Shown: piece by piece, positions 1 to 64,000 of the stretch
How the letters are laid out: each line of letters starts with the position of its first letter
Numbering within the stretch: the first letter of the stretch is position 1
IMG/VR virus record: IMGVR_UViG_3300042453_005404
Location: 124,001 to 188,000 of that record
Length of the DNA stretch: 64,000 nucleotides
Reading direction: 5' to 3' (one strand)
Notes under the pieces: generated by a model
What the model was told of the DNA's origin: nothing
Database searches by the model: none
Seen by the model: only the letters and a program-made list of their open reading frames with translations
Translations under genes and position numbers: made by a program

Positions 1-188
1 TCTTGTAACGCTACCTACCGAAGCTGTTTATGGTTTTATCAAGGAGCTTCGTGGTAAGACTAAGATCAACTCTGATAGGGAGCGAGTGGCACGAAGTTTG
101 CTTGTAGCGATTGATACAGGCCCTTGGACAGAACAAGAGTTTCTTCATATCTGTGAAGCTTCTCCCGGCAGCTACTGAGGATAGAATC

Positions 189-389
189 ATGAAAACGTTT
201 ACGATTCGTTATGAGTTGAATGTAGATCTAACCGAGAATGAGCTTTATCCAGATGGAACGGATGGAGTTGGAGAGGTTACACCGAAAAAGGTAGCTGCTC
301 TTATTCAGAGTTCTGGAGGGATGAAGGAAGTTCTGAAAGAATGGGATCTATATCCTTATGGTGTTCTAACTGTTACAGAGAAGAAATGA
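189..389 (+). CDS. hypothetical early protein
   Basis: ORF; ATG at 189 preceded by GAGGA is more plausible than the TTG at 111. Confidence 0.6.
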   Translation: MKTFTIRYELNVDLTENELYPDGTDGVGEVTPKKVAALIQSSGGMKEVLKEWDLYPYGVLTVTEKK

Positions 390-393
390 TATC

Positions 394-648
394 ATGAAAA
401 AGATGGACATTTATCACTTCGTTGATGAAGTTTCTAGTCTCGCAAGAGACTTCGCTCATTATGAGCAAGACACATATCCAGCAGAAGATGTTCGTATGAC
501 CTTCGCTGAGTGGCTTCCATTGCTTTTGAAGTTTATGGATGAACAGGTTGAAGATGCTGGTGGACTAACCGCTACTTCTCCAGAGTTCAAGGAGTTTCTA
601 AAGACTGTGAAGCCTTGGAATGGACGTATGCCGGGAGGGTGGCGATGA
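394..648 (+). CDS. hypothetical early protein
   Basis: ORF tightly packed between neighbours. Confidence 0.6.
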   Translation: MKKMDIYHFVDEVSSLARDFAHYEQDTYPAEDVRMTFAEWLPLLLKFMDEQVEDAGGLTATSPEFKEFLKTVKPWNGRMPGGWR

Positions 649-890
649 AGCGTTATTTATTGATTGCTGGATATTATTATTATCCTAAAGGTGGAACAGC
701 CGATTGGGTTGGTTGTTTTGAAACCTGTGAAGAGGCAGAAGCAAAAGTTGTAAGAACTCAAGAACATGAGTTATTTAGCCGTGGGCCTCGTAAGGGACAG
801 ATTAAATCAACCAGCGAATATTATTCTGTTGACGGTAGTAAGCGTGATTGGTATGAAGTGATTGATCTGATGGAATGGATGGAACGGTAG
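645..890 (+). CDS. hypothetical phage protein (KRYLLxAGxxYYPxGG motif)
   Basis: ATGA overlap with the upstream gene, GGAGG RBS; small motif I recall as common in phages. Confidence 0.65.
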   Translation: MKRYLLIAGYYYYPKGGTADWVGCFETCEEAEAKVVRTQEHELFSRGPRKGQIKSTSEYYSVDGSKRDWYEVIDLMEWMER

Positions 891-984
891 TCTAATGTTC
901 AACACATCAAAAGACGAGTTTTACACTCTTATTATCAACGAAGAAGACTTCAAAAACCCCTAAATATCCAGCAAAAAGAATATC

Positions 985-1019
985 TTTACTTCTCTGGGGC
1001 AGGGTGATATACTGTTTCC
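985..1019 (+). promoter_or_regulatory. sigma70-type early promoter, leaderless
   Basis: TTTACT-17nt-TATACT-6nt-ATG(1020). Confidence 0.8.
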
Positions 1020-1199
1020 ATGAAGAACGAAGAAGTGGATCTTCTGTTGGAGTCCATTCGTAAGAATCTGGAAGAGATTGCTATGGTTGAGCCTGACCTG
1101 CGTTCTTATCGGGATTGGAAGACTCGTTTGGAGTGTCTTGCTGAGTCCTTGGATAGGGATCTGCGGCAAGCAAAGCGTTGGGCGTCTTTCAAGGAATAA
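1020..1199 (+). CDS. hypothetical 59-aa protein (missed by ORF track)
   Basis: MKNEEVDLLLESIRKN...WASFKE*; starts exactly 6 nt after the -10 box. Confidence 0.75.
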   Translation: MKNEEVDLLLESIRKNLEEIAMVEPDLRSYRDWKTRLECLAESLDRDLRQAKRWASFKE

Positions 1200-1203
1200 T
1201 CCC

Positions 1204-1238
1204 TTTACTTCTCTTCTCCAGTAAGATAGAGTAGAAAC
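1204..1238 (+). promoter_or_regulatory. sigma70-type early promoter, leaderless
   Basis: TTTACT-17-TAGAGT-6-ATG(1239). Confidence 0.8.
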
Positions 1239-1733
1239 ATGACTAACATTGACACTCTGTTCTCGTTTGCCTTGAACAAGCTTACGGCAGACCGTGAGCG
1301 GCTCAATAGCCTTCTTGAAAAGCAGAAGGGGACCGATATCGGTCGTTTCATGGAGAGGGCTCTGGAATGGCGTACAGAGGCTTCCAAGATGCAACTTCTG
1401 TGGGAGCTCTTTCATGAAGTGATTGATATGTCTGATCTTGGGTTTATTGGGAGTTTTGTGAAGTTTGTAGTAAACGACCTTCTCGACGACGGTGCCTTTA
1501 GGGTTGAGTGGCGCAAGGCTTTTCTTGACGAAAACAAGCGTCTTGTTTGGCTTGGTGGGGATTTCAAGACTGTTTTGACGGACAAGGATGATCCCAAGGC
1601 TGAACCTGTTGTTGTTTACGATGTTGACGAGGGAACGCAGGATGTTGCTTTGTTGATGGAGGCTATGGATCACAAGGAGTGGGAAGTTTTGCAGCGGCAA
1701 GAACTTGAAGCTTCTTGCCAAGATGCGGAATAA
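1239..1733 (+). CDS. hypothetical early protein
   Basis: 164-aa ORF with dedicated promoter. Confidence 0.75.
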   Translation: MTNIDTLFSFALNKLTADRERLNSLLEKQKGTDIGRFMERALEWRTEASKMQLLWELFHEVIDMSDLGFIGSFVKFVVNDLLDDGAFRVEWRKAFLDENKRLVWLGGDFKTVLTDKDDPKAEPVVVYDVDEGTQDVALLMEAMDHKEWEVLQRQELEASCQDAE

Positions 1734-1737
1734 TCTT

Positions 1738-1772
1738 TTTACTTCCAAGTGATGTTGTGGTAGAGTAAAACC
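1738..1772 (+). promoter_or_regulatory. sigma70-type early promoter, leaderless
   Basis: TTTACT-17-TAGAGT-6-ATG(1773). Confidence 0.8.
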
Positions 1773-1973
1773 ATGAACCACAACGAGATGCAGAACTTCG
1801 CAACGAACAACGGTCTTGGTACGATCCATTTTGAGACTCGTATTGCTCTCAACACGGGTCGTCCCATCGAGGTTGGATATGTCTGGGTGAACGGGCATCG
1901 TGAGCTCTTTTGCAAGCGTAGCCAGAACACCGAGTTTCACCTCTGCAACGACTACAGGAAACTCGCAGAATAA
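1773..1973 (+). CDS. hypothetical early protein
   Basis: 66-aa ORF with dedicated promoter. Confidence 0.7.
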   Translation: MNHNEMQNFATNNGLGTIHFETRIALNTGRPIEVGYVWVNGHRELFCKRSQNTEFHLCNDYRKLAE

Positions 1974-1976
1974 TCC

Positions 1977-2011
1977 TTTACTCTTCCAGAACGCTCTGAT
2001 AGGATTGAACC
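1977..2011 (+). promoter_or_regulatory. sigma70-type early promoter, leaderless
   Basis: TTTACT-17-TAGGAT-6-ATG(2012). Confidence 0.8.
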
Positions 2012-2227
2012 ATGAACATCACGATCAAGTTTGAGAATGAAAAAGCTGCTCTCCACTTTGCTCATTGGCTTTGTGGCCAAGGTGAACAAGATTATAGGAT
2101 TTGGATGGAATGCCGAGAACAAGAGGAAGCTGGCAGCATTTCAGCTACGGAGTTTGTGTATCACAAGAATAACGAGTTTGTTCCCGATGGAGAGATCAAG
2201 GTGGTTCTTGGTAGGTTCTCAGAATAA
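2012..2227 (+). CDS. hypothetical phage protein (FxxWLCGQGEQDY motif)
   Basis: 71-aa ORF with dedicated promoter. Confidence 0.7.
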   Translation: MNITIKFENEKAALHFAHWLCGQGEQDYRIWMECREQEEAGSISATEFVYHKNNEFVPDGEIKVVLGRFSE

Positions 2228-2231
2228 TCCC

Positions 2232-2266
2232 TTGACTTTTCCAGAACGATCTGGTATACTGTTTCC
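2232..2266 (+). promoter_or_regulatory. sigma70-type early promoter, leaderless
   Basis: TTGACT-17-TATACT-6-ATG(2267). Confidence 0.85.
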
Positions 2267-2629
2267 ATGAAGACGGTAGAGAACAACATGATGACGTTCA
2301 ACCAAAACTACATTCTGTTCCTTGACGACGAGCGCACGATTGAAATGGTTGACAGAAGTGCATGGCCCGATGGGATGCATATTCTGATCGCACGCTCGTC
2401 TGATGATGCCAAGAACATTGTCTATCGTTGCGGTGACCCTGCGTTTTGTTCGTTTGATCACGACCTTGGGGGCACCGACACTGCGATGGTTTTTCTCAAG
2501 TGGTATGCCAACGTGCATAGCGACGAGAACACCGTGATTCCTTCTTTCGTTGTTCATAGTGCCAATCCTGTTGGTGCGAAGAACATCATTGCCTTTATGG
2601 ATTCTTGGAAGCGGTCGCAAACTCTCTGA
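2267..2629 (+). CDS. cyclic-phosphate processing receiver (cREC-like) domain protein
   Basis: LFLDDER, SFDHDLG and VHSANPVG motifs. Confidence 0.8.
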   Translation: MKTVENNMMTFNQNYILFLDDERTIEMVDRSAWPDGMHILIARSSDDAKNIVYRCGDPAFCSFDHDLGGTDTAMVFLKWYANVHSDENTVIPSFVVHSANPVGAKNIIAFMDSWKRSQTL

Positions 2630-2642
2630 TAGGATTAGTAGT

Positions 2643-2972
2643 ATGGAACACGTTTTGAGCACAAAAAGCGTAAGTCACCAACTCAAGATTGGTGGGTTGC
2701 ACCAAGTCAATAGAAATATCTGGGTTATGTATGCTTCATATTCTGAAGCAGAGAATGCTTCAATCGCAACGATTGACCCAAAAGCTTTTGCTGCTTTCTC
2801 TTCTATTCTTAAAGGAAACATTCGCTATCTTAAGCCAAACGAAAGATTTGTTGCGTTGGAAGATACAAACCATATTGTAAAGCTTCTTTCAGAAGATGGT
2901 GAAGTAAGATATATTTCCGTGGCCAGCGAACGATATCTCAATAACTCGATTTCCTTTGTAAAGGTTCGATAA
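2643..2972 (+). CDS. small beta-barrel (SH3-like) paralog family member
   Basis: LKIGGL...FVALE...KLLSEDGEV pattern shared with downstream paralogs; ATG at 2643. Confidence 0.6.
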   Translation: MEHVLSTKSVSHQLKIGGLHQVNRNIWVMYASYSEAENASIATIDPKAFAAFSSILKGNIRYLKPNERFVALEDTNHIVKLLSEDGEVRYISVASERYLNNSISFVKVR

Positions 2973-2975
2973 GCC

Positions 2976-3620
2976 ATGCGTGTTGCTCATGCCTCCGATC
3001 TTCACAGCAACGTTCTTGTGTTGAAAAATATCGACACAACGAAGATTGATGCTTTTATTCTCACTGGTGACTTCTTTCCCAACACTACCCGTGGAAATGT
3101 TGAAAAAGAAATCAACTTCCAAACCGATTGGTTCAAGAGGAAGCGAGAACCAATCTTTCGTGCTCTTGGAGATAAACCCGTGATCACTGTTGATGGCAAC
3201 CATGACTTTATCTCTCTGGGAGATATGCTCAAGCATTACGCTTATGCTGGAGAGGTTCACCAAATCAGTGAGCATGAGATTGTGGAGTTTGGTGGATTAA
3301 AGTTCGCTGGTCACGGTTATATTCCTTGGATTGAAGGAGAATGGCGTGGAGAGCTCAGAACACCAGAAATGATGCAGGTTGTTGACAGGGTGTGGGATCA
3401 CGGGAACGCAGATATTCTTGTTACCCATGCTGCTCCTGCTGGTATTCTTGCTGGCCAATGGGGATGTAATGTGTTGTCAAACCGTTTGATGTATGGAGAT
3501 CATACATTTACGCATCACTTCTTTGGACACGTTCACGTTCATATTCCGCAAGAGGAAACGGTAAACGGAACCAAGTTTTACAACTCAGCAACGTGCTGTC
3601 AGATCGTGGAGATTTTCTAG
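2976..3620 (+). CDS. calcineurin-like metallophosphoesterase
   Basis: SDLH, LTGD, GNHD, THxAP and FGHVH motifs. Confidence 0.9.
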   Translation: MRVAHASDLHSNVLVLKNIDTTKIDAFILTGDFFPNTTRGNVEKEINFQTDWFKRKREPIFRALGDKPVITVDGNHDFISLGDMLKHYAYAGEVHQISEHEIVEFGGLKFAGHGYIPWIEGEWRGELRTPEMMQVVDRVWDHGNADILVTHAAPAGILAGQWGCNVLSNRLMYGDHTFTHHFFGHVHVHIPQEETVNGTKFYNSATCCQIVEIF

Positions 3621-3621
3621 T

Positions 3622-3879
3622 ATGAAACACAACCACTGGGATATTGTTGAATGTTCTTATTGCAGAGAACAAGAAGCGCCAACCGACGAAGGCTTACACT
3701 CTGAATATGTGCAGCTACAAGGTGCCGTAGAAGAGCTATTAGCCTCATTAGAGGCACGCAAACAGTTGGATGAAGGATTCCGTGGTATGGGACACAACAT
3801 CCTTGTAGAGCGTGCTAGTGGTTTTAATGGCCATATTAGAACGTTAAAAAGACTTGTGAGTTGGAAAGAAAGTAAATAA
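3622..3879 (+). CDS. hypothetical protein
   Basis: ORF in operon, CxxC near the N-terminus. Confidence 0.55.
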   Translation: MKHNHWDIVECSYCREQEAPTDEGLHSEYVQLQGAVEELLASLEARKQLDEGFRGMGHNILVERASGFNGHIRTLKRLVSWKESK

Positions 3880-4109
3880 TGGTTGGTGCTTTAGCTTTTT
3901 GCAGATCGGTTATCGATTTGTTGAGTATGTTTCAATGGTACAGAAAGCTTCGTGGTGGACATTGGGAGCTTTGGTGGATTGATGCACCCGTATCTTCCCA
4001 TGTGTGGCTACAGAAAGATCATTATGACAAACGTCCCGGTTTGGGTATATCCTGCGACAACTGTGAAGATTACTCTTCAAGATATTCCAGCAAAAATCCT
4101 TACAGATAA
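3879..4109 (+). CDS. hypothetical protein (WYRKLRGGHW motif)
   Basis: TAATG overlap with the upstream gene. Confidence 0.55.
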   Translation: MVGALAFCRSVIDLLSMFQWYRKLRGGHWELWWIDAPVSSHVWLQKDHYDKRPGLGISCDNCEDYSSRYSSKNPYR

Positions 4110-4113
4110 TACC

Positions 4114-4148
4114 TTTATACAAACATTTTGGTGTGATATTCTATTGAT
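4114..4148 (+). promoter_or_regulatory. sigma70-type early promoter, leaderless
   Basis: TTTATA-17-TATTCT-6-ATG(4149). Confidence 0.7.
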
Positions 4149-4430
4149 ATGAAATATTTTAAAATCGGTAAGCTTTATACTTTAAATCTTCCGGGTACTC
4201 GACATTTGGGAGCTGCTCTATTTGCATTTCGTGATCCGCAAAAAGATCATATGGGAAATCTGACCGGCGAAGATATTGCGAAAAATGATGTTTTCGTTTT
4301 GTTGGAGTATTGCAACTTTCCTTACTCGGTTCAACAACACAGACTTCATGTCCTCACCAAAAACGGAACAACAGGTTGGTTAACACTATCAAACGTTTTG
4401 ACTGATTATATGGTTCCAGCTAGTATGTAA
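4149..4430 (+). CDS. SH3-like paralog family member
   Basis: KIGKLY...FVLLE...VLTKNGTTGW. Confidence 0.7.
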   Translation: MKYFKIGKLYTLNLPGTRHLGAALFAFRDPQKDHMGNLTGEDIAKNDVFVLLEYCNFPYSVQQHRLHVLTKNGTTGWLTLSNVLTDYMVPASM

Positions 4431-4432
4431 TC

Positions 4433-4717
4433 ATGAAAATCACCGAGCTAAAGATTGGTAAAATCTACACGTACAGAGGAGATCCTAACCTTGCTGTGTA
4501 TGCAACACCAGAATTGTTCAACACCAAAAAAGTTGGTAGAATATATCCAATGGATAACATTGTGGTGCTAGCAACAATAAAGGAGTTTGCGTATTGTTGG
4601 ATTCAAGTGCTTTCCGCAAACGGGATTGTTGGTTGGTTTGTCTGGAACATAGACGGACGAGCACCACAAGATGTTGATCGTTACTTTATTGAGGAGATAA
4701 CATCACAGTATGCATGA
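4433..4717 (+). CDS. SH3-like paralog family member
   Basis: KIGKIY...VVL...VLSANGIVGW. Confidence 0.7.
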   Translation: MKITELKIGKIYTYRGDPNLAVYATPELFNTKKVGRIYPMDNIVVLATIKEFAYCWIQVLSANGIVGWFVWNIDGRAPQDVDRYFIEEITSQYA

Positions 4718-4958
4718 AACAATCTATTCAATCGATATCGGTAAGCTGTACAGAACCCCACTTTACAACAAAGTGGCACTCACAATCTCTAGCGAAGAAG
4801 ACTCCGCAGAATGCGGCTTCTTGCATCCAGATGAATGGTTTGTGCTGCTCGATAAAAACGTTTCAAGGCATTCAGCAAAAATCCTAACACCTAACGGCGA
4901 GGTGGGCTGGGTACAATGGTACAGTGGCACACGGTTCGAACAACCAGATGAAGAATAA
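4710..4958 (+). CDS. SH3-like paralog family member
   Basis: DIGKLY...FVLLD...KILTPNGEVGW. Confidence 0.7.
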   Translation: MHETIYSIDIGKLYRTPLYNKVALTISSEEDSAECGFLHPDEWFVLLDKNVSRHSAKILTPNGEVGWVQWYSGTRFEQPDEE

Positions 4959-4962
4959 TCTC

Positions 4963-5223
4963 ATGACAAACCTAAACAAATATATTGGCAAAATCTGCGA
5001 ATGCAATGTGCGGCTTCCGTATGTATGGGACATGATAGCTGACAGCAATATGGAAATCTTGCCAAGCAACACATGGTTTGTTATAATCAAGGTAGAAGAA
5101 CTAGTTGGCGTCGAAGAAGGGTATTATGACGTTTACCTTTTAACCAAAGAAGGTGAACTACGCCTGACAACCGTTCATCGTGAGGAACTAGACAACATTC
5201 GAATGGTGACACATGAACCATAA
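4963..5223 (+). CDS. SH3-like paralog family member (divergent)
   Basis: YIGKI...FVII...LLTKEGE. Confidence 0.6.
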   Translation: MTNLNKYIGKICECNVRLPYVWDMIADSNMEILPSNTWFVIIKVEELVGVEEGYYDVYLLTKEGELRLTTVHREELDNIRMVTHEP

Positions 5224-5437
5224 ACAACTCTATGTCCTCCTAGACTCAGATCACGATATCGTTGAAACATTCCCAGAAAACTCAAGCTTCGATTATATGT
5301 TCCAACGTAAACAAGCTGTCTGCCCATATGGAACTCTACATATAGCAACTCTTGTTCTCGGTCCAGAACAACATGAACGTATCCAAACAAACAGTGAACC
5401 AACAAGAGCAGCTAAATCAGTAAAGGTATCACCATGA
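5213..5437 (+). CDS. hypothetical protein
   Basis: ORF overlapping the upstream gene end. Confidence 0.5.
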   Translation: MNHKQLYVLLDSDHDIVETFPENSSFDYMFQRKQAVCPYGTLHIATLVLGPEQHERIQTNSEPTRAAKSVKVSP

Positions 5438-5540
5438 CTTTACTCTCTCACTCCATAGCCTTCATCTACGGTTTCCTGTCATTCCCAATCGTGCTATACA
5501 TCGCCGCAAATATCAAAAAACACCTTGATTTCAAGCATAA

Positions 5541-5594
5541 ATAAAAAAAGAAATATTCCTTTAGATATTCACGTTCTTTTGCTATTCTAATATC
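5541..5594 (+). promoter_or_regulatory. early promoter with A-tract UP element, leaderless
   Basis: AAAAAAAGAAA...TTTAGA(5560)-17-TATTCT-6-ATG(5595). Confidence 0.8.
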
Positions 5595-5966
5595 ATGAAG
5601 AACGAAGCAAACAGCTCCTCTCGCTACTGGAACCACAATCATCCCCGTGCCTTTGAAGGCATGAAGATGCGTGCTCCAGAGCGCAATCTCACTCTCCCGT
5701 GTCCCATCTGCAAAGGTCACGGTGCCTTCCATCTCTCGCATAACGACACTAACAACGGGTGTTATCCCTACTTCGATGCCTCTTGTGGACAGTGCAACGG
5801 TTGGGGTTACGTCAATCCCAACTCCATCGATGCTACCTGCATCCATGAATGGAAGGGGCTTACCTACGAGGAATCAAAGGCTCGTAACCTGTACACCGCT
5901 CGCAGCTTCTCTAACTGCGTCTGCATCCACTGCAACACCGTGATGGGTGTGGACTCCAGCGATTGA
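5595..5966 (+). CDS. DnaJ-type CxxCxGxG zinc-finger protein
   Basis: CPICKGHG, CGQCNGWG, plus CxHxW...CxHC. Confidence 0.7.
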   Translation: MKNEANSSSRYWNHNHPRAFEGMKMRAPERNLTLPCPICKGHGAFHLSHNDTNNGCYPYFDASCGQCNGWGYVNPNSIDATCIHEWKGLTYEESKARNLYTARSFSNCVCIHCNTVMGVDSSD

Positions 5967-5986
5967 TTTCAGAAAGAGAGAAAGAG

Positions 5987-6205
5987 ATGCACCACATCAT
6001 GCACCACAACGACTTCTTTCGGATCTATGATGGAAACATCATCGATGCGGAAAGCTTCTATACGAGCATGGCTTGTGACCATGCCGATAGGATCGCCGCT
6101 CACAACGGCGAGCCTCGCATCGTTCTTGTCACCGAAAACGGCGAGGTTGAAACCTCGCTCCCTATCAATGGCAAGAACCATACATGCAACCGGTCTTGCC
6201 GATAA
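5987..6205 (+). CDS. hypothetical protein
   Basis: ATG at 5987 after the purine-rich leader TTCAGAAAGAGAGA (same leader at 8211). Confidence 0.55.
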   Translation: MHHIMHHNDFFRIYDGNIIDAESFYTSMACDHADRIAAHNGEPRIVLVTENGEVETSLPINGKNHTCNRSCR

Positions 6206-6206
6206 T

Positions 6207-6524
6207 ATGAACAATCTTCAAATCGGTAAGATGTACTTGGTTAAAGAGTGGTTTTGGCTTCTGTTTCCAACGAAAAAAGTGGCGGGGGAGGCCGTGGACC
6301 CGGAGGCGGACGAAGCTGCCGACAACAGTTTGGTGGAAGCGAGGCGTGATGCAAAATGGATAAGCAAAGATTATAACTGCAACGTTGTTGTTGTTGAAGA
6401 AAACACTTGCTTTGTCTTGCTTGAACAAGATGAAGTATATTTCAAGGTTCTTGACTCAAACGGTAACATTGGTTGGATTTATTGCTCTGATTTCTCTTGC
6501 TATTTCAAGATTGTGAAGGAATAA
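6207..6524 (+). CDS. SH3-like paralog with GC-rich variable insert (copy 1)
   Basis: MNNLQIGKMY...LFPTK-[variable]-YNCNV...LDSNGNIGWI. Confidence 0.8.
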   Translation: MNNLQIGKMYLVKEWFWLLFPTKKVAGEAVDPEADEAADNSLVEARRDAKWISKDYNCNVVVVEENTCFVLLEQDEVYFKVLDSNGNIGWIYCSDFSCYFKIVKE

Positions 6525-6530
6525 AGAACA

Positions 6531-6866
6531 ATGAACAATCTTCAACTCGGTAAGATGTACTGCATGAAACAGTATTTCCGGCTTCTGTTTCCAACGAAAG
6601 AACTGCTGGTGGCCTACGACGTGCTCAACGACGTGCTGGTTCGTCGGGCCGGGCGGGAAGGCGCTGGGGCGGCTCATGCATTGGCAACACGGTTAAGCGA
6701 ACATTACAACTGCAACGTTTCTTTTGTTGAACCAAACACTTGCGTTGTTTTGCTTGAAGTAGATGAAGATGAACGTTGCTATAAACTGCTTGACTCAAAC
6801 GGTAACATTGGTTGGATTTATTGTTGTGATGATTTCTCCAACTATTTCGAACTTGTAAAGGGATAA
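6531..6866 (+). CDS. SH3-like paralog with GC-rich variable insert (copy 2)
   Basis: flanks near-identical to copy 1. Confidence 0.8.
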   Translation: MNNLQLGKMYCMKQYFRLLFPTKELLVAYDVLNDVLVRRAGREGAGAAHALATRLSEHYNCNVSFVEPNTCVVLLEVDEDERCYKLLDSNGNIGWIYCCDDFSNYFELVKG

Positions 6867-6872
6867 AAAGCA

Positions 6873-7202
6873 ATGCAACTCGGCAAAATGTATTTGGTTA
6901 AAGAGTGGTTTTGGTTTCTTTATCCAACAAAAGAAATGGTGGCCGAGGCGTACACCTGCGCCGTGATCAACGTGCCCAACAGCACCCACATTTCCGTTTA
7001 CGCCCATGGAAAAGCAAAAACAATCGGTACAACCAAAAGTTGCAACGTTTATGTCGCTGAACCAAAAACTTGCGTTGTTCTTCTCGATCAACAAAAAACA
7101 GAACTAGGAAAGGTTTACCAAATCCTTAACTCAAACGGTAACATCGGTTGGATTCGTTGCCACGGCGCTTTCACAGACTATTTCGAAATAATCAACCAAT
7201 AA
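6873..7202 (+). CDS. SH3-like paralog with GC-rich variable insert (copy 3)
   Basis: flanks near-identical to copies 1 and 2. Confidence 0.8.
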   Translation: MQLGKMYLVKEWFWFLYPTKEMVAEAYTCAVINVPNSTHISVYAHGKAKTIGTTKSCNVYVAEPKTCVVLLDQQKTELGKVYQILNSNGNIGWIRCHGAFTDYFEIINQ

Positions 7203-7214
7203 ACTCAAAAACAT

Positions 7215-7490
7215 ATGCTAACAATCGCAATCAACGAAATCTCGTTCAATATCCCAGATAACTACGTCGAGTGGAATATCAGTTATAACATCCCAAACGC
7301 AGATAAACTTGCTACAAATCTAACACTTGCCCTAATCAATGCCATCGCCGCCCCCAACAATAACCAAGCATCCTATATCATGAACAAAGCCTTGAACAAT
7401 ACCAACGCCTCAAAACAAACTTGCGATACCGCTAAACATTACCTCAATATCGCTCGTAACCATAACTTTAACTTCAATATCAATATATAA
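7215..7490 (+). CDS. hypothetical Asn-rich protein
   Basis: 91-aa ORF with extreme A/C-rich, G-poor composition. Confidence 0.45.
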   Translation: MLTIAINEISFNIPDNYVEWNISYNIPNADKLATNLTLALINAIAAPNNNQASYIMNKALNNTNASKQTCDTAKHYLNIARNHNFNFNINI

Positions 7491-7715
7491 TCACCAAAAT
7501 TGCCCCTCAGAATATCGCTATTCACATGGCTGATGCAAACTGCCTCTGCCAGCTTGTGTGCGCCAGTTTTCCGAAAACCCTTATTTACATAGGTAAATCA
7601 ATAGTTTTCTACAACAACCAACACCAACAAATAGGTAAATATTCACAACCAAAATCTTCTACCAAAATAAAATCAAAAAAAACATAGTGTCATACCATAT
7701 ATCGTCAATCATTGC

Positions 7716-7785
7716 TAACCATGAGAAACCATAGGAAACCATAGGATATTATAAGAAACCATGGGAAACCATAGCAAACCATATG
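7716..7785 (+). repeat. tandem decamer array (about 7 units, consensus AAACCATAGG)
   Basis: TAACCATGAG AAACCATAGG AAACCATAGG ATATTATAAG AAACCATGGG AAACCATAGC AAACCATATG. Confidence 0.9.
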
Positions 7786-7924
7786 GGGGATTAAGCCCCT
7801 GTTCTATAACCCATTGATTCGTTCTACGGTTCGCAACGCTTTGCGTGACTTTCTGGCGGGCGATGGGGGAGCCGTGTTCGCTATGAGCAACATGGGCAAT
7901 CCTTGGCATTAAAGTTGATTGTCT

Positions 7925-8012
7925 CAAAACCCCTTTAAATCCAGCGTTTTAAGAAAAAAGAAAATAATCTTTAGAAAATCAGCAACAGGTGATATTCTAA
8001 GAGCATGAAGAA
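7925..8012 (+). promoter_or_regulatory. early promoter, direct-repeat copy 1
   Basis: TTTTAAGAAAAAAGAAAATAATC-TTTAGA(7970)-17-TATTCT-AAGAGC-ATGAAGAA. Confidence 0.85.
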
Positions 8013-8169
8013 CGACGAGATTCAAATGGTGATGGTTCTCATTGTGGCTACGATTGCGGTTGCTATGATCGTGGTCGTGGCGACCGGACTCAACGAGTGC
8101 GGTGCAGGTCAGAGGGCTGTGACGGGGGTAATGAACGGTCACTACGTTTCTCTTTGCATCGACAAGTAA
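8005..8169 (+). CDS. 54-aa single-TM membrane protein (missed by ORF track)
   Basis: MKNDEIQMVMVLIVATIAVAMIVVVATGLNEC...CIDK*; leaderless start. Confidence 0.7.
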   Translation: MKNDEIQMVMVLIVATIAVAMIVVVATGLNECGAGQRAVTGVMNGHYVSLCIDK

Positions 8170-8177
8170 AAAAGTGT

Positions 8178-8206
8178 TTTACTTTTCGATCTCGACCTGA
8201 TAGAGT
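8178..8206 (+). promoter_or_regulatory. sigma70-type early promoter (leadered)
   Basis: TTTACT-17-TAGAGT, then an AGAGAGG leader. Confidence 0.75.
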
Positions 8207-8234
8207 AGTCTTCAGAAAGAGAGAGAGGCAAACG

Positions 8235-8399
8235 ATGATGAATCCTGATCTCACTGTCGCTGCGGAAGGTGAACTCTACGAGGACGCCCTCCCGTTGGCT
8301 CTCCGTTGCAAGAACGAGAAGGTGAACGAAAACGAAGACGACGAGAATGACCGGGACGTTGATGAGATGGCGCACTTTCGCTGTATGCTTTCCTATTGA
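8235..8399 (+). CDS. small acidic protein
   Basis: MMNPDL...ENEDDENDRDVDEM; start after RBS. Confidence 0.55.
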   Translation: MMNPDLTVAAEGELYEDALPLALRCKNEKVNENEDDENDRDVDEMAHFRCMLSY

Positions 8400-8454
8400 T
8401 CTGGAATGGAGGGGAGCGCATTCCACAATAACGCTCAATTCTTCTCAAACTCAC

Positions 8455-8541
8455 CAAAACCCTGTAAATCTAGGCTTTTAAGAAAAAAGAAAATAATCTT
8501 TAGAATATTGCCTTTGGGTGATATTCTAAGAGCATGAAGAA
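8455..8541 (+). promoter_or_regulatory. early promoter, direct-repeat copy 2
   Basis: same motif as 7925; TTTAGA(8499)-17-TATTCT-AAGAGC-ATG(8534). Confidence 0.85.
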
Positions 8542-9397
8542 GACGACGAACAAGGCTGCTGTGAAGACCACCACCAAGAAGACCACTGTGAAGAAGGCTG
8601 CTGTGAAGAAGACCACGAAGAAGACTGAAAACTCTGGCAATCATCGTTTGGCTCAAACCGTCGAGGCTGGCCGTTTCTCGGATATCAAGATCCCTGATGC
8701 GCTGCGTACCACGCTCAAGACTGGTTGGGAGTATATCGATGCTCTCTTCACTGGTGAGGGCATTCGTCCTTCGACCTGCTGCATGGTGACCGGTCTGCCC
8801 GGTGGCGGCAAGACCACGATCTCTCTCCAGCTTGCTAACAGCCTTGCAGAGCAGGGTCATGTGGTGCTCTACAATAGCTGCGAGGAGAGTGGTGCGCAGA
8901 TCAAGATGAAGCTTGAGAAGATGGAGTTTAACGCTCTTCTGGAGAGCAACAACGCTTACTTCTCCAGCTTCTACGATATCTCGGATATCCTTGATTTTGC
9001 CAACAAGGTTCGCAAGCAGCACAAGCTTGAGGCTGGTAAGGGTTTCTTCCTGTTCGTTGACTCGCTTCAGACGATTGAGCGTGCTTCGAAGGGTGCCGGT
9101 CGTCCTGCTGGCCCTGCGCAGCAGCAGTGCGATGCGATGTGGGACGTTGCTGGTTGGTGTAAGGAAAGCATGGCCGTTGCAATGATCATCGGTCAGGTTA
9201 CCAAGGATGGTACCTTCGCTGGCAAGCAGGAAGTCAAGCACGCCGTTGACTGTCACCTGCACCTTGCGATGGATACCGACAAGAAGTCGGAAACCTATCG
9301 TCAGCGTGTTGCCGAAATGCAGAAGAATCGGTTTGGGACAAGTGGCCTCTTCTTCCCCTACGATATCTCTAGCAAGGGTATCGAGTTCCAGCAGTAA
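8534..9397 (+). CDS. RadA/Sms-like RecA-fold ATPase with Lys/Thr/Ala-rich N-terminal tail
   Basis: Walker A GLPGGGKTT, EES, VDSLQT, GQVTKDGTFAG, KHAVD, KNRFG; no Zn finger or Lon-like domain. Confidence 0.85.
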   Translation: MKKTTNKAAVKTTTKKTTVKKAAVKKTTKKTENSGNHRLAQTVEAGRFSDIKIPDALRTTLKTGWEYIDALFTGEGIRPSTCCMVTGLPGGGKTTISLQLANSLAEQGHVVLYNSCEESGAQIKMKLEKMEFNALLESNNAYFSSFYDISDILDFANKVRKQHKLEAGKGFFLFVDSLQTIERASKGAGRPAGPAQQQCDAMWDVAGWCKESMAVAMIIGQVTKDGTFAGKQEVKHAVDCHLHLAMDTDKKSETYRQRVAEMQKNRFGTSGLFFPYDISSKGIEFQQ

Positions 9398-9433
9398 AAC
9401 AAAACGTGCCCTGCAATGCAGGATGACAGAACG

Positions 9434-9473
9434 AGCTCCTAGAGGTGAAAGCTTCTAGGAGCTTTTTCTTTTT
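9434..9473 (+). terminator. rho-independent terminator
   Basis: AGCTCCTAGAGGT-GAAA-GCTTCTAGGAGCT followed by a T-run. Confidence 0.85.
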
Positions 9474-9634
9474 GACGTTACTACTTATCCTGTGATTGCT
9501 TTGTCTCATCTCTAAGTACTAACGGCGCTGTATGCTAGATATGAGTGACGAGAGGGATAAAGAAATCAAACCAGTCTAGGAGTTACAGTGAGCCCAACGG
9601 ATGTATATGCCCGAGGGCTATATGTGTTTGTTTG

Positions 9635-9773
9635 CCCCGCCAGCAATCCCTTATGGCCCCCCTATATCTACCCACCCTAGGGTATTATGTGATACCCCCA
9701 TAGGCCCCCCTTATTCAGATAGACCCCCCTTACCCCATAGGCCCCCACGTTTGACCCCCGGCCCCCGTAGGCC
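9635..9773. repeat. C-tract block (G-tracts on the minus strand) with CCCCATAGGCCCCC sub-repeats
   Basis: 12 runs of 3 or more C in about 135 nt of non-coding DNA. Confidence 0.8.
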
Positions 9774-9904
9774 ATGATATGCTAGGGTACGAGCACGACG
9801 AGGGGCTTAGCCCACGCATCTCGCACAAGATTTATTTTTTAAAACTCTTTAAGGGTTTCAAAATTTTTTTTCTGGGAAAAAATTTTTGGGGAATTTTTTT
9901 GGTA

Positions 9905-10576
9905 TCAAGTTGTTGAGCCAACGAAAGCATTTATTGTGATAAATGGGTTTTGGTTATCAAGGTAATCAAACACTGACTTAAAGAAGTCTGGGTTATCTAA
10001 ATCATTGAGTTTTAAGTTTATTGATTTAATTATTTTTTTTAGGAAGCTGTTGAACACACGATTGTTGCCACCAATTATGTCATAACCGTTTTGATCTTTT
10101 CTTTTGAGAAGGATAACGGGTTCTGTGGAAGAAGTGTTGCTTGACAAAATACGTTCAACTTTGTCGAGGTATCCATGTTTATCTTTTGATCTAGCGGCAA
10201 AGTGTGGATTAAGGCCAAGATATTTTTTAACAAAGAATTCTTTTTTTATGGAAGACAAGTCATTCCAATGAAGTTTGATTTGTTTGGCTTGTTTACTTTC
10301 CCAAGAAGTGTTGATCCATTCAGATTCTCTTTGTTGTTCGAACTCACGAATTTTTTTGATTGCATCTTCAAGGGATGGATTTTTTAGCAACACATTATTT
10401 GTTAGTTCTTGAACTTGTTGACCTATGTTTGGATCAAATATTATTTCGTGTTGTTTTTCTTGGGAGTACATATCACGAAAAACGTGATCAGGTAAATGAT
10501 TATAAACTTGACGCATTACTTTTTCAAATGCTTTGGTTCTTGATTCTGATATAAATAAAATATTATAAAGTTTCAT
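9905..10576 (-). CDS. tagged protein with ParB/Srx-like C-terminal domain
   Basis: MKLYNILF tag; EPVILL...YDIIGGNNRV. Confidence 0.6.
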   Translation of the reverse strand: MKLYNILFISESRTKAFEKVMRQVYNHLPDHVFRDMYSQEKQHEIIFDPNIGQQVQELTNNVLLKNPSLEDAIKKIREFEQQRESEWINTSWESKQAKQIKLHWNDLSSIKKEFFVKKYLGLNPHFAARSKDKHGYLDKVERILSSNTSSTEPVILLKRKDQNGYDIIGGNNRVFNSFLKKIIKSINLKLNDLDNPDFFKSVFDYLDNQNPFITINAFVGSTT

Positions 10577-10714
10577 TTTTTATGTTATTACTAAGATAAC
10601 TAGCTGTTACAGCAACTTATTTAGACCCCCCGCAACTCGCAAAGACTTTTTTTCTTGGAAGTGTTTGTTTGGGTTTGAAAAATTTTGGGGAGAAAAAAAT
10701 TTCTGGGAAAGTTT

Positions 10715-11353
10715 TTAGTCTTGATCTTTTAGGGCTTGTCTTAGTGCTGCACTTCTTGGTTGTTTATATTTTTCACGTTGTTCCCAGCCATGCAAACGAC
10801 GAGCCCGTAGTTTAATGTTTGAGATGTTACCGCCCCAGAAAGCGGACCCAATGTGTTTTATTTCTGGATGTTTGGTTAATGATTTCCAAACGTTTTTAGC
10901 TAGTGTAGATGTTTCTCCTCCCCAAGCTTGGTTGTTAACAACGATTCCTTTATAGTTGGTTGCGATATATTTGAGAAGGTGTAGGTACATAGCTTTGCCC
11001 AATCCTTCTCCACGAAATCTGCGATCACTACCGGACATATTTATTCCCCAAGCAGTTACTTCGTCTGGTTTGTTGGATATTTGTTTACGTAGTTTATCGA
11101 AATCATTCCAAGCATTTGGAGAAAGCAGATAGTAAGCTTCCCTCCCGTAGAGGACTGCATCGATTTCCTCGTCGCCGGATGGACGGGTTGTGTTGAGACT
11201 ATCTGCGTTCAAACTGGCCACATTACCGAGTTGGGGATGGTTTGCATAAACCCAAACTTGTTTTCTATTTTCACCGAGCGAGGTATCTTCGCTGATGGAA
11301 AACTCGATATCTTCGATTGAGTGTTCTTCAAATAGCAGAGTGTATAGTTTCAT
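10715..11353 (-). CDS. tagged GNAT-like acetyltransferase
   Basis: MKLYTLLFEE; FRGEGLGKAMY (motif A); TSxxAKNVW. Confidence 0.65.
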   Translation of the reverse strand: MKLYTLLFEEHSIEDIEFSISEDTSLGENRKQVWVYANHPQLGNVASLNADSLNTTRPSGDEEIDAVLYGREAYYLLSPNAWNDFDKLRKQISNKPDEVTAWGINMSGSDRRFRGEGLGKAMYLHLLKYIATNYKGIVVNNQAWGGETSTLAKNVWKSLTKHPEIKHIGSAFWGGNISNIKLRARRLHGWEQREKYKQPRSAALRQALKDQD

Positions 11354-11396
11354 GGGGTGTTATGAAGCTAATTAGTTTTGTTTTTCTGGAAAGTTT

Positions 11397-12056
11397 TTAG
11401 TCTTGATCTTTCAGAGCTTGTCTTAGTGCAGCACTTCTTGGTTGTTTATATTTTTGTCGTCGTTCCCAGCCATGCAAACGTTTGGCACGTAGGTTAATAT
11501 TTGAGATACTACCGCCCCAGAAAGCATATCCTACATGTTTTACTTCTGGATGTTTGGTTAAGGACTTCCAAACGTTTTTAGCTAAGATTGAGGTTGCACC
11601 TTCGCCGCCCCAAGCTTGGTTGCTAACAAGAATACCGTTATAGGTATTGGCGAGATATTTGAGAAGGTGGAGGTACATAGCTTTACCCAATCCTTCATCA
11701 CGGAAACGTTGAGAGTTCCAAGAATGTTGGACGCCCCAAAGTGTTACATTGTTTGGTTTGTTAGATATTTGTTTACGTAGTTTATCGAAGTCATTCCAAG
11801 CATTTGGTTCAAGGGTTAAAGCATCGTCGTCATTGTTGAAGTAGTTTGGGTTATAGAGAGCTTGTGTATCATCTACTTCGTGTGGGTGTTTTGTACTGAG
11901 AGGAATAGCGCATACGAATCCCACTTCACCTAGCTCTGGGTGATTGGCTGTAATCCAAACTTGTTTTTGGTTTTCACCGAGCGAGGTATCTTCTTTGGTG
12001 GAGATATCGATATCTTCAACTGAATGTTCTTCAAATATCAGAGCATATAGTTTCAT
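11397..12056 (-). CDS. tagged GNAT-like acetyltransferase (tandem paralog)
   Basis: MKLYALIFEE; FRDEGLGKAMY; ends near-identical to the 10715 gene. Confidence 0.65.
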   Translation of the reverse strand: MKLYALIFEEHSVEDIDISTKEDTSLGENQKQVWITANHPELGEVGFVCAIPLSTKHPHEVDDTQALYNPNYFNNDDDALTLEPNAWNDFDKLRKQISNKPNNVTLWGVQHSWNSQRFRDEGLGKAMYLHLLKYLANTYNGILVSNQAWGGEGATSILAKNVWKSLTKHPEVKHVGYAFWGGSISNINLRAKRLHGWERRQKYKQPRSAALRQALKDQD

Positions 12057-12069
12057 GAGATGTTGGTTG

Positions 12070-12075
12070 TAATTA
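12070..12075. promoter_or_regulatory. palindromic TAATTA putative late promoter between divergent tagged genes
   Basis: 13 nt from the minus-strand ATG (12056) and 11 nt from the plus-strand ATG (12087). Confidence 0.5.
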
Positions 12076-12086
12076 TACCATGTAGC

Positions 12087-12518
12087 ATGAAACTATACCA
12101 TTTGATATACGAACAAACGGACAAACGCAAAGTATCGCTTGCTGTGTTAACGTATCAAGGCAAGGTATTGATTGTAAAGCGTTCTAAAGATTCTTATTCT
12201 CATGCTGGGAAGTGGGGATTTCCCGGTGGAGGCATAGACCGTGGTGAAACGGCTTTAAAAGCCGTTATACGGGAGTGTGAAGAAGAGATAGGGGTAAGAC
12301 CTATAAGAGTTAAAAAGCTGGCACAGAATGAACGTATAACATGGTTTGTTGGCGAGTTGCCATATGATCCGTTGGAGTGTATTGATTTAGATTATAGCGA
12401 GCATGATGAATGGATGTTGGTTGATGAGGTGAGTATGAATGAATATGAGATGGTTGAGGGGATGATGGAGATAATAGTTAAGGTATTGAGTGGAGAAGAA
12501 GAAGATGAAGTTAAGTGA
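12087..12518 (+). CDS. tagged Nudix hydrolase
   Basis: MKLYHLIYE; Nudix box GGGIDRGETALKAVIRECEEEIG; EH.EW. Confidence 0.9.
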   Translation: MKLYHLIYEQTDKRKVSLAVLTYQGKVLIVKRSKDSYSHAGKWGFPGGGIDRGETALKAVIRECEEEIGVRPIRVKKLAQNERITWFVGELPYDPLECIDLDYSEHDEWMLVDEVSMNEYEMVEGMMEIIVKVLSGEEEDEVK

Positions 12519-12957
12519 GATATTGTTTGAGGTTGAGCAGCCACCAAAACCAAAACAAGAGGATATGCAGGATGCTTTGGAGATGGTACGAGAGAGTTAT
12601 CCAGAAGAGATGGAAGATAAAGAGTTAGAAGATTTTGATTTAGAATACCTTGGATTGCTTTCTGTTGCCGATATAGGGCATTATGCGGATTTATCTTCAT
12701 GGATGGAAGAGTTTGATGAAGACGACGTAGAAGGCATGAAAAGTTTTAGGGGCGAGGAGTGGTTTAATCGTATGGAGAATTTTGCTAAGAACGACACTAT
12801 TCCACTGGAGAATTTTGCTAAGAACGACACTATTCCACCGATTATTGTTGTTGAGGGTAAAACTTTTACTGATGTTGGAGATGGCCGAGGCAGAGTAACA
12901 TATGCCAACTGGAAAAATATTCCATTGCATGTATACAAGCTAAAGGTAAAGCAATGA
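12505..12957 (+). CDS. tagged acidic ParB/Srx-like protein
   Basis: MKLSEILFE; IPPIIVV...GDGRGRV. Confidence 0.55.
   Translation: MKLSEILFEVEQPPKPKQEDMQDALEMVRESYPEEMEDKELEDFDLEYLGLLSVADIGHYADLSSWMEEFDEDDVEGMKSFRGEEWFNRMENFAKNDTIPLENFAKNDTIPPIIVVEGKTFTDVGDGRGRVTYANWKNIPLHVYKLKVKQ
12773..12838 (+). repeat. exact 33-nt in-frame tandem duplication
   Basis: TGGAGAATTTTGCTAAGAACGACACTATTCCAC x2. Confidence 0.95.
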
Positions 12958-13964
12958 AGTTGTTTGAGATATTGTTTGAAACAGCGGAAGAGTATTATCA
13001 ATCTAGTTTGAGAACTTCTGGCAGATTAAACAAAGAGTTAGCCGCACAAGATTTTTCTCGTTATAAACGTCGAGGAGTTCAATATGTTGAATATAACCCT
13101 GAGACATTTACCAAAGAAGGTGTATCGGAAACAAGTGATCCAAACGATATTGGTGGTATCGACAAAGTTTCTTCTCCAGCATATTCAAAACAAAAAGTTA
13201 TCATAGATTTAAAAAACAACATTATTCTTATGAGGTCTGGATTACCTGAGCATGATCCTTTAATAACGTTTCAGTTGCGAGAACTTTTAAGTGCGATTCC
13301 AGAACTTGCAACATATCAAGTAAAAAGATTTGTTCCAACCAAAGATCCTTTTGCTTCTGACAAAGAACTTTCATATGGAATGACGGTTCAAGACTTTTTA
13401 AGTGGCAAGCAAGAGAAGTCTGGGAGATACCCTCGTTATAAGAAGGGCGAGGAGTTATATGATGAATTCAAGTTTGAAGTCTTTAAGGATTTAACAGAGT
13501 TTGATTGGTATCATGCAACGAGAAAGTCAAGTTATGAAAAAATTAAGGCTGAAGGATTTTTAAGACCATCGAAAGATTTTGGAGCTGGGCAGCAGCAACG
13601 GCATGGATGGACTCAGTTTAACTTTGACTTACAGAATGCTGTTTATTTAACTCATGACATTGAAAGAGCTAGAGATATAGCGAACGTGTTGGTTGATAGA
13701 TATGAAGAGGATGCAGTTGTTTTAAAAGTTTCTGGTAAGGCATTAAGTGATGTATCCAAGGTTGTGGTTGATGAGGATATATTGAGGGATGAATATACAG
13801 ATGAGATTTATCCCAGAGAAGCACAAGGTATACCAGAATATGTTATTTCAATAACAAGTGAGAAGATAGCAGGGCTGGGTTACAAGTCAAGAATATCTAA
13901 AGAATTTATTGATGTGGCAGAAACAATAAAGTTTGAGAAGCCAGAGGAAGATAATGAGTCATGA
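12954..13964 (+). CDS. tagged putative ADP-ribosyltransferase (H-Y type fold)
   Basis: MKLFEILFE; WYHAT...IKAEGFLRPS...VYLTHD...VVLKV. Confidence 0.55.
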   Translation: MKLFEILFETAEEYYQSSLRTSGRLNKELAAQDFSRYKRRGVQYVEYNPETFTKEGVSETSDPNDIGGIDKVSSPAYSKQKVIIDLKNNIILMRSGLPEHDPLITFQLRELLSAIPELATYQVKRFVPTKDPFASDKELSYGMTVQDFLSGKQEKSGRYPRYKKGEELYDEFKFEVFKDLTEFDWYHATRKSSYEKIKAEGFLRPSKDFGAGQQQRHGWTQFNFDLQNAVYLTHDIERARDIANVLVDRYEEDAVVLKVSGKALSDVSKVVVDEDILRDEYTDEIYPREAQGIPEYVISITSEKIAGLGYKSRISKEFIDVAETIKFEKPEEDNES

Positions 13965-14572
13965 AGTTAAGTGAGATATTGTTTAACGAGGTTGCTGTTC
14001 CTTTTTCTGAGATAGGAAAAAGTGAGATGGCATTAAAGTTAATCAAAAACGATGACATGATTTTGTTCATACTATATCGTCCTTCGGTGTTAACGAAATA
14101 TTTTCAAGATTGGGAATCAACTGATGGATTAACTGTTGGAATGATGAACATTGTTCTTTCTGAGGATAGCAACAAGATTTACGAGGTTAAAGCAGCGGCA
14201 GCGGAACAAGGTTATGGACCAACGTTGTATGACATTGTTATGAGTTATATTTCTCCAAAGTATCTTATGGCAGACCGGAAAGAAGTTTCTGATGCAGCAA
14301 GAAATGTTTGGAGATTTATGTATGACAACCGCAAAGCAGAATATGATATGTTAACAGTTCCAGAAGAAGGTAAATGGAAAACAAGGGATGGGGAAGACAT
14401 ACCTTTTTTAAACCATGCTTATCGTCTTAAGAAAAAGTTATCGATATATTCCACATTGGTTTTAAGGGACAAACAGTTTTTTGCTAACGAGAGTGATAGG
14501 AACAAGCGAGAACAAATGTTAACAACACTGGAAGAAGATGCTTGGACATATTTCAGAGACAGGATGCAATGA
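13961..14572 (+). CDS. tagged GNAT-like protein
   Basis: MKLSEILFNE; AEQGYGPTLYD; DR..VSDAARNVW. Confidence 0.55.
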   Translation: MKLSEILFNEVAVPFSEIGKSEMALKLIKNDDMILFILYRPSVLTKYFQDWESTDGLTVGMMNIVLSEDSNKIYEVKAAAAEQGYGPTLYDIVMSYISPKYLMADRKEVSDAARNVWRFMYDNRKAEYDMLTVPEEGKWKTRDGEDIPFLNHAYRLKKKLSIYSTLVLRDKQFFANESDRNKREQMLTTLEEDAWTYFRDRMQ

Positions 14573-14574
14573 GC

Positions 14575-15228
14575 TTATAATCCCATTATCTCTGCGCCAG
14601 CTTCTGACAGTTCTAGAACGTCACCAGCTTCACCGATTGTACCAACGAAAAGCATTGTGAGTGGTTTTAAGCTCCATTCTTCATGAGTTTTTGCTGCGTC
14701 TGGAACGCAACCTTGAAACTGTTGTTTGATATCTGGGGCTAGTGCAGATGGAGGAAAATTATGACCGAATCCACGTTTTTCAAGTCTTGGTATTTCTTGT
14801 GGATGATTTTTCTTGAGCCACTTTTGCATATTGAACTTGACGCCGTATTTTTTTGGTGGATTTTTTGGACAGTTTGGTAGATTGTCTTTTACTGGTTTTA
14901 TTTCTTTTTCTTTTTTTTCTTTTGTTGCATAGATGTAGTAGTAAGTGTCACCATAATCTCTGATGGCATCTCTTGCATCTTCTATATCTGCAGCAAGAGA
15001 TATTCTTTCGGTAAAGTCATCTTCGATTGTGTTTCCATCTTTATCGATAAATGGTGCTGATGGAACTCTTGGGGTGAACTTAAACGTTTTGCCGAGATAT
15101 CCACGAGATAGATGGAAATGAGCAAAGTGTTGTTGCAGTTCATCTATTGTAGTTTTTTTACCAGTAAGATTTGGTTGCCGAAATCTTAAATCTAATGCAT
15201 TTTCGAATATTATGCTGTATAGTTTCAA
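14575..15228 (-). CDS. tagged putative ART-fold protein
   Basis: TTG start gives MKLYSIIFE; FHLS, FTPRVP, EDxxTERISLA, VPDAxxTHEEW. Confidence 0.45.
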   Translation of the reverse strand: MKLYSIIFENALDLRFRQPNLTGKKTTIDELQQHFAHFHLSRGYLGKTFKFTPRVPSAPFIDKDGNTIEDDFTERISLAADIEDARDAIRDYGDTYYYIYATKEKKEKEIKPVKDNLPNCPKNPPKKYGVKFNMQKWLKKNHPQEIPRLEKRGFGHNFPPSALAPDIKQQFQGCVPDAAKTHEEWSLKPLTMLFVGTIGEAGDVLELSEAGAEIMGL

Positions 15229-15230
15229 GT

Positions 15231-16004
15231 TCAACCTTCGATTCCTTTGTATTGAGATCTGTACAGTTTAAAAGCTTGTGATTTTATTTTTTCTTTAAGT
15301 TCTTCTCTGCTGGCTCCGTTGTTTGTGCCTATTGAATTCAGGATTTCGTCACCATGGTCGAGCAATGGTCCAGCTTTAAAGGGACCATGATACAACCAAG
15401 CATTTGCTGTGCCGAGGACAGCATTGACTGGTTCTCCTGACGAAACAGGCAATCTACAATCGTCGCTTTCATCTTCTGGGGTTAATGGCTTTAAAGGTTG
15501 TCCATTTTCGTCTTCATTTTTACCTGTGCGGTTGGGCCATGATCCATCAAACCGAAACCAATATTTTGGGTAACGAGTATTGTGTTGATAATAGTTGTCT
15601 AACTCAACTTTGGTCCAATCGCTGCCATTTTCGATTTTTGCCCAAGCTTTTTTAGCTGAGTTGCTTGTTGAGCTTAGTCTATCGCTTGTGATAGGTTTTT
15701 GGTAATAATCAGAAATCAACGCATACATCACGCTTCCTGCGCCGGGAAACTGTGGACTTCTTACTATGTAATTGGTTTCAACAGCTTTTTTGCAATCATT
15801 TTCATGCACAGTCTTAACACCACAATATGCACACAACCAATCATTAGGGCTACCCATTAATCCGTTCTCAACCCAAGCTTTGAAATTTTCTACATGCAGT
15901 AAAGCGAACCCTTTTTCGGTTTCACCTTGCCAATCAACCATTGCATATTCTGGTGGTTGATAGCTATTGAATTTTTCTTCGAACAAGATCGAATACAGTT
16001 TCAT
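15231..16004 (-). CDS. tagged GNAT-like protein (paralog set B)
   Basis: MKLYSILFEE; PGAGSVMY; ITSDR..STSNSAKKAW. Confidence 0.55.
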   Translation of the reverse strand: MKLYSILFEEKFNSYQPPEYAMVDWQGETEKGFALLHVENFKAWVENGLMGSPNDWLCAYCGVKTVHENDCKKAVETNYIVRSPQFPGAGSVMYALISDYYQKPITSDRLSSTSNSAKKAWAKIENGSDWTKVELDNYYQHNTRYPKYWFRFDGSWPNRTGKNEDENGQPLKPLTPEDESDDCRLPVSSGEPVNAVLGTANAWLYHGPFKAGPLLDHGDEILNSIGTNNGASREELKEKIKSQAFKLYRSQYKGIEG

Positions 16005-16006
16005 GT

Positions 16007-16861
16007 TCAACCTTCGATTCCTTTATAATATTTGGTAAACAAATTGTTGGATTTGTTTTTGATTTCTTGTTCAAGTTGATACCGTTCTAGTCCAGACTCG
16101 TTTGCTATTGCTATCAAAACTTCTTGGCCATGGGATAACAATTCTTCTGCGTTAAGCGGGCCGTTATAAATCCAAGCGTTTGCTGAACCAAGTTTTTTGT
16201 TGATCAAAGAAGGGATGGAATCTGGCAACACGCAATCGTCTTGTTTGTTGTTGGGTGTTTTTGGTTCTGTTGTAGGAGACACTAACCTGTTTGGCCACAG
16301 TCCTTTGATGTCGAAATATTTTTTGTGTCCAGAATGATGGCCATACGGGCCGCTCGCACCGTAGTTGTCACCGTAGTTGTCTAACTCGACTTTAGTCCAA
16401 TCACTGCTTGATTCAATTTTTGCCCAAGCTTTTTTAGCTGAGTTGCTTGTTGAGCTTTGTCTGTCGCTTGTGATTGGTGCTTTGTAGTAATCGGAAATCA
16501 AGGCATACATGGCAGCTCCTGCGCCGGGAAACTGTGGACTTCTTACCATGTAACTAACTTCTACTGCTCCACCACAATCCCTTGAATGACGTTCATTTGA
16601 TCCAGCATATGCACAAATCCAACTTTCGAAAGGCAGCATTCCTTCAGCAGCCCATTTTCGAAAATGTCCAACATGGAACAAAGCGAACCCTTGTTCTCTG
16701 TCATTCCACCAATCAATCATTGCAAAAGCTGGAGGACGATATTCTTTGACTGTTCCCACGACTGAAATATGTTTGAAAGCACTTTCTGGTGCTTTCATTT
16801 CTTCTGGACTTAACAGTTTGAGTTGTTCTTCTTGTTCAAACAAGATCTTGTAAAGTTTCAT
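16007..16861 (-). CDS. tagged GNAT-like protein (paralog set B)
   Basis: MKLYKILFEQ; identical DNA blocks shared with the 15231 gene. Confidence 0.55.
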   Translation of the reverse strand: MKLYKILFEQEEQLKLLSPEEMKAPESAFKHISVVGTVKEYRPPAFAMIDWWNDREQGFALFHVGHFRKWAAEGMLPFESWICAYAGSNERHSRDCGGAVEVSYMVRSPQFPGAGAAMYALISDYYKAPITSDRQSSTSNSAKKAWAKIESSSDWTKVELDNYGDNYGASGPYGHHSGHKKYFDIKGLWPNRLVSPTTEPKTPNNKQDDCVLPDSIPSLINKKLGSANAWIYNGPLNAEELLSHGQEVLIAIANESGLERYQLEQEIKNKSNNLFTKYYKGIEG

Positions 16862-17676
16862 CTTGGGGTATCCGATCCTTTGTAGCGTGCGTTCCAAAGT
16901 CTGTCAGCTATATCAATCAAAAGGTTTTTTACATCTGTATTTTCTGGATTATTCATTGGATCTTTGGCTTTTATCATTATGTCTTCTGCTTGTTTAATCA
17001 ATGGTGCAGCTTTTAATGGACCTTTATATCGATATGCATCTGCGGTGCCAACGATTTTAGCCATTTCTTCTGGTTCAGAAATGCTTCCACCTTTTGCTGG
17101 CAATGGGCAGTCATCTATTTCTTGTGGAGTTTTTGGTTCTGTTTCATTTTTGATTCTGCTTATAATGTTACCAAAGAAACCACCACTTTGTTTTCTGCGT
17201 GGTTTAGCTATGCGTTTTGGATATGTGCCTTGAATATCCATATATATTTTGCCTTTATCCGTAGCTGCATAGTTGTCCAAGCCTTCTCCAACTTTTACCC
17301 AATCTGTGCTTTGTTCTATTTTGGACCAAGTTTCTCTTGCTGCAACAGAGCTACTATGATAACGATCACTTGTTAGCGGAGCTCCAAAGTAATCGCTTGT
17401 TAGAGCATAAAGTGTCAAACCTGCTCCTCTCCATTCTTTGTTTCCTAAAGCCATTGAAACTTGCATTGCTTCAAGGCAATCTTTTTCACTTTCTGAACAT
17501 GTGATCATGCTAGCCACAACTTTAGAGCTATCATTTTTATCATTCAAAAATCTTAACAAAGAATCGGTGTGAGCTAAAATCAAAGTTTTATCAAACACAA
17601 ACAAAGCAAACTCTGGTGCTGTGTATGATATAAAGCTTTTTTCTTCTTTTTCGAACAATAACGGATATAGCTTCAT
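16858..17676 (-). CDS. tagged GNAT-like protein (paralog set B)
   Basis: MKLYPLLFE; RGAGLTLY; LTSDR..SSVAARETW. Confidence 0.55.
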   Translation of the reverse strand: MKLYPLLFEKEEKSFISYTAPEFALFVFDKTLILAHTDSLLRFLNDKNDSSKVVASMITCSESEKDCLEAMQVSMALGNKEWRGAGLTLYALTSDYFGAPLTSDRYHSSSVAARETWSKIEQSTDWVKVGEGLDNYAATDKGKIYMDIQGTYPKRIAKPRRKQSGGFFGNIISRIKNETEPKTPQEIDDCPLPAKGGSISEPEEMAKIVGTADAYRYKGPLKAAPLIKQAEDIMIKAKDPMNNPENTDVKNLLIDIADRLWNARYKGSDTPR

Positions 17677-18527
17677 GGTTTCTTCATGGTTTCTTCAATA
17701 AAGTCTGTACTGTTTTTGATTGTTTCAAAACGTTTTATCAACATGGGTTTGATTGTGTTGTTAACCAAACTTTTCCATTCCTCAATTTCGGCATTTTCAA
17801 TTTTAGCATTTTCCTTCATTGTTTTGGCAACTTCTTCTCTAGCAGCGTCAACCGTTTTAATTAAAGAGTCAACACTTTCTACTTCGTTGAATTGATCCAC
17901 AGCTTTTTGTAAGCTATCGAGGCTATAAGTTTGTGCAGCTGGGGATGAACCCTTGCCGGGATACATACTTCTAAGTTCTCCCACTTTGCTGTTAAATTGT
18001 TGATCTGTTTTTCGGGCACCTTGAGCACGAAAAATCAAAGAACCACCGGGATCAATACGTACAACACCGTTATCTGTTGCTAATAGGTTGGAAGTGTTTC
18101 CAATATCCCAGTTTGCCAACAGCATGTCAACAAACATTCCTTGGGTTAAGTTATTTCTTGAGCCCAAAGAACTTCTAGAAAATCGATAACCTTTTACTTT
18201 TTTAGTTGCCAACCCAATTCTTTTTCTTTCTTCGCTTCCAACAACCTGAATATCTTCTGGTATTGATATACCAAACAGCTTGTAAATTTGATATGCCAAA
18301 TATTCAACTCCTATTTGAAGATTAAATTCTTGTTGTTCTAAGTTAGATTCATTCCCCCATCCTCCATATTTCAAGTAATAACTTCCATTCTTGAACTTGC
18401 AAGTTTGTAATGAATGGGATGATGCAGAGCTACAAACCTCTAGGTCTTGTAGCTCTGTTTCGCTAATCCCTTCTAAAATTTGTTGCTTGACAATTGTTTT
18501 TAATGCGTTAAAAAGTTTTGTTCTCAC
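17673..18527 (-). CDS. tagged HipA/PI3K-like kinase-fold protein
   Basis: LKTIVKQQILE; YYLK, EYLAYQIY, DMLLANWD..N..N, RIDPGGSL. Confidence 0.65.
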   Translation of the reverse strand: MRTKLFNALKTIVKQQILEGISETELQDLEVCSSASSHSLQTCKFKNGSYYLKYGGWGNESNLEQQEFNLQIGVEYLAYQIYKLFGISIPEDIQVVGSEERKRIGLATKKVKGYRFSRSSLGSRNNLTQGMFVDMLLANWDIGNTSNLLATDNGVVRIDPGGSLIFRAQGARKTDQQFNSKVGELRSMYPGKGSSPAAQTYSLDSLQKAVDQFNEVESVDSLIKTVDAAREEVAKTMKENAKIENAEIEEWKSLVNNTIKPMLIKRFETIKNSTDFIEETMKKP

Positions 18528-18569
18528 TTTAAATCACCTTACAAAGTAAATAGTTGAATTAATCAAAAA

Positions 18570-18917
18570 GGTGGACCATTTGGGTTCCGCCCCCAAGTCC
18601 TAAAAAGTATAACTTTTGATATGCTACGTGACCTATCTTGCTTAATACGACCACAATCTTTCAAGCAAACATTGTGGAAGTTTTATCGTGTATCTTGGTT
18701 GTTTTACTCGATATCCTTGAACAACCTTGTCTGATTAATCACACCCAATAAATCGTCCAGACGTAACAGTTTATAAGATGCTGTTTCAAGCTGCTAGGCT
18801 GAGAACAGGTTGTGCGTTATCGTTTGCACTTACGTTTTTGTTAGTTTTTATAGTGTATCCAACTACACTGTCACGCAATCAAACTTTATCCTTCTTAGTC
18901 GAATCTGTATATGGCCC
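18570..18917 (-). ncRNA. ssrA: tmRNA, tag (A)ANDNAQPVLSLAA*
   Basis: 5' GGGCCAT...GATTCGAC; 3' ATGGTCC-ACC with G3:U70; tag ORF 18827-18786 ends LAA-TGA. Confidence 0.92.
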
Positions 18918-18965
18918 GTAAATCAAAAGACAATCTTCTGATTTCTTATATTTACTATTACATAT

Positions 18966-19709
18966 ATGAAAAAACATTTAAAGGCAATCATACGTTCTCT
19001 TGTTTTAGAAGCTATGAGAGAGCTAGCTCCCGGTCAAAAACCCAAGATGATCTTTCTTGCCGGTGGTTCTGGAAGCGGTAAATCCACTACCTTAAGAGCT
19101 TTAGACGTTCGAAGCCGTGGATTTCAAGTTATCGACCCCGACGAAGCCTTTGAAGAAGGCTTGCGCCAACATAATCTTGGTTTAGACATTGCAAAAGCTG
19201 AAAAAGAGTTTTTTGATATCAACAACAGATATAAAGCTGCACAAGAAGCTGGTGATAGAAAAGCAATGAAAGAACTGCAACCTGAGTATTATCGGTTGCG
19301 TGCGAATTCTAAACTTCGTGGTCGTTTGTTTATGTCAGCTTTGCATGGAGCGAAAGAAAAAGCGTTAGGTTTGGCACAAGAGCAACATGATTTCATTGTT
19401 GATGGTACAGGTGGCAACTACAACAAAATTGCAACCTTAAAAAAAGAGTATGAAGAACTTGGTTATGTCACCGCAATGATTTTTGTTCATGTTGAGCTAG
19501 ATACCAGTTTGAAACGAAACCGTGAACGTGGGGAAAGTGGTGGCAGAAAATTGCGTCGCAGCACAGTAAAACAAAGCTGGGAAAACGTTCACAAAAACGA
19601 ACAACCTTTTAGAAAACTGTTTGGTGAAAACTTTTTTTACATTGATGCAGAAAACTTGGAGCAATCGTTACGTGAAGTTTCTGGTAAGATTACCAGTTTC
19701 ATGAGGTAG
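18966..19709 (+). CDS. tagged zeta-toxin-like P-loop kinase
   Basis: LKAIIRSLVLE; FLAGGSGSGKST, IDPD, IVDGTG, RNRER.R. Confidence 0.75.
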   Translation: MKKHLKAIIRSLVLEAMRELAPGQKPKMIFLAGGSGSGKSTTLRALDVRSRGFQVIDPDEAFEEGLRQHNLGLDIAKAEKEFFDINNRYKAAQEAGDRKAMKELQPEYYRLRANSKLRGRLFMSALHGAKEKALGLAQEQHDFIVDGTGGNYNKIATLKKEYEELGYVTAMIFVHVELDTSLKRNRERGESGGRKLRRSTVKQSWENVHKNEQPFRKLFGENFFYIDAENLEQSLREVSGKITSFMR

Positions 19710-19718
19710 TAAGTTTGA

Positions 19719-20282
19719 TTATATCTCACCTAGACGCTTTGCACGGTTAGCTTTGTAGTTGTCAACCAAGTCACCAACATCGGTTGTCATGACACGTTTG
19801 AATGTGTCCCAGCTTGTTTCATTTTCTGGTTGTTCACCGCAATGTTTGGCTATAAGACGTTTGCGTGCGGCATTCTGTGCGTTGCGTGGAAGCTGCAACA
19901 CAAACTTTTCAATTGTTGCTGGATCGCATGGATCTCTTGGGCTTATGCTTTCAATTTCTTTTTCTACTGCTTGCTGAATGCTTTGTTCTATAGCACCTTT
20001 TGGTTCTAATTTTTTGTATCGATCACGATTGAAATATAAAGCTTGGCTCAATACCGCTTTTCGAAGTTTGGCAAACTGTGAATTAGATTTTATGTCATTG
20101 TCCGCACCCGCAAATGCATCAACTAGTTTTTCTTCAGAACGTAGATTTCCGTAGGGTGTTATAATGTTTTTTTCTACCCAACGTTTTAGTTTTCGATCTT
20201 TTGGATCATTGCGATTTAGATTATCTATAATTGTGCGTACTTCCAAATTTGCTGTTTCAAAAAGTATGTTGTAAAGTTTCAT
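19719..20282 (-). CDS. tagged hypothetical protein
   Basis: MKLYNILFE. Confidence 0.7.
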   Translation of the reverse strand: MKLYNILFETANLEVRTIIDNLNRNDPKDRKLKRWVEKNIITPYGNLRSEEKLVDAFAGADNDIKSNSQFAKLRKAVLSQALYFNRDRYKKLEPKGAIEQSIQQAVEKEIESISPRDPCDPATIEKFVLQLPRNAQNAARKRLIAKHCGEQPENETSWDTFKRVMTTDVGDLVDNYKANRAKRLGEI

Positions 20283-20337
20283 AATAATTTTAAATATCTC
20301 ATATTATTAAAAATTTCCATGATGCATAACTATACAC

Positions 20338-21261
20338 ATGAATTCATCACTTAAATCTCTTAAAACAATCATTCATTCTGTCTTACTTGAAGGTCAACTT
20401 GAAAAAGAAAAGCTTACAATACAAGATATTGTCAACAAGCTTAAGAATCGTGTGCTTATATTTTTTGATACCGAAACAACAGGATTCAGTTCAAAAACTC
20501 CTTATTCATTGATTACAGAAATCGGCGCAATCGCAATCGATACAAGCACAGGTGAAGAGCTTGGCCGATATTCGATGAAAAGCAAGTTAACACAATCGGT
20601 TGAAGATCGTAGAAAAAAACAACGTGAAGAAATTGCAGCCGGAACAAGAAAATCTAATAGTATGACTATTGATGACATTTTGAAAATGACTGCTTACGAA
20701 GAAGGTGACATTCCTTTCGAAGAAGAAGGAAAAGTTTTGGCTGGGTTTTCTGAGTTCGTCAGTCAGTACCGATCTCTAGGTCCAATCATGGTTGCACACA
20801 ACGCACGCTTTGATATGCGGCAAATAAACGACGCTTTAAAACTTCGTCACGAAATGCCGTTTCTTCCTAAATACAGTGTGTTGGATACCAAAGTACTTGT
20901 TGAAAAATATTTGCAATCATTGCTTATTGGTTTGGAAAATCTTAGAGGAACTGATCCAGAAGTTGATCGACTGTTTAATGAGCTACGTTCTACAAATCGC
21001 TTTACTAGCAGACTTGGCTCATTGGGCACTGCATTCGAAGTTGAAACAAAGCATTGGCACAGTGCAATAGCAGATACACTGCAACTGTCTGGTATCTTAG
21101 CTAAAATCCTTGATTTCTTTGAACGCCGAGGAGACGAGCCTTACAATATTGGCAGAGATATTCGTAGTGGCCTTGCAAAACGTTTACCATCAGGTGAGAT
21201 TGAATACAAAAAAACAAGACAGAAAAAGGGAGCAATTAAGCCACCTGTCAATCAACCTTAG
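20338..21261 (+). CDS. tagged DEDDh 3'-5' exonuclease (DnaQ-like)
   Basis: FDTETTG, AHNARFD, HSAIADT; LKTIIHSVLLE N-terminus. Confidence 0.85.
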   Translation: MNSSLKSLKTIIHSVLLEGQLEKEKLTIQDIVNKLKNRVLIFFDTETTGFSSKTPYSLITEIGAIAIDTSTGEELGRYSMKSKLTQSVEDRRKKQREEIAAGTRKSNSMTIDDILKMTAYEEGDIPFEEEGKVLAGFSEFVSQYRSLGPIMVAHNARFDMRQINDALKLRHEMPFLPKYSVLDTKVLVEKYLQSLLIGLENLRGTDPEVDRLFNELRSTNRFTSRLGSLGTAFEVETKHWHSAIADTLQLSGILAKILDFFERRGDEPYNIGRDIRSGLAKRLPSGEIEYKKTRQKKGAIKPPVNQP

Positions 21262-21264
21262 TTT

Positions 21265-23061
21265 TCAGTTGATTTGTTTTGTCAACTTACTCAACAACTT
21301 ATTCCAAATCAAAGCTTCGGTCATCATGTTTTTCAAATGCATTATAGCTTGTGATTTAACTGTTGAATTTTTGTCCTTTGCCAATGTCTGAACAATCTCT
21401 TTGGTTATATTCGGATTCTGTAAAAGATATAACTTCAACGAGTAGTTGGGTGATTTAGTAAAAGTCTTTAGAATTGCAGGTGGAGTTTCTTGATTTCGAA
21501 CAATTGATTTTTGCACATCTTCGTCTGGATCTTGTGCAAGTTTAGTAAAAAGTTCTAATGTAAGTTTAGGATTTAGTGCAACTGATTTTCGTATCATGTA
21601 GTCTTTGTGGTTTGAGTAAACATTCAAAATATTCAATGGTGTATTTTGATTTTTACCAATCTCCATTCTAACTTCTTGGTTTTTTGTAGCTTTAGCTATA
21701 AATGCTATTGTCTCTGGTAAAGTATTTCGATTCTTTGCGATTGCAAGATGAATATATTGTGCGGAGGAAGCAGGAACTTTCTTTCTTGCAAGTCTGTCTA
21801 ACACTTCGCTTGGAGCATTTGGATTATTCGCAATACCAGTCATAAAAGCTGGATCTTCTTTGTTGACAAGAGTCATTACCAGTTCGGGTGATATACTTGG
21901 ATTCCTTGCTGCGGAATGTCGGATACCAGCATCTGGATCGTTCAAAAGCTTTTCCAGCTCGGCTGCTGGTAGTTTTTCATTTTCTGCTGCTTGTCTTCTA
22001 ACATTTAAATCTTTATCGTGAACTAAAACAGTCACAGCTTCTGGTGACATATCAAATCTCAAAGCTGATCTAATAAATTTTTGCCGCAGATTCTGACCGT
22101 TTTCATCATCAGCGAAACTATTAATTTTTGTTTCGAAAGCTTTTGCGTTTTGAACTAGTCTTATAAACTCTTCTTTTGCAGGATGTTGACCTTCTAAGCT
22201 TTCTGCTTTTTCCTGCATTATTCCAAGAAACTTATTTGCCAAATCTTTTCCAACAACTTGCTCAAACTTTTTCTTGGTAAAGCCTTCGTTGTCCGCATTA
22301 ACAGTAATATTCCCAGAACCTAGATCGAATCTTGGTTCGCCATTAATAAAACCAACACTCATTTTAGCATATGGGTCTTCGTTAGCGTTTACACCTTTCT
22401 TAACAACATAAAACAAAATAGTGTCTTGATCTGGATCATTAACATATTGAAGAAATAGGTTAGATTCATCGGGTCTGGTAGTACACCATACAGTATCTCT
22501 TCTGCCACCTGTTTTGCCAATCTCGCAGCTGGCTTCAGTTGTATGTGGCATATAAACAACCCAACCATTTTCTTCCGCAAGCTTACCAAATTTCTCTTCT
22601 GAACCAGCCATTTCCTCAGAAGAAACTTTTTGGTTAAGTTGTTGGTTTAGCTGTTCAATATTTTCTAACTTGTCAAGAAAGTTTGGCTCAAAGTTTTCTT
22701 TGTTTTTTTGCAAAGAAAGAAGAGGTGCAATATAATCTTCAAGAACTTGTCGAAAGCTCAGATCTAGCCGACGAAGTTGTTTTGTTAACCATTGAATATA
22801 TGGAGCTTTTAAGTTTTTACTTTTGGCTATTTCAACAGATTTGTAGAGAGCTTCTAGTTGTGGAAAAGAAAGCTTGGTTAAATCCTTTGCTTCTGGATGT
22901 AACAAGGCATTGTATTTCGTTGTCAAATCTTTGAAATACTGCTCTGCTTGTGTCTTTTGCTCGTCTGTTATGTCTGTGTTTTTACTTTTCCAAACATCGA
23001 TTGGAGCTTCGGTGAGAAGTATTTGTTTGATTATAGCCTTAAGAATTTGTCTTTGATTCAT
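21265..23061 (-). CDS. tagged protein with PcfJ-like domain and LRV/HEAT-like repeats
   Basis: PxTxEASCxxG...WCTT; repeated AxNPNxPxExLxxL. Confidence 0.65.
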   Translation of the reverse strand: MNQRQILKAIIKQILLTEAPIDVWKSKNTDITDEQKTQAEQYFKDLTTKYNALLHPEAKDLTKLSFPQLEALYKSVEIAKSKNLKAPYIQWLTKQLRRLDLSFRQVLEDYIAPLLSLQKNKENFEPNFLDKLENIEQLNQQLNQKVSSEEMAGSEEKFGKLAEENGWVVYMPHTTEASCEIGKTGGRRDTVWCTTRPDESNLFLQYVNDPDQDTILFYVVKKGVNANEDPYAKMSVGFINGEPRFDLGSGNITVNADNEGFTKKKFEQVVGKDLANKFLGIMQEKAESLEGQHPAKEEFIRLVQNAKAFETKINSFADDENGQNLRQKFIRSALRFDMSPEAVTVLVHDKDLNVRRQAAENEKLPAAELEKLLNDPDAGIRHSAARNPSISPELVMTLVNKEDPAFMTGIANNPNAPSEVLDRLARKKVPASSAQYIHLAIAKNRNTLPETIAFIAKATKNQEVRMEIGKNQNTPLNILNVYSNHKDYMIRKSVALNPKLTLELFTKLAQDPDEDVQKSIVRNQETPPAILKTFTKSPNYSLKLYLLQNPNITKEIVQTLAKDKNSTVKSQAIMHLKNMMTEALIWNKLLSKLTKQIN

Positions 23062-23079
23062 AAAGCTAAGTATATATTT

Positions 23080-26000
23080 CTAATCGATTTTGTAAATCTT
23101 GTTTTGATAAGCAGAGAATCCAAAATCCGATTTATCAAAAAGTCCAACCACAACGTCGTTCTGAATTAGATTCACTTCACCTCTCCAACCCCAAATAAAA
23201 CAAGTAACCTCTTTATTCGCTTCAGCAAACAAACGAAGCTTCATATACGTCTTACCTGTCTTAGTCTTAGCCAATCCAGCAGAAGCTACAATAGCCCAGT
23301 AATTACCCTTCTCACTCCAGTTATCGATAGACTCAAAACCAAGCTCATCAAGCTTTACCCGAGCTTCCTTCGACAACAGAAGATCGAAATCAACTGAACC
23401 AGCTAGCTCCTTGGTAAACTCCATCTTCTCTGCCTTGGTCCAATCCTCCATACCTTGAACCTCTGCAATAGCAGCTTCAAGAGGTTGAGTGATATCGTTG
23501 TTCTTCTTGCGTGAAGTAATACGCTTAAACTCATCATATCGATCAACAAGCACAGCATGGACTTGCTTGTAGTTCTTGAACAACTTACCATCACCAACGA
23601 TATCCATCGAGCCCAACGCTTCAAGCTTCACAAGAGCTGATAGAGCACTCTTGTTGAACTTGCTGTGTCTCCATGAACCATCTTGGTTAATCAGCAAGTC
23701 CCGCACAGAGTTATATGGACGGAACTGTTGAATCTCGCTTACAGCAGTTTTGCCAACGTGCTTGAGCGAACTAAAGCTTGGCACAAGAGTTTTGTTGAAA
23801 GTAGGATGTGAGATAACCTCATATTCAGACACGTTAATGTCTGGCTTGGTCAACTCATATCCAAGAGCCTTGGCTTCTTTAATGGCAATAGCCTTTGGAT
23901 CTTCCTTGCCTGTTACCTTACCCTTAGAGATTGCACAGTAATCAATATACGTAGCAATCCATTCATCTGGATAATAGGTGAGGAACCAAGCACATTGCCA
24001 TGTTGTGATTGCATAGCATACAGCGTGTGATTTGTTGAAGCTATAAGCGACGAGTTTTTCCATTTCATCAAAGATATCGCCGCAATCTTCTGCGTCGATA
24101 TTGTTGGCCTTTGCGCAAGCATCAATAAAGCTCTGACGAAGCTTGTTACGTTCTGCTTGTGCCTTTTCCTTGTTGTTGATTTCTTTCTTGGTAAATGCCT
24201 TACGGATACCATCTGTATCTTCAAGGGGAACCCCAGCAAGCTTATGATAAATCATTTGAAGCTGCTCTTGGAACACAAGGAGTCCAGAGGTTTCAGCAAA
24301 TACTTCCTTGAGAAGTGGATGCTTGTATACAACTGAATCTGGGTTTGCACGGTTATTCAAGAAGCGTTGATCTACCTTAAGAGATAGAGGACCGGGACGA
24401 AAGATAGACGTAGCCACAGCAATATCTGTGATAGACTTTGGCTTCATTTGACGCATGAAGTTTTGAGTCTTGTCGTTGATGAACTGGAAAATACCAGTGT
24501 AGTTACCCTTCCAGAAAACGTTCTCATAAACCTTTGGATCAGTCAATGGGTTGTTGTCGGGATGTAGATTATCCCAGAACCATTGCTTGATTTGCTTGAA
24601 CGTTGGATGCTTGATGCCTTGCTTTTGCAAGATACGTCGCACACAGTTCTCAAACATACGAAGTGTACCAAGACCAAGAATATCGAACTTGAGTAGACCA
24701 AACTCTTCAAGGTGACGAAAGTTTACACCTTCTGGCCATGGAGTTTGTAGCTCGCCGCCAGCCTTGATAAGAGGCATACCTTCACGGCTGTTCTCGGTAA
24801 TAATCACTCCTCCAGCGTGACGAGACAAACCACGCATTTGCTTGAATAGCACCTTAATGGTTGTTTGGAACTCTGGATAAGTTTCCATGAGTTGTTGGAA
24901 AGTAGGAGAATCATTCATTGCGGCTTCAAAGGTCATAACCCATGTGCCACGATCAAAGCCTTCTACTTGCTTGGCAACATCAAGCACTTCCTTTTCAATC
25001 TTACCCGTTGCTGCGTTAATCTCTTCGAAGGGAAGATTGTGCAAGCGAGCAACATCCTTGATAAGAGAACGAAGTTGCAACTGAGCGAAGTTGGTTACAG
25101 GAATAACGTTTTCTGAACCAAAGAACTCGATAAGAAGTTTTACTGCACGATCCCGGTCAGAGAAGTCAGAGTCAATATCTGGGAATGATTTTTTAGACTT
25201 AACCAAAAATCTAGCGAACAGAAGACCGAAACGAATCGGATCAACTTGTGTTATGTTCAACACATATGACAGAAGAGATCCAGCAGCAGAACCTCTGCCG
25301 TTACCGATAAGCATTTCCTTACCAACAATGTCCATGATCTTGTGATATGTGAGGAAATACTTAGCAAAGCGAAGATGCTTAATAGTATCAAGCTCATTCT
25401 TAAGACGCTTGATATAAACATCATCATGATTACGTCCTACGTTACGTAGACCATTAATCGCAAGCTGCACAAGTTGCTTGAAGGCTACGTCATCCTCAGA
25501 CATGCCCGCAGAAGCCTCTAGGAGTTTATCTAGAGCATTCTTCTCGATTAGACGACCAATGCCGGGAAGCTTTACAGAACGGTCAATAAAAACGTCTCCA
25601 ATAAGATCGTGAGCGATATCGTGAGTACGTTCAATAGCATCGCAAATAAGTTGATCGTCGGTGTACAGTTCTGGGTATGCTGCCTTTTGCTCAAGGTAGG
25701 TATTCCAAACTTGTTCTGCGTTCTTTGGATAAAGCTCGCACTTAAGCTCTTCAACCTTTTGTGGTAGAGTGTTTGGATCAATGGTACCCTTGGTTTTCGA
25801 AGCCCAAGCCATAGCCTTGTAGACTTCACGTTCCTTCCAATGGTTAGGATTGGAATAGTGAGAGTCAACAGTAACAACAAGCTTAAGACCTGTTTCCTTG
25901 GCAAGCTCCATGAGATAGAAGTTAACAAGGTGTTGAGCCGTTAGACGGTTCATCTGGAGTTCAAGGTAGTAGTTCTCCGGTCCACCAAGAGCATCAACAA

Positions 26001-26763
26001 ACTTATTGGTGATTGACCTAAGTTCTGTCATAATCCTGTCATAGTTGTGACGGTTTACACCCCAATCCTTCCAATCAACGGTTTGATCTTGATTGTCGAA
26101 GATCGTGCGAGCAAGACGACCACCAATACATGCAGAAGAGGCAATAACGTTACCTTTGGCATGACGCTTGAGCATATCAAAGTCCATGCGAGGATATCGG
26201 TAAAAGCCATCGATATAACTCTCGGAAACCATTTGAAAGATGCTCTTCAGCCCAGCATTGTTCTTTGGTAGAACAACAAGATGGTTACGTTGAGCGATAG
26301 GATCAGAAAACTTATTGTTCTTGGTTTCTGCTTCAATCTCTACAACGGTGCCACCTTCCTCTTCTTCCGAGGTTTCCTTGCCATGCTTGGCATCCATATC
26401 AGCTTCAGTATCAGCAAGTTCATTGCCAATAGATTCATTGCTGGCAAGCGCCTTGGCCAACGCCTTGTTGGCTTTTTGCATCTTGACAAGCTTATTCCAT
26501 TCAACAAATGAATCAATGAAATAAGCTTCAACACCGGGAATGGCCTTGAACTTTACACCTTTGTCTTTTAGCTTCTTTGCATGGATTTGTTGGTGAGAGA
26601 TACCTGCCATGCTACCATGATCGGTTAGAGCAAGCCCGTCCATACCATTTGAAATGGTAAAATCGATATGTTCTTGAGGTAGACCAATCGCATCCCCCAC
26701 GCTCCCAACTGTTGAATGTGCGTGAAGACCTACGAAACGAGATGGTTTGATTTGTGTAGTCAT
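23080..26763 (-). CDS. dnaE: DNA polymerase III alpha subunit (family C)
   Basis: PHP HAH, LTDHG, GRGSAAGSL, PDIDSD, KFDILGL, FNKSHA, C-terminal OB fold. Confidence 0.95.
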   Translation of the reverse strand: MTTQIKPSRFVGLHAHSTVGSVGDAIGLPQEHIDFTISNGMDGLALTDHGSMAGISHQQIHAKKLKDKGVKFKAIPGVEAYFIDSFVEWNKLVKMQKANKALAKALASNESIGNELADTEADMDAKHGKETSEEEEGGTVVEIEAETKNNKFSDPIAQRNHLVVLPKNNAGLKSIFQMVSESYIDGFYRYPRMDFDMLKRHAKGNVIASSACIGGRLARTIFDNQDQTVDWKDWGVNRHNYDRIMTELRSITNKFVDALGGPENYYLELQMNRLTAQHLVNFYLMELAKETGLKLVVTVDSHYSNPNHWKEREVYKAMAWASKTKGTIDPNTLPQKVEELKCELYPKNAEQVWNTYLEQKAAYPELYTDDQLICDAIERTHDIAHDLIGDVFIDRSVKLPGIGRLIEKNALDKLLEASAGMSEDDVAFKQLVQLAINGLRNVGRNHDDVYIKRLKNELDTIKHLRFAKYFLTYHKIMDIVGKEMLIGNGRGSAAGSLLSYVLNITQVDPIRFGLLFARFLVKSKKSFPDIDSDFSDRDRAVKLLIEFFGSENVIPVTNFAQLQLRSLIKDVARLHNLPFEEINAATGKIEKEVLDVAKQVEGFDRGTWVMTFEAAMNDSPTFQQLMETYPEFQTTIKVLFKQMRGLSRHAGGVIITENSREGMPLIKAGGELQTPWPEGVNFRHLEEFGLLKFDILGLGTLRMFENCVRRILQKQGIKHPTFKQIKQWFWDNLHPDNNPLTDPKVYENVFWKGNYTGIFQFINDKTQNFMRQMKPKSITDIAVATSIFRPGPLSLKVDQRFLNNRANPDSVVYKHPLLKEVFAETSGLLVFQEQLQMIYHKLAGVPLEDTDGIRKAFTKKEINNKEKAQAERNKLRQSFIDACAKANNIDAEDCGDIFDEMEKLVAYSFNKSHAVCYAITTWQCAWFLTYYPDEWIATYIDYCAISKGKVTGKEDPKAIAIKEAKALGYELTKPDINVSEYEVISHPTFNKTLVPSFSSLKHVGKTAVSEIQQFRPYNSVRDLLINQDGSWRHSKFNKSALSALVKLEALGSMDIVGDGKLFKNYKQVHAVLVDRYDEFKRITSRKKNNDITQPLEAAIAEVQGMEDWTKAEKMEFTKELAGSVDFDLLLSKEARVKLDELGFESIDNWSEKGNYWAIVASAGLAKTKTGKTYMKLRLFAEANKEVTCFIWGWRGEVNLIQNDVVVGLFDKSDFGFSAYQNKIYKID

Positions 26764-26798
26764 AGTGCTATAATACCAGCTATTAATCAGATTCTAAA
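26764..26798 (-). promoter_or_regulatory. leaderless early-type promoter of dnaE
   Basis: TTTAGA-17-TATTAT-6-ATG. Confidence 0.75.
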
Positions 26799-26839
26799 GA
26801 ATATTTACACAGTGGAACATAACCAATAGAAGAGAGTGA

Positions 26840-27517
26840 ATGAACAACATAAAGCTTGGTGATGGTTGGATTATAATCGGTGTTGATCATGAACACCCTA
26901 TATCACTCAAAGATAAAGACTTAGATAAAGTTCTTGAGGTATTTAGCACCAACAAGAACGTATGGATTGAAGGTATGGAACCAGAGTTTGTGGTTGCAGA
27001 CTTCATTGAAGTGCATTTACCAAATGCTCGCATACGTTCATGGGAACCAACCAAGCCTTTGTCTAAGATGACGGCATTGATTCTTAGTTTGTTTGGAGGA
27101 GAAACAGATGCTATCGTGCGTCAAGTTTCCGATGATTCCAGCTTTGATCCAACAAAGAATATTCTGGATAACTTGATTGCAACACAAGCATCATGGTATG
27201 AAGGTCCAGCAATAACCAAGCAAGATATACAAAAGCTTTTGAGTTTACAGCAAATGGAATCAGATGGTATGAAATCATTTGATGCCTTTGAAAGCTTTCA
27301 CCGAAAAGGATTTGATTTGACTTGGGAATCTGGAGAAACTGCTTTTAGCAAGTTGGCAAACATGGCTAACGAAGCCAGAGTTGAGAACATCAAGCGATTA
27401 ATGACAAATGCTGGCGGGGTGTTTTTTGCTGGCTACAGCCACTTGGATGTAATCAATGAAGCTGTTAAGCTATGGTTTCTCAAACAGATTGTTGTGGAGT
27501 GTTTTTCGAAGCGTTAG
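26840..27517 (+). CDS. possible TraB/TIKI/EreA-superfamily hydrolase
   Basis: IGVDH, WIEG, NxxR, FAGYSH; tag-like helix at the C-terminus. Confidence 0.4.
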   Translation: MNNIKLGDGWIIIGVDHEHPISLKDKDLDKVLEVFSTNKNVWIEGMEPEFVVADFIEVHLPNARIRSWEPTKPLSKMTALILSLFGGETDAIVRQVSDDSSFDPTKNILDNLIATQASWYEGPAITKQDIQKLLSLQQMESDGMKSFDAFESFHRKGFDLTWESGETAFSKLANMANEARVENIKRLMTNAGGVFFAGYSHLDVINEAVKLWFLKQIVVECFSKR

Positions 27518-27540
27518 TTTGGTTATTTAGTTGTTATGTT

Positions 27541-28230
27541 TTATTTTTTTATTTCTAAAATAGCAAGTAAAAGCTTGCTTTTTATTTCGTCTGGTTTGTT
27601 TGGGTCAGCGATGAAATAAATTCCTTTATCATATTTGACAGAGCCAATCGAAAATGTTTCTTTTTCGTGCTTAAAGTCTTCGTCAGCAGTTCCAACAAGT
27701 CGATTTGGATTTCCAAAAAAATTGTTGTTTTTTTTCAAGCTGGCTTTCAATATAACGTAAACTGGTTTACGTTCGCTTGATTCTGTTTTGATAATGGTAG
27801 GAAACATGGATGGGTCAGTGGTCCAACCTTGAATTTCAGAATTCATTGTTGGTTCAATTACTCCTGCTGGCAATTTGCCAGTTGGTTTGGATAAATCAAT
27901 GTTAAAAGTTGATTTTCCTGTTTCAGCATCTAAAAACAATAAACGATATACATTTATTCTGTCACCCTTAAAAGGATCAAGCATGGCACTATACATGTTT
28001 TTTTGTTTTAACGAAAACAAACTTGGAGCAATTTTGCTCAAGTCTGATTTGTCGTTAAAAGAAGCATAACGTGCCAAAGCTTCAAAAGCTTCTTCTTCTT
28101 CGAGTGTTGGTTCTTCTTTGTTGTTTTTCTTTATATCATTGCGTTGATAGTCAAACATATACTTGCCAAACAAAGCGTCTTTGCCTTGTTCTGGTTCTTC
28201 AAACAAAATAGAGCATAATGTTATTTTCAT
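27541..28230 (-). CDS. tagged putative ADP-ribosyltransferase (R-S-E-like)
   Basis: LCSILFEE; VYR...GWTTD...HEKE. Confidence 0.45.
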   Translation of the reverse strand: MKITLCSILFEEPEQGKDALFGKYMFDYQRNDIKKNNKEEPTLEEEEAFEALARYASFNDKSDLSKIAPSLFSLKQKNMYSAMLDPFKGDRINVYRLLFLDAETGKSTFNIDLSKPTGKLPAGVIEPTMNSEIQGWTTDPSMFPTIIKTESSERKPVYVILKASLKKNNNFFGNPNRLVGTADEDFKHEKETFSIGSVKYDKGIYFIADPNKPDEIKSKLLLAILEIKK

Positions 28231-28252
28231 TGAAAATAACTATGTTGATAGA

Positions 28253-28405
28253 TTAAACCTTTGGGGCTGTTTGATTTACGATTTGTTTTTTTAGATCCTT
28301 GATTTCATTTTCAAGGTTTTTGACTTTGGTTGCTAGCGCACGAACTTCATCAAGAATAACTTTGAGATATTCGTTTTGTTGTTTGTCGTTGCGTGTCATG
28401 GACAT
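28253..28405 (-). CDS. 50-aa coiled-coil protein (missed by ORF track)
   Basis: MSMTRND...LDEVRALATKVKNLENEIKDLK. Confidence 0.55.
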   Translation of the reverse strand: MSMTRNDKQQNEYLKVILDEVRALATKVKNLENEIKDLKKQIVNQTAPKV

Positions 28406-28411
28406 TGTTGT

Positions 28412-28966
28412 TTATTCTTCCTTTTTGCGACCTTTAGTAAAAACCTTGGCATAGGTTTTTTTGACGATCAACTTCAATGCAAGCTTGGCTGCATACTGTG
28501 AGCTTCCATCATCCCAGTTTACACGAATAAAAGCTGATTGCACATCGTCTTTGCCAACAGTTCCTTTTTCTGTTTTTCCGTCATGACGTTTAAACTTGTA
28601 TTCAACACGTTGACCGGGAAGAAACACCGGCCATGGTGGTATCCAGTTTGGGTCATGTACGTTCGATTCATCTACCGACATAGAACTTGTCACAACAGGC
28701 AACGAACCCGATGCTACAGATTTTTGTCGCTCTAACAGTTCCTTTCGAAAAGCAATATCAGCTTCTTTCTGAATCCGAGCTTTTTCAGCTAGTTCAGCAT
28801 TGGAAGGTCTACCACGCTTCTTAGGTTCAACCTTTTCCTTGCCTTTAGCTTTAGACTTATCCTTCTTTGTTTTGTCTTTTGTCTTTGGTTGTTTTGGCTG
28901 CTGTTCAGTTTTTACTTTTGGTTCTTTGTTGGAAGTTACAGCGAAAATACTTTTAAACGTTTTCAT
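28412..28966 (-). CDS. basic AT-hook protein with C-terminal KOW/Tudor-like domain
   Basis: KKRGRPS; PGQRVEY...GTV...VNWDDG. Confidence 0.55.
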   Translation of the reverse strand: MKTFKSIFAVTSNKEPKVKTEQQPKQPKTKDKTKKDKSKAKGKEKVEPKKRGRPSNAELAEKARIQKEADIAFRKELLERQKSVASGSLPVVTSSMSVDESNVHDPNWIPPWPVFLPGQRVEYKFKRHDGKTEKGTVGKDDVQSAFIRVNWDDGSSQYAAKLALKLIVKKTYAKVFTKGRKKEE

Positions 28967-28975
28967 GATTTACCT

Positions 28976-29200
28976 TTATAGGTCGGTACATTTTTCGGTA
29001 ATGAACTCGGCCAAGCTTTTATAACCTCGACCACCATCAACTTCACCATAATTGGCTATAGCACCATTTTTATCGGATGGAAATACAAGCACCTCGGGGC
29101 CGCTATGGGCCACATCAGCAAACGATGCAACGTAGTATGCATCGTTATTTCTAACGATTGCTTTGTCCATATTTAGAAACTTTACTAGCTTGTATCGCAT
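28976..29200 (-). CDS. hypothetical protein
   Basis: AGGAG RBS, 74 aa. Confidence 0.65.
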   Translation of the reverse strand: MRYKLVKFLNMDKAIVRNNDAYYVASFADVAHSGPEVLVFPSDKNGAIANYGEVDGGRGYKSLAEFITEKCTDL

Positions 29201-29297
29201 ATCGTATCTCCTTTCTTTATGTTAACACATTAACAATAACAAATAAAACTATATATGACATTGAAAGCTAAAACACTGAAGGGTTTAAAAAATTGAG

Positions 29298-29513
29298 TTA
29301 TTCTTCTTTTCTATCAAAGGCACCACAGTTACAAGCGTGCCAATCTTGCCACCAAGCACAATCATCAGTATGTAGTTCTGCTTCTTGCTCTAAAGCAACT
29401 TGAGCATCGACTACCGCTTGTTCTAACTGAGCAACATCAACTTCATGATATTGAACAGCAGCCCAAGGTCCGACATGTACTAAACGTTTTGGAACCCATA
29501 CATTTTCATTCAT
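29298..29513 (-). CDS. hypothetical protein with HxxxC...CxCG motif
   Basis: ORF in operon. Confidence 0.55.
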   Translation of the reverse strand: MNENVWVPKRLVHVGPWAAVQYHEVDVAQLEQAVVDAQVALEQEAELHTDDCAWWQDWHACNCGAFDRKEE

Positions 29514-29721
29514 TGTTTTTTTCCTTTGCTGGTTGAACTACTTTTAGATCTAACATGTGCAGATGAACAAATCGATCTTCGACAAATACTCTCCATATGT
29601 TTGGAGAACTTTTGGCATATATGTTTTCAATAACAATACCCAGTTTACCACAGAAAGAACGTTCATATAAACTTTGATCGGGTGCTTGTATGATTTCAAC
29701 CAAATCTCCGGGTTTAATCAT
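29506..29721 (-). CDS. KOW/SH3-like small protein
   Basis: MIKPGDLVEI...GIVIE. Confidence 0.6.
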   Translation of the reverse strand: MIKPGDLVEIIQAPDQSLYERSFCGKLGIVIENIYAKSSPNIWRVFVEDRFVHLHMLDLKVVQPAKEKNNE

Positions 29722-29876
29722 CGAGCTTTTTTTGCCCATTCTCCCCAAAGTTTAAGCAACTCTTCAGCCTTGGTTCGATGCTCCACATAAGCTTCCCACA
29801 CAGCATCAGCTTGCTCTTTGCTGGTAATACCGTTGCCTTCTAGCTGCAACTCATCTAAATCTAGTTTTACTTTCAT
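29718..29876 (-). CDS. hypothetical protein
   Basis: AGGAG RBS upstream of ATG 29876. Confidence 0.55.
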   Translation of the reverse strand: MKVKLDLDELQLEGNGITSKEQADAVWEAYVEHRTKAEELLKLWGEWAKKAR

Positions 29877-29893
29877 GTTGTTAGCTCCTTTTA

Positions 29894-30964
29894 TCACTTC
29901 ATACAAAGATATCTGTCAGATACGTACTTCAAAGCAACTCGTCCATGCCGAGAATCAAATCGTTCGCCACGCTCTAGTTTCACAACAATACCTTCACGAA
30001 CCTTTTGCTTTGGAAAACAACTGTCTTCTTCAGCAAGTTTTTCTAGCATCGATGCATCAAGAGCTCCACGATAGAGAACAGGAACAGTTTCACAAATACC
30101 CGCACAGTAAACAGGATTGTCAAACATATCAGCGTTATCGACCCAACGGCCATGATCCAAAATGTCAAATGCCGCAAAGCCATATTGGCCTTGAACTTTT
30201 CCATAATGGAAATCTGATCCTTGAATGCTTGGCCCATATACTTCTCCGTATATAGCCATGCTTGGATGGTTCTTACACCATTCTTCAATCCAAGGATTTT
30301 GCTCAAGTGCAGTCCACCACACACAATCTGGAGCCGTAATGGTCTTTGTTACTTCGATACCATTTTCATCAATCCATGTAACGTCCTTTACATGAGTTCC
30401 CGGCTTCATCTTCCATGTTGTTCTGGAACCACAAAACATTTCACCGTTATGAAATACATAACGTGCGTTTGTGCCATGAATCTTTTCGGTAAGAATCACA
30501 CGTTCCCCCTCATTAAAGAGTTTGTGATACTTTTTGAATGATTCTAGATCATAGTGTGGCACTGGAATATCTGGACCCTTTGCTTGCACTCCAGAAGCCA
30601 TCCCAAAGCCTTTTGGAGCGGGTGGTTCGTACCGTTCTACCCCAAGTTGCTCCATAACGTTATCGCCCTCTACAGAGCCTTCTGGGGCCGGGATAAGCAG
30701 TCCGTATGAAGGTTCACCACGGAACCGACGCATGGTAATACGCAGACGAGGTTTGCCCTTGCCATCATCAAGGAACTTGAACTCGTTACGATCAAGAGGA
30801 ACAGTGTAATCTGGCTCGATATAAGCCATAAGATCATCAACTTTGTGTGCTCCTTTACGGATAACACATTGATATCCCCAAACGTTTGTGAGTTCTAGAG
30901 AATCAGCGTTGGGATGCTGGAGAATAGATTCGATGCGAATAACTTTGACTTCGTGTGTGCTCAT
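29894..30964 (-). CDS. RNA ligase, DRB0094/Rnl5 family
   Basis: N-terminal HPNADSL OB domain; TEKIHGTN, YGEVYG, FDI, REGIVVK, LK; leaderless promoter TTTAGT-17-TAAAGT-6-ATG. Confidence 0.9.
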   Translation of the reverse strand: MSTHEVKVIRIESILQHPNADSLELTNVWGYQCVIRKGAHKVDDLMAYIEPDYTVPLDRNEFKFLDDGKGKPRLRITMRRFRGEPSYGLLIPAPEGSVEGDNVMEQLGVERYEPPAPKGFGMASGVQAKGPDIPVPHYDLESFKKYHKLFNEGERVILTEKIHGTNARYVFHNGEMFCGSRTTWKMKPGTHVKDVTWIDENGIEVTKTITAPDCVWWTALEQNPWIEEWCKNHPSMAIYGEVYGPSIQGSDFHYGKVQGQYGFAAFDILDHGRWVDNADMFDNPVYCAGICETVPVLYRGALDASMLEKLAEEDSCFPKQKVREGIVVKLERGERFDSRHGRVALKYVSDRYLCMK

Positions 30965-31003
30965 AGCATTACTTTACCACAAGCGGTAAAACAACTAAAG
31001 ATA

Positions 31004-31261
31004 TTAGTTGACGCTTTCGCTTGGATACTTGTTTCGGATATAGTTGTTAAAGTGTTGATCGATTGAACTTGCTTGAGCGAGTTGGTTATAGACGTACAAT
31101 GGAACGTTGTAATAGTGAGATGTTCGATTATCGATCTCAACGGTTAGAGTTGCTTGCTTGCGATTGTATGTTGCCTTGGTAAGCATTGAAGTATCCTTTC
31201 GATTCGAAACGGTTGATTCATCATCACCACAAAGATTACGAATAACAGATGCATTTTTCAT
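31004..31261 (-). CDS. KTSC domain protein
   Basis: YNxxxxxLxV...YYNVP..VY..L..ASS...FN..IR.KY. Confidence 0.75.
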   Translation of the reverse strand: MKNASVIRNLCGDDESTVSNRKDTSMLTKATYNRKQATLTVEIDNRTSHYYNVPLYVYNQLAQASSIDQHFNNYIRNKYPSESVN

Positions 31262-31284
31262 GTTGCAACCTTGCGTTTGGTATA

Positions 31285-31360
31285 TGGCTCCGCAAGTAGG
31301 GCTCGAACCTACAACCTAGCGGTTAACAGCCGCTCGCTACTGCCATTGAGCTATTGCGGA
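31285..31360 (-). tRNA. tRNA-Asn(GTT)
   Basis: cloverleaf, loop CTGTTAA, encoded CCA. Confidence 0.95.
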
Positions 31361-31378
31361 ATACGTATTTCTACGTAG

Positions 31379-31452
31379 TGGGTTGTGAGGGGGTCGAACC
31401 CTCGACCAAAAGGTTAAAAGCCTTCTGCTCGTACCAACTGAGCTAACAACCC
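31379..31452 (-). tRNA. tRNA-Lys(TTT)
   Basis: cloverleaf, loop CTTTTAA. Confidence 0.95.
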
Positions 31453-31462
31453 GTATTTTTAG

Positions 31463-31536
31463 TAGGCATGTCGGGGCTTGAACCCGAAACCTTTCGATTA
31501 TAAGTCGAATGCTCTAACCAGTTGAGCTACACGCCC
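31463..31536 (-). tRNA. tRNA-Ile(TAT)
   Basis: cloverleaf, TTCGA-CTTATAA-TCGAA. Confidence 0.9.
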
Positions 31537-31596
31537 GTTTCGTCTTTACCCTACTCTTATAATCTACCATCCTATATTATGATTCTCAAACTATTT

Positions 31597-31767
31597 TTAC
31601 TTTTTCTCGTTTGCCGCATCTTCTAGTATCTTTGCGGCATGATAACACAAGAATAGTAGATCTTGGGAAAAGTGTTTACCTAAACCTTCAGCGATTTGCT
31701 GTTGATTGTGCCCATACCGTATACGAGCTCTTATTGCTTTAATGCATTCATCAATGTCAGTATTCAT
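31597..31767 (-). CDS. small hypothetical protein
   Basis: MNTDIDECIKAIRARIRYG...; starts just after tRNA-Val. Confidence 0.5.
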   Translation of the reverse strand: MNTDIDECIKAIRARIRYGHNQQQIAEGLGKHFSQDLLFLCYHAAKILEDAANEKK

Positions 31768-31769
31768 AG

Positions 31770-31841
31770 TACAAGCAACAGGATTTGAACCTGTGACCTT
31801 CACCTTGTAAGGGTGACACTCTACCGCTGAGTTATGCTTGT
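31770..31841 (-). tRNA. tRNA-Val(TAC)
   Basis: cloverleaf, TCACC-CTTACAA-GGTGA. Confidence 0.9.
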
Positions 31842-31861
31842 AAATAAAACAAGTTCGGGAA

Positions 31862-32251
31862 CTAAACTTGATAGGTTATAACTTCATCCGGTAATACCAG
31901 TTTTTCCATTTCTGGAAACGAGCTCACAATCAGCCGCACGTCAACCAGTATATTTTTGGGTTCTACTGTTGCTACCTTGACATATATTGGTGGGCCTTCA
32001 AAAAAGCTGTCGATTACCATTTTCCAATCTGGCAGCCATGACAAAAGTTGTTTTTGTGGTTCTGATTCGATATTTTGAACATATCGAAATAGCGTTTTTG
32101 GTTTACTGGGTCTATATGCTTCAAGCTCTTTGATAACTGCCGGAGGTGGCAATCCTCTTGGTGCGTACTCCGTCCAATGTTGTAGCCATTTTTTAGTTTC
32201 TTCCGATAACGGGTTATCTTGTACGTCAAACAATATGGATTCTAACAGCAT
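31862..32251 (-). CDS. tagged putative ADP-ribosyltransferase (R-S-E-like) inside the tRNA cluster
   Basis: MLLESILFD; TLFRY...LLSW...ILVD...DEVI. Confidence 0.5.
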   Translation of the reverse strand: MLLESILFDVQDNPLSEETKKWLQHWTEYAPRGLPPPAVIKELEAYRPSKPKTLFRYVQNIESEPQKQLLSWLPDWKMVIDSFFEGPPIYVKVATVEPKNILVDVRLIVSSFPEMEKLVLPDEVITYQV

Positions 32252-32305
32252 ACAGCTATATATAGTATCTGTAATATACATTACAAACGAAATTCGAAAA
32301 AGAAG

Positions 32306-32377
32306 CGATCCCAACGGGGTTCGAACCCGTATGACAAGATTGAAAATCTTGTATCCTAACCGTTAGATGATGGGACC
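32306..32377 (-). tRNA. tRNA-Glu(TTC)
   Basis: cloverleaf, CAAGA-TTTTCAA-TCTTG. Confidence 0.93.
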
Positions 32378-32381
32378 AGAG

Positions 32382-32464
32382 TGGGCAGTGAAGGATTTGC
32401 ACCTACGAAGCCCGAAGGCAACAGATTTACAGTCTGCTCTCGTTGACTACTTGAGTAACTGCCC
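32382..32464 (-). tRNA. tRNA-Tyr(GTA)
   Basis: long variable arm, loop CTGTAAA. Confidence 0.92.
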
Positions 32465-32472
32465 AGAAACAG

Positions 32473-32557
32473 AGGAGAGTGTGAGATTCGAACTCACGGA
32501 CGGTTTCCCGCCTTCAGTTTTCAAGACTGACGTAATAGACCGCTCTACCAACTCTCC
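32473..32557 (-). tRNA. tRNA-Ser(TGA)
   Basis: long variable arm, loop CTTGAAA. Confidence 0.92.
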
Positions 32558-32591
32558 AAAACTATTCTATTGTCACAGAATCAATCGTTAG

Positions 32592-32665
32592 TCGGGGTAA
32601 AAGGATTCAAACCTTTGACCCTTCGCTCCCAAAGCGAATGCTCTATCAGACTGAGCTACACCCCG
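32592..32665 (-). tRNA. tRNA-Pro(TGG)
   Basis: CGGGGTG acceptor, loop TTTGGGA. Confidence 0.92.
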
Positions 32666-32862
32666 TTGTTTATCCGACCAAGTGATATGTTGTTTTGTAT
32701 CCTACTCGTTTTATTGTTCAATGTCCAAATCTCACCATTATTCATTGCACATACATACAACAAATCATGTTCTTGTGAGTAATCGATAACTAAAAAAGCG
32801 TATCCTTTCATTTGATCTGATACACGGATTATTGGTATCGTTGGATTTAGTTGAAGCATCAT
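32656..32862 (-). CDS. small phage protein (QLNPTIP...IDYSQEHDL)
   Basis: motif I recall as common in phages; 3' end overlaps the start of tRNA-Pro. Confidence 0.65.
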   Translation of the reverse strand: MMLQLNPTIPIIRVSDQMKGYAFLVIDYSQEHDLLYVCAMNNGEIWTLNNKTSRIQNNISLGRINNGV

Positions 32863-32866
32863 TTAG

Positions 32867-32947
32867 TGCAAGCGACGGGACTTGAACCCGTATGCCCGAA
32901 GGCGAGAGATTTTAAGTCTCCTGTGTATGCCATTCCACCACGCTTGC
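32867..32947 (-). tRNA. tRNA-Leu(TAA)
   Basis: variable arm, loop CTTAAAA. Confidence 0.93.
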
Positions 32948-32951
32948 AGAG

Positions 32952-33034
32952 TGCCCTCGACCAGACTTGAACTGGTACGCTCGTAAGAGCGGGAGATTTT
33001 GAGTCTCCTATGTCTGCCATTCCACCACAAGGGC
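32952..33034 (-). tRNA. tRNA-Leu(CAA)
   Basis: variable arm, loop CTCAAAA. Confidence 0.93.
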
Positions 33035-33168
33035 TCTGTCGTTGTCTATGTTCTTAGTCTAGCAGTCTCTTATTCGTTTGTAAAGCTATTTCAGATTTTT
33101 TAGGAAGTCTTCTGGATCGTAGAGTTTTTTATTGCTAACGTCATAGATTTTTTCAAGTTTTACGTCTT

Positions 33169-33552
33169 CTATCGATTTAAGATTTGGTTTAGGAGTTGTT
33201 GTTCTCTTGCCCAACTATAGTTTTCGCAAACAGTTTCTGGTTTAAGCCATTCGCCGTTTGAATCTCTTGCTTCAGTTCTAATCCAAAGCGATATATCACC
33301 ATTTCTGTTGTAATCGATCAGCACAACATCTCTTGATGTTGGTGTTTCATTGTTTGCAGCAACGATGTGTCCAAGATGGGTTGGTCTTGTAAAGATTCTC
33401 CAGCCTAAAACAGTTAGTCTTTGTTGCAAATATGAATGTACGAACTCATATGATCCGACCATTGGATAAGTTGAAACATATCTTGTTTGGTTCATACAAC
33501 CATTCACCATAATCATCAAACAAAAAAACAATATTTTGATTTGTTTGATCAT
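33169..33552 (-). CDS. putative lipoprotein
   Basis: hydrophobic signal peptide ending VNGC. Confidence 0.55.
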   Translation of the reverse strand: MIKQIKILFFCLMIMVNGCMNQTRYVSTYPMVGSYEFVHSYLQQRLTVLGWRIFTRPTHLGHIVAANNETPTSRDVVLIDYNRNGDISLWIRTEARDSNGEWLKPETVCENYSWAREQQLLNQILNR

Positions 33553-33564
33553 TTACTTAACTAG

Positions 33565-33639
33565 CGCCCCCAGCAGGATTCGAACCTGCATAATCCAGTT
33601 ACGGTACTACTGTTTAGAAGACAGAGCCGGTATAAGGGC
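33565..33639 (-). ncRNA. D-arm-less tRNA-Arg(TCT)-like RNA
   Basis: 7-bp acceptor GCCCTTA/TGGGGGC, perfect T-arm GCAGG-TTCGAAT-CCTGC, loop CTTCTAA, no D-stem; own promoter upstream. Confidence 0.75.
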
Positions 33640-33777
33640 TTCGTTTATGTTCTTAGTATTCCAGAAATATATTCAAGCGTAAAGGTATTAATCATTTTTC
33701 TTTTCCAAGCGAAAAGAATAGGGCAATCGATAGAACAATGTTAACAATCAACAACTGAATCCAGCTCATATTCTTAG

Positions 33778-34614
33778 TTAGTTTAGCTTGAGATATTCCC
33801 AAGCAGTAGCTGCACGTTTCATCAAGCGTTTTTTGTTTTCTGGTGTCAATCGTTTTTGAACTTGTGGTCTGAGATATATTGTTAAAAGCTTATCTACAAA
33901 CTCTTGTGGAGTTTCTCCAACGTTATCATTCCATTCTTCGGTAGTTTCTGTTTTTAAAAGATCGTTATATAGTTCGCTCATTGCTTGTTGGTAGTAAGCA
34001 TTGAGTTCCAAAGGATCATTAGCATACTTGTCACGATCTCTTACTTTTCCAGCTTCTTTTTCTGATATTTTTCGTTTTGCTCTAGCGACAAGATATTCTG
34101 GATTTATTCTTCTGAAGTCTAGGGTATGAGTAAACTCATGAACAAAAGAAGAGCGGTAGTTGGAGCTTTCAAGTAGATCAGCCAAGTTGTTAGCAAACCA
34201 TTTATTGTAGGCTTTTACAGGCTTATTAGCTGCTTGTGGAGCATCGATGTATAGTTTGATGCGTAGCTGAGTTATCTTGCCTGTATTTGGCTCTATATTC
34301 CGATCAGCACTTGCTTTGATTGTTGGTTTGACATTGTTAAGTTCATGGTCAAGAAACTCGATATACAAATCGGATATTTCTGGAATTTGTTGTTTTTTTG
34401 GCAAGTTTGTTTCCATATGGAAACCTATAAATCTTCCATCGTTATCTGTGTAAAACTTTTCCGCAAACTTGCTTGGATCTTTTTTCAGCTTACGAATAAA
34501 CGCTTCAATGTTTTCGAATGCTTCATTTGCGATATGGAGTTTATCCATATCTTCTTCTCTGGATTCTGCAAGCTTGAGAAAAAGCTTTGCTTCTAACAAG
34601 TCTTGCAGTTTCAT
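33778..34614 (-). CDS. tagged zincin-like metallopeptidase
   Basis: MKLQDLLE; HEFTH; YxxDPxELNA. Confidence 0.65.
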   Translation of the reverse strand: MKLQDLLEAKLFLKLAESREEDMDKLHIANEAFENIEAFIRKLKKDPSKFAEKFYTDNDGRFIGFHMETNLPKKQQIPEISDLYIEFLDHELNNVKPTIKASADRNIEPNTGKITQLRIKLYIDAPQAANKPVKAYNKWFANNLADLLESSNYRSSFVHEFTHTLDFRRINPEYLVARAKRKISEKEAGKVRDRDKYANDPLELNAYYQQAMSELYNDLLKTETTEEWNDNVGETPQEFVDKLLTIYLRPQVQKRLTPENKKRLMKRAATAWEYLKLN

Positions 34615-34615
34615 T

Positions 34616-35845
34616 TCACTTCTTTTCGGACTTAGCTAGTTTAGCTAGTTTTTCGAACAGTTTAGTAACAATGATTATGTCGATGTGGCTGCGGTCATAG
34701 CTGTATGGAACGTAGCTTTGTTCTGGTTCAAGAGGCTTGTGTTTTTTTAGCTCACGATCTTCACGGGGGAAAGGATAAGCTTTCATGATTTGACCCATGC
34801 CATTGCCATATGTTTCATCTGGCATTTTCTTGTCAAGATCTTTTGGAACGTAGTCTTCTAACTCACGTTTGGTTTCTTTTTTTGCCATTGTTTTAGGTTC
34901 CTTTGCTTCTCCCAATGAATAACCGGGATTGCCTTTCTTATAGATATTCACGTTGCCGGGAACGTGCTTAACAGGATGAGCAACAACTCCTTGACTGCCA
35001 GCATGAATCGGTACATCATCATCTGAATCCAAATCTTTTACATAATCTTGTTGACCAAACTCTTTTTTAATCCAATCAACAGGTTTAACAAGGTGATTAA
35101 ACACTTCATCTCTATTGGTATGTCCTTTATCAACTTGTGTTGTTTCTTTCCAACGATTAAGTGTTTGATTACGTTTTTTTGTAAGGTTTAACTCATTACC
35201 TTCGGGTTCTGTTGGACTATACATGCTGGCTTGTACACCAATGTCTCCCGGTTCAAGTGTTAGCATTCCTTCGCCGGGAGTGTTAACAGGTCCATGTCCA
35301 AAGGGTATACCACGCTCGCCTTCTCTTGGGGAAGGAAGAAGATGTGGAATATTGTAACGTTCTTCTTCGGGTTCTTCTCGGTCTAAATCTTCATCTTCTG
35401 GGACATGTTCAACAGGATCAGACAAAGTATTCATCGCCGGGAATCCCGGCATGTCACGATAGAGAATCGCTGCCGCATCACGTTCGTTTACGAAGTCTTG
35501 ATATTCTGGGTTATAAAAGTACGAAGGTTCAAGGTCTTTTTCTCGATCCAAGATTTCGTCTCTAACAGTATCCTCTCCGGGCAATAAATGAGGACGGCTA
35601 TCGTAAACTTCAGAACTTTCAAGGGATTCATATTCGCTATCTTTTGGATCACGTTGAGCATCTATAGCAGGTCTAAAAGAAGGGTTTGGAGGTAAGTCTG
35701 CATCTGGGTCTTGTAATCCCGGCCATACTTGTGAGTTGGCTAGTTGATATCGATTACCGAAACCGTAAGGGCCACCTTGAAACGTTCCTGCTCCAGAAAA
35801 ATCTCCAGTGTTTTCATTTGCAAAAAGTATGTTTTTAAGCTTCAT
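34616..35845 (-). CDS. tagged acidic Pro-rich, probably disordered protein
   Basis: MKLKNILFANE. Confidence 0.7.
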   Translation of the reverse strand: MKLKNILFANENTGDFSGAGTFQGGPYGFGNRYQLANSQVWPGLQDPDADLPPNPSFRPAIDAQRDPKDSEYESLESSEVYDSRPHLLPGEDTVRDEILDREKDLEPSYFYNPEYQDFVNERDAAAILYRDMPGFPAMNTLSDPVEHVPEDEDLDREEPEEERYNIPHLLPSPREGERGIPFGHGPVNTPGEGMLTLEPGDIGVQASMYSPTEPEGNELNLTKKRNQTLNRWKETTQVDKGHTNRDEVFNHLVKPVDWIKKEFGQQDYVKDLDSDDDVPIHAGSQGVVAHPVKHVPGNVNIYKKGNPGYSLGEAKEPKTMAKKETKRELEDYVPKDLDKKMPDETYGNGMGQIMKAYPFPREDRELKKHKPLEPEQSYVPYSYDRSHIDIIIVTKLFEKLAKLAKSEKK

Positions 35846-35859
35846 TTGTGAATAAGTAG

Positions 35860-36114
35860 CTACTTGAGCCTAACAAACTTATACTTGCGCAATATCTTGC
35901 TGAAATAACTTCCAGCAGAAGGTGCAGATATTAGTTCTTCATAAGTGGTTGAATCTACACCAGAATATTCATACTCGGTACCGTTGTGGAAGATAACCAA
36001 TAGAAGAGAGAGAACAGTATCATATTTGCAATATGCTAGTGTTTTACTTTGTTTGAATGTGTGAGAAAGATATCTGTTGTTACCGATAAAAGCTTTTGAT
36101 TCAAGTGTTTCCAT
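35860..36114 (-). CDS. KTSC domain protein
   Basis: S..L....YD...L.VIFHNG..YEY.GV...YEELI.APSAGSYF. Confidence 0.85.
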   Translation of the reverse strand: METLESKAFIGNNRYLSHTFKQSKTLAYCKYDTVLSLLLVIFHNGTEYEYSGVDSTTYEELISAPSAGSYFSKILRKYKFVRLK

Positions 36115-36166
36115 ATTAGTATATAGTTAGCCTTAGCTACGTAGAAAACAAGGAGCTTATATATCA

Positions 36167-36502
36167 ATGCGTATTGGTTCTTTATGTCATATCAAAAGCA
36201 AGAAAAATGCGTTGCAAACATTTGTTGTTGTATATCCAGATATTGATTTTGTGCTTGAACAAAGAAATAAAAAGAATAGTTGGTTGCCTTGCATACTAAC
36301 AAGTTCACTTTGCAAACCCCCTCAATCATCATCAAAACTTAAATCAACAAACGAATCATTTGTGTTGTTAAACAAAATGCAAGACGAGCATGGCAGTTTT
36401 TACTATCAATGCTTATATAGTGATATGTTCGGTTGGATTATTGGTAGTAAAAAACTGTTTGATATCATTGAAGAGGATAACCAAAGATTATGTCAAGTGT
36501 AA
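36167..36502 (+). CDS. SH3-like paralog family member (distant)
   Basis: MRIGSL...FVLL...CLY...GWI; AAGGAG RBS. Confidence 0.55.
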   Translation: MRIGSLCHIKSKKNALQTFVVVYPDIDFVLEQRNKKNSWLPCILTSSLCKPPQSSSKLKSTNESFVLLNKMQDEHGSFYYQCLYSDMFGWIIGSKKLFDIIEEDNQRLCQV

Positions 36503-36660
36503 GAACGCTTTCTAGATTGATTGATAGATTAGAAGAGTTTATGGATGAATATAAAACGCTTTTGGAAGCTGATGAAATGGCAACCGTGGACGATGTTGTA
36601 TCAATCGTTGATAAAGTTCGAACTGAACTTGAGTCAGAAGATGAATCCAGCGACGACTAA
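36490..36660 (+). CDS. 56-aa acidic helical protein (missed by ORF track)
   Basis: MSSVRTLSRLIDRLEEF...ESSDD*. Confidence 0.5.
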   Translation: MSSVRTLSRLIDRLEEFMDEYKTLLEADEMATVDDVVSIVDKVRTELESEDESSDD

Positions 36661-37331
36661 CGCTTGCTTTTTAAAACCGTAAACGTTCGACTTGTGTTTA
36701 AACGAACTTGATGACCGGTACTACCGTTCAACATCGTTATTTTCTTTCTTGTCCAGCTACATGTTATCCAAAACTTGTTGCGTTTCAATGTTTTGATTTT
36801 GGTTACTAGTGCTTGCGTTTTCTTAAACACCAACATATCTCCAACTCCAACACTTTCATACGCTTCAACTATCTCGGCATCAATCAAATGCTTTGGATGG
36901 TAAAACCATTGTATTGTTGATATGTTGGTTGCTTGCCACGATTCTCCCAAAGTTTTTGTTGCAAGATCGTAGCTATGATATATCGCTACGCCAACAGCTC
37001 TTATACTGTAACGTCTTTTGCTTGCGATAATCTTTTTTGCTTGTTCGGCGTTGTATACAAATTGATATCTGCCTTGATGAAAAATAACAAATGAGTTAAC
37101 TGCTGCAATATACGTGTTGATATCAAGTTCATTAAACAAACTGTTGATTGATACACCGTAAGTGCTTTCAATCGTATCACGTTTATAAGATTTGGAGTTG
37201 GCATTGAGAACAATAACCTTTTTCCACCAATCTCCTGCATCAACATCTTTATTGCAAAGCAAAAAAGCTTCAACAAGTACTTTTGGTTTAACTAATTTTC
37301 CAAAGTCTTCCAAAGTAATCTTGTTGCTCAT
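36657..37331 (-). CDS. hypothetical protein
   Basis: ATG at 37331 (MSNKITLE); the track's start falls inside a terminator. Confidence 0.6.
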   Translation of the reverse strand: MSNKITLEDFGKLVKPKVLVEAFLLCNKDVDAGDWWKKVIVLNANSKSYKRDTIESTYGVSINSLFNELDINTYIAAVNSFVIFHQGRYQFVYNAEQAKKIIASKRRYSIRAVGVAIYHSYDLATKTLGESWQATNISTIQWFYHPKHLIDAEIVEAYESVGVGDMLVFKKTQALVTKIKTLKRNKFWITCSWTRKKITMLNGSTGHQVRLNTSRTFTVLKSKR

Positions 37332-37357
37332 GAACTTAAATAGGTTGTAACAAAAAC

Positions 37358-37389
37358 AAAAAGGCAAGCTATTTTAGTAGCTTGCCTTT
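37358..37389 (-). terminator. rho-independent terminator
   Basis: AAAGGCAAGCTA-TTTTAG-TAGCTTGCCTTT with an A-run on the plus strand. Confidence 0.75.
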
Positions 37390-37419
37390 CTATCGCTATA
37401 TTTTAGATTGTTTAGCTAA

Positions 37420-37704
37420 TCATTCACTATCACGTTCGGCGTAAAACTTTGAAAGTGTTTCGTAAAGCTTACGAGCTTGTGTACCATTGAGTGTGAAGCA
37501 AGCAGTACGACGTGAACGAGTCTTTGACCGTGAGATTGGAACGATTACTTCCATTGTCATGGCTTTCTTGCTTGCTGGTTGCTCAACACTTACACCAATC
37601 TCAGTTGATTTGGTTGGAGTAAAACGAAGAGCGTTGCGTGGGTTTGAACCGGTACCGATGCGAGCAAGTGAATCGTATGAGGTGTTGGTTGTTTCGTATG
37701 ACAT
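37420..37704 (-). CDS. hypothetical protein
   Basis: ORF with its own TTTAGA-type promoter and terminator. Confidence 0.7.
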   Translation of the reverse strand: MSYETTNTSYDSLARIGTGSNPRNALRFTPTKSTEIGVSVEQPASKKAMTMEVIVPISRSKTRSRRTACFTLNGTQARKLYETLSKFYAERDSE

Positions 37705-37811
37705 AATGTTTCTACCTTTCAGTTTTTAGCTACGGGGTTGTTTTGTTGCCGCAGCGCCTTTCGGTAGACTTAGAATCTCATACTAAAAACAAAGTCTAAA
37801 CGTATTTCTTT

Positions 37812-37994
37812 TCAGTTCATATCATCGTATTCGTCGCTATCATCATATTCATTAATTTCTTGATTGGTTTCTTCTAACTCCGAGCTTGAAGAAACTGGTT
37901 GCATTCTTAGATATTGAGACTTGTTGAATGTCTCTCGCTTGTACGGATCATTGCGTGGACGAAGACGTTTTTCTTTTTGATGACGAGAACTCAT
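37812..37994 (-). CDS. small basic/acidic protein
   Basis: MSSRHQKEKRLR...EYDDMN. Confidence 0.5.
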   Translation of the reverse strand: MSSRHQKEKRLRPRNDPYKRETFNKSQYLRMQPVSSSSELEETNQEINEYDDSDEYDDMN

Positions 37995-37998
37995 TGTA

Positions 37999-38433
37999 TT
38001 ACCTAGACTTTTTTCTTTCTTTGAATGAATGAGATGAAACCAAAGAAACCTCTTCAACTGGTTGAACAGGTTCCTCTGGAACTGAAACAACAGGTTCTTC
38101 AACCGTGAAGACTTCTTGTTGTTCAACAACTGGTTCTTCTGGGGGTGGTGACACAACCACCGGCTCCGAAATGATTGCAATCGTTTGAACTGCAACTTCG
38201 GGTGCTTCAACAACAACCACAGATGGCACAAAAACAGGCTTTAAAAGCTCGAAAACAAAGTTTTGGAACTCTGAGCTTATGTTCCATTTGTTTGAGCTTA
38301 TAAGGCTTTTAAAAGCTTCTGGAGATGTGATTTGATTTGCTGTCAACCATTTGTTTAATGGGTAACGTTTGCGAACCAGAAAGCTTTCTAAATCTGGAAG
38401 ATTATGGTTTTCAGTTATTTTGCCGCCGGGCAT
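37999..38433 (-). CDS. hypothetical protein with Glu/Pro/Val-rich tail
   Basis: ORF in the sigma operon. Confidence 0.65.
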   Translation of the reverse strand: MPGGKITENHNLPDLESFLVRKRYPLNKWLTANQITSPEAFKSLISSNKWNISSEFQNFVFELLKPVFVPSVVVVEAPEVAVQTIAIISEPVVVSPPPEEPVVEQQEVFTVEEPVVSVPEEPVQPVEEVSLVSSHSFKERKKSR

Positions 38434-38696
38434 GATGTTGATTCCTCTGTTATGCAAAGAGGAAGAATATCTCCTAAAACTTCATGAATGTCTTGTCGCA
38501 TTACCAACGTATCACATTCTTCATCAGTAAGAGGCTTACCAAGTGATTCCGACATATTCATTATAAACTTACGCATCCCAGATAACAATATGTTTCTTGC
38601 CGTTGCATGATTCATTTTGTATCCTACTGCCGTCATCTTGGTTGCTATAGTGCGATAGTCTTCGCCTTCTTCGATAGTTATATACTTCTGATTCAT
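38415..38696 (-). CDS. sigma region 4.2-like HTH protein
   Basis: GEDYRTIATKM...MNHATARNILLSGMRKF; ATGA-coupled to the sigma gene. Confidence 0.55.
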   Translation of the reverse strand: MNQKYITIEEGEDYRTIATKMTAVGYKMNHATARNILLSGMRKFIMNMSESLGKPLTDEECDTLVMRQDIHEVLGDILPLCITEESTSCPAAK

Positions 38697-39421
38697 TTAT
38701 CACCTTCCTTTGACAAAATTTCTCCGCAATCAACTCCATAACGTTCCAACAATACACATTTTTCCCTTAAGTTCAATTTGAGAAAAGCTTGCTTTGCTGC
38801 CGTTAAAATACGCTTGTTGTCAACGCTTACCGACATGTCAACATTGTTGCTCGGTATAACGTCTTTCAGCGTTTTATCCATGCTGGAACTTAGTTGCTCG
38901 TCAATCGATTGACAAAACCATGATTTAGTCTTGACAGCAGCCGTGACCGAAGCAAACATCTTTTCTGTCATGCCAAGCTCATCAAGCATGTCTTTGCCAA
39001 TATCCTTAAACGCTGTTGAACGTTCTTTGGCAAGATTAAACAACTTGTTGCGTGCTGTGCGAATATGAGATGGAATATGCAGCATTGGCTCTTGATCTAA
39101 AAGATAAGAGTTTACACTCTGTCGAATCCACCATGTAGCATATGTGCTGAACTTAAATCCTAGTTCTGGTTTAAATCCATCAATCGCATCAAACAATCCA
39201 AGATGACCTTCTTGAAGCAAGTCACTACGTAGCTCTTTGTGCTTTTGCTTTTTGCTGTAAAACTTGTTGATAACAAACGTTACAAGTTTAGCATTTCGTT
39301 GCGCAAGATCGTTGCGTAGAGTTATGTCTGCTTTTACTATCTTTCCATTTTCATCCAAAATCTTGGTTGTTTGATACTTTTTGAATAGTTCTAGGTCTTC
39401 TTCGTTTGCTTTAGGTGTCAT
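38693..39421 (-). CDS. sigma70-family RNA polymerase sigma factor (lacks region 4.2)
   Basis: NxKLV, DLLQEGHLGLFDAIDGF, GFKFSTYATWWIRQ, IPSH, LNLREKCVLLERYG then stop. Confidence 0.88.
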   Translation of the reverse strand: MTPKANEEDLELFKKYQTTKILDENGKIVKADITLRNDLAQRNAKLVTFVINKFYSKKQKHKELRSDLLQEGHLGLFDAIDGFKPELGFKFSTYATWWIRQSVNSYLLDQEPMLHIPSHIRTARNKLFNLAKERSTAFKDIGKDMLDELGMTEKMFASVTAAVKTKSWFCQSIDEQLSSSMDKTLKDVIPSNNVDMSVSVDNKRILTAAKQAFLKLNLREKCVLLERYGVDCGEILSKEGDK

Positions 39422-39846
39422 TGGTTTGTCCTTTTCTTTGATGCTATCGAATCCACATATGTTTTCAAACATTTTGATTTCAAAACTTGATAAGTCTTGT
39501 CGATTGGAATGTCAAGTCGCTCGGCAATATCTTCTCCTATGTGCCATGCCACAACTTCTTCTTCAAGAGTTAGCATTTTCTTTGAAAGGTTGCGAGGAAC
39601 ATGTTCGGCATTAAGACATGCAAACTTCTTTGCAAGTTTCGGGCTTTTTATAACCTTATGATGGCCCAGTTCGTGCAGCAAAATATATGCTTGGCTTTTT
39701 GGTGTGCGTCTTTTGTTGATTTCAATCGTTTGATTGTCAACATCGTATGCATCGTCACATCCACGCACAAACATAACGTTAACATTTTGGTTGCGTGAAT
39801 ATTCAACAAGATTTTGTAAATGGGTATGCCAGTTAGTATCACTCAT
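39418..39846 (-). CDS. IrrE/ImmA-like HExxH metallopeptidase
   Basis: ILLHELGHH...EEEVVAWxxG; ATGA-coupled to the sigma gene. Confidence 0.65.
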   Translation of the reverse strand: MSDTNWHTHLQNLVEYSRNQNVNVMFVRGCDDAYDVDNQTIEINKRRTPKSQAYILLHELGHHKVIKSPKLAKKFACLNAEHVPRNLSKKMLTLEEEVVAWHIGEDIAERLDIPIDKTYQVLKSKCLKTYVDSIASKKRTNQ

Positions 39847-39956
39847 ACCTACTATACTGTCACATCACATTTCAAAAGTCAAAATTTATCGAAATACAAC
39901 GCTTAAAACCTGACTATATATGTATTGATAACCAGAATTCATAAAAGGTAATCTTT

Positions 39957-41531
39957 ATGGCTAAAATTACTCTCAATCTTAATCCAAAAAACGATCAACT
40001 TGTTCCTGTTGAAGCTTTGGTAGGCTGGTCAAATATGTATTTGGATACAAGGGCAGAAGAAAAATCATGGATGGATGTTTTTAAAAAAAATAAGCAAAAA
40101 ACAGAAAAAATTGGTGAAATCAATAACGTTATTCTGAATCTTAAAGGTAAAGGTGGCAGAGCTTGGTTTCAAAAAGTCTTTTTACAACCTTTTGGTGGCA
40201 CAGCCACAAAAGAAGCAAAAGAAATATTTGATGAATTAGCCAAAAATGATGCCTTTAAAGATCTTGAAGAAGAAACAGCAAAGTATAATGAAAAGATTAG
40301 ACCAAAAATAAATGCAGCTGCACAAGCTGCACAAGCTTTAACAAATGTAATTTCAAACGATACAAACGGTTTATCGCTACTAATAGGAAATTTTAGTAGA
40401 GCGTTCATGGCTGGACCGGGTAAAACAACAACAGCACCACCAGCACCAAGTTTAGAAAAAGTAAAAAACGCTTTAAAAGCAAATCCTACATTGATGGGTG
40501 CTTTAGCAATAACAGACCCTGATCAAATTGATCCCATGACATGGGAAGGAGAGGATGGACTAAGAAATAGAATTATTTATGGGTTAAAATCAGAGATTTT
40601 CAAGACTATAACTCAGCAATTCCTAAAAGCAAATGGAATCACAGTCACAGATCCGAAAAACCCTGAAACATTATTAGCAAGTCTTGCTGAATCTAAGATT
40701 AGAAGTCTAAAGCTACAAAAGAAACTTTATAAGCTTGGCTTTGTTACAGAGAATGAACATCTTGCAAAGCTTGTAGAAATTAGAAATATTCTAAAAGAAC
40801 AAGCAGCATCATCACCGGAAATAGAATCTATAAAAGCAGCAATTAGTAGTATAATAGGTGTAAAGGGTGATGGTACTGATGGAGCTTTGGCTGTATTGTT
40901 AAAAACTTCTTCCGAGTTACAACAAGGTTTAAATGAATATTCAAAAGGCATAATAACAGAACGCAAACTAACGTTCAAAGAGCAACAACTTGCAAAACTT
41001 CATATTAAAAAAGCTATTGTAAAAGAATATATAGAAACTGGTAAACTGCCAGAAAAACAAAACTTGAATGAATTTTTCTTTTTGGGTGCGTTACTTGGTG
41101 CAGCACTAGCTGCCGTGGCTGCATGGGCAATAGGAAAACTTAAAACTCATTATGTTGGTGCAGTAACTGGGGCAGCTCCGAGATATGCATTATCTGAAAT
41201 GCCACAAAATACAACCACGCAACTTATTCAATCTATGAATTCTGGGTTAAATGCGAATGGAGAACTTGTAGATGTTTCTGGTAAAAAAGTTGCAGACTTC
41301 AAAAATCAAATAAACGAATTTCAAAAAGCTTTAACTACTCCAGTAGCAAACATTAAAGCAGCTTATTCCGATATCACGAATGCTTTTAATGCGCTTAAAT
41401 CCGCCGCAGCGAGCCCGGTAGATCCAAGTACTCAAACTGCTTTTGATGCTTTGAAGCCGTTTGCATCAAGTCCACGAGATGAAGTGAACGCATTGAACTA
41501 TGTGCTTCAAGCATTGTCAGATATCATCTAA
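39957..41531 (+). CDS. Ala-rich putative virion internal protein with hydrophobic segment
   Basis: many (L/I)xE sites; LNE-FFFLGALLGAALAAVAAW. Confidence 0.55.
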   Translation: MAKITLNLNPKNDQLVPVEALVGWSNMYLDTRAEEKSWMDVFKKNKQKTEKIGEINNVILNLKGKGGRAWFQKVFLQPFGGTATKEAKEIFDELAKNDAFKDLEEETAKYNEKIRPKINAAAQAAQALTNVISNDTNGLSLLIGNFSRAFMAGPGKTTTAPPAPSLEKVKNALKANPTLMGALAITDPDQIDPMTWEGEDGLRNRIIYGLKSEIFKTITQQFLKANGITVTDPKNPETLLASLAESKIRSLKLQKKLYKLGFVTENEHLAKLVEIRNILKEQAASSPEIESIKAAISSIIGVKGDGTDGALAVLLKTSSELQQGLNEYSKGIITERKLTFKEQQLAKLHIKKAIVKEYIETGKLPEKQNLNEFFFLGALLGAALAAVAAWAIGKLKTHYVGAVTGAAPRYALSEMPQNTTTQLIQSMNSGLNANGELVDVSGKKVADFKNQINEFQKALTTPVANIKAAYSDITNAFNALKSAAASPVDPSTQTAFDALKPFASSPRDEVNALNYVLQALSDII

Positions 41532-41561
41532 TCAATATATATGCCAGAGGGCACCTTTTGT

Positions 41562-42317
41562 TTAGTCTTTGAACTGAATTCCTCTGCTGGTGACCTCGTA
41601 GGGGAAATAAAGACCTCCGCTGCCAAAGCGATTCTTTTCAACTTGGGCGACTCTATCACCATATGTTTCGCTTCTACGGTCTGTGTCTAGGTGAAGTGAG
41701 ATATGCATATCAACAGCGTGTTTCACTTCTTGTTTACCTGCGAAGGTTCCATCTTTTGTTACTTGACCAATGATGATTGCATTGGTGTAGTTCTTCTTTG
41801 CCCATTCAGCAAGTCTCCAAGCTGATTGAATGGTTTGAGCTTGCTGGGAGTAAACCTTGCCTGTTTTTGAGTCAATCTCATTACACTCAACTGTTTGTAG
41901 TGAGTCAATAAACAAGAATAGTTGTTTGCCGGGGTTCTCTGCACGAATAGAGTCAGCATGTTTTAGGATATCATTTACATCATTATGATATGATGGAATA
42001 AAGCCATGTTTTAGATCCATACGTTTTGCTGTGCGACGTACTTGATAAATGCTTTCTTCACAAGTGTTATAAAGAGCAAGGTTTCCTGTTCTAGTGATAT
42101 TATCTGCTAGTTGAATAGCGAAGGTTGTTTTACCAGAGCCGGGAAGACCTGTTAGAATAGCTACAGTTGATGGAATCATTCCGTCACCGGCACAAAGAGC
42201 ATCAAAGTGTTCCCAGCCGGTTGATACTGCATTTTCTAGTTCTGTTGGAAGGCCAATGTCTAAGATGTTTGTTTTGGTTGTAACTTCTGGGTTACCTACA
42301 TTGATTTTATTTGCCAT
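41562..42317 (-). CDS. RadA/Sms-like ATPase (second copy)
   Basis: GLPGSGKTT, IDSLQT, GQVTKDGTFAGKQEVKHAVD, KNRFG. Confidence 0.85.
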   Translation of the reverse strand: MANKINVGNPEVTTKTNILDIGLPTELENAVSTGWEHFDALCAGDGMIPSTVAILTGLPGSGKTTFAIQLADNITRTGNLALYNTCEESIYQVRRTAKRMDLKHGFIPSYHNDVNDILKHADSIRAENPGKQLFLFIDSLQTVECNEIDSKTGKVYSQQAQTIQSAWRLAEWAKKNYTNAIIIGQVTKDGTFAGKQEVKHAVDMHISLHLDTDRRSETYGDRVAQVEKNRFGSGGLYFPYEVTSRGIQFKD

Positions 42318-42377
42318 GATAATAGTTCTCCTATGTTTTAGTTTAGAGTGGCTTATGAAGGATCTAAAACGTATAGA

Positions 42378-44027
42378 TTAATACAGCCACCAAAACTCTT
42401 TACGAAACTCTACTTCGTTTCTGATTGTGTCAGGATTGACTCCTGCTGGAACGATTTTACCTTGAACTTTTTGTTTAACGTCACGGTAACCTCTGCTCAT
42501 TCCAGCGAGTAAAGCGTTTGATATTGTTTTATTAACTTCTAACGATCCAAGATAACCTTGTTCGTGGGCCATTGGAGTAAAGATTTGTAATCCAATAGCC
42601 ATTGCCATGATAAGATCATCATGACGTTTCTTTAGAGCTTGACCACGCTTACCGTTCCACACAAACGTTTCCATTTGTGAAACAAAGCGTAAAGAGTAGA
42701 TTTTGAGTTGATGATTACGAATAACTTGCTCTAGGTTTTCTAGAATCTTTTCACGGTTATTTGGTTTGATTGTAAATCCCGGTAGCACGTCTTTCTTTTC
42801 GTCGGGAGTCATGCCAATCATTTTTTCTGCAAGATCTGAATCGTAATACAAGTTAGGATATTCAGCATCTCTTAGTTTGATTGCTGTGGCGATACCTACT
42901 GTGTTCTTTTCATTCACAATAAGAGCGTCGTTATATCTTTTACCAATTTCTATAAGCCATTCTCCAAATCTATCTGGAGGAATCTTGCCCATGTATTCAG
43001 CCACAACTTCACTATCATTTATATCGAACACATGAAAGGTTGAATAGTCTTCCGCATCACCTCTTGCAACGTCTGCTGCAATAACATATTTGTGATCGGG
43101 AACAGCTGTTTTCCATATGTGTAAGTCTTGACCTTTGTTGTTGGGTCCAGTGTATCCAATCGGAGTTTGAGACATGTTTCTAACATAATCGATACTGTTT
43201 TGATCAAAAAATGTTGAAGCTGAACCTTCGAAACCGCACAAAAGTTCTTGCGCAATACCTCTTGCATCCATTGGCTTGGCTTGATCTTCAAACCATTGTT
43301 CATCTCTTTCTGGGTGAACATACCAAGGAAGTTTGATGCCGTGGAACTTATTCTTTCCGACACCTTTGCAGTGCAAGCCTACTTTACCTTCTTCATATTC
43401 TCCTGTGTCTGCTCCTGCCCACAACTGGTAGAAGAAGTTTTTGCCGTTAGGAGTTGAGAAGATGATAGCTCTACCACCAGTTGATAGAGTAGGATATAGA
43501 CCAAGCCATAGTTCTTCTAATACATCAACGTGTGCAGCTTCGTCAACAACAAGCAAGCTAAGAGCCTCACCACGACCAGCGTCAGCTGATGTTGGAATAG
43601 CTGCAATCTTTGATCCGTTATTGAACTTGATGTATTTAACAGATTCTGCTTCTGGTTCTTTTAAGTCAAGTATGTTAAGCATCCAAGATGGAAGCATTTT
43701 GAATGTTGTGCGAATCTTTTGAATCATGTTTTTGCTGGATTCCAGCTTTGTTGCCATGATCATGATGTTCGCATCTTGACGAAACATTGCCATCCAAAGA
43801 CAATAAGCAGAGGTTGTTGTTGACAAACCCAATTGACGAGACTTTAGAACGATATTGAACTTATAGTCCAAGAAGCCTTGAATGCATTCTTCTTGGAATG
43901 GATATAGTTCGAACGGAAGTCTACCTTTTACTGGATGTTGAATATACAAATATTTTTTAATGAAGTAGCAAGGATCTTGCCCACACTTCATTATTTCATC
44001 AACTTGTTCTTTTTTTGTTAATGCCAT
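42378..44027 (-). CDS. terL: terminase large subunit (T4 gp17-like)
   Basis: DPxYF, LYPFQ, KSRQLGLST, VVDEAA, STPNG, ADVARG..DYS, HDDLIMA. Confidence 0.95.
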   Translation of the reverse strand: MALTKKEQVDEIMKCGQDPCYFIKKYLYIQHPVKGRLPFELYPFQEECIQGFLDYKFNIVLKSRQLGLSTTTSAYCLWMAMFRQDANIMIMATKLESSKNMIQKIRTTFKMLPSWMLNILDLKEPEAESVKYIKFNNGSKIAAIPTSADAGRGEALSLLVVDEAAHVDVLEELWLGLYPTLSTGGRAIIFSTPNGKNFFYQLWAGADTGEYEEGKVGLHCKGVGKNKFHGIKLPWYVHPERDEQWFEDQAKPMDARGIAQELLCGFEGSASTFFDQNSIDYVRNMSQTPIGYTGPNNKGQDLHIWKTAVPDHKYVIAADVARGDAEDYSTFHVFDINDSEVVAEYMGKIPPDRFGEWLIEIGKRYNDALIVNEKNTVGIATAIKLRDAEYPNLYYDSDLAEKMIGMTPDEKKDVLPGFTIKPNNREKILENLEQVIRNHQLKIYSLRFVSQMETFVWNGKRGQALKKRHDDLIMAMAIGLQIFTPMAHEQGYLGSLEVNKTISNALLAGMSRGYRDVKQKVQGKIVPAGVNPDTIRNEVEFRKEFWWLY

Positions 44028-44040
44028 TTACACAGAAATA

Positions 44041-44499
44041 TCATGCCACACTTACAACACAATGTAAGTGATATATGCATGTTTTGTTATTGCGGTAAGC
44101 ACTCATAGAAACGTGTTCAAGCCATTCTTGAATCGAGTGATTGTCTACAGCTAGCTTTACAGATTTTTCTGGAGGAGTTTCGTGTGGTTGTTTACGGTAT
44201 GAGAGCAACGTTTCATCTGTAGCAGCTTCTACAGCACGTTTATATTCTTCTGTGATACGTTCTAAACGTTTACCAATGATTTCTAGTAACTCTTCACGAA
44301 AACGTTTACGGCTTTCGATATAAGCATTTGCTGACCCTCCAAGGTTAACAAGTATTTGTGCTTTAACTTGAATAGTGTTTTCAAGTGGCATAGTCATTTT
44401 GACAAAGTGGTTTGGATAAGCACGCTCAGATGATTTGCCAAAAGAAGTATCTAAAAGATTGGTTAGCAACCTATAGCGAGCACGTTGTTGAATAGGCAT
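44041..44499 (-). CDS. hypothetical protein upstream of terL
   Basis: AAGGA RBS; TACTTA motif upstream. Confidence 0.7.
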   Translation of the reverse strand: MPIQQRARYRLLTNLLDTSFGKSSERAYPNHFVKMTMPLENTIQVKAQILVNLGGSANAYIESRKRFREELLEIIGKRLERITEEYKRAVEAATDETLLSYRKQPHETPPEKSVKLAVDNHSIQEWLEHVSMSAYRNNKTCIYHLHCVVSVA

Positions 44500-44523
44500 A
44501 GTTTATCCTTTAGGGATAAGTAT

Positions 44524-44817
44524 TCATTTGAACTGTATTTGTGGAAGGAAAGCCATATGCCTACGTTCCATATAGCTCTTCCAACGTTCGCTTTGTTTGT
44601 CTGGCACAGTGTTGCTGCTTCTCCAGTATAAGTGACACATATAACAAGCTTGTGTTTCACGGTAACTGTTGGCGTCGTCTGCTGTTTTCATTGGATATTC
44701 ACACAATGGACAGTGGAACGGAACAATGACTTTGTTGTGGTCTATTGGGGCCACAACAACCACTTTACCGTTGTGTAGCAGGGTTATTTGTTTGTTGTCA
44801 TGAGTTAGAGATTGCAT
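44524..44817 (-). CDS. zinc-finger protein
   Basis: CPLC...CYMC. Confidence 0.65.
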   Translation of the reverse strand: MQSLTHDNKQITLLHNGKVVVVAPIDHNKVIVPFHCPLCEYPMKTADDANSYRETQACYMCHLYWRSSNTVPDKQSERWKSYMERRHMAFLPQIQFK

Positions 44818-44860
44818 ATAAGTTACTATATATTAGTATAACGGTTTTAAGGTGTATTTC

Positions 44861-46384
44861 ATGAAAAAAAATAGAGCTCATGAGTTTCTCAATTATTTAC
44901 TTGAGACAGCAGCTAGCGATGAATACGAACAAACAGTTTTAGATGCGCTAAAAGCGGCTGGTATTCAAGGCAACATAAAAGCCGTCGCTGGATCGAGTGC
45001 AACCGAACCAGATTCAGATTTCTTTGTACCGGTAGGAAACAAAGGCCCACATATCATGGAAATCAAGATGGATTGGGGAGCTCAACTTGGAGGAGGCTCT
45101 TGGACCATTACTGAAAAAGAGGGTAAGATCAAGTATAAATGGACAGGAAAAATTAAAGCCATTGACATGGAAACCGATGAAGAACTCAGGTCTTCAACAG
45201 CTGCAATGAAAAGTGCGCTAACTAAATGGCTTGGGACAAACGGAGCATTGGCAGCATGGAGAAGACATGTTCAAAAGGTAAGATCTGGAATGAAAATAAC
45301 CGTTATAAAAGACGGTAAAAAATATCAGCTCAGAGAAACAGCCTCGGGACAACGTATAAACCAAGAAGGAAAAGGTTTGTCATGTTCAAAATTTGCTTGG
45401 GAACATGCAAAAAGAGCAGGTCTTTTGCAAAAGTTGCAAATAAACGTTAATTCTTCAGTAAAGTTCATGGAAAAACATTACGAATCCAAAGGTGCTCGTT
45501 ATATTCAACTTGGTGGTCCTAATGGTGGATTTTATCGTTTTGGTGACGATTCAACTGCCGCAAATTTTAAACAATATGTGCCAGATGTTCCTGAGTTTGG
45601 ACGTGGACCTACTTTTGCTCCAATTCCTTTCAAAATAGAAATGCGTGCAACTCGTGCCGGTGCGCAGGGAGAAAAGTGTGCTTTATCAATCCGAGCTCAA
45701 GGTAGACAAAAAATTAAAAAAGAAAGTTTTGAAAAATCCCCATATAGAATGGATGAAGTTGCTAGCATTCGAAAATTGATGACAACATATAATAACAATT
45801 TTTTAAGTGCTCAGGAGACTGCTACACCCACAAGCAGTACATCTAGAACTAGAACCGGTAAACGTAAAAGCTCCCGTGCTGCCAACGAAGCTCTGAACGA
45901 AGAACTTTCTTTGGGTCTTGCAGGAGGTGGTTCTGGCCGTAGAACAGATTTTGACTTAACAGGATTATCCAATATTGACGAGCCAACAATGTCATTTCGA
46001 AACTTGTATGATATGCCAGAAAATATTGCACCAGTTAAACCAGAAGACTTCTTTGAATTAGTAGAATCAAAAAATAATTTCGAGTATGATTTTGGTGGCT
46101 TTAAATCAACTACCGAAAGCCTAACAGACTATGATTATGATTTCGATATCGGTGACGAAGAAGAAGAACGAGATAACTTAATCAGCACACAAGAAGAAGA
46201 TCAGAGAAGCTGGAATATGAGTAACGGCGTTATTGGTATGAGCAACGAAAGGTTCGACGAACTTGTAAACGACGGTTATGAATTTCAAGAAATCACTGAT
46301 GATGAAAATAAAACTGAAGAGCCTAGAGAACTTGTTGCAACTGTCAAAGAATCAAAAGTAAGTCTCAAATCGATTTTGTTTTGA
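44861..46384 (+). CDS. putative PD-(D/E)xK nuclease-fold protein with acidic C-terminus
   Basis: YE...PD...EIK; YIQLG; ends with tag-like SLKSILF. Confidence 0.45.
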   Translation: MKKNRAHEFLNYLLETAASDEYEQTVLDALKAAGIQGNIKAVAGSSATEPDSDFFVPVGNKGPHIMEIKMDWGAQLGGGSWTITEKEGKIKYKWTGKIKAIDMETDEELRSSTAAMKSALTKWLGTNGALAAWRRHVQKVRSGMKITVIKDGKKYQLRETASGQRINQEGKGLSCSKFAWEHAKRAGLLQKLQINVNSSVKFMEKHYESKGARYIQLGGPNGGFYRFGDDSTAANFKQYVPDVPEFGRGPTFAPIPFKIEMRATRAGAQGEKCALSIRAQGRQKIKKESFEKSPYRMDEVASIRKLMTTYNNNFLSAQETATPTSSTSRTRTGKRKSSRAANEALNEELSLGLAGGGSGRRTDFDLTGLSNIDEPTMSFRNLYDMPENIAPVKPEDFFELVESKNNFEYDFGGFKSTTESLTDYDYDFDIGDEEEERDNLISTQEEDQRSWNMSNGVIGMSNERFDELVNDGYEFQEITDDENKTEEPRELVATVKESKVSLKSILF

Positions 46385-47303
46385 TAAACTTTTTGAGCTT
46401 TCCAACGGCCAAGTTCTTCATCTTGGCTTCCACATCAATATCTACAACATCCCTTACAACCCCATCACGCTGACAATCTGGAATATAGTGAATATAATCA
46501 CTGTGCTTGCGTCTGTCTGTAAAGTTACCGTTCTCCAATCCCGGCGTAGTGTTAGACAAATGCTGCAAAGGTTTAACTCCAGTATTCTTCCAAGTGTATA
46601 CAGCCAAACCATATGCGTCATCTAGTGATAAGTTAGCGTCGTTAAACGTGTGATGGTGGCTATCCCATACAACAGGAACACCTGTAGCTGTATGCACTTG
46701 CAATAGATCTACAAGGTTGTATGCACTTTCATCGTTCTCAAACGTGAGTCGAGAACGCACGTTATCTGGTAGATTGCGAACAACTTGAATAAGTTGAGCC
46801 AACCGATCAGACTTGCCACCGTGAATATTGATGGCAGCATAAGGTGTAGCGGGTAGATGCATCTTGTCAAATACCCAAGCATGATGCGACAGTTCCTTGA
46901 TGGCATTGTTAACCGTTACAGGATTATCTGAGCTTAGTACAACAAACTGATCGGGATGTGTAGTTACACGAATCCCAGCGTCAGTAAAAGCCTTACCAAG
47001 CTTGGTAAGCAGCAAACTAACTTGCTCGTCATTGTCAATAATATCACGGTTGTATTCTGCAAGAGAAAACAAACCACTAGACATACGAAACAACTTGATG
47101 TTGTTTGCTACAAGTTTTGGAACAAGTTTGATAATCTCATTGATGTTGTTGAGATAAACTTCACGGATTGTAGACTTGGTATACAAACCTTTTTGAAAGC
47201 GACCTAGTTGCAAGGTACGCTCGTTGATAGAGTTTTCGTAGACTACAGAACCATCACGCTTGGTGCGTGGTTCCAACCATTGACAGCAAACACCTAGACT
47301 CAT
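46365..47303 (-). CDS. uvsE: UV DNA damage endonuclease
   Basis: LFRMSS, HPDQFVVLSS, INIHGG, LTFENDE, WDSHH, HSDYI, EAKMK; leaderless promoter places the start at 47303. Confidence 0.92.
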   Translation of the reverse strand: MSLGVCCQWLEPRTKRDGSVVYENSINERTLQLGRFQKGLYTKSTIREVYLNNINEIIKLVPKLVANNIKLFRMSSGLFSLAEYNRDIIDNDEQVSLLLTKLGKAFTDAGIRVTTHPDQFVVLSSDNPVTVNNAIKELSHHAWVFDKMHLPATPYAAINIHGGKSDRLAQLIQVVRNLPDNVRSRLTFENDESAYNLVDLLQVHTATGVPVVWDSHHHTFNDANLSLDDAYGLAVYTWKNTGVKPLQHLSNTTPGLENGNFTDRRKHSDYIHYIPDCQRDGVVRDVVDIDVEAKMKNLAVGKLKKFIKTKSI

Positions 47304-47344
47304 ACCTTTATCATACAATATGATAAAGATTATCTAAAGGTATT

Positions 47345-47833
47345 TTACATTGTTCTGCAAGTTGTTGGAGCAATATTGCAAAGTCTGGTTGTGTTGATAT
47401 TATGGGAGTTTTGTGCGAGTGAACGCAAACGATTTGCAACACTTATTGCTCTTCTGGAGTATGGTAATCCAACCATTGTGTTGCGGCACAAACCGGTTCT
47501 GAATCTACGGGCAGCACCTTCCCATGTTCCACATACTTCATATGAGTGCCACAATATCGCCGCAGCTTGCATAGGTGTTCCTGCAACATGTCTTCTTGTT
47601 GGGGAAATAGGAGCACCCCAGTTACCACCCTCGCCTTGATCACATCCAAGGTGTGTTTCCATAAATCCAACTGCTGTAAGAACTTCGGTAGGCATCTCTG
47701 GATATTGTCTCTGAGCCTCAACAAGAACTTGCTCAATCTGTGTTCTGTGCTCAATAATGCATTGTCGGTTATTTCCTGACATGTATGGAAACAAAGCTAA
47801 GATTGCGGTTACCGCTTCTACTGGTGAAATCAT
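47345..47833 (-). CDS. possible lysozyme/SLT-like muramidase
   Basis: AVGFMET catalytic-Glu-like helix; AA.IL...W.GA..F..G. Confidence 0.4.
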   Translation of the reverse strand: MISPVEAVTAILALFPYMSGNNRQCIIEHRTQIEQVLVEAQRQYPEMPTEVLTAVGFMETHLGCDQGEGGNWGAPISPTRRHVAGTPMQAAAILWHSYEVCGTWEGAARRFRTGLCRNTMVGLPYSRRAISVANRLRSLAQNSHNINTTRLCNIAPTTCRTM

Positions 47834-48042
47834 CGTTCTTTTCCTTTGTTTGTCGATTTCTAGCGTAACATACGCTTTTTTGAATCGAAAGCCATATTGG
47901 CTACACTATATATAGTGCTCTCAAAATCAAAATTCTTTTTGACTCTCAGACCATTTTTCTGAAGATTTCTGAAAATTGGTGGGAGGGGGCTTCTATATAT
48001 TGTTATTGGGTAAAGTAGAATCCCAGAACAAGGAGAAAGTTT

Positions 48043-48549
48043 ATGAGATTAACATTAGGACAACTAAAAAGAATCATTAAAGAAGCGATAATAAAAGAAC
48101 AATGTGAAAAAATTGGTGGAACAGAGGTTTTGGTCTTTACGTATGATGGAAAAATTCGTGGAGTGTTTTCCAGCGAGGCCGAAGCTAAGACAGAGGTACA
48201 AAAGGTAAGATCGAGCCTTAAAGGTATAGATATGAAAAAAGGGAAGTTCCACAGGATGATTGTGGACGGCCCACAAAAAAAGATTGAGGACGGCCTGCCA
48301 CAAAATGATTCAAGTTTATGTGACAATGACGGCAAACAGGTTTGGGTTTTATCGGATAATAGTGGAAAAATTCATGGAGTGTTTTCCAGCATAGAGTACG
48401 CTATGAAAGAGGAAAAAGAGAAAGGTATAGAATTGCATATAGACAAATGGTCTGTGAACTACCCGCCACAAAAAAAGATTGATTCAAGTTTAATAAGTGG
48501 CATCGATCCCGACGCTTCCGATACCGCTCCTAGTAGATATAACTGGTGA
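48043..48549 (+). CDS. tagged protein with two internal repeats
   Basis: MRLTLGQLKRIIKE; GKIxGVFSS...PQKKI twice. Confidence 0.7.
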   Translation: MRLTLGQLKRIIKEAIIKEQCEKIGGTEVLVFTYDGKIRGVFSSEAEAKTEVQKVRSSLKGIDMKKGKFHRMIVDGPQKKIEDGLPQNDSSLCDNDGKQVWVLSDNSGKIHGVFSSIEYAMKEEKEKGIELHIDKWSVNYPPQKKIDSSLISGIDPDASDTAPSRYNW

Positions 48550-48677
48550 GAAAGTGTATGTTTTGCATCGCCCAGACACACACTCAATTTTGCTACCCAT
48601 CACTAGAAATGATCTCTAAACGTGCCAAAAACCTTGCCTATGGTGGTGGTTGATCAATAATCCAAAACAAACAAAAT

Positions 48678-48716
48678 CATAAAGGCACCAAGGTTATCCC
48701 TTTGGTGCCTTTTATG
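48678..48716. terminator. hairpin terminator (bidirectional)
   Basis: AAAGGCACCAA...TTGGTGCCTTT. Confidence 0.7.
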
Positions 48717-48721
48717 TTATT

Positions 48722-48798
48722 TGGAGCCCATTGTCGGATTTGAACCAACGACATCAACTTTACAAAAGTTGCGCTCTAGCCAACTGAGCTAAACGGGC
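48722..48798 (-). tRNA. tRNA-Thr(TGT)
   Basis: cloverleaf, CAACT-TTTGTAA-AGTTG, encoded CCA. Confidence 0.93.
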
Positions 48799-48801
48799 TT
48801 A

Positions 48802-48873
48802 TATCACTCAAAGGATTTTCACCTTTATCTTTCCTCTAACAAAGAGGGGCTTTGAAAGTTAAGCTAGAGTGAT
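48802..48873 (-). ncRNA. non-canonical tRNA-Thr(TGT)-like RNA
   Basis: acceptor ATCACTC/GAGTGAT, D-stem GCTT/AAGC, CCTC-TTTGTTA-GAGG, T-arm AAAGG-TGAAAAT-CCTTT. Confidence 0.65.
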
Positions 48874-48888
48874 TATAATATCTATCTA

Positions 48889-49089
48889 CTAACGTTTCTG
48901 AACAAACTCGTAGAGGCTTTCAGCGGTACGCTTGATATCCTCAATCGTTGGGCATGGAAGCATAACTGGCGAACGATTCTCACGTTCTGCGCTAATACGC
49001 TCGATTTCCATTTCTGTGTGCCAACGCTCAAAAAGCATTTCCTTGCTTTCATTTAGCAAGGCATGACGAATCTCATAACCTGTTGACAT
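48889..49089 (-). CDS. small phage protein (YEIR..LL...P...I...A..LY.FV)
   Basis: AGGAG RBS preceded by an ACACAC tract. Confidence 0.7.
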   Translation of the reverse strand: MSTGYEIRHALLNESKEMLFERWHTEMEIERISAERENRSPVMLPCPTIEDIKRTAESLYEFVQKR

Positions 49090-49136
49090 ATAACTTCTCC
49101 TGTGTGTATGTGTGTGAAATCACTCGACTATTCGAG

Positions 49137-49210
49137 TGGTGGACCGTGGCAGAGTCGAACTGCCGAAAACTGGATGCAAACCAGCTATTTTCCCACTAAA
49201 TTAACGGCCC
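49137..49210 (-). tRNA. tRNA-Ala(TGC)
   Basis: G3:U70, loop TTTGCAT, encoded CCA. Confidence 0.9.
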
Positions 49211-49263
49211 GAACCGGGGAAGTGTTTTAAGCTTCCCCATTATGTATCATCTAAGTAGTATGA

Positions 49264-49551
49264 TCAGAATGATTCTACACGTTCTTGAATACGTTGTGTA
49301 ATCGATTCAACTGCATGATTAAGAGTTGCTTCATCGTTTAGGATGCGAACATCTCCCCAACCTTCCATTAGGTTACGATGCTCTGACGGAGTAAGAAGGG
49401 GACTGATCTCACGAAGCAGACCAACAGCCTCTACATCATTTGCATGTGTAAGATTTTCCCAACTTGAATGCCGAGCACGAACACAAAACTTACCAAGTGT
49501 TTCAAGAAGAAATCGATCTGACTCTGATAGACGAACTGTACGCTTTGCCAT
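49264..49551 (-). CDS. hypothetical protein
   Basis: ORF with TTTAGC-17-TATTCT promoter upstream. Confidence 0.65.
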   Translation of the reverse strand: MAKRTVRLSESDRFLLETLGKFCVRARHSSWENLTHANDVEAVGLLREISPLLTPSEHRNLMEGWGDVRILNDEATLNHAVESITQRIQERVESF

Positions 49552-49680
49552 GTGATATATTCTCTTTTGTTAACGTTGAAGATTCTGTAGCTCTTATTCG
49601 CTACATACATAGAATAGCATGGATATATTCTCAGCTAAAACTATTTATGAACGATCTAGTCAAAAAAGGAATCATACACA

Positions 49681-50220
49681 ATGCGTATTACTGTAAAACA
49701 ACTCAAACGTTTAATCAAAGAAGCTTTAAGAGAGTTACCACCAAAAATCGATCCAAGCACATACAAACCTAATAAATCAGAGCCGGTATGTGGATTGCTT
49801 GTGAATGGGGTATCTCGAAGCTCGTACACAACTCTAAAACAAGCAGAAGAAGTGGCAAAAGTTCTAATACAATCTGGTTACGATGTAGAGATTGTTGATT
49901 TTAAAGGACAGGGTACAGCGTCGGGTGGCTGGGAGGATTTTAGTGTTAGAGGAGCTGATGCGTACCTCACGAATCGAAGTGCAGAGGAGATAATGGAGAT
50001 CGTGGACGAGGAGGAGCGCATCGTCGGCCAGCCACGTCGTCGTGTACGAGCCGCCAGCACCCCCGCCCGCCCGCACCCCGACGACCTCGGTCCCTACCCC
50101 GGCGCTGGGCGGTACCGCAGCGCCGGGGAGATCTCCACGGGGTATATACCGGGGTACAACCCGCCGCCGCCGAGAAGGCAGATGGGTGTGAATGAAGGAC
50201 GATATCGCCGCAATAAATAA
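49681..50220 (+). CDS. tagged protein with GC-rich Pro/Arg-rich insert
   Basis: MRITVKQLKRLIKE; AAGGA RBS. Confidence 0.75.
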   Translation: MRITVKQLKRLIKEALRELPPKIDPSTYKPNKSEPVCGLLVNGVSRSSYTTLKQAEEVAKVLIQSGYDVEIVDFKGQGTASGGWEDFSVRGADAYLTNRSAEEIMEIVDEEERIVGQPRRRVRAASTPARPHPDDLGPYPGAGRYRSAGEISTGYIPGYNPPPPRRQMGVNEGRYRRNK

Positions 50221-50263
50221 AAAAAGATACTAGATATATATCAAGGATAGCAAGGAGCATACA

Positions 50264-50716
50264 ATGCGTATTACTGTAAAACAACTCAAACAACTTATTC
50301 GTGAAACTGTAGAAGATATCGATCCAATGGATTTAGAACGTCAAGCAGGAAATCTTCCATCAACAAAGGAAGATTTGTTTCAACTTTACAGCGATATGTA
50401 CAAAGAGATGTACGGCATTCGTCCACATTGGCTTAGAATGGATGAAGTGTCTGAAGATGAGCTGCGTGCGATGATCGAGCACTTAGAGCAACGTTACGAA
50501 AGAGAAATCGAAGCAAGAAAACGAGAAGCTGAAGAAGAAGAAAAATTCTATAAAAAACTTCGAATAGAACGTGAAAAAGCGGATAAGGAAAGAGCTGAAC
50601 TTGCTGCGATGGGTTATGAGGGCATGGAAGATCTAGAAAACCTCCCAAGCAGAAGTGGTATGGGTAGACGCCTTGCAGAGTCAATCAAAAAAGCTGTTCG
50701 TGATTCACTTAAATAA
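50264..50716 (+). CDS. tagged protein (YSDxYKExYGIRP motif)
   Basis: MRITVKQLKQLIRE; first 27 nt identical to the 49681 gene. Confidence 0.75.
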   Translation: MRITVKQLKQLIRETVEDIDPMDLERQAGNLPSTKEDLFQLYSDMYKEMYGIRPHWLRMDEVSEDELRAMIEHLEQRYEREIEARKREAEEEEKFYKKLRIEREKADKERAELAAMGYEGMEDLENLPSRSGMGRRLAESIKKAVRDSLK

Positions 50717-50727
50717 ATACCTTAAAA

Positions 50728-51795
50728 ATGAATCTGCACCTTCTTAGACTAATTTTCAAAGAAACCGTAGCTAGTATATTGGCTGAAGGAGGCTGGGATA
50801 CAACAGTCACACAGTCTACAGTCATTCGTCCATCTACAGTTAAACAAGCTCTTGTTGTAGCCAATAAACTTATCGATGGCTTCAATTCTTTTTTGGACGA
50901 AAAAGGAATACCACACGTTAGAATAGGAACACCTCTTGGTAGTTCCGCTTATCACGAAATAGATCCAGAAGACAAAATCTATGGAGATATTGATTTACAA
51001 CTTGTTGTGCCAGAACTTCCAGAACATGAAAAACTAACAATTAGTCAAATTCAAGGATACTGGGGTGATTTAATAAAAGAATATACTACCGAAGCAAATC
51101 TTAATTTTGTTCATGAAGATTCAGAATCTGGGCATCCGATTTTAAAAATCGGAGAAAATAAATGGGTTCAAGTAGACATGATTATTCATCAAGAGTCTGT
51201 AGAGCATTGGGGTAGATATCGTGCAACCCCAGAAAGAGGAGTTAAAGGATTGCTTATGGGCAATATGTTTTCTACTCTTGGTTCTTTGCTTGACATGAGT
51301 ATTCAACATTCGGGTGTTCAATATAAGCTTGGTATAAAGGATAAAACAAGAAAACCTTATTCAACAACACGCAGAGATTTTTCTATGGTAACTGTTACTA
51401 CAGACCCAGAAACTTTTGTTAAAGATATTTTTGATCATGAATATTCAATGATTACTGGCAAAGATCCAAGAAGAGCTAAAATCGATAAACTTCTTTCTCA
51501 ATATCAGGGTGTTAATGTTGACAACATTAAAGTTGAAACTTTAGTTAAGGCTGTAAAAGGTTTGGCTGCAAGCTTTGCTATGAACAATATGTACGGCAAA
51601 GGTTCTCTTGCCAAATACAGTTCACCAGAACAGTTTTTGTCTGAATTTATGCGGGTTTATGAAGGTAAAGCTGAGAAAGATATTAACTCAGCTAAGAGAG
51701 ACAAAGCAACAACTCCAGAAGCTATTGCCAGAGCAGCGAGTGACAGAGAAAAGGTTCGTTCGGGTCTTGAAATGGTTAAACAATTGTTTGGCTGA
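50728..51795 (+). CDS. tagged Pol-beta-superfamily nucleotidyltransferase
   Basis: LGSS...GDIDL...VQVD. Confidence 0.7.
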   Translation: MNLHLLRLIFKETVASILAEGGWDTTVTQSTVIRPSTVKQALVVANKLIDGFNSFLDEKGIPHVRIGTPLGSSAYHEIDPEDKIYGDIDLQLVVPELPEHEKLTISQIQGYWGDLIKEYTTEANLNFVHEDSESGHPILKIGENKWVQVDMIIHQESVEHWGRYRATPERGVKGLLMGNMFSTLGSLLDMSIQHSGVQYKLGIKDKTRKPYSTTRRDFSMVTVTTDPETFVKDIFDHEYSMITGKDPRRAKIDKLLSQYQGVNVDNIKVETLVKAVKGLAASFAMNNMYGKGSLAKYSSPEQFLSEFMRVYEGKAEKDINSAKRDKATTPEAIARAASDREKVRSGLEMVKQLFG

Positions 51796-51873
51796 TCTAT
51801 TTATTGAAAGATACACAGAGAATTTAAAATAGATGAATTAAAGGAATTGATTGTTGAAGCATTTAATGAGCTA

Positions 51874-52017
51874 ATGGAAAAGAAAAAGCTCAAAGGCAAA
51901 CAAAAAAATCTTGATGTTGCACCACCCTTTGATGAACTCAACAAATATGATTTTCAAAAACTTCGTGCAATAAACAAATCTAAGACAAGCAAGAAAAAAC
52001 CAAAAAAAGAAGACTGA
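51874..52017 (+). CDS. small basic protein (LxGxQxxLD...DFxxLR)
   Basis: start uncertain; the frame extends upstream with a tag-like LKELIVE. Confidence 0.4.
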   Translation: MEKKKLKGKQKNLDVAPPFDELNKYDFQKLRAINKSKTSKKKPKKED

Positions 52018-52036
52018 AAGCTATCAACGTTGATGT

Positions 52037-52069
52037 AAAAAAACCCGTGGGTGATAAGCCCACGGGTTT
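52037..52069. terminator. terminator between convergent genes
   Basis: AAACCCGTGGG-TGATAAG-CCCACGGGTTT. Confidence 0.85.
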
Positions 52070-52075
52070 CTCATT

Positions 52076-55000
52076 TCAGCAGTTCACACTACTTTCATTC
52101 CCGTTGTCATAAATTGTAATCATACTATTTGCCACCTCTTTTACTGCATCGATATGTGAGATGACAATCATACTTTTGAACCTAGTTTTGATACTTTGTA
52201 GTAACTCCAAAACTTTACCAACGTTATTTGCGTCAAGAACTCCCCAACCTTCATCGATGATAAAGATATCAGGCTTTGGAAGGCTTGAAAGGCTTATTAG
52301 AGCCACACGAATAGCTAGAGATGCAATCATCTTCTCCATGCCGCTAGCAAGCTCTATAACCCTTCTAGAGTCTTTATCTTCGATAAAGACATCCAGAGTA
52401 TTGCTTCCTACTTCTGTTTCTAGAAAGATACGGAAAGAAACAATACCAGCAAGAATGTTGTTTAGCTCGGCATTAATCTCTGGAAGTTTGTTCTTCAACA
52501 CATAAGCTGGGATACCGTTCTTGGAGAACGCTTGCACGATGGAATCATATACCTTTTGTTCTTCAATAATCTTTGCCGCTTCTTCTGCTTCTTTTGACAA
52601 TTGTTCAAGCTTGTTGGTATAACCTCCAAGTTTGACATAAAGCTGCTGAAGCTTGGTTTCCATGTCACGGATTGTGGTAGCAAGCACTCGTTCTTCTTCG
52701 ATACTTGAACCTAGATCTTCTTGCTTGTTTAGTTCCTCAACAAGAGCTACATGTTCTGTTTTAGCAGCTTCAAGTTCTTGCTGGAGAGAAGCTATGGTTT
52801 CAATACAACCTTTCATCAAGGTTTCGGAAAATGAAAGCTTTTGTTCGTTGCTTTCTAGTTCTTTCTCCCAGCGACGATATACTTTGATTTGCTCTTCAAT
52901 TTTTTCCTGTTGCAGAGCGTCAAAGTCTGCTTTCACAGTTTCATACGTTGCAAGAATATCTTCAACAAGCTTCTTTTGAGCTTCGTGGGTAGCCTTGTCT
53001 GCATGACTATCTTTAATGTAGTGACAAGTTGGGAAGCTATCACCACATGGTACCATATCAAGTTTCTTGATACTCTTTACTTGAACAGCTAGTTTTTGCT
53101 GTTCTTGTGATACTTCAACCTTAAGGTCGTTGTAGCTTTCACCGAGCTTCTTAAGCTTTCCAGCTTTCTCTTCAAGTTCCGCAAGCTGCATATTTGCTAG
53201 TTGCTGCTTGATTTCTTGTAGCTTTTCACGCAAGTTATTACAGCTGTCATTATGACCGTCAAGTTCTACTTGACGGTTTGCAAGCTTACCTTGAATGCGT
53301 TCGCACTTATTAGATGCTTCTGCAACCTTGCGACGAAGATCGGCTTGCTTGTCCGCACCATGACGTTGCAACCAACCACGAAGCTTTTCAAGCCTTTCTT
53401 TTTTGTTATCAACATCTTGTTTTGCTGCAAAGATATCTTGATTGCAAGAATCGATTGAAGCTTGGCATTCACTCTTTGCTTCGTTCCAGTTTACGTTACG
53501 GAACTTGCTACTAAGAGTGTTGAACTTTTGGAGTTCTTCATTTGCCATCTTGTAAAGCTTTTCAAAGATATCCAAGTCAAGGAATCGATTAAGGATAGCT
53601 TTGCGTTGTGTGGCACCCTCATCGATAAAGCGATTCATACCACCTTGATTTGAAAAGGCAGTAAGCAAGAAATCTTGTGATGTACCAATAAGCTTACGAA
53701 CAACTTTGTCGGTATCTGTTCTGGATTCACTGTTCTCGGAAACAAGTTCTACTTCTGTTCCATCACTTTCCAGACGAGACAAACAAAGCTTGGTTGCAGC
53801 CTTTTCATCATCATATCTACCACCACGCTTTGATGCCTTGGCAACAGAACGTTCAACAACATAATCGGTTCCAGATACGTTGATAGTTACTCTTGCGTAA
53901 CCTTCACGCTTATTCTTGTTGATGATATAAGAGCTCTTTACCGGTCCTCGGTCTGTTGTGTTGAATAGACCAAACATAAGAGAACCAACAATAGAACTCT
54001 TTCCTACCTTGTTTGGACCAAAGATACCTGTGATACCATTGAGATTAGAAAAATCAATGCGATTTCCTTCTCCGTAACGATATAGATTGGAAAACTCCAT
54101 GTCTTTAATAGACCACACAACATCTCTGGCAACATCATCTTCCAGTTGCCGCACCTTTTCCAGAGACTTCTGAACATATGCCTTTGCTTCATCTTTTTGC
54201 GTAGATGACAAAGCGATCTTGTAATCTTTCTCTACAAAGGAATCATAGAGCTCACAAAGTAGTTCTGGAGAGTTACGAAGGCTGGTGGCCTTTTGGTGCG
54301 TATCTTCGTCAGATCCACTCTCGCTAATGTTCTCGTTCTTCCCAGCCTTGAATACTACTTCACTGGCTTTGTGCTTGTTCTTTAGCTCGTCATACAGTTC
54401 TTTCATTTGAAGATGAAACACTGTTTGATCTGACACAATACGAACACGCTTATGCTGCAAGGTTTTACCTGCAACCTTGAGAGCTTCTGATACAGTAGAT
54501 GCTACATCACCTTTCCAATCCACTGTGATGAACTGGTAATCGTTTGCTACTTGATGAAAGGTTACATCCCAATCATCAGCAGAACGAATATCCCAAACGT
54601 GATAACCTTTAACAACATCTTCACCATAGTTCTGTTGAATAAGAGAACCGGGATAACCAATCCAAGGCTTCATTGGCAGGTCATCTTCGTCAATTTCAAT
54701 AATTTCATTTCCTTCGCACGTTCGCTCACTTAAAAATTGACTATGGTGAATATCTCCCAGAAGCGCAAAGTCAAAACGTTCAAACATAGAGATTTCAGCT
54801 TCTCCATGAGACATAACCCAATCCGAATCTGTTTTGCAGCCTCTTACAGAGCCGTGAAACATAGCAACGTTGATTAGGTCTTCGTCGGTTTGAACGTTAT
54901 TCCATCCAGCTTCATCAAAGCAAGACAACACGCATAGGTTGATGTTTGTGTTGGGAATAATCCAGTTGCCGCTTTTCTTGAACAAAACGATTCTTGGATT

Positions 55001-55312
55001 GTTGATAGCGGCAACAATAGGAGAAATGGTATCTTGACGATTATCGTTGGTTAGATTGCCGTCATGGTTTCCAAGAATAGAATACACAGGAGCAATAAGA
55101 GCAAGCTCGTTAAACATCCATGTGATTTTTTCAATCACTTCTGGTGTAATATTTTGAGTTTTAGTGTGAAAGATATCTCCCCCACAAAGAATATAGTCAG
55201 GCTTTACTTCTTCTCGCAGTTGACGAAAAAGTTCAGTAAAAACTTGTGTATATTCATCATGTCGAGTGATACCTCTCCAATGCACATCCGACACAAACGC
55301 TAACTTAGGCAT
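52076..55312 (-). CDS. fused SbcD(Mre11/gp47)-SbcC(Rad50/gp46) nuclease-ATPase
   Basis: SDVH, GGDIFH, GNHD, GDIH, YPGS; GPNKVGKSS, coiled coil, ASGMEK, IIDEG, ISH. Confidence 0.92.
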   Translation of the reverse strand: MPKLAFVSDVHWRGITRHDEYTQVFTELFRQLREEVKPDYILCGGDIFHTKTQNITPEVIEKITWMFNELALIAPVYSILGNHDGNLTNDNRQDTISPIVAAINNPRIVLFKKSGNWIIPNTNINLCVLSCFDEAGWNNVQTDEDLINVAMFHGSVRGCKTDSDWVMSHGEAEISMFERFDFALLGDIHHSQFLSERTCEGNEIIEIDEDDLPMKPWIGYPGSLIQQNYGEDVVKGYHVWDIRSADDWDVTFHQVANDYQFITVDWKGDVASTVSEALKVAGKTLQHKRVRIVSDQTVFHLQMKELYDELKNKHKASEVVFKAGKNENISESGSDEDTHQKATSLRNSPELLCELYDSFVEKDYKIALSSTQKDEAKAYVQKSLEKVRQLEDDVARDVVWSIKDMEFSNLYRYGEGNRIDFSNLNGITGIFGPNKVGKSSIVGSLMFGLFNTTDRGPVKSSYIINKNKREGYARVTINVSGTDYVVERSVAKASKRGGRYDDEKAATKLCLSRLESDGTEVELVSENSESRTDTDKVVRKLIGTSQDFLLTAFSNQGGMNRFIDEGATQRKAILNRFLDLDIFEKLYKMANEELQKFNTLSSKFRNVNWNEAKSECQASIDSCNQDIFAAKQDVDNKKERLEKLRGWLQRHGADKQADLRRKVAEASNKCERIQGKLANRQVELDGHNDSCNNLREKLQEIKQQLANMQLAELEEKAGKLKKLGESYNDLKVEVSQEQQKLAVQVKSIKKLDMVPCGDSFPTCHYIKDSHADKATHEAQKKLVEDILATYETVKADFDALQQEKIEEQIKVYRRWEKELESNEQKLSFSETLMKGCIETIASLQQELEAAKTEHVALVEELNKQEDLGSSIEEERVLATTIRDMETKLQQLYVKLGGYTNKLEQLSKEAEEAAKIIEEQKVYDSIVQAFSKNGIPAYVLKNKLPEINAELNNILAGIVSFRIFLETEVGSNTLDVFIEDKDSRRVIELASGMEKMIASLAIRVALISLSSLPKPDIFIIDEGWGVLDANNVGKVLELLQSIKTRFKSMIVISHIDAVKEVANSMITIYDNGNESSVNC

Positions 55313-55340
55313 AAGTTTATTTCTCCAGTTACAGTGTATA

Positions 55341-56300
55341 CTACTTGATAATGTTTCTCAAGTAATACATTTCATCGAACTCTACCGTGTTGGTTTCACG
55401 TAACTCTAAAAAACGATCTTTGGATATTTCACCGGGATCTTTTATTTCTTCCGGCAACTCCAAAATCCTTACATCAATATTGTAGTCATAAAGCAGCTTG
55501 GCTGTGTCTAGTGTTGCTCTCATGGCATCATTATCTAAACAAAGCAACACTGGCGTTGCGTGAGTGACAATAGCTTGAAACAAAGCACATTGTTTTGTTA
55601 GTTCTTTACCAAGCAAGCAAGTAGCATTATCGTTAACCTTAAACATATCGAATGGACCTTCAACGATTGTTAGTTCATCATCCCAATCGATATTGATTTC
55701 GTTAAACACAACAGTTTCTCTACGAAACCTTGGATTGAAATACTTTGGCTTGATAAAGCTTTTGTAAGTTCTTGCGGTAAAGAAGTTCAAGTTACCTTCT
55801 ATGTCATGAGAAGGAACAATAACACGATTCTTATATGATTTATCTAGTTCTGTTACACCAAACTTGAAATACCAAAAATCACGTTCTGTTAATCCACGTT
55901 GTTTAAGATACTTGATAGATTGACGAATATGTGCTGGAGGATCTTCGTTATCTAACCACTCAGCTAACAGTTGGAAACCTGTTGGTAGTTGAAGAACCTC
56001 TAGTTCCTTTTTAAATGCCTTTTCTTCGTCATCAAAGACAAGTGATGCACCATCGAACTGAGTAATAAACTCCTCGGCTTGTACGGGCTTATAACGCCTT
56101 AGAAGGCCATAAATGCTTCTTGCTTTGTAGCCACACTTCCAGCATTTAGTTAGAAAGTTATCTGTGCGAATAGCAAGTTTCTTTTTATCTGTGTCACCAC
56201 AAATAGGACAACAAACGTTTGCGTTGAGTCCAGCGTTGGTAAGTTTCGCTGGTCCAAAGCAGCGTTCTAGAAAATCGATAACCTGTCCTTGTGTGTGCAT
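55341..56300 (-). CDS. DNA primase (Zn ribbon + TOPRIM)
   Basis: CPIC...CWKC, YLKQRG, KY.NP, VEGPFD, LDND; leaderless TTGACT-17-TAGCCT-6-ATG. Confidence 0.88.
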   Translation of the reverse strand: MHTQGQVIDFLERCFGPAKLTNAGLNANVCCPICGDTDKKKLAIRTDNFLTKCWKCGYKARSIYGLLRRYKPVQAEEFITQFDGASLVFDDEEKAFKKELEVLQLPTGFQLLAEWLDNEDPPAHIRQSIKYLKQRGLTERDFWYFKFGVTELDKSYKNRVIVPSHDIEGNLNFFTARTYKSFIKPKYFNPRFRRETVVFNEINIDWDDELTIVEGPFDMFKVNDNATCLLGKELTKQCALFQAIVTHATPVLLCLDNDAMRATLDTAKLLYDYNIDVRILELPEEIKDPGEISKDRFLELRETNTVEFDEMYYLRNIIK

Positions 56301-56341
56301 GGTTGCAGGCTAAGAGATGTATAAGAAAAAGTCAAGAGTTA

Positions 56342-56608
56342 TTACTTGATTCTCTTACAACCTTTACCTTGTTGTATGTGATATCTCATAGCTTCGTTAT
56401 GACTCATAGGAGAAACAGCAAGCAAAACCTTTTTGCTTTCAACTTCCATAATCAGTTGTTTTTTGTTGGTCTTAATCACAGGCCATATATCAACATAACC
56501 TGTGTATCCAGCTTCATAAACTTCAGATAACAGTTCTTCGGTAGCTTTTTGCAGTTGAAGCTTGAGCGTATACAAGGCTTTTTCGTGTTCGGTTATTGGT
56601 GGTAGCAT
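56342..56608 (-). CDS. hypothetical protein
   Basis: ATG at 56608. Confidence 0.5.
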   Translation of the reverse strand: MLPPITEHEKALYTLKLQLQKATEELLSEVYEAGYTGYVDIWPVIKTNKKQLIMEVESKKVLLAVSPMSHNEAMRYHIQQGKGCKRIK

Positions 56609-56636
56609 GGTGTGGAAGATAACCAATAGAAGAAAG

Positions 56637-56933
56637 CTAAGAGAACATGTAATACATCGCAATATGTCTTAGTGTTATTCCTGTCATAAGACACAGCATT
56701 ATTGTACTGATTCTTGTTTGTTTGTCAGATTTTTCCAAATATCTTCCTTCTTGATAAGAAGAAGCTTTGACATAAAACGAACCAACTAATAGCTGAAGGC
56801 ATAGCCATGTAGATTGATGTGATAATCCATATATGGAGATTATAAAATCAGCTACAACAAAAAGAACGATTGGAGCGTATTTGCAAGGCAAACAGTTTGT
56901 TAATGTTGGAGGTATTACTGATGTGTTTCTCAT
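56637..56933 (-). CDS. small membrane protein
   Basis: about 3 hydrophobic segments. Confidence 0.5.
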   Translation of the reverse strand: MRNTSVIPPTLTNCLPCKYAPIVLFVVADFIISIYGLSHQSTWLCLQLLVGSFYVKASSYQEGRYLEKSDKQTRISTIMLCLMTGITLRHIAMYYMFS

Positions 56934-56954
56934 AGAAATCTATGATAAACGATA

Positions 56955-57308
56955 TCAAGTAAGTTGACCATGAGTTAGATGCATATGATTTTGTTGAATA
57001 TATGCTTGTTTTTGGTAGTGTTCAAAGTATACAGGAAACAGCATTACGAAGTCTGAGCCACCAAAGCTTTTGGTGCTTTCATTCATACGTTCAACATATG
57101 AACGTTGCACTTTGATTGGGTCGCCAACGATTTTGGCAAGCGAGTTACCTTTTACACCACCTATAGGTCTTGGAAAAGCACAGCCGTTAATATCGCAACG
57201 TATTTCTCCGTAGCCATCTTTTTCTAGTTCATATACTGGAACGTTATCTGGGGCAATACCATGCACGGTGCTGCCATGTCCAACTCTTACAAAATCTCCT
57301 ACAGCCAT
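56955..57308 (-). CDS. hypothetical protein
   Basis: directly downstream of groEL; no GroES motifs. Confidence 0.65.
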   Translation of the reverse strand: MAVGDFVRVGHGSTVHGIAPDNVPVYELEKDGYGEIRCDINGCAFPRPIGGVKGNSLAKIVGDPIKVQRSYVERMNESTKSFGGSDFVMLFPVYFEHYQKQAYIQQNHMHLTHGQLT

Positions 57309-57314
57309 TGTTTT

Positions 57315-59060
57315 TTATCCTTCGTTGTTTATAACAACAACACAATTTGTTGTAAGTAGCAACCCAACAACTGAACAAGCGTGTTCGATTGCATAGCGTT
57401 CTACTTTGTGTGGATCGATAATACCTTGATCGATTAAGTCACAATATACATGACGGCTTGCATCGTAACCTTGACGCAAACGTTTATTTAACAAGCTTTC
57501 TGCTTTCTTTTCAACGAGATTTTCTGGACGGTTTGTATCACCAGCAATATCGTGTAGAAGATTTACAAGCTTTTCACTGTCATACGAACGCAGTTGGTTC
57601 ATGACAACATCTGAACTTTTTCCTGTGTTCTCAACAATAACTCTTAGTGGTTGACGGCAAGCTTCATAAATAACTTTTGCACCAGCAAGTTCATCCTCTG
57701 TCATGGTATGGCCTGCCATTTCTTTTTGTAGCCATTCTGAGGCATAGAAAAGAGCTGTACCACCACCGGGAAGGATTCCTTCTTGAACAGCCGCTATCGT
57801 GGCATTTAAAGCGTCTTCAACACGATCTTTTTTTTCAAAGATTTCTACTTCGGTGCTACCACCAACTTTGATAACAGCAATACCCCCAGCAAGTTTAGCA
57901 AGACGCTTTTTGGTATTCTCACGCTTCAAATCGTCTAAACCAACATTAGCAGCAAGCAATGTTCTTAGTTGATCAACACGTTCAGAGATTAAGTCTTTGC
58001 GTGAGCCAGCGTCATCACCAACAAGAGTTGTTGAGCTCTTAGTGATGATTGCTCGCTTACATTGTCCGAGATCTGATAGTGTTGCATTTTTGATTGACTT
58101 TTCTGAGCTGGCATCAAATACTTTGCCACCTGTTACAAGGGCGATATCAGAAAGAACATCAACACGATTTTCTCCGTAACTTGGAGCTTTGATTGCGCAA
58201 GTGAACAAAACACCTTTCATCTTGTTGACGATTAGAGTATGAAGAGCTTCACCTTCGATCTCATCACCAATGATTAACAAAGGCTTGTTAGCATTTGCAG
58301 CAAGTTCCAAAACCGGAAGAATTTCTTGTAGTGAAGATAGCTTTTTGTTAGTGATAAGAATGTAAGGATCATTGAGTTCTGCGGTCATCTTTTCTTGATT
58401 TGTAACAAAGTATGGACTTACAAATCCAGAATCAAACTGCATACCTTCTACAACATCCAAGCTTGTTTTAACACTTTTAGCTGGTTCGATGGTGATGATA
58501 CCATCTTGGCCAACTCTAGAAATAGCTTCGGAAAGAAGCACACCAATAGATCTATCGCCGTTAGCAGAGATTGTACCAATATTGATAATGTCTTCGTTGT
58601 TACGAACTGGGATAGCATGTTCTTTAAGCCACGAAATAACTTTTTCTGTTGCCCATTCCATTCCACGTTTGATTTCAATCGCAGAACGTCCTGTTGCAGT
58701 CATTTTGATACCTTGCTTAAGCATGGCATAACCAAGAACGGTGGCAGTGGAAGTGCCATCTCCAGCTTGTTCATTTGTTTTGCTGGCAATCTCTTTGATT
58801 AGTTCCGCTCCTAAACTTGGAAGCTTTGAACGTAGATTGATACTCTTGGCAACAGTAACACCATCTTTAGTGATTAATGGTGCTGTTTTACCATTGTCAA
58901 TAATAACATTGTGTCCACTTGGACCCATTGTGGATTTAACAGCTTTATAAAGGATTTCTGCACCTTCTAAAAGTTGGTTATGAGCTTCTTGACCGAAAGT
59001 AACTTCTTGTACAGAAGACTCGGTTGCAACCGGTTGATTTGTTTTGTTCATATGCATCAA
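57315..59060 (-). CDS. groEL: chaperonin GroEL
   Basis: TMGPSG, ITKDGVTVAK, GDGTSTAT, EGMQFD.G, KAPSYG, GGIAVIKVG, PGGG. Confidence 0.95.
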   Translation of the reverse strand: MMHMNKTNQPVATESSVQEVTFGQEAHNQLLEGAEILYKAVKSTMGPSGHNVIIDNGKTAPLITKDGVTVAKSINLRSKLPSLGAELIKEIASKTNEQAGDGTSTATVLGYAMLKQGIKMTATGRSAIEIKRGMEWATEKVISWLKEHAIPVRNNEDIINIGTISANGDRSIGVLLSEAISRVGQDGIITIEPAKSVKTSLDVVEGMQFDSGFVSPYFVTNQEKMTAELNDPYILITNKKLSSLQEILPVLELAANANKPLLIIGDEIEGEALHTLIVNKMKGVLFTCAIKAPSYGENRVDVLSDIALVTGGKVFDASSEKSIKNATLSDLGQCKRAIITKSSTTLVGDDAGSRKDLISERVDQLRTLLAANVGLDDLKRENTKKRLAKLAGGIAVIKVGGSTEVEIFEKKDRVEDALNATIAAVQEGILPGGGTALFYASEWLQKEMAGHTMTEDELAGAKVIYEACRQPLRVIVENTGKSSDVVMNQLRSYDSEKLVNLLHDIAGDTNRPENLVEKKAESLLNKRLRQGYDASRHVYCDLIDQGIIDPHKVERYAIEHACSVVGLLLTTNCVVVINNEG

Positions 59061-59584
59061 GTTGGAAGGTTAATAGAAATCTTACGGATTGTTCCATCGG
59101 AGTCAACGAATTCACGAGTGTTTAGTTCTGGATCACTTAATGCATTTCTTAGACCATTTAATCCGTTAACATGTTGCAAGGGCATCATTGGTTTTGCATA
59201 ACCGTTTATTTGCGGCGCTGCAACTTCGTTCATTAATGCTGCTGGATCTAGTTTTCCATTGCTTGTTGTTGAAGCTACCGATTTTTGGCTATTATGATAC
59301 CATTGATTTACACGTTCGTTTGTAGTGTTGCAAAGATCGTCAACAAAAGCAGTTAATCTAGAAATCAAAACGTTTCTTATTTCGTTTAAGTCTCCATATA
59401 CCTCACCATCAACTGTTGCAAGATCTACAACACGTTGTTTGCCTTGCGGGCCTATCGCAACACGGTAAGAAACCTTTTCTCCGTCAATGGATCGGTGATG
59501 AATCTCTTCTTGTACAATTCCCGGCAAAACTGTTTGAGTTTTGTCGCTAAGAACGTAAATCACTTGTCCAATAGCAAAGCTCAT
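59057..59584 (-). CDS. hypothetical protein
   Basis: ATGA-coupled operon; IGQVIYV. Confidence 0.7.
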   Translation of the reverse strand: MSFAIGQVIYVLSDKTQTVLPGIVQEEIHHRSIDGEKVSYRVAIGPQGKQRVVDLATVDGEVYGDLNEIRNVLISRLTAFVDDLCNTTNERVNQWYHNSQKSVASTTSNGKLDPAALMNEVAAPQINGYAKPMMPLQHVNGLNGLRNALSDPELNTREFVDSDGTIRKISINLPT

Positions 59585-59991
59585 GGTGATCCTTGTAATG
59601 CTTTAGCGTAATCTTCCGTTAAAACAAGAATAGTTTCTCCTTGGTTAACGTTTAACTTGCGTTCGTAAGGAGTGAAATCCAAGTTAGAAATAGAAGCACG
59701 AAACTTTTGTTCGGTATCATAACCAGAGTACAAATCAAAAAAGTACATAATCTTTTCAAAAGCTTTTGGATGTAGTGCCATGGGAACAATTTGATTGGTA
59801 GACAAACCACGTTGATAAGCTTCCTTCATATAACGTTCAGCATCAACCAATACCATGTCTCTTCTATCCCCAGCATAAATCGCATAACGTTTTTGTGTTA
59901 ACACATCACGAAGTTTGCGTTCACTTGCATGACCACCAAAGTTGCGGCAGTTTAAAATAATGTCTTCGATAACACTTGCATGAAATCTCAT
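59581..59991 (-). CDS. hypothetical protein
   Basis: ATGA-coupled operon. Confidence 0.7.
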   Translation of the reverse strand: MRFHASVIEDIILNCRNFGGHASERKLRDVLTQKRYAIYAGDRRDMVLVDAERYMKEAYQRGLSTNQIVPMALHPKAFEKIMYFFDLYSGYDTEQKFRASISNLDFTPYERKLNVNQGETILVLTEDYAKALQGSP

Positions 59992-60476
59992 TTTGATTGA
60001 TCCTCTTTCATATCTTTCTTAAGTTTGTTTTCGTATTCTGCTTTGCGTTCTTGTTGATTTTCAAATGCCGTTGCTGCGATATCATTTGCCTTGGCAACAA
60101 CTCTGTCAATAAGTTCGTTGCCATCCTTTCGTGCTTTGTCAAGAGGCTTCATTCCCAAGCCAACTCTGATCTTGTCAATAGCATCTCCTATGTGCAAGCT
60201 TGGAAACGTTTCGCATAGAACTTCTTCAAGATGTTTGAAGTCAATAAACATGTGAGGATGTGGTCCATCCATGATTTCTTCGGGCTTTCCAGTGTCACCA
60301 ACTTCAAACTCACCGGTTTGACTATAGCGCATAATGAAAAGACCTACAGGCATATCCTTGTCTTTTGGAATAATGACGTATGGAATAGGTGATACTTTTT
60401 CACCGGGATAACTTGGTGACTCGTAAAGAATCTCTGGTGGGGCATCTAGCTTGCGAACTTTTTTTACTGAGTTCAT
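59988..60476 (-). CDS. hypothetical protein
   Basis: ATGA-coupled operon. Confidence 0.7.
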   Translation of the reverse strand: MNSVKKVRKLDAPPEILYESPSYPGEKVSPIPYVIIPKDKDMPVGLFIMRYSQTGEFEVGDTGKPEEIMDGPHPHMFIDFKHLEEVLCETFPSLHIGDAIDKIRVGLGMKPLDKARKDGNELIDRVVAKANDIAATAFENQQERKAEYENKLKKDMKEDQSK

Positions 60477-60754
60477 GGTTCATCTCTTTCTGGGTCGATA
60501 ATCTCAAGGAATAGGTCGAAGTAGTGCTTGTGTTGCACCTTCTTCTTGAGATCAACCAAGCGCAAAGCTAGTTTTAATGTTTTGGTATCAAGCTTTGATG
60601 CGTATTCGTCAACGAGGTCTTTCTTTGCTTCACGCAAAGTAGCTTCTTCGTTTTCTAAAGTACGCATTCTGTCAACAAACTCGTTAACGATTGGTTTGAG
60701 TTCAGAGAGATTCTCTGGCATCTCGTCTGGTTCAACTTGCTGCTTACGTCTCAT
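60473..60754 (-). CDS. DsbA(T4)/GapR(DUF2312)-like DNA-binding protein
   Basis: FVDRMRTLENE...KDL..E...LDTKTLKLALR. Confidence 0.6.
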   Translation of the reverse strand: MRRKQQVEPDEMPENLSELKPIVNEFVDRMRTLENEEATLREAKKDLVDEYASKLDTKTLKLALRLVDLKKKVQHKHYFDLFLEIIDPERDEP

Positions 60755-60815
60755 GTTTATGCCTATCCTTGTGGATAAGCATATCATATTTGGAAGTAGA
60801 GATTTTTGTATAATC

Positions 60816-61898
60816 TTATTGTTTAGGTTGTTGAACGGGCCGGGTTGTTTGGGTAGTAACAGTTTGAGGTTGTGCGACTGATTGAGCAGGGTTTTGAGGC
60901 TGTTGAACGGGCTGTGCTGGTTGAGGTCGAGCAGGAACATCTGGCATACTCTTTATTTCTGCGGCCACAACTTTACTAGCTGCTTGCAAAGCAGCAGGAG
61001 ATGGTTTGACTTCGAACTTTTTGTTCTTGCCTTTCATTTTTTCGAACATTTCGGTTACAAATTTTTGAGCCATTGCTTTATATCTTTGAATCTCTTGCGG
61101 AGTTACTTGGCCAACTTGGCCTGACGATATAGCTTTGTGTAGGCTTTGCATAAATCTTCTCATAACTTTTGGTAAGTTTGTTGTACTCCATGCGTCCGCC
61201 GCTTTTACAATTTCTGGATTTTTTATAAGTTTATTTAGAACTTTTTTCTTTTTGTCGTTGCGGAGATCTTGAAATTTTGTTGTATTTGCTTGTGGTGTAT
61301 TTGCTTCAACATAGATATTGCCTCTTTCGCCGCTAATCAAATCATACGCTTTCTGTGCTCGCCCTCCACTAACCACGTTTAAAACCGAGAATGCAGTGTC
61401 TAAAGCTTTTCCTCCAACAGCAAGTCCAGCAATAGCGTTAATTGGAGAGGCAACAAAACCGATACCCCAAAAGTCGGTTTTAAACGTTTCCCAACCTCTG
61501 TTTAACTCTGCATCAGCTTCTCTGAACTGATTGTCCAAATCCCTCAAAGCTTCATTTTCCCAATTTTTTGAGTATCTGTAAATCTCTTTAAGAGTAGTAT
61601 CGTTAAATGGTAAAATTTGAAATATTGCAGCAACTATAATTTCCCAACCCATTTTAATTGCTTTAATACCAGCTTCTAAACCACGCTTAAACACGGCATT
61701 GCCGATACCTGTCCCGAGCCCCAAAAACATACCAAAAGTACTATCTTGAGGGTCAAGGAATCTTTTGACTCCTTGCTTCTCATCTTCAAGCAGCATCTGC
61801 TCGAAAGCCGTGTTAATTTCTTCTTCAATGATTTGAAGAAGAATTTCCATTCGTTTTTCGTTTAGTTTCCGCTTGTAGTAATCTTTCTTTGCCACCAT
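60816..61898 (-). CDS. putative virion protein with Gly-rich hydrophobic segments and Q/P tail
   Basis: LLQIIEEE/LLE N-terminus; FLGLGTGIG; PINAIAGLAVGG. Confidence 0.6.
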   Translation of the reverse strand: MVAKKDYYKRKLNEKRMEILLQIIEEEINTAFEQMLLEDEKQGVKRFLDPQDSTFGMFLGLGTGIGNAVFKRGLEAGIKAIKMGWEIIVAAIFQILPFNDTTLKEIYRYSKNWENEALRDLDNQFREADAELNRGWETFKTDFWGIGFVASPINAIAGLAVGGKALDTAFSVLNVVSGGRAQKAYDLISGERGNIYVEANTPQANTTKFQDLRNDKKKKVLNKLIKNPEIVKAADAWSTTNLPKVMRRFMQSLHKAISSGQVGQVTPQEIQRYKAMAQKFVTEMFEKMKGKNKKFEVKPSPAALQAASKVVAAEIKSMPDVPARPQPAQPVQQPQNPAQSVAQPQTVTTQTTRPVQQPKQ

Positions 61899-62193
61899 TT
61901 AAAGCCCATCCTTTTGGTCTACTAACCCAAGTTGGATCATGTAGTCTACTTGGATCGATCCAAAGCTTAACACCTGTAATTAGTTCCCAATACGCTATCA
62001 CTTCAAGATCCATATCATTTAATATCATTTTCTTGGTACTGCGATGCCGTTTAGACAATCCTACAGACTTACGATGCTGCCCCGGTATTGCTTGCAGTAT
62101 TATTCTTTTCAAACGAAACCAATCAGTTTCGTTGCCTTGCACGTAAGATGCTACATACTCTACTCGCTCTTTAATGTAATCTGGCAATGGCAT
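61825..62193 (-). CDS. hypothetical protein
   Basis: ATG at 62193 after a TATTTA motif. Confidence 0.6.
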   Translation of the reverse strand: MPLPDYIKERVEYVASYVQGNETDWFRLKRIILQAIPGQHRKSVGLSKRHRSTKKMILNDMDLEVIAYWELITGVKLWIDPSRLHDPTWVSRPKGWALNGGKERLLQAETKRKTNGNSSSNH

Positions 62194-62294
62194 ATCGATA
62201 AATATAATAGAACGTAACGTTGACATTTTTCATTTTGAACTAGAATACTTAATCTTTGTTATCTTTTTCTAGAAAAGACACTCAAGGTTAAGCA

Positions 62295-64000
62295 ATGGCT
62301 AAAAAAGAAAAGAGCTTCTATCAGCGGCTAACACGATTGTTTCGCAGCGGTCCTGCGATTCGTAGAAAAGTTCGTGGTCAAGACTACAAAAACTTCTATG
62401 ACAACCAAGTAGTTCAAAACAATCTTGGCTACTACGGTGCTGCTGGATTCAAGCGTGAAGCATCTCCGTTTTCTGTAATGGGAGCCTATGGCATCCTTGA
62501 TCGTATGTCCAGATATGCAGAGTTTGCCGAAATGGAAAATACGGCAGATATAGCTACAGCATTAAACGTTTATGCTGATGAATCTTGTGCTTCAGATGAA
62601 AACGGTAGAACGTTTCACATCTATAGCGATGTTCCACAAATCCAACGTGCATTAGAAGAACTCTTTTATGACGTAGTGAATATTGAGTTTAATGCTCGTC
62701 GTATGGTTCGTAACCTTGTTAAAAACGGTGACTACTTCATGTATGTTGAAGTTGTTCCTGATTATGGTGTTATCAACGTAGAACCTCTTCCAGTAAACGA
62801 AGTTGAACGTGAAGAAGGTTTTGATAAGCATGACCCTTACGCTGTTAGATTTAGACTTATAACAAGAGGCGGCAAGTATCTTGAAAACTGGCAGATGCTA
62901 CACTTCCGTATTCTTGGTAACGATCTATTCCTTCCATATGGTACAAGCTTCCTAGAGTCAGCCAGAAGACCTTGGAGACAGTTAACCATGATGGAAGACT
63001 CCATGTTGGTATATCGTCTTGTAAGATCTCCAGAACGCAGAGTGTTTTACGTAGACGTAAGTGCCGTTCATCCAAATGATATTCCAAGTTATATGGAAGC
63101 TGTTAAAGAATCCATGCGTGGAGCAAGCGTTATCGAGCAACAAACGGGACGCCAAGACTTCCGTTATAATCCTCTTGCTATCGATGAAGACTACTTCCTG
63201 CCAACCAGACCAAACAATCAAACCAAGATTGAATCATTGGCTGGTGGACAAAACGCAACAGCTATCGAAGATGTTGAATATATTCACAAGAAGCTTATTG
63301 CAGCACTCATGGTACCAAAAGCTTATCTGACTTATGATGAAGCTATTAGTTCCAAAGCAACTCTTGCGCAAGAAGACATTCGTTTTTCCAGAACAGTTGG
63401 TCAGTTGCAAAAGATTTTGATTGCAGAGCTTAACAAGCTTGCAATGATTCATCTTTATGCGCTCGGTTTTTCTGGAGATGATTTGTTGAACTTTGATATC
63501 AAGTTTTCAAATCCATCAACTGTTGCCGTGCAGCAAAAGCTTGCTCTTATTTCAAGCAAACTTGAGATTGCAGCAAAAGCTTTGGAGTTAGGCAAAGAAA
63601 CCGGTTTGTTAAGCTTCAACTACATTCAACGAGAAATTCTTGGCTTGCGCCCAGAACAAATAAACATAATCAAACAAGAAGCTCGTCAAGATCAAGTTAC
63701 AATGGCCGAGCTTAAGAAAATCGCAGAGAATCCTCCGTTTGATAAAAGCATCGATTCAAACGTTGATATATTCGACAAAAGCAACTATGAAGTTCCTACT
63801 TCACCATATGCCCCAGACAAAAAAGAACTTCGCAAAGTTGAGATTCAAAATCAAGAAGAAGAGCAAGAGTATCAAGCCAAGCGAGCAAAAGAGCGTGAAG
63901 AAAAATCTGGAAATAACAGTGGTGCTCCTATTAGATTCAGTCCAACACCAAATCTTGATAAAAGCTTTAGAAAGTCTAGAAGAAGCAAAGCGTTTACAGG
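62295..64000 (+). CDS. portal protein (T4 gp20-like), 3' end outside the window; missed by ORF track
   Basis: ALNVYADE, HFR, PYGTSFLESARRPWRQLTMMEDSMLVYRLVRSPERRVFYVDV, EDYFLP, IEDVEY, VPKAYL. Confidence 0.93.
   Translation, partial: MAKKEKSFYQRLTRLFRSGPAIRRKVRGQDYKNFYDNQVVQNNLGYYGAAGFKREASPFSVMGAYGILDRMSRYAEFAEMENTADIATALNVYADESCASDENGRTFHIYSDVPQIQRALEELFYDVVNIEFNARRMVRNLVKNGDYFMYVEVVPDYGVINVEPLPVNEVEREEGFDKHDPYAVRFRLITRGGKYLENWQMLHFRILGNDLFLPYGTSFLESARRPWRQLTMMEDSMLVYRLVRSPERRVFYVDVSAVHPNDIPSYMEAVKESMRGASVIEQQTGRQDFRYNPLAIDEDYFLPTRPNNQTKIESLAGGQNATAIEDVEYIHKKLIAALMVPKAYLTYDEAISSKATLAQEDIRFSRTVGQLQKILIAELNKLAMIHLYALGFSGDDLLNFDIKFSNPSTVAVQQKLALISSKLEIAAKALELGKETGLLSFNYIQREILGLRPEQINIIKQEARQDQVTMAELKKIAENPPFDKSIDSNVDIFDKSNYEVPTSPYAPDKKELRKVEIQNQEEEQEYQAKRAKEREEKSGNNSGAPIRFSPTPNLDKSFRKSRRSKAFT

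What the first reader, a model, noticed from the sequence alone, without database searches (positions are those of the whole stretch)
985..8541. One promoter per gene with ATG at +1: an array of leaderless gene cassettes
Eight-plus early genes (1020, 1239, 1773, 2012, 2267, 4149, 5595, 8005, 8534) have the same geometry: -35 TT(T/G)A(C/G/T)(T/A), 17 nt, -10 TAnnnT, exactly 6 nt, then ATG with no Shine-Dalgarno. At 1197, 1731, 1971, 2225 and 4107 the previous gene's TAA lies inside a conserved junction, A-TAA-TCC(C)-TTTACT, so each unit is promoter plus gene. The same geometry occurs on the minus strand for dnaE, RNA ligase, uvsE and primase. Inference: systematic leaderless translation, which may point to a leaderless-tolerant host or to resistance to host translation shutdown. 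The repeated junctions could also drive gene shuffling, analogous to the repeated early-promoter cassettes (PeSLs) of T4-like phages.
Basis: partly seen in the sequence, partly recalled or inferred. Interest (0 to 1): 0.68.

Follow-up and report, generated by a model that had tools for sequence, protein, structure and literature searches.

The report
Promoter-plus-ATG cassettes in a giant phage
An uncultured freshwater giant phage places about thirty host-type promoters so that transcription should begin at the A of the start codon, giving messages with no ribosome-binding leader, and these promoter-plus-ATG modules also mark where small genes are swapped between related phages.

Summary
All nine listed plus-strand genes and the four minus-strand genes (dnaE, RNA ligase, UvdE, primase) have -35 TT(T/G)Ann, 17 nt, TAnnnT, 6 nt, ATG.

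Across the 260-kb phage record this pattern occurs 30-34 times with the ATG exactly 6 nt after the -10. Every other spacing gives 0-4 hits, and shuffled sequence gives about 3.

- **Promoter features.** The sites carry an extended -10 (TGn), an A-rich upstream element and a pyrimidine at -1 in 30 of 31 cases.
- **True starts.** The ATG is the real N-terminus: Pfam profiles begin at residues 2-10, and orthologues align from residue 1.
- **Conservation.** Relatives keep the geometry while the spacer sequences diverge.
- **Not universal.** Downstream genes in operons and the late structural genes use Shine-Dalgarno leaders, so "one promoter per gene" holds only for the 1020-2267 run.
- **Shuffling.** Related contigs show cassette insertion, replacement and order swaps with breakpoints in the promoter modules, which supports the PeSL analogy.

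No RNA data exist, so the start site is inferred. The host is unknown. I rate this a new variant of known kinds (phiYS40-type leaderless phage mRNAs and T4 PeSL cassettes).

The parts
985..1199 (+). Module 1: -35 TTTACT 985-990, TGa + TATACT 1008-1013, gtttcc, ATG 1020; ORFan gene 1020-1199 (59 aa)
   Evidence: no Pfam or PHROG match
1197..1733 (+). Module 2: the previous gene's TAA 1197-1199 lies in GAATAATCCC; -35 TTTACT 1204-1209, -10 TAGAGT, ATG 1239; ORFan gene 1239-1733 (164 aa)
1731..1973 (+). Module 3: TAA 1731-1733 in the junction; -35 TTTACT 1738-1743, -10 TAGAGT, ATG 1773; ORFan gene 1773-1973 (66 aa)
1971..2227 (+). Module 4: TAA 1971-1973 in the junction; -35 TTTACT 1977-1982, -10 TAGGAT, ATG 2012; gene 2012-2227 (71 aa). 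The G002 relative holds a 75%-identical copy in swapped order.
2225..2629 (+). Module 5: TAA 2225-2227 in the junction; -35 TTGACT 2232-2237, -10 TATACT, ATG 2267; cREC_REC-domain gene 2267-2629 (120 aa). TATACTGTTTCCATGAAGA is identical to module 1. Strain breakpoints fall at 2220-2253.
2643..4109 (+). Operon genes behind module 5 with no promoter of their own: 2643-2972, 2976-3620 (Metallophos), 3622-3879, 3879-4109. They are tightly packed or overlapping, and some have weak AGGA/AAGG motifs.
4107..4430 (+). Module 6: TAA 4107-4109 in the junction; -35 TTTATA 4114-4119, TGa + TATTCT, ATG 4149; gene 4149-4430. A strain breakpoint falls at 4117, inside the -35.
4398..4717 (+). Possible module: -35 TTGACT 4398-4403, -10 TAGTAT, ATG 4433; gene 4433-4717. 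It lies inside the 3' end of the previous gene and is conserved in L049.
5560..5966 (+). Module 7: -35 TTTAGA 5560-5565, -10 TATTCT, aatatc, ATGAAGAACGA 5595; Cys-rich gene 5595-5966 (123 aa)
7922..8169 (+). Module 8: 91-nt repeated module with an upstream A-tract, -35 TTTAGA 7970-7975, TGa + TATTCT, ATG 8005; gene 8005-8169 (54 aa)
8178..8399 (+). Same promoter type but with a leader: -35 TTTACT 8178-8183, -10 TAGAGT 8201-8206, predicted start near 8213. A purine-rich 20-nt leader (AGAAAGAGAGAGAGGCAAACG) precedes ATG 8235.
8451..9397 (+). Module 9: second copy of the 91-nt module (84% identical to 7922-8012); -35 TTTAGA 8499-8504, -10 TATTCT, ATG 8534; KaiC/RadA/DnaB-like ATPase gene 8534-9397
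9433..9464 (+). The only strong terminator-like hairpin (14 pairs plus a T-run) in 1-10000
23080..26798 (-). DnaE gene (1227 aa) with -35 TTTAGA, -10 TATTAT and ATG 26763 at predicted +1. The G002 and G008 orthologues keep the geometry; L058 and L059 do not.
29894..30999 (-). RNA ligase gene (356 aa) with -35 TTTAGT, -10 TAAAGT, ATG 30964
46365..47338 (-). UvdE gene (312 aa from ATG 47303) with -35 TTTAGA, -10 TATGAT
55341..56335 (-). Primase-like gene (319 aa) with -35 TTGACT, -10 TAGCCT, ATG 56300
31554..31589 (-). Same promoter type with no ATG at +1; predicted start is 18 nt before tRNA-Ile. An internal check that the motif is a promoter.
33049..33084 (-). Same promoter type; predicted start is 15 nt before tRNA-Leu(caa)
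33648..33683 (-). Same promoter type; predicted start is 9 nt before a tRNA at 33565-33639

Best explanation
The stretch is part of the variable early region of an uncultured freshwater myovirus of more than 260 kb. The phage is distantly related to T4. 'Early' here means pre-replicative and is inferred from gene content.

The region holds ten of at least 31 copies of a 60-90 bp expression module:
- an A-rich UP-like element, (A)ATAAT(A/C)C, which often contains the stop codon of the previous gene;
- a -35 hexamer TT(T/G)A(C/G)(T/A);
- 17 bp ending in T-n-TG-n (an extended -10);
- a -10 hexamer TAnnnT;
- 6 bp ending in a pyrimidine;
- ATG, usually followed by AAG or AAC.

The host's primary-sigma RNA polymerase should start 7 nt after the -10, at the A of ATG. 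The first gene of each unit would then be made from a leaderless mRNA, which ribosomes bind through its 5'-terminal AUG without a Shine-Dalgarno pairing. Later genes in a unit use Shine-Dalgarno sites or stop-start coupling. Late structural genes use a different motif (CTATTTAT) and 20-50 nt Shine-Dalgarno leaders.

Because the module carries the promoter, the start codon and sometimes the first two or three codons, any ORF fused in frame behind it is expressed. Its many near-identical copies serve as homology patches for recombination, which inserts, deletes, replaces and reorders small genes of unknown function.

Shown: the geometry, its excess over chance, its conservation, the true N-termini, and the breakpoints. 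Inferred: the transcription start, leaderless translation, the early timing, and recombination as the mechanism.
For: - **Excess over chance.** 30 sites at 6 nt against 0-4 at other spacings. 34 observed against 2.9 in shuffles, and 27 of 57 promoters defined without regard to ATG carry ATG at +1.
- **Promoter hallmarks.** Conserved -35, TG-extended -10 and an A-rich upstream element. Pyrimidine at -1 in 30 of 31 sites against 60% for all genes, p=3.5e-6.
- **Internal control.** The same motif lies 9-18 nt before tRNA genes.
- **True N-termini.**
  - Pfam profiles start at residue 2-3 of MnmA, amidoligase and Metallophos, and at residue 8-10 of ThyA and RNase T.
  - These ATGs are the first start codons of their ORFs.
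  - JGI gene calls agree.
- **Conservation.**
  - Relatives G002, G001 and G008 show the same 6-nt peak.
  - G006, whose DnaE is 55% identical and whose -35 is TTGACA-type, peaks at 5-6 nt.
  - Orthologues at 44-92% identity stay leaderless-type and mostly align from residue 1.
  - The dnaE promoters of G000, G002 and G008 differ in sequence but not in spacing.
- **Polymerase.** No RpoB-like gene was found in the record. The one phage sigma factor seems to lack region 4.2, so the conserved -35 points to the host sigma.
- **Contrast with late genes.** Late genes have CTATTTAT and Shine-Dalgarno leaders.
- **Shuffling.**
  - The cREC cassette has four different left neighbours and three right neighbours.
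  - One strain has a 468-nt insertion between duplicated copies of 2220-2253, and another has a breakpoint at 4117 inside a -35.
  - Genes 2012 and 2267 are in swapped order in G002.
  - Homology blocks between G000 and G002 begin 40-115 nt upstream of, or within about 20 nt of, the module ATGs.
Against: - No transcript data exist. The only runs that hold the sequence are labelled RNA-Seq but behave as DNA contigs, so the start site and the leaderless state are inferred from geometry.
- The host is unknown, and so is its capacity to translate leaderless mRNA.
- Many modules are copies of one another, so the 31 sites are not 31 independent events.
- The -35 consensus TTTAGA differs from TTGACA at two positions.
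- Not all breakpoints fall in modules. Examples are 5006, 5212 and the roughly 100-nt gene remnant in L050.
- An E. coli-consensus promoter scan of 1-10000 is not enriched overall: 21 hits against 16.6 expected.
Confidence: 0.72

Rival explanations
1. The modules are promoters, but transcription starts one to a few nucleotides away from the A, or at several positions. That would give very short leaders. Some of the encoded proteins would then start at a downstream in-frame ATG.
For: - Start-site choice can vary by 1-2 nt around the seventh position after the -10 (general knowledge of sigma-70 promoters).
- In G006 the peak is split between 5 and 6 nt, and G008 has four sites at 7 nt.
- The cREC gene has a second ATG 21 nt downstream, and that ATG is the start of its G002 orthologue.
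Against: - The 6-nt spacing is exact in 30-33 G000 sites, with almost none at 5 or 7.
- A pyrimidine at -1 next to an A at +1 is the preferred start dinucleotide, and it is present in 30 of 31 sites.
- Pfam domains begin at residues 2-3 in several enzymes, which leaves no room for a downstream start.
Confidence: 0.13
2. The TTTAGA/TATTCT promoters are read by polymerase carrying the phage's own sigma factor (window 38693-39472, minus strand). They would then form a middle class rather than an immediate-early class. The leaderless design would still hold, but the timing would differ.
For: - The phage encodes an RpoD/RpoS-like sigma factor.
- The -35 consensus TTTAGA is not the canonical TTGACA.
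- From memory and unverified: the late promoters of Bacillus phage SPO1 (CGTTAGA / GATATT) look similar.
- Many of the genes served are replication and repair genes rather than typical immediate-early genes.
Against: - Every family profile stops matching 30-45 positions before its end, so region 4.2, which reads the -35, seems to be missing from the phage sigma. The -35 is nevertheless the best-conserved part of the module.
- The distant relative G006 uses canonical TTGACA in the same geometry.
- A separate motif, CTATTTAT, with no -35 partner precedes the late genes and fits a sigma without region 4.2 better.
Confidence: 0.1
3. The repeated motif is mainly a DNA site for recombination or for a phage regulator, and its likeness to a promoter and its position next to ATG are secondary.
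For: - Breakpoints cluster in the motif.
- In some copies the -35 (TTTAGAATAT) and the -10 region (ATATTCTAA) are inverted repeats of each other. The copy at 8499-8531 forms a 14-bp hairpin, which could be an operator-like dyad.
Against: - The conserved positions are those that RNA polymerase reads (-35, TG, A-11 and T-7 of the -10, 17-bp spacer), while the spacer sequence drifts.
- The same motif stands in front of tRNA genes.
- The dyad is present in only a minority: 7 of 31 sites have a folding z-score below -2.
Confidence: 0.03

Closest known systems
PeSL (promoter-early stem-loop) cassettes of T4-type phages (Arbiol et al. 2010, PMC2839356; Comeau et al. 2014, PMC4122927)
   Same: - Repeated strong sigma-70-like promoters with an AT-rich upstream part.
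- They flank small genes of unknown function in variable regions of a T4-related myovirus.
- Insertions, deletions and replacements between relatives have crossovers inside the motif, including between the -35, the -10 and the ATG.
- The phage here has gp23-like, gp17-like and baseplate-wedge genes.
   Different: - PeSLs end in a Shine-Dalgarno sequence plus a start codon and contain a stem-loop that terminates or attenuates transcription.
- Here there is no Shine-Dalgarno sequence and the ATG sits at the predicted +1.
- Adjacent cassettes leave only 3-4 nt between the stop codon and the -35.
- A stem-loop is not a general feature: mean z is -0.67 and 7 of 31 sites are below -2.
- Mini-circles could not be tested.
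Thermus phage phiYS40 leaderless transcripts (Sevostyanova et al. 2007, as cited in PMC12340547 and summarised in PMC3594737)
   Same: A large phage that relies on the host polymerase and makes many of its mRNAs without a leader.
   Different: - In phiYS40 the middle and late transcripts are the leaderless ones. From memory, their promoters have only a -10-like element.
- Here the leaderless type is the -35/-10 class in front of replication, repair and small unknown genes, while late structural genes have Shine-Dalgarno leaders.
- The replication modules differ: phiYS40 has a family A polymerase, and this phage has DnaE.
- No promoter-cassette shuffling is described for phiYS40.
Genes with the -10 element next to the ORF in Deinococcus-Thermus and Actinobacteria (PMC12340547, PMC4007540, PMC4633059)
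   Same: A TAnnnT hexamer about 6-7 nt before the start codon gives leaderless mRNA. This is the same geometry as here.
   Different: - Those are cellular genomes.
- From memory: many of their sites lack a conserved -35, and GTG starts are common.
- Here the -35 is strongly conserved, and among the 57 extended -10 promoter matches 27 have ATG at +1 and only 2 have GTG.
- Whether the host belongs to such a phylum is unknown.
Phage lambda cI mRNA from promoter PRM (classical single leaderless phage mRNA; from general knowledge, reference listed in PMC12340547)
   Same: The transcript starts at the A of AUG and is translated without a Shine-Dalgarno sequence.
   Different: That is one regulatory gene in one phage. 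Here it is a genome-wide design of at least 31 units conserved in a clade.

Membership tests
Leaderless mRNA gene | Transcription start at (or within a few nt of) the start codon | not testable with these tools
   No RNA reads. The four runs that hold the sequence are kept as contigs and behave as DNA.
Leaderless mRNA gene | -10 element about 6-7 nt upstream of the start codon, leaving no room for a Shine-Dalgarno sequence | tested here: met
   Exactly 6 nt in 30-33 sites, against 0-4 (17-nt spacer) or 0-7 (16-18-nt spacer) at any other spacing
Leaderless mRNA gene | The codon at +1 is the genuine N-terminus | tested here: met
   It is the first start codon of the ORF. Pfam profiles begin at residues 2-10. 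Orthologues mostly align from residue 1.
Leaderless mRNA gene | Start-site context that favours initiation at that base (pyrimidine at -1, purine at +1) | tested here: met
   Pyrimidine at -1 in 30 of 31 sites, p=3.5e-6 against other genes
PeSL cassette (T4-type phages) | Strong sigma-70-like early promoter with an AT-rich upstream region | tested here: met
   Consensus aAatacCTTTAgA-N17(TnTGn)-TATtcT. Promoter activity itself was not tested.
PeSL cassette (T4-type phages) | Stem-loop that acts as terminator or attenuator within the motif | tested here: not met
   Mean folding z is -0.67 and only 7 of 31 sites are below -2. There is one terminator-like hairpin in 10 kb, and it is outside the modules.
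PeSL cassette (T4-type phages) | Shine-Dalgarno sequence and start codon at the 3' end of the motif | tested here: not met
   Only 6 nt separate the -10 from the ATG. The idea that the -10 doubles as a Shine-Dalgarno sequence was not supported (Fisher p=0.41).
PeSL cassette (T4-type phages) | Concentrated in variable regions next to genes without known relatives | tested here: met
   The cassette genes 1020, 1239, 1773, 2012, 4149 and 5595 have no PHROG match and no Pfam match above threshold. Gene content differs between close relatives.
PeSL cassette (T4-type phages) | Insertion, deletion and replacement breakpoints between relatives fall inside the motif | tested here: met
   Breakpoints at 2220-2253, 4117, 973 and 2222, and a swapped gene order in G002. 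Some breakpoints lie elsewhere.
PeSL cassette (T4-type phages) | Formation of excised mini-circles | not testable with these tools
   Needs inverse PCR or raw reads from an infection
phiYS40-type leaderless programme | Leaderless transcripts belong to the middle and late classes | tested here: not met
   Late structural genes here have CTATTTAT plus Shine-Dalgarno leaders. The leaderless type serves replication, repair and small unknown genes. Timing is inferred from gene content.

The most novel reading that the evidence does not exclude
The phage lineage separates its gene classes by mode of translation initiation. Pre-replicative genes would be leaderless, read by 70S ribosomes through a 5'-terminal AUG and independent of the anti-Shine-Dalgarno sequence. 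Late genes would depend on Shine-Dalgarno sites.

That would let early phage proteins be made while canonical initiation is impaired, either by the phage or by a host defence that attacks the translation apparatus. The phage also carries a tmRNA, 14 tRNAs in this window and several RNA-repair genes.

In this reading the portable promoter-plus-ATG module is an expression adaptor without a ribosome-binding site, able to capture any ORF.
Probability: 0.2. Interest if true: 0.8.

Novelty: new variant of a known kind. Interest (0 to 1): 0.6.

Why it matters
- **A new way to build a phage expression unit.** If the starts map to the A of ATG, this clade would be the first T4-related lineage known to run its early programme on leaderless mRNAs. 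In the papers I could search, the only genome-scale phage precedent is phiYS40, where the late classes are the leaderless ones.
- **Translation mode as a layer of timing control.** The contrast with the Shine-Dalgarno-led late genes suggests that initiation mode could help control timing or help escape a shutdown of canonical translation.
- **Gene capture.** The promoter-plus-ATG module explains how small new genes can be captured and expressed at once without a ribosome-binding site.
- **Practical uses.** The module offers a compact promoter-plus-start part for synthetic constructs. Gene callers that assume a ribosome-binding site may misplace such starts; the JGI call missed gene 5595.

Tried and rejected
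- **Transcript evidence.** The only holders are four runs of one aquatic study. They are labelled RNA-Seq but are kept as contigs and behave as DNA, so no 5' ends could be read.
- **Close cultured relative.** None was found by DNA search. The nearest by protein are Microcystis phage Mel-JY01 (33 shared genes at 23-49% identity) and Flavobacterium phage immuto. Neither shows the 6-nt peak, and neither does the huge phage LR756508.
- **Kinship with phiYS40.** Not supported, because the replication genes differ.
- **Host identity.** It stays open.
  - A 12-kb contig of this phage sits in the MAG 'bacterium WB9_2_064', but that 5.3-Mb bin holds many RpoB-like fragments and looks mixed, so I drew no host from it.
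  - No psbA, WhiB or S21 gene was found in the record.
  - Language-model neighbours of MnmA are mostly Actinomycetota, while those of ThyA are viral or Verrucomicrobiota, so the two do not agree.
  - Kin genomes cannot be drawn for a virus record.
- **Idea that G-rich -10 hexamers double as Shine-Dalgarno sites.** I tested whether TAGGAT, TAAGGT or TAGAGT could serve read-through transcripts of abutting cassettes. The test gave 4 of 26 against 2 of 28, Fisher p=0.41, so I rejected it.
- **General stem-loop in the modules.** Not found.
- **E. coli-consensus promoter scan.** Not enriched in 1-10000, because the local -35 dialect is TTTAGA or TTTACT.
- **Literature.** Searches for leaderless transcripts in cyanophages or other large phages returned only software citations. 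phiKZ has no leaderless transcripts, and all mapped AR9 5' UTRs are 26 nt or longer. The phiYS40 paper itself is not held.
- **tmRNA.** It has no match in the phage collection.

Full report
**What the window is.** The window is bases 124001-188000 of a 260,466-bp IMG/VR virus record (about 70% complete, 40% G+C) from aquatic metagenomes. No cultured phage matches its DNA.

Several proteins place it as a deep-branching relative of the T4 group:
- The major head protein is gp23-like. It is 33% identical to that of Microcystis phage Mel-JY01 and 43% identical to that of Flavobacterium phage immuto.
- The large terminase is about 39% identical to both.
- The record also encodes a baseplate wedge subunit and a tail sheath.

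No RpoB-like polymerase subunit was found in the record, and it encodes one sigma-70-family protein.

**Checking the observation.** I read the sequence directly. That hexamer follows a TT(T/G)Ann hexamer by exactly 17 nt. The four minus-strand cases are DnaE at 26763, an RNA ligase at 30964, UvdE at 47303 and a primase-like gene at 56300.

The stop codons at 1197, 1731, 1971, 2225 and 4107 lie in the junction (G)AATAAT(C/A)C(C), 3 or 4 nt before the -35.

The pattern is far above chance:
- Across the whole record it gives 30 hits with ATG 6 nt after the -10, and 0-4 hits at every other distance from 0 to 30.
- The full pattern gives 34 hits, against a mean of 2.9 and a maximum of 7 in Markov shuffles.
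- When the promoter is defined without looking at what follows (-35 plus TGn-extended -10), 27 of 57 hits have ATG at that exact position.

**Are these promoters whose +1 is the A of ATG?** The consensus is aAatacCTTTAgAtatt...T-TG-n-TATtcT-a..a.c-ATGAa. It has a UP-like A-tract, a -35, a 17-bp spacer and an extended -10.

The base before the ATG is a pyrimidine in 30 of 31 sites here and in 53 of 54 sites across four related phages. For all genes the figure is 60% (p=3.5e-6). A pyrimidine at -1 next to a purine at +1 is the start dinucleotide that bacterial RNA polymerase prefers, about 7 nt after the -10 (established knowledge).

Three copies of the same motif have no ATG at +1. Their predicted starts lie 18, 15 and 9 nt before tRNA genes. 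This serves as an internal check that the motif is a promoter.

Other copies without an ATG at +1 start very short leaders. These leaders begin with the Shine-Dalgarno sequence itself (AGGAG...) or with AGAAAGAGAG..., 12-20 nt before the ATG. The unit at 8178-8235 is one example. The phage keeps its 5' untranslated regions minimal, and the leaderless units are the extreme of that habit.

**Are the ATGs real starts?**
- Each is the first start codon of its ORF.
- An independent JGI gene call uses eight of the nine.
- The enzymes behind such promoters match their Pfam profiles from the first residues:
  - MnmA residue 3 matches profile position 2.
  - Amidoligase residue 2 matches position 4.
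  - Metallophos residue 3 matches position 2.
  - ThyA residue 8 matches position 1.
  - RNase T residue 10 matches position 2.
- Orthologues in relatives mostly align from residue 1 to residue 1.

The genes served are thymidylate synthase, MnmA, a DNA ligase, two RNA ligases, an amidoligase, phosphoesterases, RNase T, UvdE, a primase-like protein, DnaE, a KaiC/RadA-like ATPase, and many small genes with no PHROG match and no Pfam match above threshold. This is a pre-replicative set.

**Conservation.**
- Close relatives G002, G001 and G008 show the same peak at 6 nt.
- G006 is a 320-kb contig whose DnaE is 55% identical and whose -35 is the canonical TTGACA. It has 24 sites at 5-6 nt against a background of about 3.
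- Orthologous pairs at 44-92% protein identity keep the geometry while the spacer and discriminator sequences change.
- Mel-JY01, G004, the huge phage LR756508 and Flavobacterium phage immuto show no such peak.

The design is therefore a trait of this lineage and not of T4 relatives in general. It is also labile: two contigs whose DnaE is 94% identical have another gene and a Shine-Dalgarno-type start in front of dnaE.

**What it is not.** The phage does use Shine-Dalgarno sites. In a crude gene set, 165 of 343 genes have AGGA, GGAG, GAGG or AAGG at -18 to -4, while a control window shows few such motifs.

Late structural genes are preceded by a different motif, CTATTTAT. It occurs nine times, always on the plus strand, and eight copies lie 17-50 nt before a gene start. 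Most of these leaders carry clear Shine-Dalgarno sequences.

The host ribosome therefore uses Shine-Dalgarno pairing, and a host without it is not implied.

'One promoter per gene' holds only for 1020-2267. The other modules in the finding head operons of 3-7 genes.

The phage sigma factor matches RpoD/RpoS-type profiles through regions 2 and 3, but the match stops 30-45 positions before the end of each profile. It probably lacks the part that reads a -35. Because the -35 is the best-conserved part of the module, the host's primary sigma is the likelier reader. The phage sigma fits the CTATTTAT class better. Both points are inference.

**Shuffling.** The modules form repeat families of 42-91 nt:
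- TATACTGTTTCCATGAAGA is identical at 1008-1026 and 2255-2273.
- Segments 7922-8012 and 8451-8541 are 84% identical, from an upstream A-tract through ATGAAGAA.

The start codon and the first codons therefore belong to the module. In this phage the cREC gene carries seven extra N-terminal residues (MKTVENN) compared with its G002 orthologue, which starts at the second ATG.

Natural variants show the following:
- **Insertion.** One strain has 468 nt between two copies of 2220-2253. The new sequence continues with a different -10 and ATG.
- **Breakpoint in a -35.** Another strain diverges at 4117, inside the -35.
- **Replacement.** Contig L050 replaces the four cassettes 1020-2227 with three other small genes that are absent from the whole record. 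Homology resumes at 2222, the first base of the GAATAATCCC junction.
- **Different neighbours.** L051 has a 494-aa gene to the left of the cREC cassette and a Cys-rich gene to its right.
- **Order swap.** In G002 the cREC gene directly follows RNase T, and the 2012 homologue comes after it. Each has its own promoter, and all share the spacer motif CCAGAAC.
- **Unit boundaries.** Homology blocks between G000 and G002 begin 40-115 nt upstream of, or within about 20 nt of, the module ATGs. The unit of homology is therefore promoter plus gene.

Of eight visible breakpoints in the unique part of 900-6899, four lie in modules, which cover about 8% of that sequence (my own count; small numbers). Other breakpoints lie elsewhere, so the modules are preferred sites and not the only ones.

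**Comparison with what is known.** PeSLs of T4-type phages are defined as a strong sigma-70-like promoter with an AT-rich upstream part, a stem-loop terminator or attenuator, and a Shine-Dalgarno sequence plus start codon. They are concentrated next to small unknown genes in variable regions, and they recombine with one another.

The elements here share the promoter, the location and the breakpoints. They fail on two defining features:
- There is no Shine-Dalgarno sequence.
- There is no general stem-loop. The mean folding z-score is -0.67, and 7 of 31 sites fall below -2.

They work like PeSLs but are not members of that family.

phiYS40 is the known phage with many leaderless mRNAs, but there the middle and late classes are the leaderless ones, and its replication genes are unrelated. 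phiKZ has no leaderless transcripts, and all mapped AR9 5' UTRs are 26 nt or longer. The same -10-next-to-ORF geometry is common in the genomes of Deinococcus-Thermus and Actinobacteria.

**Limits.**
- No RNA data were available, so the start site, leaderless translation and early timing are inferred.
- The host is unresolved.
- Many modules are copies of one another. The argument for selection therefore rests mainly on orthologues that keep the spacing while their sequences diverge.

**Verdict.** The leaderless reading is well supported by sequence and comparison but is not proven. The shuffling idea is supported. The ideas about the host and about translation shutdown remain open. I class it as a new variant of known kinds, of moderate to high interest.

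Noticed in passing
window 18569-18917 (-): The phage encodes a tmRNA (Rfam RF00023, 71.3 bits against a gathering score of 47) that ARAGORN missed. The tag reading frame gives ANDNAQPVLSLAA followed by a stop. From memory, an ANDN...AA tag looks proteobacterial, which could hint at the host. It has no match in the phage collection.
   Followed up: partly
window 31285-33639 and 48722-49210 (-): Fourteen tRNA genes lie in two clusters. Rfam found one at 33565-33639 that ARAGORN missed. Three promoters of the same type as the finding lie 9-18 nt before tRNA 5' ends.
   Followed up: partly
window 7707-7783: About eight tandem 10-bp units (AACCATRGGA) lie in a roughly 500-nt non-coding gap (7491-8004) between operons. 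The one-helical-turn period suggests a phased protein-binding array, such as an origin or a regulator site.
   Followed up: no
window 2643-2972, 4710-4958, 6027-7202; genome 49.5-51 kb and 110-123 kb: At least 21 paralogues of a roughly 100-aa protein fill the early regions. Some begin M..L.IGKMY. Those tested have no Pfam or PHROG match (four by PHROG, two of those also by Pfam). Strain variants show deletions between copies, for example 5975 to 6516.
   Followed up: partly
window 38693-39472 (-): The phage sigma-70-family protein matches RpoD/RpoS profiles over regions 2-3 but seems to lack region 4.2. It is a candidate reader of the late motif CTATTTAT.
   Followed up: partly
genome 97523, 173641, 202368, 204402, 207641, 227164, 234927, 241015 (+): CTATTTAT occurs nine times, always on the plus strand. 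Eight copies lie 17-50 nt before gene starts, most with Shine-Dalgarno sequences, including both tail-sheath genes. It is probably the late promoter.
   Followed up: partly
window 2267-3620, 19.0-19.7 kb, 29894-30964; genome 114364, 118719: The phage has a dense set of RNA-repair-type genes. They comprise three RNA ligase genes, a cREC_REC (cyclic-phosphate processing) domain protein, two Metallophos phosphoesterases and an AAA_33/Zeta-toxin-like kinase, alongside MnmA and the tRNAs. This suggests a conflict with host nucleases that cut tRNA or rRNA.
   Followed up: no
window 8499-8531 and other TTTAGA/TATTCTAA modules: The -35 with its next bases (TTTAGAATAT) and the -10 with its next bases (ATATTCTAA) are inverted repeats of each other in some copies. 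At 8534 they form a 14-bp hairpin of -16 kcal/mol. This could be an operator-like dyad or a block to internal initiation on read-through RNA.
   Followed up: partly
L052 (RGVZ01000130.1): A 12-kb contig with 96% DnaE identity to this phage is binned in the GenBank MAG 'bacterium WB9_2_064'. That 5.3-Mb bin also holds many partial RpoB-like matches on other contigs, so it looks like a mixed bin with several large viruses.
   Followed up: partly
window 1-10000: G+C is 42-49% in the first 10 kb, against 36-40% in most of the window. The cassette region may hold recently acquired DNA.
   Followed up: no
window 5466-5846 (-) versus 5595-5966 (+): The public JGI gene call places a 126-aa minus-strand gene here in place of the plus-strand Cys-rich gene that starts at the module ATG 5595. 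Automatic callers may miss starts that lack a ribosome-binding site.
   Followed up: no

What the first reader, a model, noticed from the sequence alone, without database searches (positions are those of the whole stretch)
6279..7005. GC-rich hypervariable inserts inside otherwise near-identical AT-rich paralogs
The three genes at 6207-7202 have near-identical flanks (TTTCCAACGAAA... and AACTGCAACGTT...GACTCAAACGGTAACATTGGTTGGATT). The 60-75 nt between the flanks (about 6279-6347, 6603-6675, 6938-7005) is unalignable, varies in length while keeping frame, and is abruptly GC-rich with mostly C/G-ending codons. Uniform drift would not give this pattern. It suggests a targeted diversification mechanism: DGR-like A-to-N mutagenesis, capture of host-like sequence, or loop-restricted recombination. 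No reverse transcriptase or template repeat is visible in this window.
Basis: partly seen in the sequence, partly recalled or inferred. Interest (0 to 1): 0.66.

Follow-up and report, generated by a model that had tools for sequence, protein, structure and literature searches.

The report
Phage SH3-like gene family, GC-rich loops
Three neighbouring small genes of a 260-kb phage belong to a family of at least 22 copies that share conserved ends but each carry a different G- or C-rich middle piece; the copies are shuffled by ordinary recombination rather than rewritten by a dedicated mutator, and why the middle piece is so GC-rich remains unexplained.

Summary
The three genes (6207-6524, 6531-6866, 6873-7202) have flanks of 33-39% GC. 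Their in-frame inner segments (6279-6350, 6603-6683, 6936-7013) have 58-69% GC and GC3 of 0.74-0.81. The 260,466-bp phage genome holds 22 such copies plus about 15 insert-less relatives, predicted to be SH3-like.

Synonymous codons flip inside each gene (Ala GCA to GCG, Gly GGT to GGG). Eighteen copies are G-rich on the coding strand and four are C-rich.

A DGR is ruled out: there is no reverse transcriptase, no second copy of any insert, insert lengths run from 39 to 81 nt, and T is depleted as well as A. No foreign source was found.

Other strains carry identical inserts in g2, g3 and one further copy, while neighbouring copies are swapped as whole alleles. Copy number at this locus is 3, 4 or 6. 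Flank segments have discordant nearest relatives.

Best reading: a tandem array reshuffled by gene conversion and unequal crossing-over, with a weakly constrained low-complexity loop that changes by substitutions, small duplications and patches. The strand-specific G or C codon bias is unexplained. No read-level test could be run.

The parts
6207..6524 (+). Paralog g1 (105 aa from the ATG at 6207). Gene callers on other contigs start it upstream, giving 118 aa.
6279..6350 (+). g1 GC-rich insert, 72 nt, GC 0.68, GC3 0.75. It encodes 24 aa rich in A, E and D.
   Evidence: In strain L015 it has 3 nonsynonymous substitutions against 0 in 146 nt of adjoining flank. In strain L013 the whole allele is replaced.
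6531..6866 (+). Paralog g2 (111 aa). Modelled as a beta hairpin, three helices, then an SH3-like barrel.
6603..6683 (+). g2 GC-rich insert, 81 nt, GC 0.69, GC3 0.74. It contains a 12-nt near-tandem duplication (DVLN/DVLV) and one copy of the octamer GCTGGTGG.
   Evidence: It is 100% identical in strain L013, while the C flank of g2 has 6 changes.
6873..7202 (+). Paralog g3 (109 aa)
6936..7013 (+). g3 GC-rich insert, 78 nt, GC 0.58, GC3 0.81. Here C exceeds G.
   Evidence: It is 100% identical in L013. Contig L006 switches to another copy exactly at 6936.
6512..6530 (+). The last codons of g1 (…AAG GAA TAA) overlap a Shine-Dalgarno-like AAGGA for g2. The same arrangement precedes g3 at 6854-6872. 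This is part of why the 3' ends are conserved as DNA (inference).
   Evidence: read from the sequence
2643..2972 (+). Distant paralog with an insertion of similar length at the same position but of ordinary composition (GC 0.30-0.50).
4149..4430 (+). Insert-less paralog of the wider family
4433..4717 (+). Insert-less paralog of the wider family
4710..4958 (+). Insert-less paralog of the wider family

Best explanation
The three genes belong to a lineage-specific, tandemly arrayed family of small SH3-like proteins in a jumbo phage of about 260 kb. The genome has 22 insert-bearing copies in six clusters, all on one strand, plus about 15 insert-less relatives.

Each copy has conserved parts: an N-terminal beta hairpin, a third helix and a C-terminal barrel. 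Between them lies a translated, weakly constrained, low-complexity segment of 13-27 residues, rich in Ala, Gly and Arg (or Ala, Ser and Pro).

Shown here:
- The flanks are mosaics exchanged among copies up to 80 kb apart.
- Strains differ by replacement of whole alleles and by copy number.
- Individual inserts are otherwise stable between strains.
- No retro-element or template exists.

Inferred:
- Homologous recombination (the phage encodes a RecA-like protein) keeps the flanks alike. It stops at, or carries along, the non-homologous insert.
- The insert itself drifts or diversifies by point substitutions, triplet slippage and small duplications, and occasional patch conversion.
- Its G-rich (NNG) or C-rich (GCC-type) codon make-up is inherited within each subfamily as a property of a self-perpetuating simple sequence.
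- The variable helical segment sits where an SH3 RT loop would be. It probably gives each copy a different binding surface for host or rival targets.
For: Family and architecture.

Codon flip within genes: Ala GCG 62/89 in inserts against GCA 22/39 in flanks; Gly GGG 26/39 against GGT 62/89; Val GTG 22/27 against GTT 106/164.

Inserts are translated: all 22 keep the frame without stops, as do about 50 metagenomic homologues.

No RT and no template copy.

Flank homogenisation and mosaicism: nearest neighbours of three flank segments agree in only 14 of 66 comparisons. Copies 80 kb apart share exact tracts of 69 and 63 nt. Fourfold-site divergence is 0-25% in the closest pairs, while their inserts are no more alike than shuffles.

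Strain comparisons:
- Window 5800-7300 is 100% identical in six JGI contigs.
- In L013 the g2 and g3 inserts show 0 changes in 159 nt against 9 flank changes. g1 is replaced as a whole allele and there is one extra copy.
- L014 shows the same pattern at another cluster.
- A third strain has six copies at this locus.
- Protein alleles share an N flank plus insert but differ in their C flanks (P0045/P0046, P0007/P0011).

Slippage and duplication: TRF finds degenerate (GCC)n and a 24-nt tandem duplication in the C-rich group. Within-insert k-mer repeats exceed the codon-shuffled null.

Heritable asymmetry: the relative genome shows the same G or C asymmetry by subfamily, although its insert sequences are unrelated.

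Fold: AF2 gives pLDDT 87.6 and pTM 0.80. Foldseek gives probability 0.97-0.99 to SH3 domains, but with weak E-values. Atlas leads point to SH3b.

A RecA-like gene is present.
Against: The cause of the GC richness is not established. In the G-rich group, GCG is only 1.5-fold above a position-independent expectation, and its one-step neighbours are not enriched. A decayed-triplet origin is therefore supported only for the four C-rich copies.

The k-mer repeat excess is also seen in a flank control at k=5-6.

Two allele pairs show changes concentrated in the insert: 3 changes in 72 nt against 0 in 146 nt, and 9 substitutions plus one codon indel in about 33 nt. This fits relaxed or diversifying selection, but it would also fit a targeted process.

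No read-level data could be obtained, so low-frequency within-population variation is untested.

The SH3 assignment rests on a model with weak Foldseek E-values and no Pfam match. The function is pure inference.
Confidence: 0.6

Rival explanations
1. An active, locus-targeted diversification process that is not a DGR. Examples would be strand-specific synthesis or repair that writes G-rich (or, on the other strand, C-rich) tracts at a break between the conserved flanks, or programmed micro-gene-conversion among inserts.
For: The composition boundary is very sharp on both sides. The strand-specific third-position bias is G3 0.61 or C3 0.75, and it persists in a divergent genome although insert sequences have turned over. 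Two allele pairs have changes clustered in the insert. One patch resembles the neighbouring copy's insert (25/31, p=0.008).
Against: Inserts are identical across six JGI contigs and in strains from other studies. Most between-strain change is whole-allele replacement. No RT, Y-family polymerase or CDA-type deaminase was found. Opposite asymmetries occur in clusters on the same strand only about 3-8 kb apart, which argues against a replication- or transcription-linked mutator.
Confidence: 0.12
2. The GC-rich tract is selected at the nucleic-acid level. It might act as a Chi-like recombination signal or a heterology barrier that shapes conversion tracts. It might be a run of rare codons that slows translation between two folding units. 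Or it might be a T-poor patch in a genome that may carry modified thymidine.
For: Synonymous sites carry the signal, which amino-acid selection alone cannot explain. G-rich pentamers such as GGCGG occur in 16 of 22 inserts (null 95th percentile 13). g2 holds GCTGGTGG. Phage tRNAs all read A/U-ending codons. Amidoligase and related genes lie beside the arrays.
Against: There is no excess RNA structure (mean z +0.14, none below -2), and a G4 motif occurs in only 3 of 22 inserts. No single motif is shared by all inserts. The host and its Chi sequence are unknown. The C-rich group would need the opposite orientation or a different signal.
Confidence: 0.15
3. Simple relaxed constraint: the flanks are held by purifying selection, the insert is a neutral linker, and no recombination or special process is needed.
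For: Between the two divergent genomes the flanks are 67-81% identical in protein, like an ordinary enzyme at 76%, so a neutral linker would be randomised. A distant paralog has an ordinary-composition insertion at the same site.
Against: A neutral linker should drift to the genome's AT-rich composition, not to 58-85% GC with GC3 up to 0.96. Fourfold sites of the flanks are nearly identical in pairs whose inserts are unrelated. Mosaic flanks show recombination.
Confidence: 0.06
4. Capture of foreign (host or other phage) GC-rich DNA into the loop.
For: The inserts are compositionally foreign to the genome. The phage's A/U-decoding tRNA set hints at a host of higher GC content (inference).
Against: No blastn match in plasmids or phages. 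Inserts of one subfamily share in-frame motifs and one composition. The 5:1 or 0:33 G3/C3 ratios are, from general knowledge, unlike in-frame coding DNA of high-GC bacteria. All inserts keep the frame. Host genomes themselves were not searched.
Confidence: 0.04
5. Diversity-generating retroelement (adenine-directed mutagenic retrohoming).
For: Only the general look: variable segments between conserved DNA in a phage.
Against: No RVT_1 match, while the same search rings in 4 of 14 control genomes. No template repeat. Variable lengths, depletion of both A and T, an internal helical segment rather than a C-terminal CLec-type or Ig-type variable region, and stable inserts in other strains.
Confidence: 0.01

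Closest known systems
Diversity-generating retroelements (e.g. Bordetella phage BPP-1 Mtd)
   Same: A phage-borne protein scaffold with a localised variable stretch between conserved DNA.
   Different: No RT, no template repeat and no adenine-specific pattern. Lengths vary. There are 22 separate loci rather than one variable/template pair. The variable part is an internal helical segment of an SH3-like protein. Inserts are stable between strains.
PE_PGRS-type families (a conserved domain plus a polymorphic GC-rich repetitive sequence) in mycobacteria. This comparison is from general knowledge and was not tested here.
   Same: A multigene family in which a conserved module is joined to a Gly/Ala-rich, unusually GC-rich, slippage- and recombination-prone segment that differs between copies and strains.
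   Different: Here the segment is short (13-27 aa) and internal, not obviously repetitive in most copies. It sits in a 40% GC phage genome and uses one-sided NNG or GCC codons. There is no homology.
Cassette or segmental gene-conversion systems and 'genomic accordions' (pilE/pilS, vlsE; poxvirus K3L arrays). From general knowledge.
   Same: Tandem or dispersed copies with conserved flanks that allow homologous exchange. Strains differ by swapped alleles and by copy number.
   Different: There is no single expression site with silent donors: all copies look like intact genes with their own start and ribosome-binding site. Exchange mostly moves whole alleles or flank segments, not just the variable part.
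Cryptically simple sequence and alanine tracts built from one GCN codon (from general knowledge)
   Same: In-frame length changes, single-codon dominance (GCC in four copies, GCG in eighteen), small tandem duplications, and composition kept while sequence turns over.
   Different: Most G-rich inserts are not detectably repetitive. The GCG-decay test was not specifically positive.
SH3 / SH3b domains
   Same: The predicted five-stranded barrel with a G-W motif matches SH3 folds. The variable part lies between the first strands, where the RT loop is.
   Different: No Pfam SH3 family is matched. Foldseek E-values are 0.03 or weaker. A three-helix insertion replaces the loop.

Membership tests
Diversity-generating retroelement | Reverse transcriptase gene near the target | tested here: not met
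   PF00078 six-frame search of the whole 260-kb record found 0 matches at E<=1. The control rang in 4 of 14 genomes.
Diversity-generating retroelement | Template repeat about 90% identical to the variable region | tested here: not met
   blastn-short of all 22 inserts against the genome found no second copy at E<=0.01.
Diversity-generating retroelement | Differences confined to adenines of the template; fixed length | tested here: not met
   There is no template to compare. Inserts range from 39 to 81 nt and are depleted in both A (0.15) and T (0.14).
Diversity-generating retroelement | Variation within a population at variable-region sites | tested here: inconclusive
   Assembled contigs from six samples are identical.
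SH3-like fold | Small five-stranded beta barrel | tested here: met
   AF2 model with pLDDT 87.6 and strands at 64-108. Foldseek probability is 0.97-0.99 to Pex13p, Abl and Csk SH3 domains, but with E-values of 0.03-0.1.
SH3-like fold | Sequence match to a curated SH3 family | tested here: not met
   No Pfam or PHROG family at E<=0.1, apart from a marginal phrog_10885 hit of unknown function.
Recombining (concerted-evolution) tandem gene family | Mosaic copies: different segments have different closest relatives | tested here: met
   14 of 66 nearest-neighbour comparisons are concordant. Distant copies share 69-nt and 63-nt exact tracts.
Recombining (concerted-evolution) tandem gene family | Allele replacement and copy-number change between strains | tested here: met
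   (whole-allele swaps). (3, 4 or 6 copies at this locus; differing second genes at the 110-kb cluster).
Simple-sequence (slippage) region | Detectable short tandem or triplet repeats | tested here: inconclusive
   Met for the four C-rich copies (TRF GCC period 3 and a 24-nt duplication). For the three window genes there is only a k-mer repeat excess at p of about 0.03 and one 12-nt duplication. The flank control is also elevated.
GC-biased gene conversion | Symmetric gain of G and C at silent sites | tested here: not met
   Fourfold sites show G:C of 168:34 in the G-rich group, and GCC 33 against GCG 0 in the C-rich group.
Translational bypass element (T4 gene 60 or mitochondrial byp type) | Insert need not keep the frame or be free of stops | tested here: not met
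   All 22 inserts and about 50 homologues are in frame and free of stops.

The most novel reading that the evidence does not exclude
The sharp-edged, strand-specific NNG (or NNC) codon make-up is kept within subfamilies even after the sequences have turned over. It could be the footprint of a so far undescribed RT-independent process that rewrites or patch-converts the loop of an SH3-like scaffold. That would give this phage lineage a library of about 20 binders with programmable loops.
Probability: 0.12. Interest if true: 0.85.

Novelty: new variant of a known kind. Interest (0 to 1): 0.55.

Why it matters
About one gene in ten of this jumbo phage belongs to one uncharacterised SH3-like family. 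The 22 copies with a variable loop look like a natural panel of small binders. They are reshuffled between strains and are probably aimed at host or competitor targets.

The switch of synonymous codon usage within a single gene, one-sided in G or C, is unusual and unexplained. It is a clean, testable case for asking how local composition islands arise in viral genomes.

For scanning work, it also shows that 'variable stretch between conserved flanks' in a phage need not mean a DGR. Gene conversion of the flanks together with a simple-sequence loop gives the same first impression.

Tried and rejected
- DGR: no RT, no template, wrong base pattern and variable lengths.
- Error-prone polymerase or deaminase: no Y-family polymerase or CDA-fold gene in the record.
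- RNA hairpin or attenuator: insert MFE z-scores average +0.14 and none is below -2.
- G-quadruplex: motif present in only 3 of 22 inserts.
- GC-biased gene conversion: the bias is strand-specific, G:C 5:1 or the reverse.
- Translational bypass: all inserts are in frame and open.
- Frameshift tolerance (all frames open): only 7 of 22 inserts are open in all three forward frames.
- Foreign capture: no blastn match in plasmids or phages.
- Decay from a pure GCG repeat in the G-rich group: not specifically supported.
- Relatives in IMG/VR by peptide patterns: none confirmed.
- Phage collection by blastn: none.
- Literature word searches: nothing relevant.
- RT search in the relative's full record: the record is not held.
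- An exact-pattern scan of genome collections with insert letters was left out, because it would have required typing sequence and had a low prior.
- The large representative protein search was not used. The word search had already shown that the family is unannotated and confined to related contigs.

Full report
**What is there**

The window is bases 124001-188000 of a single 260,466-bp virus record with 40% GC. The record encodes:
- a DnaE-type polymerase
- an SbcCD-like nuclease
- GroEL
- a T4-type large terminase
- an RNA ligase
- 13 tRNAs

It is therefore a jumbo phage.

At 6207-7202 lie three head-to-tail genes of 105, 111 and 109 codons. Their N-terminal 21-24 codons and C-terminal 57-62 codons align well. 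The stretch between does not align.

| Insert (window) | Length | GC | GC3 |
|---|---|---|---|
| 6279-6350 | 72 nt | 0.68 | 0.75 |
| 6603-6683 | 81 nt | 0.69 | 0.74 |
| 6936-7013 | 78 nt | 0.58 | 0.81 |

The flanks have 0.33-0.39 GC.

**The pattern is much larger than the finding**

A scan for 60-nt windows of at least 62% GC found 52 islands. More than twenty of these fall at about 300-nt spacing inside gene clusters.

Profile searches of all ORFs found 22 copies with the same architecture. All are on the + strand. They lie at these genome positions:
- 49556-50770
- 110129-111434
- 115506-116447
- 117466-118688
- 121361-122665
- 130207-131202 (the three window genes)

About 15 more distant copies mostly lack the insert, for example window 4149-4958. 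One distant copy at window 2643-2972 has an insertion at the same place with ordinary composition.

Across the 22 copies:
- Inserts are 39-81 nt, always in frame and without stops.
- Insert GC is 58-85% against 32-38% in the flanks.
- Insert GC3 is 0.60-0.96 against 0.29-0.41 in the flanks.

**The signal sits at synonymous sites and is one-sided**

Within one and the same gene the preferred codons flip:

| Amino acid | Inserts of the 18 G-rich copies | Flanks |
|---|---|---|
| Ala | GCG 62 of 89 | GCA 22 of 39 |
| Gly | GGG 26 of 39 | GGT 62 of 89 |
| Val | GTG 22 of 27 | GTT 106 of 164 |
| Leu | CTG 16 of 25 | CTT 104 of 189 |

In these 18 copies the third position is 61% G and 18% C. In the four copies at 121-123 kb it is 75% C and 4% G, with GCC 33 and GCG 0.

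A related but divergent genome is the ENA contig of 261,786 bp (locus L007). Its amidoligase is 76% identical in protein. It shows the same G-rich and C-rich subfamilies, although its insert sequences are unrelated.

Other GC islands in the genome are low-complexity Ala/Pro/Gly/Arg stretches in unrelated ORFs.

**Tests of the proposed mechanisms**

*DGR.*
- No RVT_1 match in six frames of the record.
- No insert has a second copy anywhere.
- Lengths vary, and A and T are equally depleted.
- CheckV rates the record 70% complete. However, its ends share 13 nt and the relative has nearly the same length, so a missing RT is unlikely.

*Foreign capture.*
- No blastn match in plasmids or phages.
- The one-sided third-position bias is, from general knowledge, unlike in-frame high-GC coding DNA.
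- Host genomes were not searched because the host is unknown.

*RNA structure or G-quadruplex.*
- Folding energies equal those of shuffles: mean z +0.14, none below -2.
- A G4 motif occurs in 3 of 22 inserts.

*GC-biased gene conversion.*
- Excluded by the G:C ratio of 168:34 at fourfold sites and its reversal in the other subfamily.

*Bypassing.*
- Excluded because every insert keeps the frame.

**What does change, and how**

Window 5800-7300 is identical in six JGI contigs from different samples. These samples may belong to one study.

*Strain L013, from a different ENA sample*:
- The region is about 94% identical overall.
- The g2 and g3 inserts are identical (0 changes in 159 nt), while their C-terminal flanks carry 6 and 3 changes.
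- g1 is replaced from about its 44th to its 295th base by a different allele. There the flanks are about 85% identical and the insert is unalignable. Both ends of the gene are identical.
- One extra paralog sits upstream.

*Cluster at 50 kb*:
- Contig L014 is identical through one copy, including its insert.
- The neighbouring copy is a different allele.

*Copy number and mosaic alleles:*
- A third strain has six copies where the window has three.
- At the 110-kb cluster, strains differ in which copy comes second.
- Protein alleles from metagenomes share an N flank plus insert but have different C flanks, or the reverse.

*Mosaicism within the genome*:
- The nearest relative of the N flank, the first half of the C flank and the second half agree in only 14 of 66 comparisons.
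- Copies 80 kb apart share exact tracts of 69 and 63 nt.
- In the closest pairs, fourfold sites differ by 0-25% while insert identity equals a shuffled null.

The near-identical flanks are therefore best explained by gene conversion and unequal crossing-over. The unrelated inserts are regions these exchanges do not homogenise. The phage has a RecA-like gene.

**How the inserts themselves change**

- Two allele pairs show small changes concentrated in the insert. One has three nonsynonymous substitutions in g1's insert against none in 146 nt of adjoining flank. The other has nine substitutions plus one codon indel within about 33 nt of the copy at 50456.
- That second patch resembles the insert of the neighbouring copy (25 of 31, p=0.008 against shuffles). 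Short patch conversion among inserts is therefore possible.
- The C-rich inserts are degenerate (GCC)n and include a 24-nt tandem duplication.
- g2 carries a 12-nt near-duplication.
- Within-insert k-mer repeats exceed a codon-shuffled null, although a flank control does too at k=5-6.
- Several G-rich inserts share an in-frame motif.
- For the G-rich group, a test of decay from a pure GCG repeat was not specifically positive.

I therefore regard slippage and simple-sequence dynamics as shown for the C-rich copies and only plausible for the others. The origin of the NNG bias remains unexplained.

**The protein**

An AlphaFold2 model of g2, built with 51 family sequences, has pLDDT 87.6 and pTM 0.80. 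It shows a beta hairpin, three helices (23-32, 34-42, 44-59) and then five strands.

The insert covers the first two helices and the start of the third. Confidence there drops to about 62.

Foldseek ranks SH3 domains (Pex13p, Abl, Csk) with probability 0.97-0.99 but E-values of 0.03-0.1. Among viral models, several SH3-containing cell-wall hydrolases and endolysins appear among mostly unnamed proteins. Atlas leads point to SH3b families. No Pfam or PHROG family is matched.

On this basis the variable segment replaces the RT loop of an SH3-like barrel. That would be a natural place for a specificity-determining surface. This, and any role in host takeover or counter-defence, is inference.

**Verdict**

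The DGR-like and capture readings are not supported. Recombination is supported, but as ordinary exchange among paralogs rather than a loop-restricted mechanism.

What remains unexplained is the sharp-edged, strand-specific, heritable codon bias of the loop. That leaves about a one-in-eight chance of an unknown targeted process.

Noticed in passing
window 49992-50211: The strongest GC island of the window: 220 nt at up to 83% GC. It lies inside an ORF at 49681-50220 (+) and encodes a Pro/Arg/Gly-rich low-complexity tail with mostly G/C-ending codons. It is unrelated to the SH3-like family.
   Followed up: partly
window 31285-33034 and 48722-49210: Two tRNA clusters on the minus strand (10 and 3 genes). 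Twelve anticodons pair with A/U-ending codons (UUU, UAU, UAC, UUC, UGA, UGG, UAA, UGU x2, UGC, plus GUU and GUA by wobble); Leu-CAA reads UUG. This hints at a host with higher GC content than the phage.
   Followed up: no
window 7717-7783: An intergenic 10-nt tandem repeat (AACCATAAGA-like, 6.7 copies; also read as a 20-nt unit) just downstream of the array.
   Followed up: no
window 9696-9820: An intergenic C-tract-rich region: a 19-nt unit (CCCCATAGGCCCCCCTTAT-like), 2.7 copies, 61-67% GC, downstream of the KaiC/DnaB-like ATPase gene at 8534-9397.
   Followed up: no
genome 42208-43530 (outside the window; loci L017, L018): A RecA-like gene in one 644-aa open frame. The RecA match is split by about 160 residues. 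A related contig carries a faint intein-splicing hit on its RecA gene, so this is possibly an intein.
   Followed up: no
L006 (JGI 3300044858 contig), junction at window 6936: This contig follows the window through g2 and the N flank of g3. Exactly at the start of g3's insert it continues as the copy at genome 117466 (99% identical). The 67-nt flank is identical in both copies, so this is either an assembly chimera or a real recombinant.
   Followed up: partly
genome ends (1-13 and 260454-260466): The two ends of the record share 13 identical bases. A relative is 261,786 bp long. The record may therefore be a complete, circularly permuted genome despite the 70% completeness estimate.
   Followed up: partly
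window 5595-5966: A small Cys-rich ORF with a weak DnaJ-type CXXCXGXG zinc-finger match (E 4e-4, below the Pfam cut-off), just upstream of the array.
   Followed up: no
window 21265-23061: A 598-aa protein with LRV/HEAT repeats next to the DnaE polymerase gene.
   Followed up: no
L007 8056-9123, L020-L022, genome 109041-110117: An Amidoligase_2 gene directly precedes one array in all strains. The encoded protein is 76% identical between the two divergent genomes. Together with a DNA ligase and an AAA_33 kinase-like gene nearby, it recalls thymidine-hypermodification gene sets (from memory, untested).
   Followed up: no

Follow-up and report, generated by a model that had tools for sequence, protein, structure and literature searches.

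Short N-terminal leaders of three classes, candidate capsid-targeting sequences, head some twenty mostly unrelated proteins in a large T4-like phage

In the 64,000-nt window analysed here, part of a 260,466 bp T4-like contig from a large uncultivated phage, about 20–21 mostly unrelated proteins begin with N-terminal leaders of three classes, and at least 27 tagged proteins occur across the ~100 kb seen of the phage genome. Class A (MKLYxILFE) heads 13 genes and one variant in the window, class B (MR/KxTVxQLKxLIxE) heads three, and class C, a looser LKxII...LxE helix, heads four. The best explanation, which we regard as reasonably probable, is that these leaders are T4-type capsid-targeting sequences (CTSs) in greatly expanded form. 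An earlier note on this DNA had described two tags; these are real, but the second splits into classes B and C.

The class A tags are real, beyond chance. In a six-frame translation, a loose regular expression for the motif gave 13 matches, all directly after a start codon. To train a position-specific scoring matrix (PSSM), 57 tag instances were taken from IMG/VR contigs outside this genome; among the 127,996 positions in the window, the top 12 were all preceded by ATG or TTG (12/12) and head ORFs of 149–408 aa. Sixteen class A genes had been listed previously, of which 13 are strong and one (27541) is a variant, but two (31862 and 33778) are weak. The strong genes and the variant are:

9905..10576, minus strand: 223 aa, MKLYNILFISE, with the Glu displaced by two residues; PSSM 17.1 at the start codon; no Pfam match, and ParB-like as a candidate label.
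10715..11353, minus strand: 212 aa, MKLYTLLFE; PSSM 21.2; paralogue of 11397 (67% identity outside the tag); GNAT-like motif, by eye only.
11397..12056, minus strand: 219 aa, MKLYALIFE; identified by regular expression, BLAST and PSSM.
12087..12518, plus strand: 143 aa, MKLYHLIYE; NUDIX hydrolase body (Pfam NUDIX 1.4e-18); tagged orthologues in L016, L002 and L018.
12505..12957, plus strand: 150 aa, MKLSEILFE; PSSM 24.2; tagged orthologue in L016.
12954..13964, plus strand: 336 aa, MKLFEILFE; putative ADP-ribosyltransferase-like body; 16 metagenomic homologues, most retaining the tag.
13961..14572, plus strand: 203 aa, MKLSEILFNE; PSSM 19.9; tagged homologues in L033 and L053.
14575..15228, minus strand: 217 aa, TTG start, (M)KLYSIIFE; PSSM 23.3, preceding codon TTG; tagged orthologues in L002 and L018 (61% identity).
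15231..16004, minus strand: 257 aa, MKLYSILFE; first of three paralogues (15231/16007/16858); 18 homologues, in which the tag hardly changes but the linker varies.
16007..16861, minus strand: 284 aa, MKLYKILFE; paralogue of 15231, found by PSSM.
16858..17676, minus strand: 272 aa, MKLYPLLFE; paralogue of 15231, found by PSSM.
19719..20282, minus strand: 187 aa, MKLYNILFE; PSSM 25.8, the window maximum.
27541..28230, minus strand: 229 aa, variant MKITLCSILFE; PSSM 9.1, offset from the start; homologue in L037 with the canonical tag MKLVDILFE.
34616..35845, minus strand: 409 aa, MKLKNILFANE; PSSM 13.6; body acidic and rich in proline, probably disordered; no Pfam match.

A regular expression for the second tag matched within the first 15 residues of 6 of the 56 genes and at none of 14,810 internal positions, in an N-terminal test that is partly circular because the expression was derived from the tested genes themselves. 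From the second-tag genes originally listed, 48043, 49681 and 50264 belong to class B and 17673, 18966, 20338 and 21265 to class C, but 50728 is weak. The class B and C genes are:

17673..18527, minus strand: class C, 284 aa, GTG start, leader ending LKTIVKQQILE before G; N-terminal regular-expression match; no Pfam match or PDB sequence match, and a kinase-like motif as a candidate label.
18966..19709, plus strand: class C, 247 aa, leader ending LKAIIRSLVLE before A; zeta-toxin-type P-loop kinase body (Pfam Zeta_toxin 5.3e-15); the homologue in L098/L150 also has an N-terminal amphipathic helix, ending in IxE.
20338..21261, plus strand: class C, 307 aa, leader ending LKTIIHSVLLE before G; DEDDh exonuclease body (Pfam RNase_T 6.8e-9); LKTIIKSVITEG is kept in the L006 homologue (49%).
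21265..23061, minus strand: class C, 598 aa, leader ending LKAIIKQILLTE; LRV/HEAT repeats (Pfam LRV 6.4e-16); the N-terminus of the L006 homologue contains LLEYYLLVEG.
48043..48549, plus strand: class B, 168 aa, MRLTLGQLKRIIKE; class B DNA pattern match, as L210.
49681..50220, plus strand: class B, 179 aa, MRITVKQLKRLIKE; class B DNA pattern and regular expression.
50264..50716, plus strand: class B, 150 aa, MRITVKQLKQLIRE; class B DNA pattern.

Three genes are retained as weak candidates:

31862..32254, minus strand: MLLESILFD, weak class A candidate with an uncertain start and an adjacent tRNA gene; absent from the class A PSSM matches in the window.
33778..34614, minus strand: 278 aa, MKLQDLLE, weak class A candidate, one residue short; HExxH motif in the body and no Pfam match.
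50728..51795, plus strand: 355 aa, MNLHLLRLIFKE, weak class C candidate, missed by the second-tag regular expression in the first 15 residues.

Tag copies had also been claimed at the C-termini of the 44861 and 26840 proteins; there the resemblance is vague, and the claim found no support.

The leader is a separable module, as judged by AlphaFold (AF2), linker indels and profile–profile alignment. In the AF2 models it is unstructured and lies outside the folded body (pLDDT <50 at residues 1–17 of the 15231 protein and 1–8 of the 12954 protein), and the linker directly behind the tag carries indels between orthologues of the 15231 family. Leaders are the sole similarity between cargo families in hhalign alignments, in keeping with the earlier description of unrelated bodies, but BLAST of the tagged proteins after N-terminal trimming left two paralogue groups, 10715/11397 and 15231/16007/16858, and no others. 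The description of the bodies as enzyme-like is borne out by Pfam for the Nudix hydrolase (12087), the zeta-like kinase (18966) and the DEDDh exonuclease (RNase_T, 20338), but among the other tagged proteins of the window Pfam verified only the LRV/HEAT repeats at 21265; ten of the remainder, re-scanned up to E<=5, still gave no match. The 15231 protein (AF2 pLDDT 85.8) gave weak Foldseek matches to GNAT folds (best E 0.14), and its three-member family possibly has a GNAT-like fold. For the 12954 protein (AF2 pLDDT 83.8), BFVD matches included Vibrio phage nt-1 (1.6e-5), Bacillus phage G paralogues, a rifampin ART (0.015) and mycobacteriophage ParB-domain proteins, with weak DarT/ART matches in the PDB; these moderate fold-search matches suggest an ART-like protein. 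ParB, HipA, zincin and NTase are candidate labels taken from short motifs only. On other contigs, Pfam-verified tagged cargo includes Fe/Mn SOD, NUDIX, GNAT, ART-PolyVal, Zeta_toxin, legume lectin and GIY-YIG proteins.

Nearly all leaders terminate in (L/I)xE, the cleavage motif of the T4 prohead protease gp21: class A in L-F-E, class B in I-K/R-E and class C in L-x-E. Position 9 deviates from Glu in four leaders, being shifted or missing at 10576, 13961 and 35845 and Asp at 31862. As a motif, (L/I)xE is short and common, which we counted against the capsid-targeting reading. The head module starts at the end of the window:

62295..64000, plus strand: 5' part of the portal gene (gp20), first gene of the head module (PHROG portal 9e-57).

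Past the window, the portal gene is followed by a 290-aa gene, a Peptidase_S77 prohead protease, a 174-aa protein with a class C leader, a 206-aa gene, a 752-aa scaffold and the gp23 capsid protein, the Pfam assignments (Portal_T4, Peptidase_S77, Gp23) having been made on L019 and L158 and the scaffold ORF read directly; in this phage, then, a class C leader sits between protease and scaffold. Two more leader proteins lie between the capsid and gp13 genes: one, of class B, is basic and 67 aa long, and the other, of class C, has 215 aa and a DxDxT motif (HAD-type) noted on visual inspection. The protease, of the gp21 family, has 46–49% identity with its counterparts in Flavobacterium phage immuto and Microcystis phage Mel-JY01 and matched 2,350 T4-like phage records (tblastn), and the terminase is gp17-like. 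Since each leader class closes with the motif at which the phage's own head protease cuts, capsid loading is the most likely role of the leaders.

The main class A cluster adjoins the DNA polymerase gene, outside the structural module, which counts against the capsid-targeting reading. As had been predicted, the tag is absent from the starts of replication genes: in the window, no leader begins Pol III alpha, primase, the SbcC-like protein, RNA ligase, UvdE or terminase (0 among the replication, repair and packaging genes). The T4-type late promoter TATAAATA was found upstream of none of the tagged genes, at which sigma-70-like sites showed no enrichment; an intergenic CTATATAT motif lies upstream of several class B and C genes and is absent upstream of head genes. 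We also weighed these promoter results against capsid targeting.

In five relatives (L004, L009, L107, L110 and L118), the gene that directly follows the protease, ahead of scaffold and capsid, encodes a class A protein. A small basic protein with a class B leader belongs to the structural module of relatives, and T4-type head or tail genes lie within a few kb of 45 of 105 class B loci. Class A comprises 69 unique ORFs in 38 BLAST clusters and class B 100 proteins in 52 clusters; a class B profile reached 671 representative protein clusters, and for ~87% of the best 150 the match began at residue 1. The leaders were found in no cultured phage, and thus nothing can be transferred from a characterised relative. 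The original proposal of a modular, T4 CTS-like leader draws its support from the S77 protease, the (L/I)xE ends, the placement in head modules of relatives, this breadth and the AlphaFold models.

The shared start might instead be inherited or copied DNA without peptide function, such as a translation-start or recombination cassette or the remnant of an ancestral gene; many tagged genes are indeed adjacent, and the two paralogue groups would fit. Yet the residues are kept though the codons are scrambled: Leu at position 3 of class A uses five different codons, third-base identity between identical leader residues is 0.50, and nucleotide identity is 0.66 inside the tag versus 0.30 upstream and 0.32 downstream. 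Such varied codons and unrelated flanking DNA indicate selection on the peptide, not on the DNA. Moreover, the peptide persists between contigs with portals of only ~35% identity, and the bodies have no detectable similarity. Two or three in-frame internal class B copies, each heading a module, occur in some metagenomic proteins, which fits a signal that resides in the peptide and can act internally, and not a start-site signal. This reading is strongly disfavoured, and we give it very little probability.

If the peptide is what matters, the leaders could be substrates of the prohead protease, or of another protease, without being packaging signals; they would be removable propeptides that inactivate potentially toxic enzymes (kinase, ART, nuclease) or time their processing in the producing cell. 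The terminal protease motif would agree with this, as would the zeta-type kinase, ART and other cargo types that are toxic in other contexts, but a nine-residue unstructured leader outside the fold is an unlikely inhibitor of such different enzymes, non-enzymatic head-module proteins bear the same leader, and T4 gp21 matures proteins within the assembled prohead (PMC9026906). We consider it improbable, and equally so that the leaders dock proteins to some other phage-made partner or compartment, for example a GroEL-type chaperonin or a replication compartment, in place of the prohead core. The phage does encode a chaperonin, and the class A cluster is near replication genes; however, docking of this kind would leave the terminal (L/I)xE and the S77 protease unexplained, leaders head genes within the head modules of many relatives, and no compartment genes were seen.

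The proposed capsid targeting by short peptides has several counterparts. A ~10-residue cargo-loading peptide of encapsulins brings unrelated enzymes into an HK97-fold shell, as proposed for the leaders here, but encapsulin peptides are usually C-terminal and uncleaved, and their shell serves the cell as a nanocompartment. The closest parallel is T4, which has the same head machinery as this phage (gp20 portal, gp21-family protease, scaffold and gp23 capsid) and whose internal-protein CTS was reportedly treated by Mullaney and Black in 1996. The T4 CTS has ~10 residues; targeting requires residues 4 and 7, and processing residues 8 and 10 (PMC9026906). With the T4 CTS as quoted in PMC8442874, class A has M-K-x-Y (positions 1, 2 and 4) and the hydrophobic-x-E end in common, too few residues for statistics. 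Likewise, the CTS of IPI, IPII and IPIII and the propeptides of Alt and gp24 in T4 are short N-terminal leaders on otherwise unrelated proteins and end in the gp21 motif hydrophobic-x-Glu, and the exchange of diverse internal proteins behind a conserved CTS, already described in T-even phages, makes the recruitment of new cargo behind a conserved leader a known principle (PMC3012670, PMC9026906). The present leaders differ in sequence from those of T4 and fall into three or more classes. T4 has a handful of tagged genes, against about 21 in this 64-kb window and at least 27 seen in the genome. Many of the cargo proteins here are enzyme-like and of 150–600 aa, whereas those of T4 are small and basic; and the leaders, known from sequence alone, are family-wide in an uncultivated clade, on hundreds of protein clusters.

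Polyvalent proteins (Iyer et al. 2017, PMC5512222) overlap in domain repertoire, a class A protein of L133 having a Pfam ART-PolyVal domain and the BFVD matches of 12954 including ParB-domain proteins, and share the proposed logic of several effectors delivered with the DNA, but they are giant polypeptides with a MuF or portal-fusion anchor, whereas the proteins here are separate, single-bodied and equipped with their own leaders. The metagenomic proteins with repeated class B leaders may be intermediate forms towards them. In the giant phages phiKZ, 201phi2-1 and SPN3US, a prohead protease related to gp21 processes many proteins of the head interior, among them ejection and inner-body proteins. 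Targeting is the inferred function of their propeptides, but these mostly exceed 100 residues, are cut at (A/S/G)xE and have no short common leader (PMC5694885, PMC10052503), in contrast to the highly stereotyped leaders of 9–20 residues here. An N-terminal segment of P1 DarB is enough to direct this large anti-restriction enzyme, or a reporter, to the capsid interior, although the Dar proteins have no common consensus or known shared leader family and P1 uses a different head assembly system (PMC9024508).

Under the capsid-targeting reading, we infer core binding, cleavage, retention in the virion, ejection and any role in the host. The short leader would bind each protein to the prohead scaffolding core during head assembly, and the capsid shell would close round the core; the gp21-family protease would then cut behind the Glu that closes the terminal (L/I)-x-E, the leader would exit, and the mature enzyme would remain in the head alongside the DNA and enter the next cell at infection. 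Whether a head has room for ~30 different proteins depends on their copy numbers, a point counted against this reading. If it is true, the cargo of this phage would include a Nudix hydrolase, a zeta-type kinase, a DEDDh exonuclease, an ART-like protein, a possible GNAT-fold family, and repeat and disordered proteins.

Genes in the window, named here by their window coordinates, carry three classes of short N-terminal leader: class A, MKLYxILFE; class B, M(R/K)xTVxQLKxLIxE; and class C, a looser LKxII...LxE helix. Searching the six-frame translation of the window with a loose regular expression for class A gave 13 matches, each directly 3' of a start codon, and the exact degenerate DNA pattern for this class occurred 3 times in the window compared with 0 in 100 shuffles. 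An independent position matrix, trained on 57 tag instances taken exclusively from other IMG/VR contigs, was scored at 127,996 window positions, and its top 12 scores all fell after ATG or TTG, heading ORFs of 149-408 aa. The earlier note, which had proposed a capsid-loading tag on enzyme-like proteins, listed 16 class A genes; 13 of these are solid, 27541 is a variant for which a homologue elsewhere has the canonical tag, and 31862 and 33778 are weak. The second tag described there is indeed N-terminal-specific (its regular expression matched 6 of 56 genes in the first 15 residues and 0 of 14,810 internal positions, a partly circular comparison, as the expression was derived from the same genes), but it is not one tag and separates into two classes:

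Class B, genes 48043, 49681 and 50264: sharply defined M-(R/K)-x-T-(V/L)-x-Q-L-K-x-(L/I)-I-(K/R)-E
Class C, genes 17673, 18966, 20338 and 21265: looser ..LKxI(I/V)....L.E

The C-terminal copies claimed for genes 44861 and 26840 turned out to be mere resemblances and found no support. Overall, the tags are real, with caveats for a few members and for most of the domain labels given to the tagged proteins; the window has about 21 tagged genes, and the ~100 kb of the genome seen contain at least 27.

The leaders are under selection. Because the Leu at position 3 of class A is encoded by five different codons, identical residues share the third base at a rate of only 0.50, and the flanking DNA is dissimilar (pairwise nucleotide identity 0.66 within the tag, 0.30 immediately upstream and 0.32 immediately downstream), what is conserved in class A, judging from these comparisons, is the peptide and not the DNA. 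On the varied codons and unrelated flanks, a DNA-level cassette was rejected. A secretion signal was also rejected, on inspection, the leaders being too short, acidic and without a hydrophobic core.

The bodies behind the leaders had been described as unrelated, which holds for most of them; BLAST with the N-terminus trimmed recovered only two paralogue groups, 10715/11397 and 15231/16007/16858. When the profiles of two cargo families were aligned with those of tagged proteins from other contigs, the match was confined to the leader. The leaders are modular, and a short N-terminal leader of about 10-20 aa is common to otherwise unrelated proteins, whose orthologues vary by indels directly 3' of the tag. 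Pfam assigned domains to four tagged proteins:

12087: NUDIX
18966: Zeta_toxin
20338: RNase_T/DEDDh
21265: LRV/HEAT repeats

The remaining tagged proteins had no Pfam match, and ten of them re-scanned at E<=5 gave noise alone; phmmer against the PDB returned nothing useful for 17673, 33778, 10715 and 9905, the match of 33778 to protein A being a short helical stretch. Of the enzyme labels first proposed, Nudix, zeta and DEDDh are therefore backed by Pfam and the GNAT- and ART-like labels are plausible for the 15231 family and 12954, respectively, while ParB, HipA, zincin and NTase are motif-level guesses. The family of 15231, 16007 and 16858 has 18 homologues, all metagenomic, and its profile matched no PDB sequence; the AF2 model, which is confident (pLDDT 85.8), gave weak, partial Foldseek matches to the GNAT folds of HAT1, AtaT and Mpr1 (best E 0.14, TM about 0.24), so that a GNAT-like fold is plausible at the level of the model. 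Gene 12954 has 16 homologues with conserved WYHAT, AVYLT and VDED motifs and no Pfam match. Its model (pLDDT 83.8) significantly matched uncharacterised proteins of Vibrio phage nt-1 and Bacillus phage G in BFVD, with rifampin ADP-ribosyltransferase at E 0.015, and DarT weakly in the PDB (E 0.5); on this structural comparison, an ART-like fold is plausible. In the modelled proteins (the 15231 family and 12954), AF2 leaves leader and linker unstructured. The product of 34616 is not an enzyme but an acidic, proline-rich, probably disordered protein.

The window spans positions 124,001-188,000 of a 260,466-bp metagenomic viral contig (JGI 3300042453 Ga0453175_0000013, that is, IMGVR_UViG_3300042453_005404) from a phage that is a large, distant member of the T4 head-assembly lineage. 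Its gp17-like large terminase shows 39% identity to its counterparts in Flavobacterium phage immuto and Microcystis phage Mel-JY01, and other window genes encode a Pol III alpha-type polymerase, primase, SbcC-like nuclease, GroEL-type chaperonin, sigma factor, RNA ligase and UvdE, along with 13 minus-strand tRNAs in two arrays (31285-33034 and 48722-49210; Asn, Lys, Ile, Val, Glu, Tyr, Ser, Pro, Leu x2, Thr x2 and Ala). A T4-type portal is the final gene in the window. The module runs on past the window end: the portal is followed by a 290-aa gene and Peptidase_S77 (the family of gp21, the T4 prohead protease), then by a small insert that resembles a homing endonuclease and by two proteins, of 174 and 206 aa. 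After these come a scaffold-like ORF of 752 aa, the capsid protein Gp23, a DUF6267 protein, gp13 and sheath. Pfam searches of the contig flanks beyond the window (L019 and L158) identified Portal_T4, Peptidase_S77 and Gp23, and tblastn with the prohead protease matched 2,350 T4-like phage records. The phage thus encodes T4-type head machinery, namely a gp21-family protease, T4-type portal, scaffold and gp23. The intact scaffold ORF of 752 aa, Ala/Pro-rich in the middle and acidic in its C-terminal half, has an N-terminus similar to those of the scaffolds of immuto and of another IMG/VR locus, L107.

Several features of these regions are recorded here in their own right. Positions on flank L019 convert to the window as 72227 minus the L019 position; the Peptidase_S77 gene occupies L019:6361-6972 on the minus strand. 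Just past the window end (L019:5801-6972), the C-terminal ~17 residues of the prohead protease (..SDFVERAANEILSLKTK) recur in a 37-aa ORF (..SDLVDRAANEILALRKKS), with a 111-aa ORF in between; at that spot, another sample (L020) has a 269-aa GIY-YIG gene, and the duplicated protease 3' end looks like the product of a homing-endonuclease insertion. The public call for the scaffold gene (L019:2237-4495, minus strand) is a 435-aa product plus spurious opposite-strand ORFs of EEQQ repeats. At the left end of the window, positions 1-9800 have a G+C content of 0.42-0.49, compared with ~0.38-0.40, and hold small tandem paralogue families (4149-4958 and 6531-7202) with GK(L/M)Y starts in common and a Lys/Thr-rich protein of 287 aa (8534-9397); this stretch may have been acquired as an island or may belong to a separate module.

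The earlier note gives (L/I)xE as the cleavage motif of gp21, and all three leader classes close with a hydrophobic-x-Glu that fits it. Class A leaders have (L/I)-(F/Y)-E at residues 7-9 in 10 of 13 cases, with the Glu shifted in the other 3, class B leaders all terminate in I-(K/R)-E, and class C leaders in L-x-E; the leaders thus end in the cleavage motif, although the few with a displaced or missing Glu count against reading them as capsid-targeting sequences (CTSs) of the T4 type. The scaffold itself has SLFE twice, and capsid proteins in relatives begin ME(L/I)NxL(F/L)E. In the T4 CTS, processing depends on residues 8 and 10, and targeting on residues 4 and 7 (PMC9026906). Class A shares with the T4 CTS quoted in PMC8442874 M-K-x-Y at residues 1, 2 and 4 and the hydrophobic-x-E end, a likeness too short for statistics, and classes B and C have no similarity to it.

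Leaders also occur inside head modules. In more distant relatives, whose portals are about 35% identical, the gene that directly follows the protease, ahead of the scaffold and capsid genes, encodes a class A protein of 185 aa. In the studied phage, the 174-aa gene between protease and scaffold starts with a class C helix, and two more leader proteins are encoded between capsid and gp13: a basic class B protein of 67 aa, which is conserved, and a class C protein of 215 aa in which a DxDxT (HAD-type) motif is seen by eye. T4-type head or tail genes were found within a few kb in 45 of 105 class B loci. The hydrophobic-x-Glu ends, the class A gene following the protease in relatives and the class B and C genes in head modules are three independent lines that connect the leaders with prohead assembly. 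The SLFE copies in the scaffold, the capsid N-termini of relatives, the unstructured leaders and linkers, the indels next to the tag and the internal class B copies described below are consistent with this.

These leaders extend well beyond one genome. A survey of IMG/VR with degenerate class A patterns returned the source contig together with many others and, keeping N-terminal ORFs of at least 80 aa, yielded 69 unique proteins in 38 BLAST clusters, with Pfam-verified bodies that include Fe/Mn superoxide dismutase, NUDIX, GNAT, ART-PolyVal, Zeta_toxin, legume lectin, DUF6267 and GIY-YIG. On other viral contigs (L109, L120, L129 and L139), a complete Fe/Mn superoxide dismutase with the class A leader MKLKDILFE adjoins a second tagged gene of 141 aa. 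The class B pattern, which by our own estimate (~39 bits) should turn up no more than a few times by chance, was found at 105 loci (100 unique proteins, 52 clusters, mostly 56-274 aa), and positions that the pattern leaves free are also conserved (K/R at 2, I at 3, A-V-E-E after the Glu). A profile built from the N-terminal 30 residues of 39 class B proteins, searched against 1.84 billion proteins at E<=0.001, retrieved 671 representative clusters, and ~131 of the best 150 aligned from residue 1. Across 596 Gbp of bacterial and archaeal genomes (GTDB), the class B pattern gave only 14 scattered matches, in MAGs of unrelated phyla, which are probably mis-binned phage contigs. In deposited cultured phages, tblastn found no match for a 15231-family class A protein, for the class B protein of 67 aa or for a class B consensus of 20 aa. 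The polymerase gene and two related loci, queried by megablast, likewise had no match among deposited phages. On the contig under study, outside the window (L010:1058-3821), two adjacent proline-rich low-complexity proteins of 225 aa (class A leader) and 241 aa adjoin a 135-aa HExxH protein whose start is class C-like; the 241-aa protein begins MTKYSLYEFLYE, which looks even nearer the T4 CTS pattern.

We consider it likely that the leaders are T4-type CTSs, an interpretation that is unproven but the best available and is partly anticipated in the literature. In outline, the leader would attach a protein to the scaffolding core during prohead formation, the S77 protease would cut after the leader Glu at maturation, the leader would diffuse away, and the mature protein would stay with the DNA and be ejected into the next host; core binding, cleavage, retention and ejection, like the function of the tagged proteins, are what we infer. 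The location of the main class A cluster, which adjoins the polymerase gene, counts against the CTS reading, as do the promoter results that follow. No T4-type late promoters were found upstream of tagged genes in the window, where TATAAATA, of that type, occurs once, inside a gene, and sigma-70-like promoters and terminators in the 9.4-23.2 kb interval were no more numerous than in shuffles. The intergenic CTATATAT motif is real and precedes several class B and C genes, and none was found before head genes. Occurrences of (C)TATATAT at 23071, 29250, 32257, 36158, 39915, 41536, 44827, 47907, 47994 and 50235 are almost exclusively intergenic, lie about 25-50 nt upstream of several starts (39957, 44861, 48043 and 50264), were not found before head genes, and may represent a phage-specific promoter element. 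At 12056-12087, two class A genes are divergent with starts only 30 nt apart, and the promoter region of each must therefore overlap the leader-coding sequence of the other.

Two other peptide-level readings appear improbable, and equally so: that the leader is a removable propeptide without a packaging role, and that it docks the protein to some other phage structure. Far less probable still is a DNA-level or ancestral remnant, given the varied codons and unrelated flanks and the profile-profile alignments that cover the leader alone. The same reading meets a further obstacle in four metagenomic proteins matched by the class B profile (P0117, P0120, P0063 and P0131), single ORFs that hold the class B leader in two or three in-frame copies, each complete with its Met and each at the start of a new module. 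These ORFs could be either polyproteins for cutting apart or fused neighbouring genes, and the internal copies are hard to reconcile with a start-site or DNA-level signal.

The capsid-targeting interpretation can be set beside known systems. In T-even phages, the exchange of diverse internal proteins behind the CTS is established (PMC3012670; PMC9026906), and the CTS may be an evolutionary mechanism to incorporate various proteins (PMC9026906); P1 DarB has an N-terminal packaging signal (PMC9024508). Compared with the T4 CTS, the leaders described here are new and fall into three classes; compared with known systems generally, they head ~21 genes in the window, with cargo that is often large and enzyme-like, and hundreds of protein clusters from phages known from metagenomes alone. 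In polyvalent proteins, many domains are delivered on a single chain (PMC5512222), which has two to fifteen effector domains and often a MuF, portal or peptidase domain, whereas the cargo proteins of the window each have one or no detected domain, and no MuF was seen. Giant phages use long propeptides cut at (A/S/G)xE (PMC5694885), and those of phiKZ and SPN3US inner-body proteins mostly exceed 100 aa; the leaders here, in contrast, are 9-20 aa long and end in (L/I)xE.

It is quite possible, if a little short of probable, that a clade of uncultivated large T4-like phages has made the CTS a general address label, so that the set of carried and injected proteins can be read from sequence. If so, each genome would contribute dozens of enzymes to this set, and the set as a whole would run to many hundreds of protein families, among them ARTs, GNATs, zeta-type kinases, Nudix hydrolases, nucleases, superoxide dismutase and lectins, a catalogue of first-minute effectors of host takeover and counter-defence. 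Proteins injected with phage DNA act ahead of any phage gene expression and are therefore prime candidates for such roles, and they are normally identified solely by virion proteomics of cultured phages. Should the leaders have some other role than loading, one would still have to explain why hundreds of unrelated phage proteins share a conserved, strictly N-terminal peptide. If they are loading signals, the T4 CTS principle would scale from a few small proteins to ~30 diverse enzymes in a single phage, new compact tags would be available to load chosen or foreign proteins into phage heads, and the injected repertoire of uncultivated phages would become searchable by a short motif; the value of the finding would lie in making that repertoire readable from sequence.
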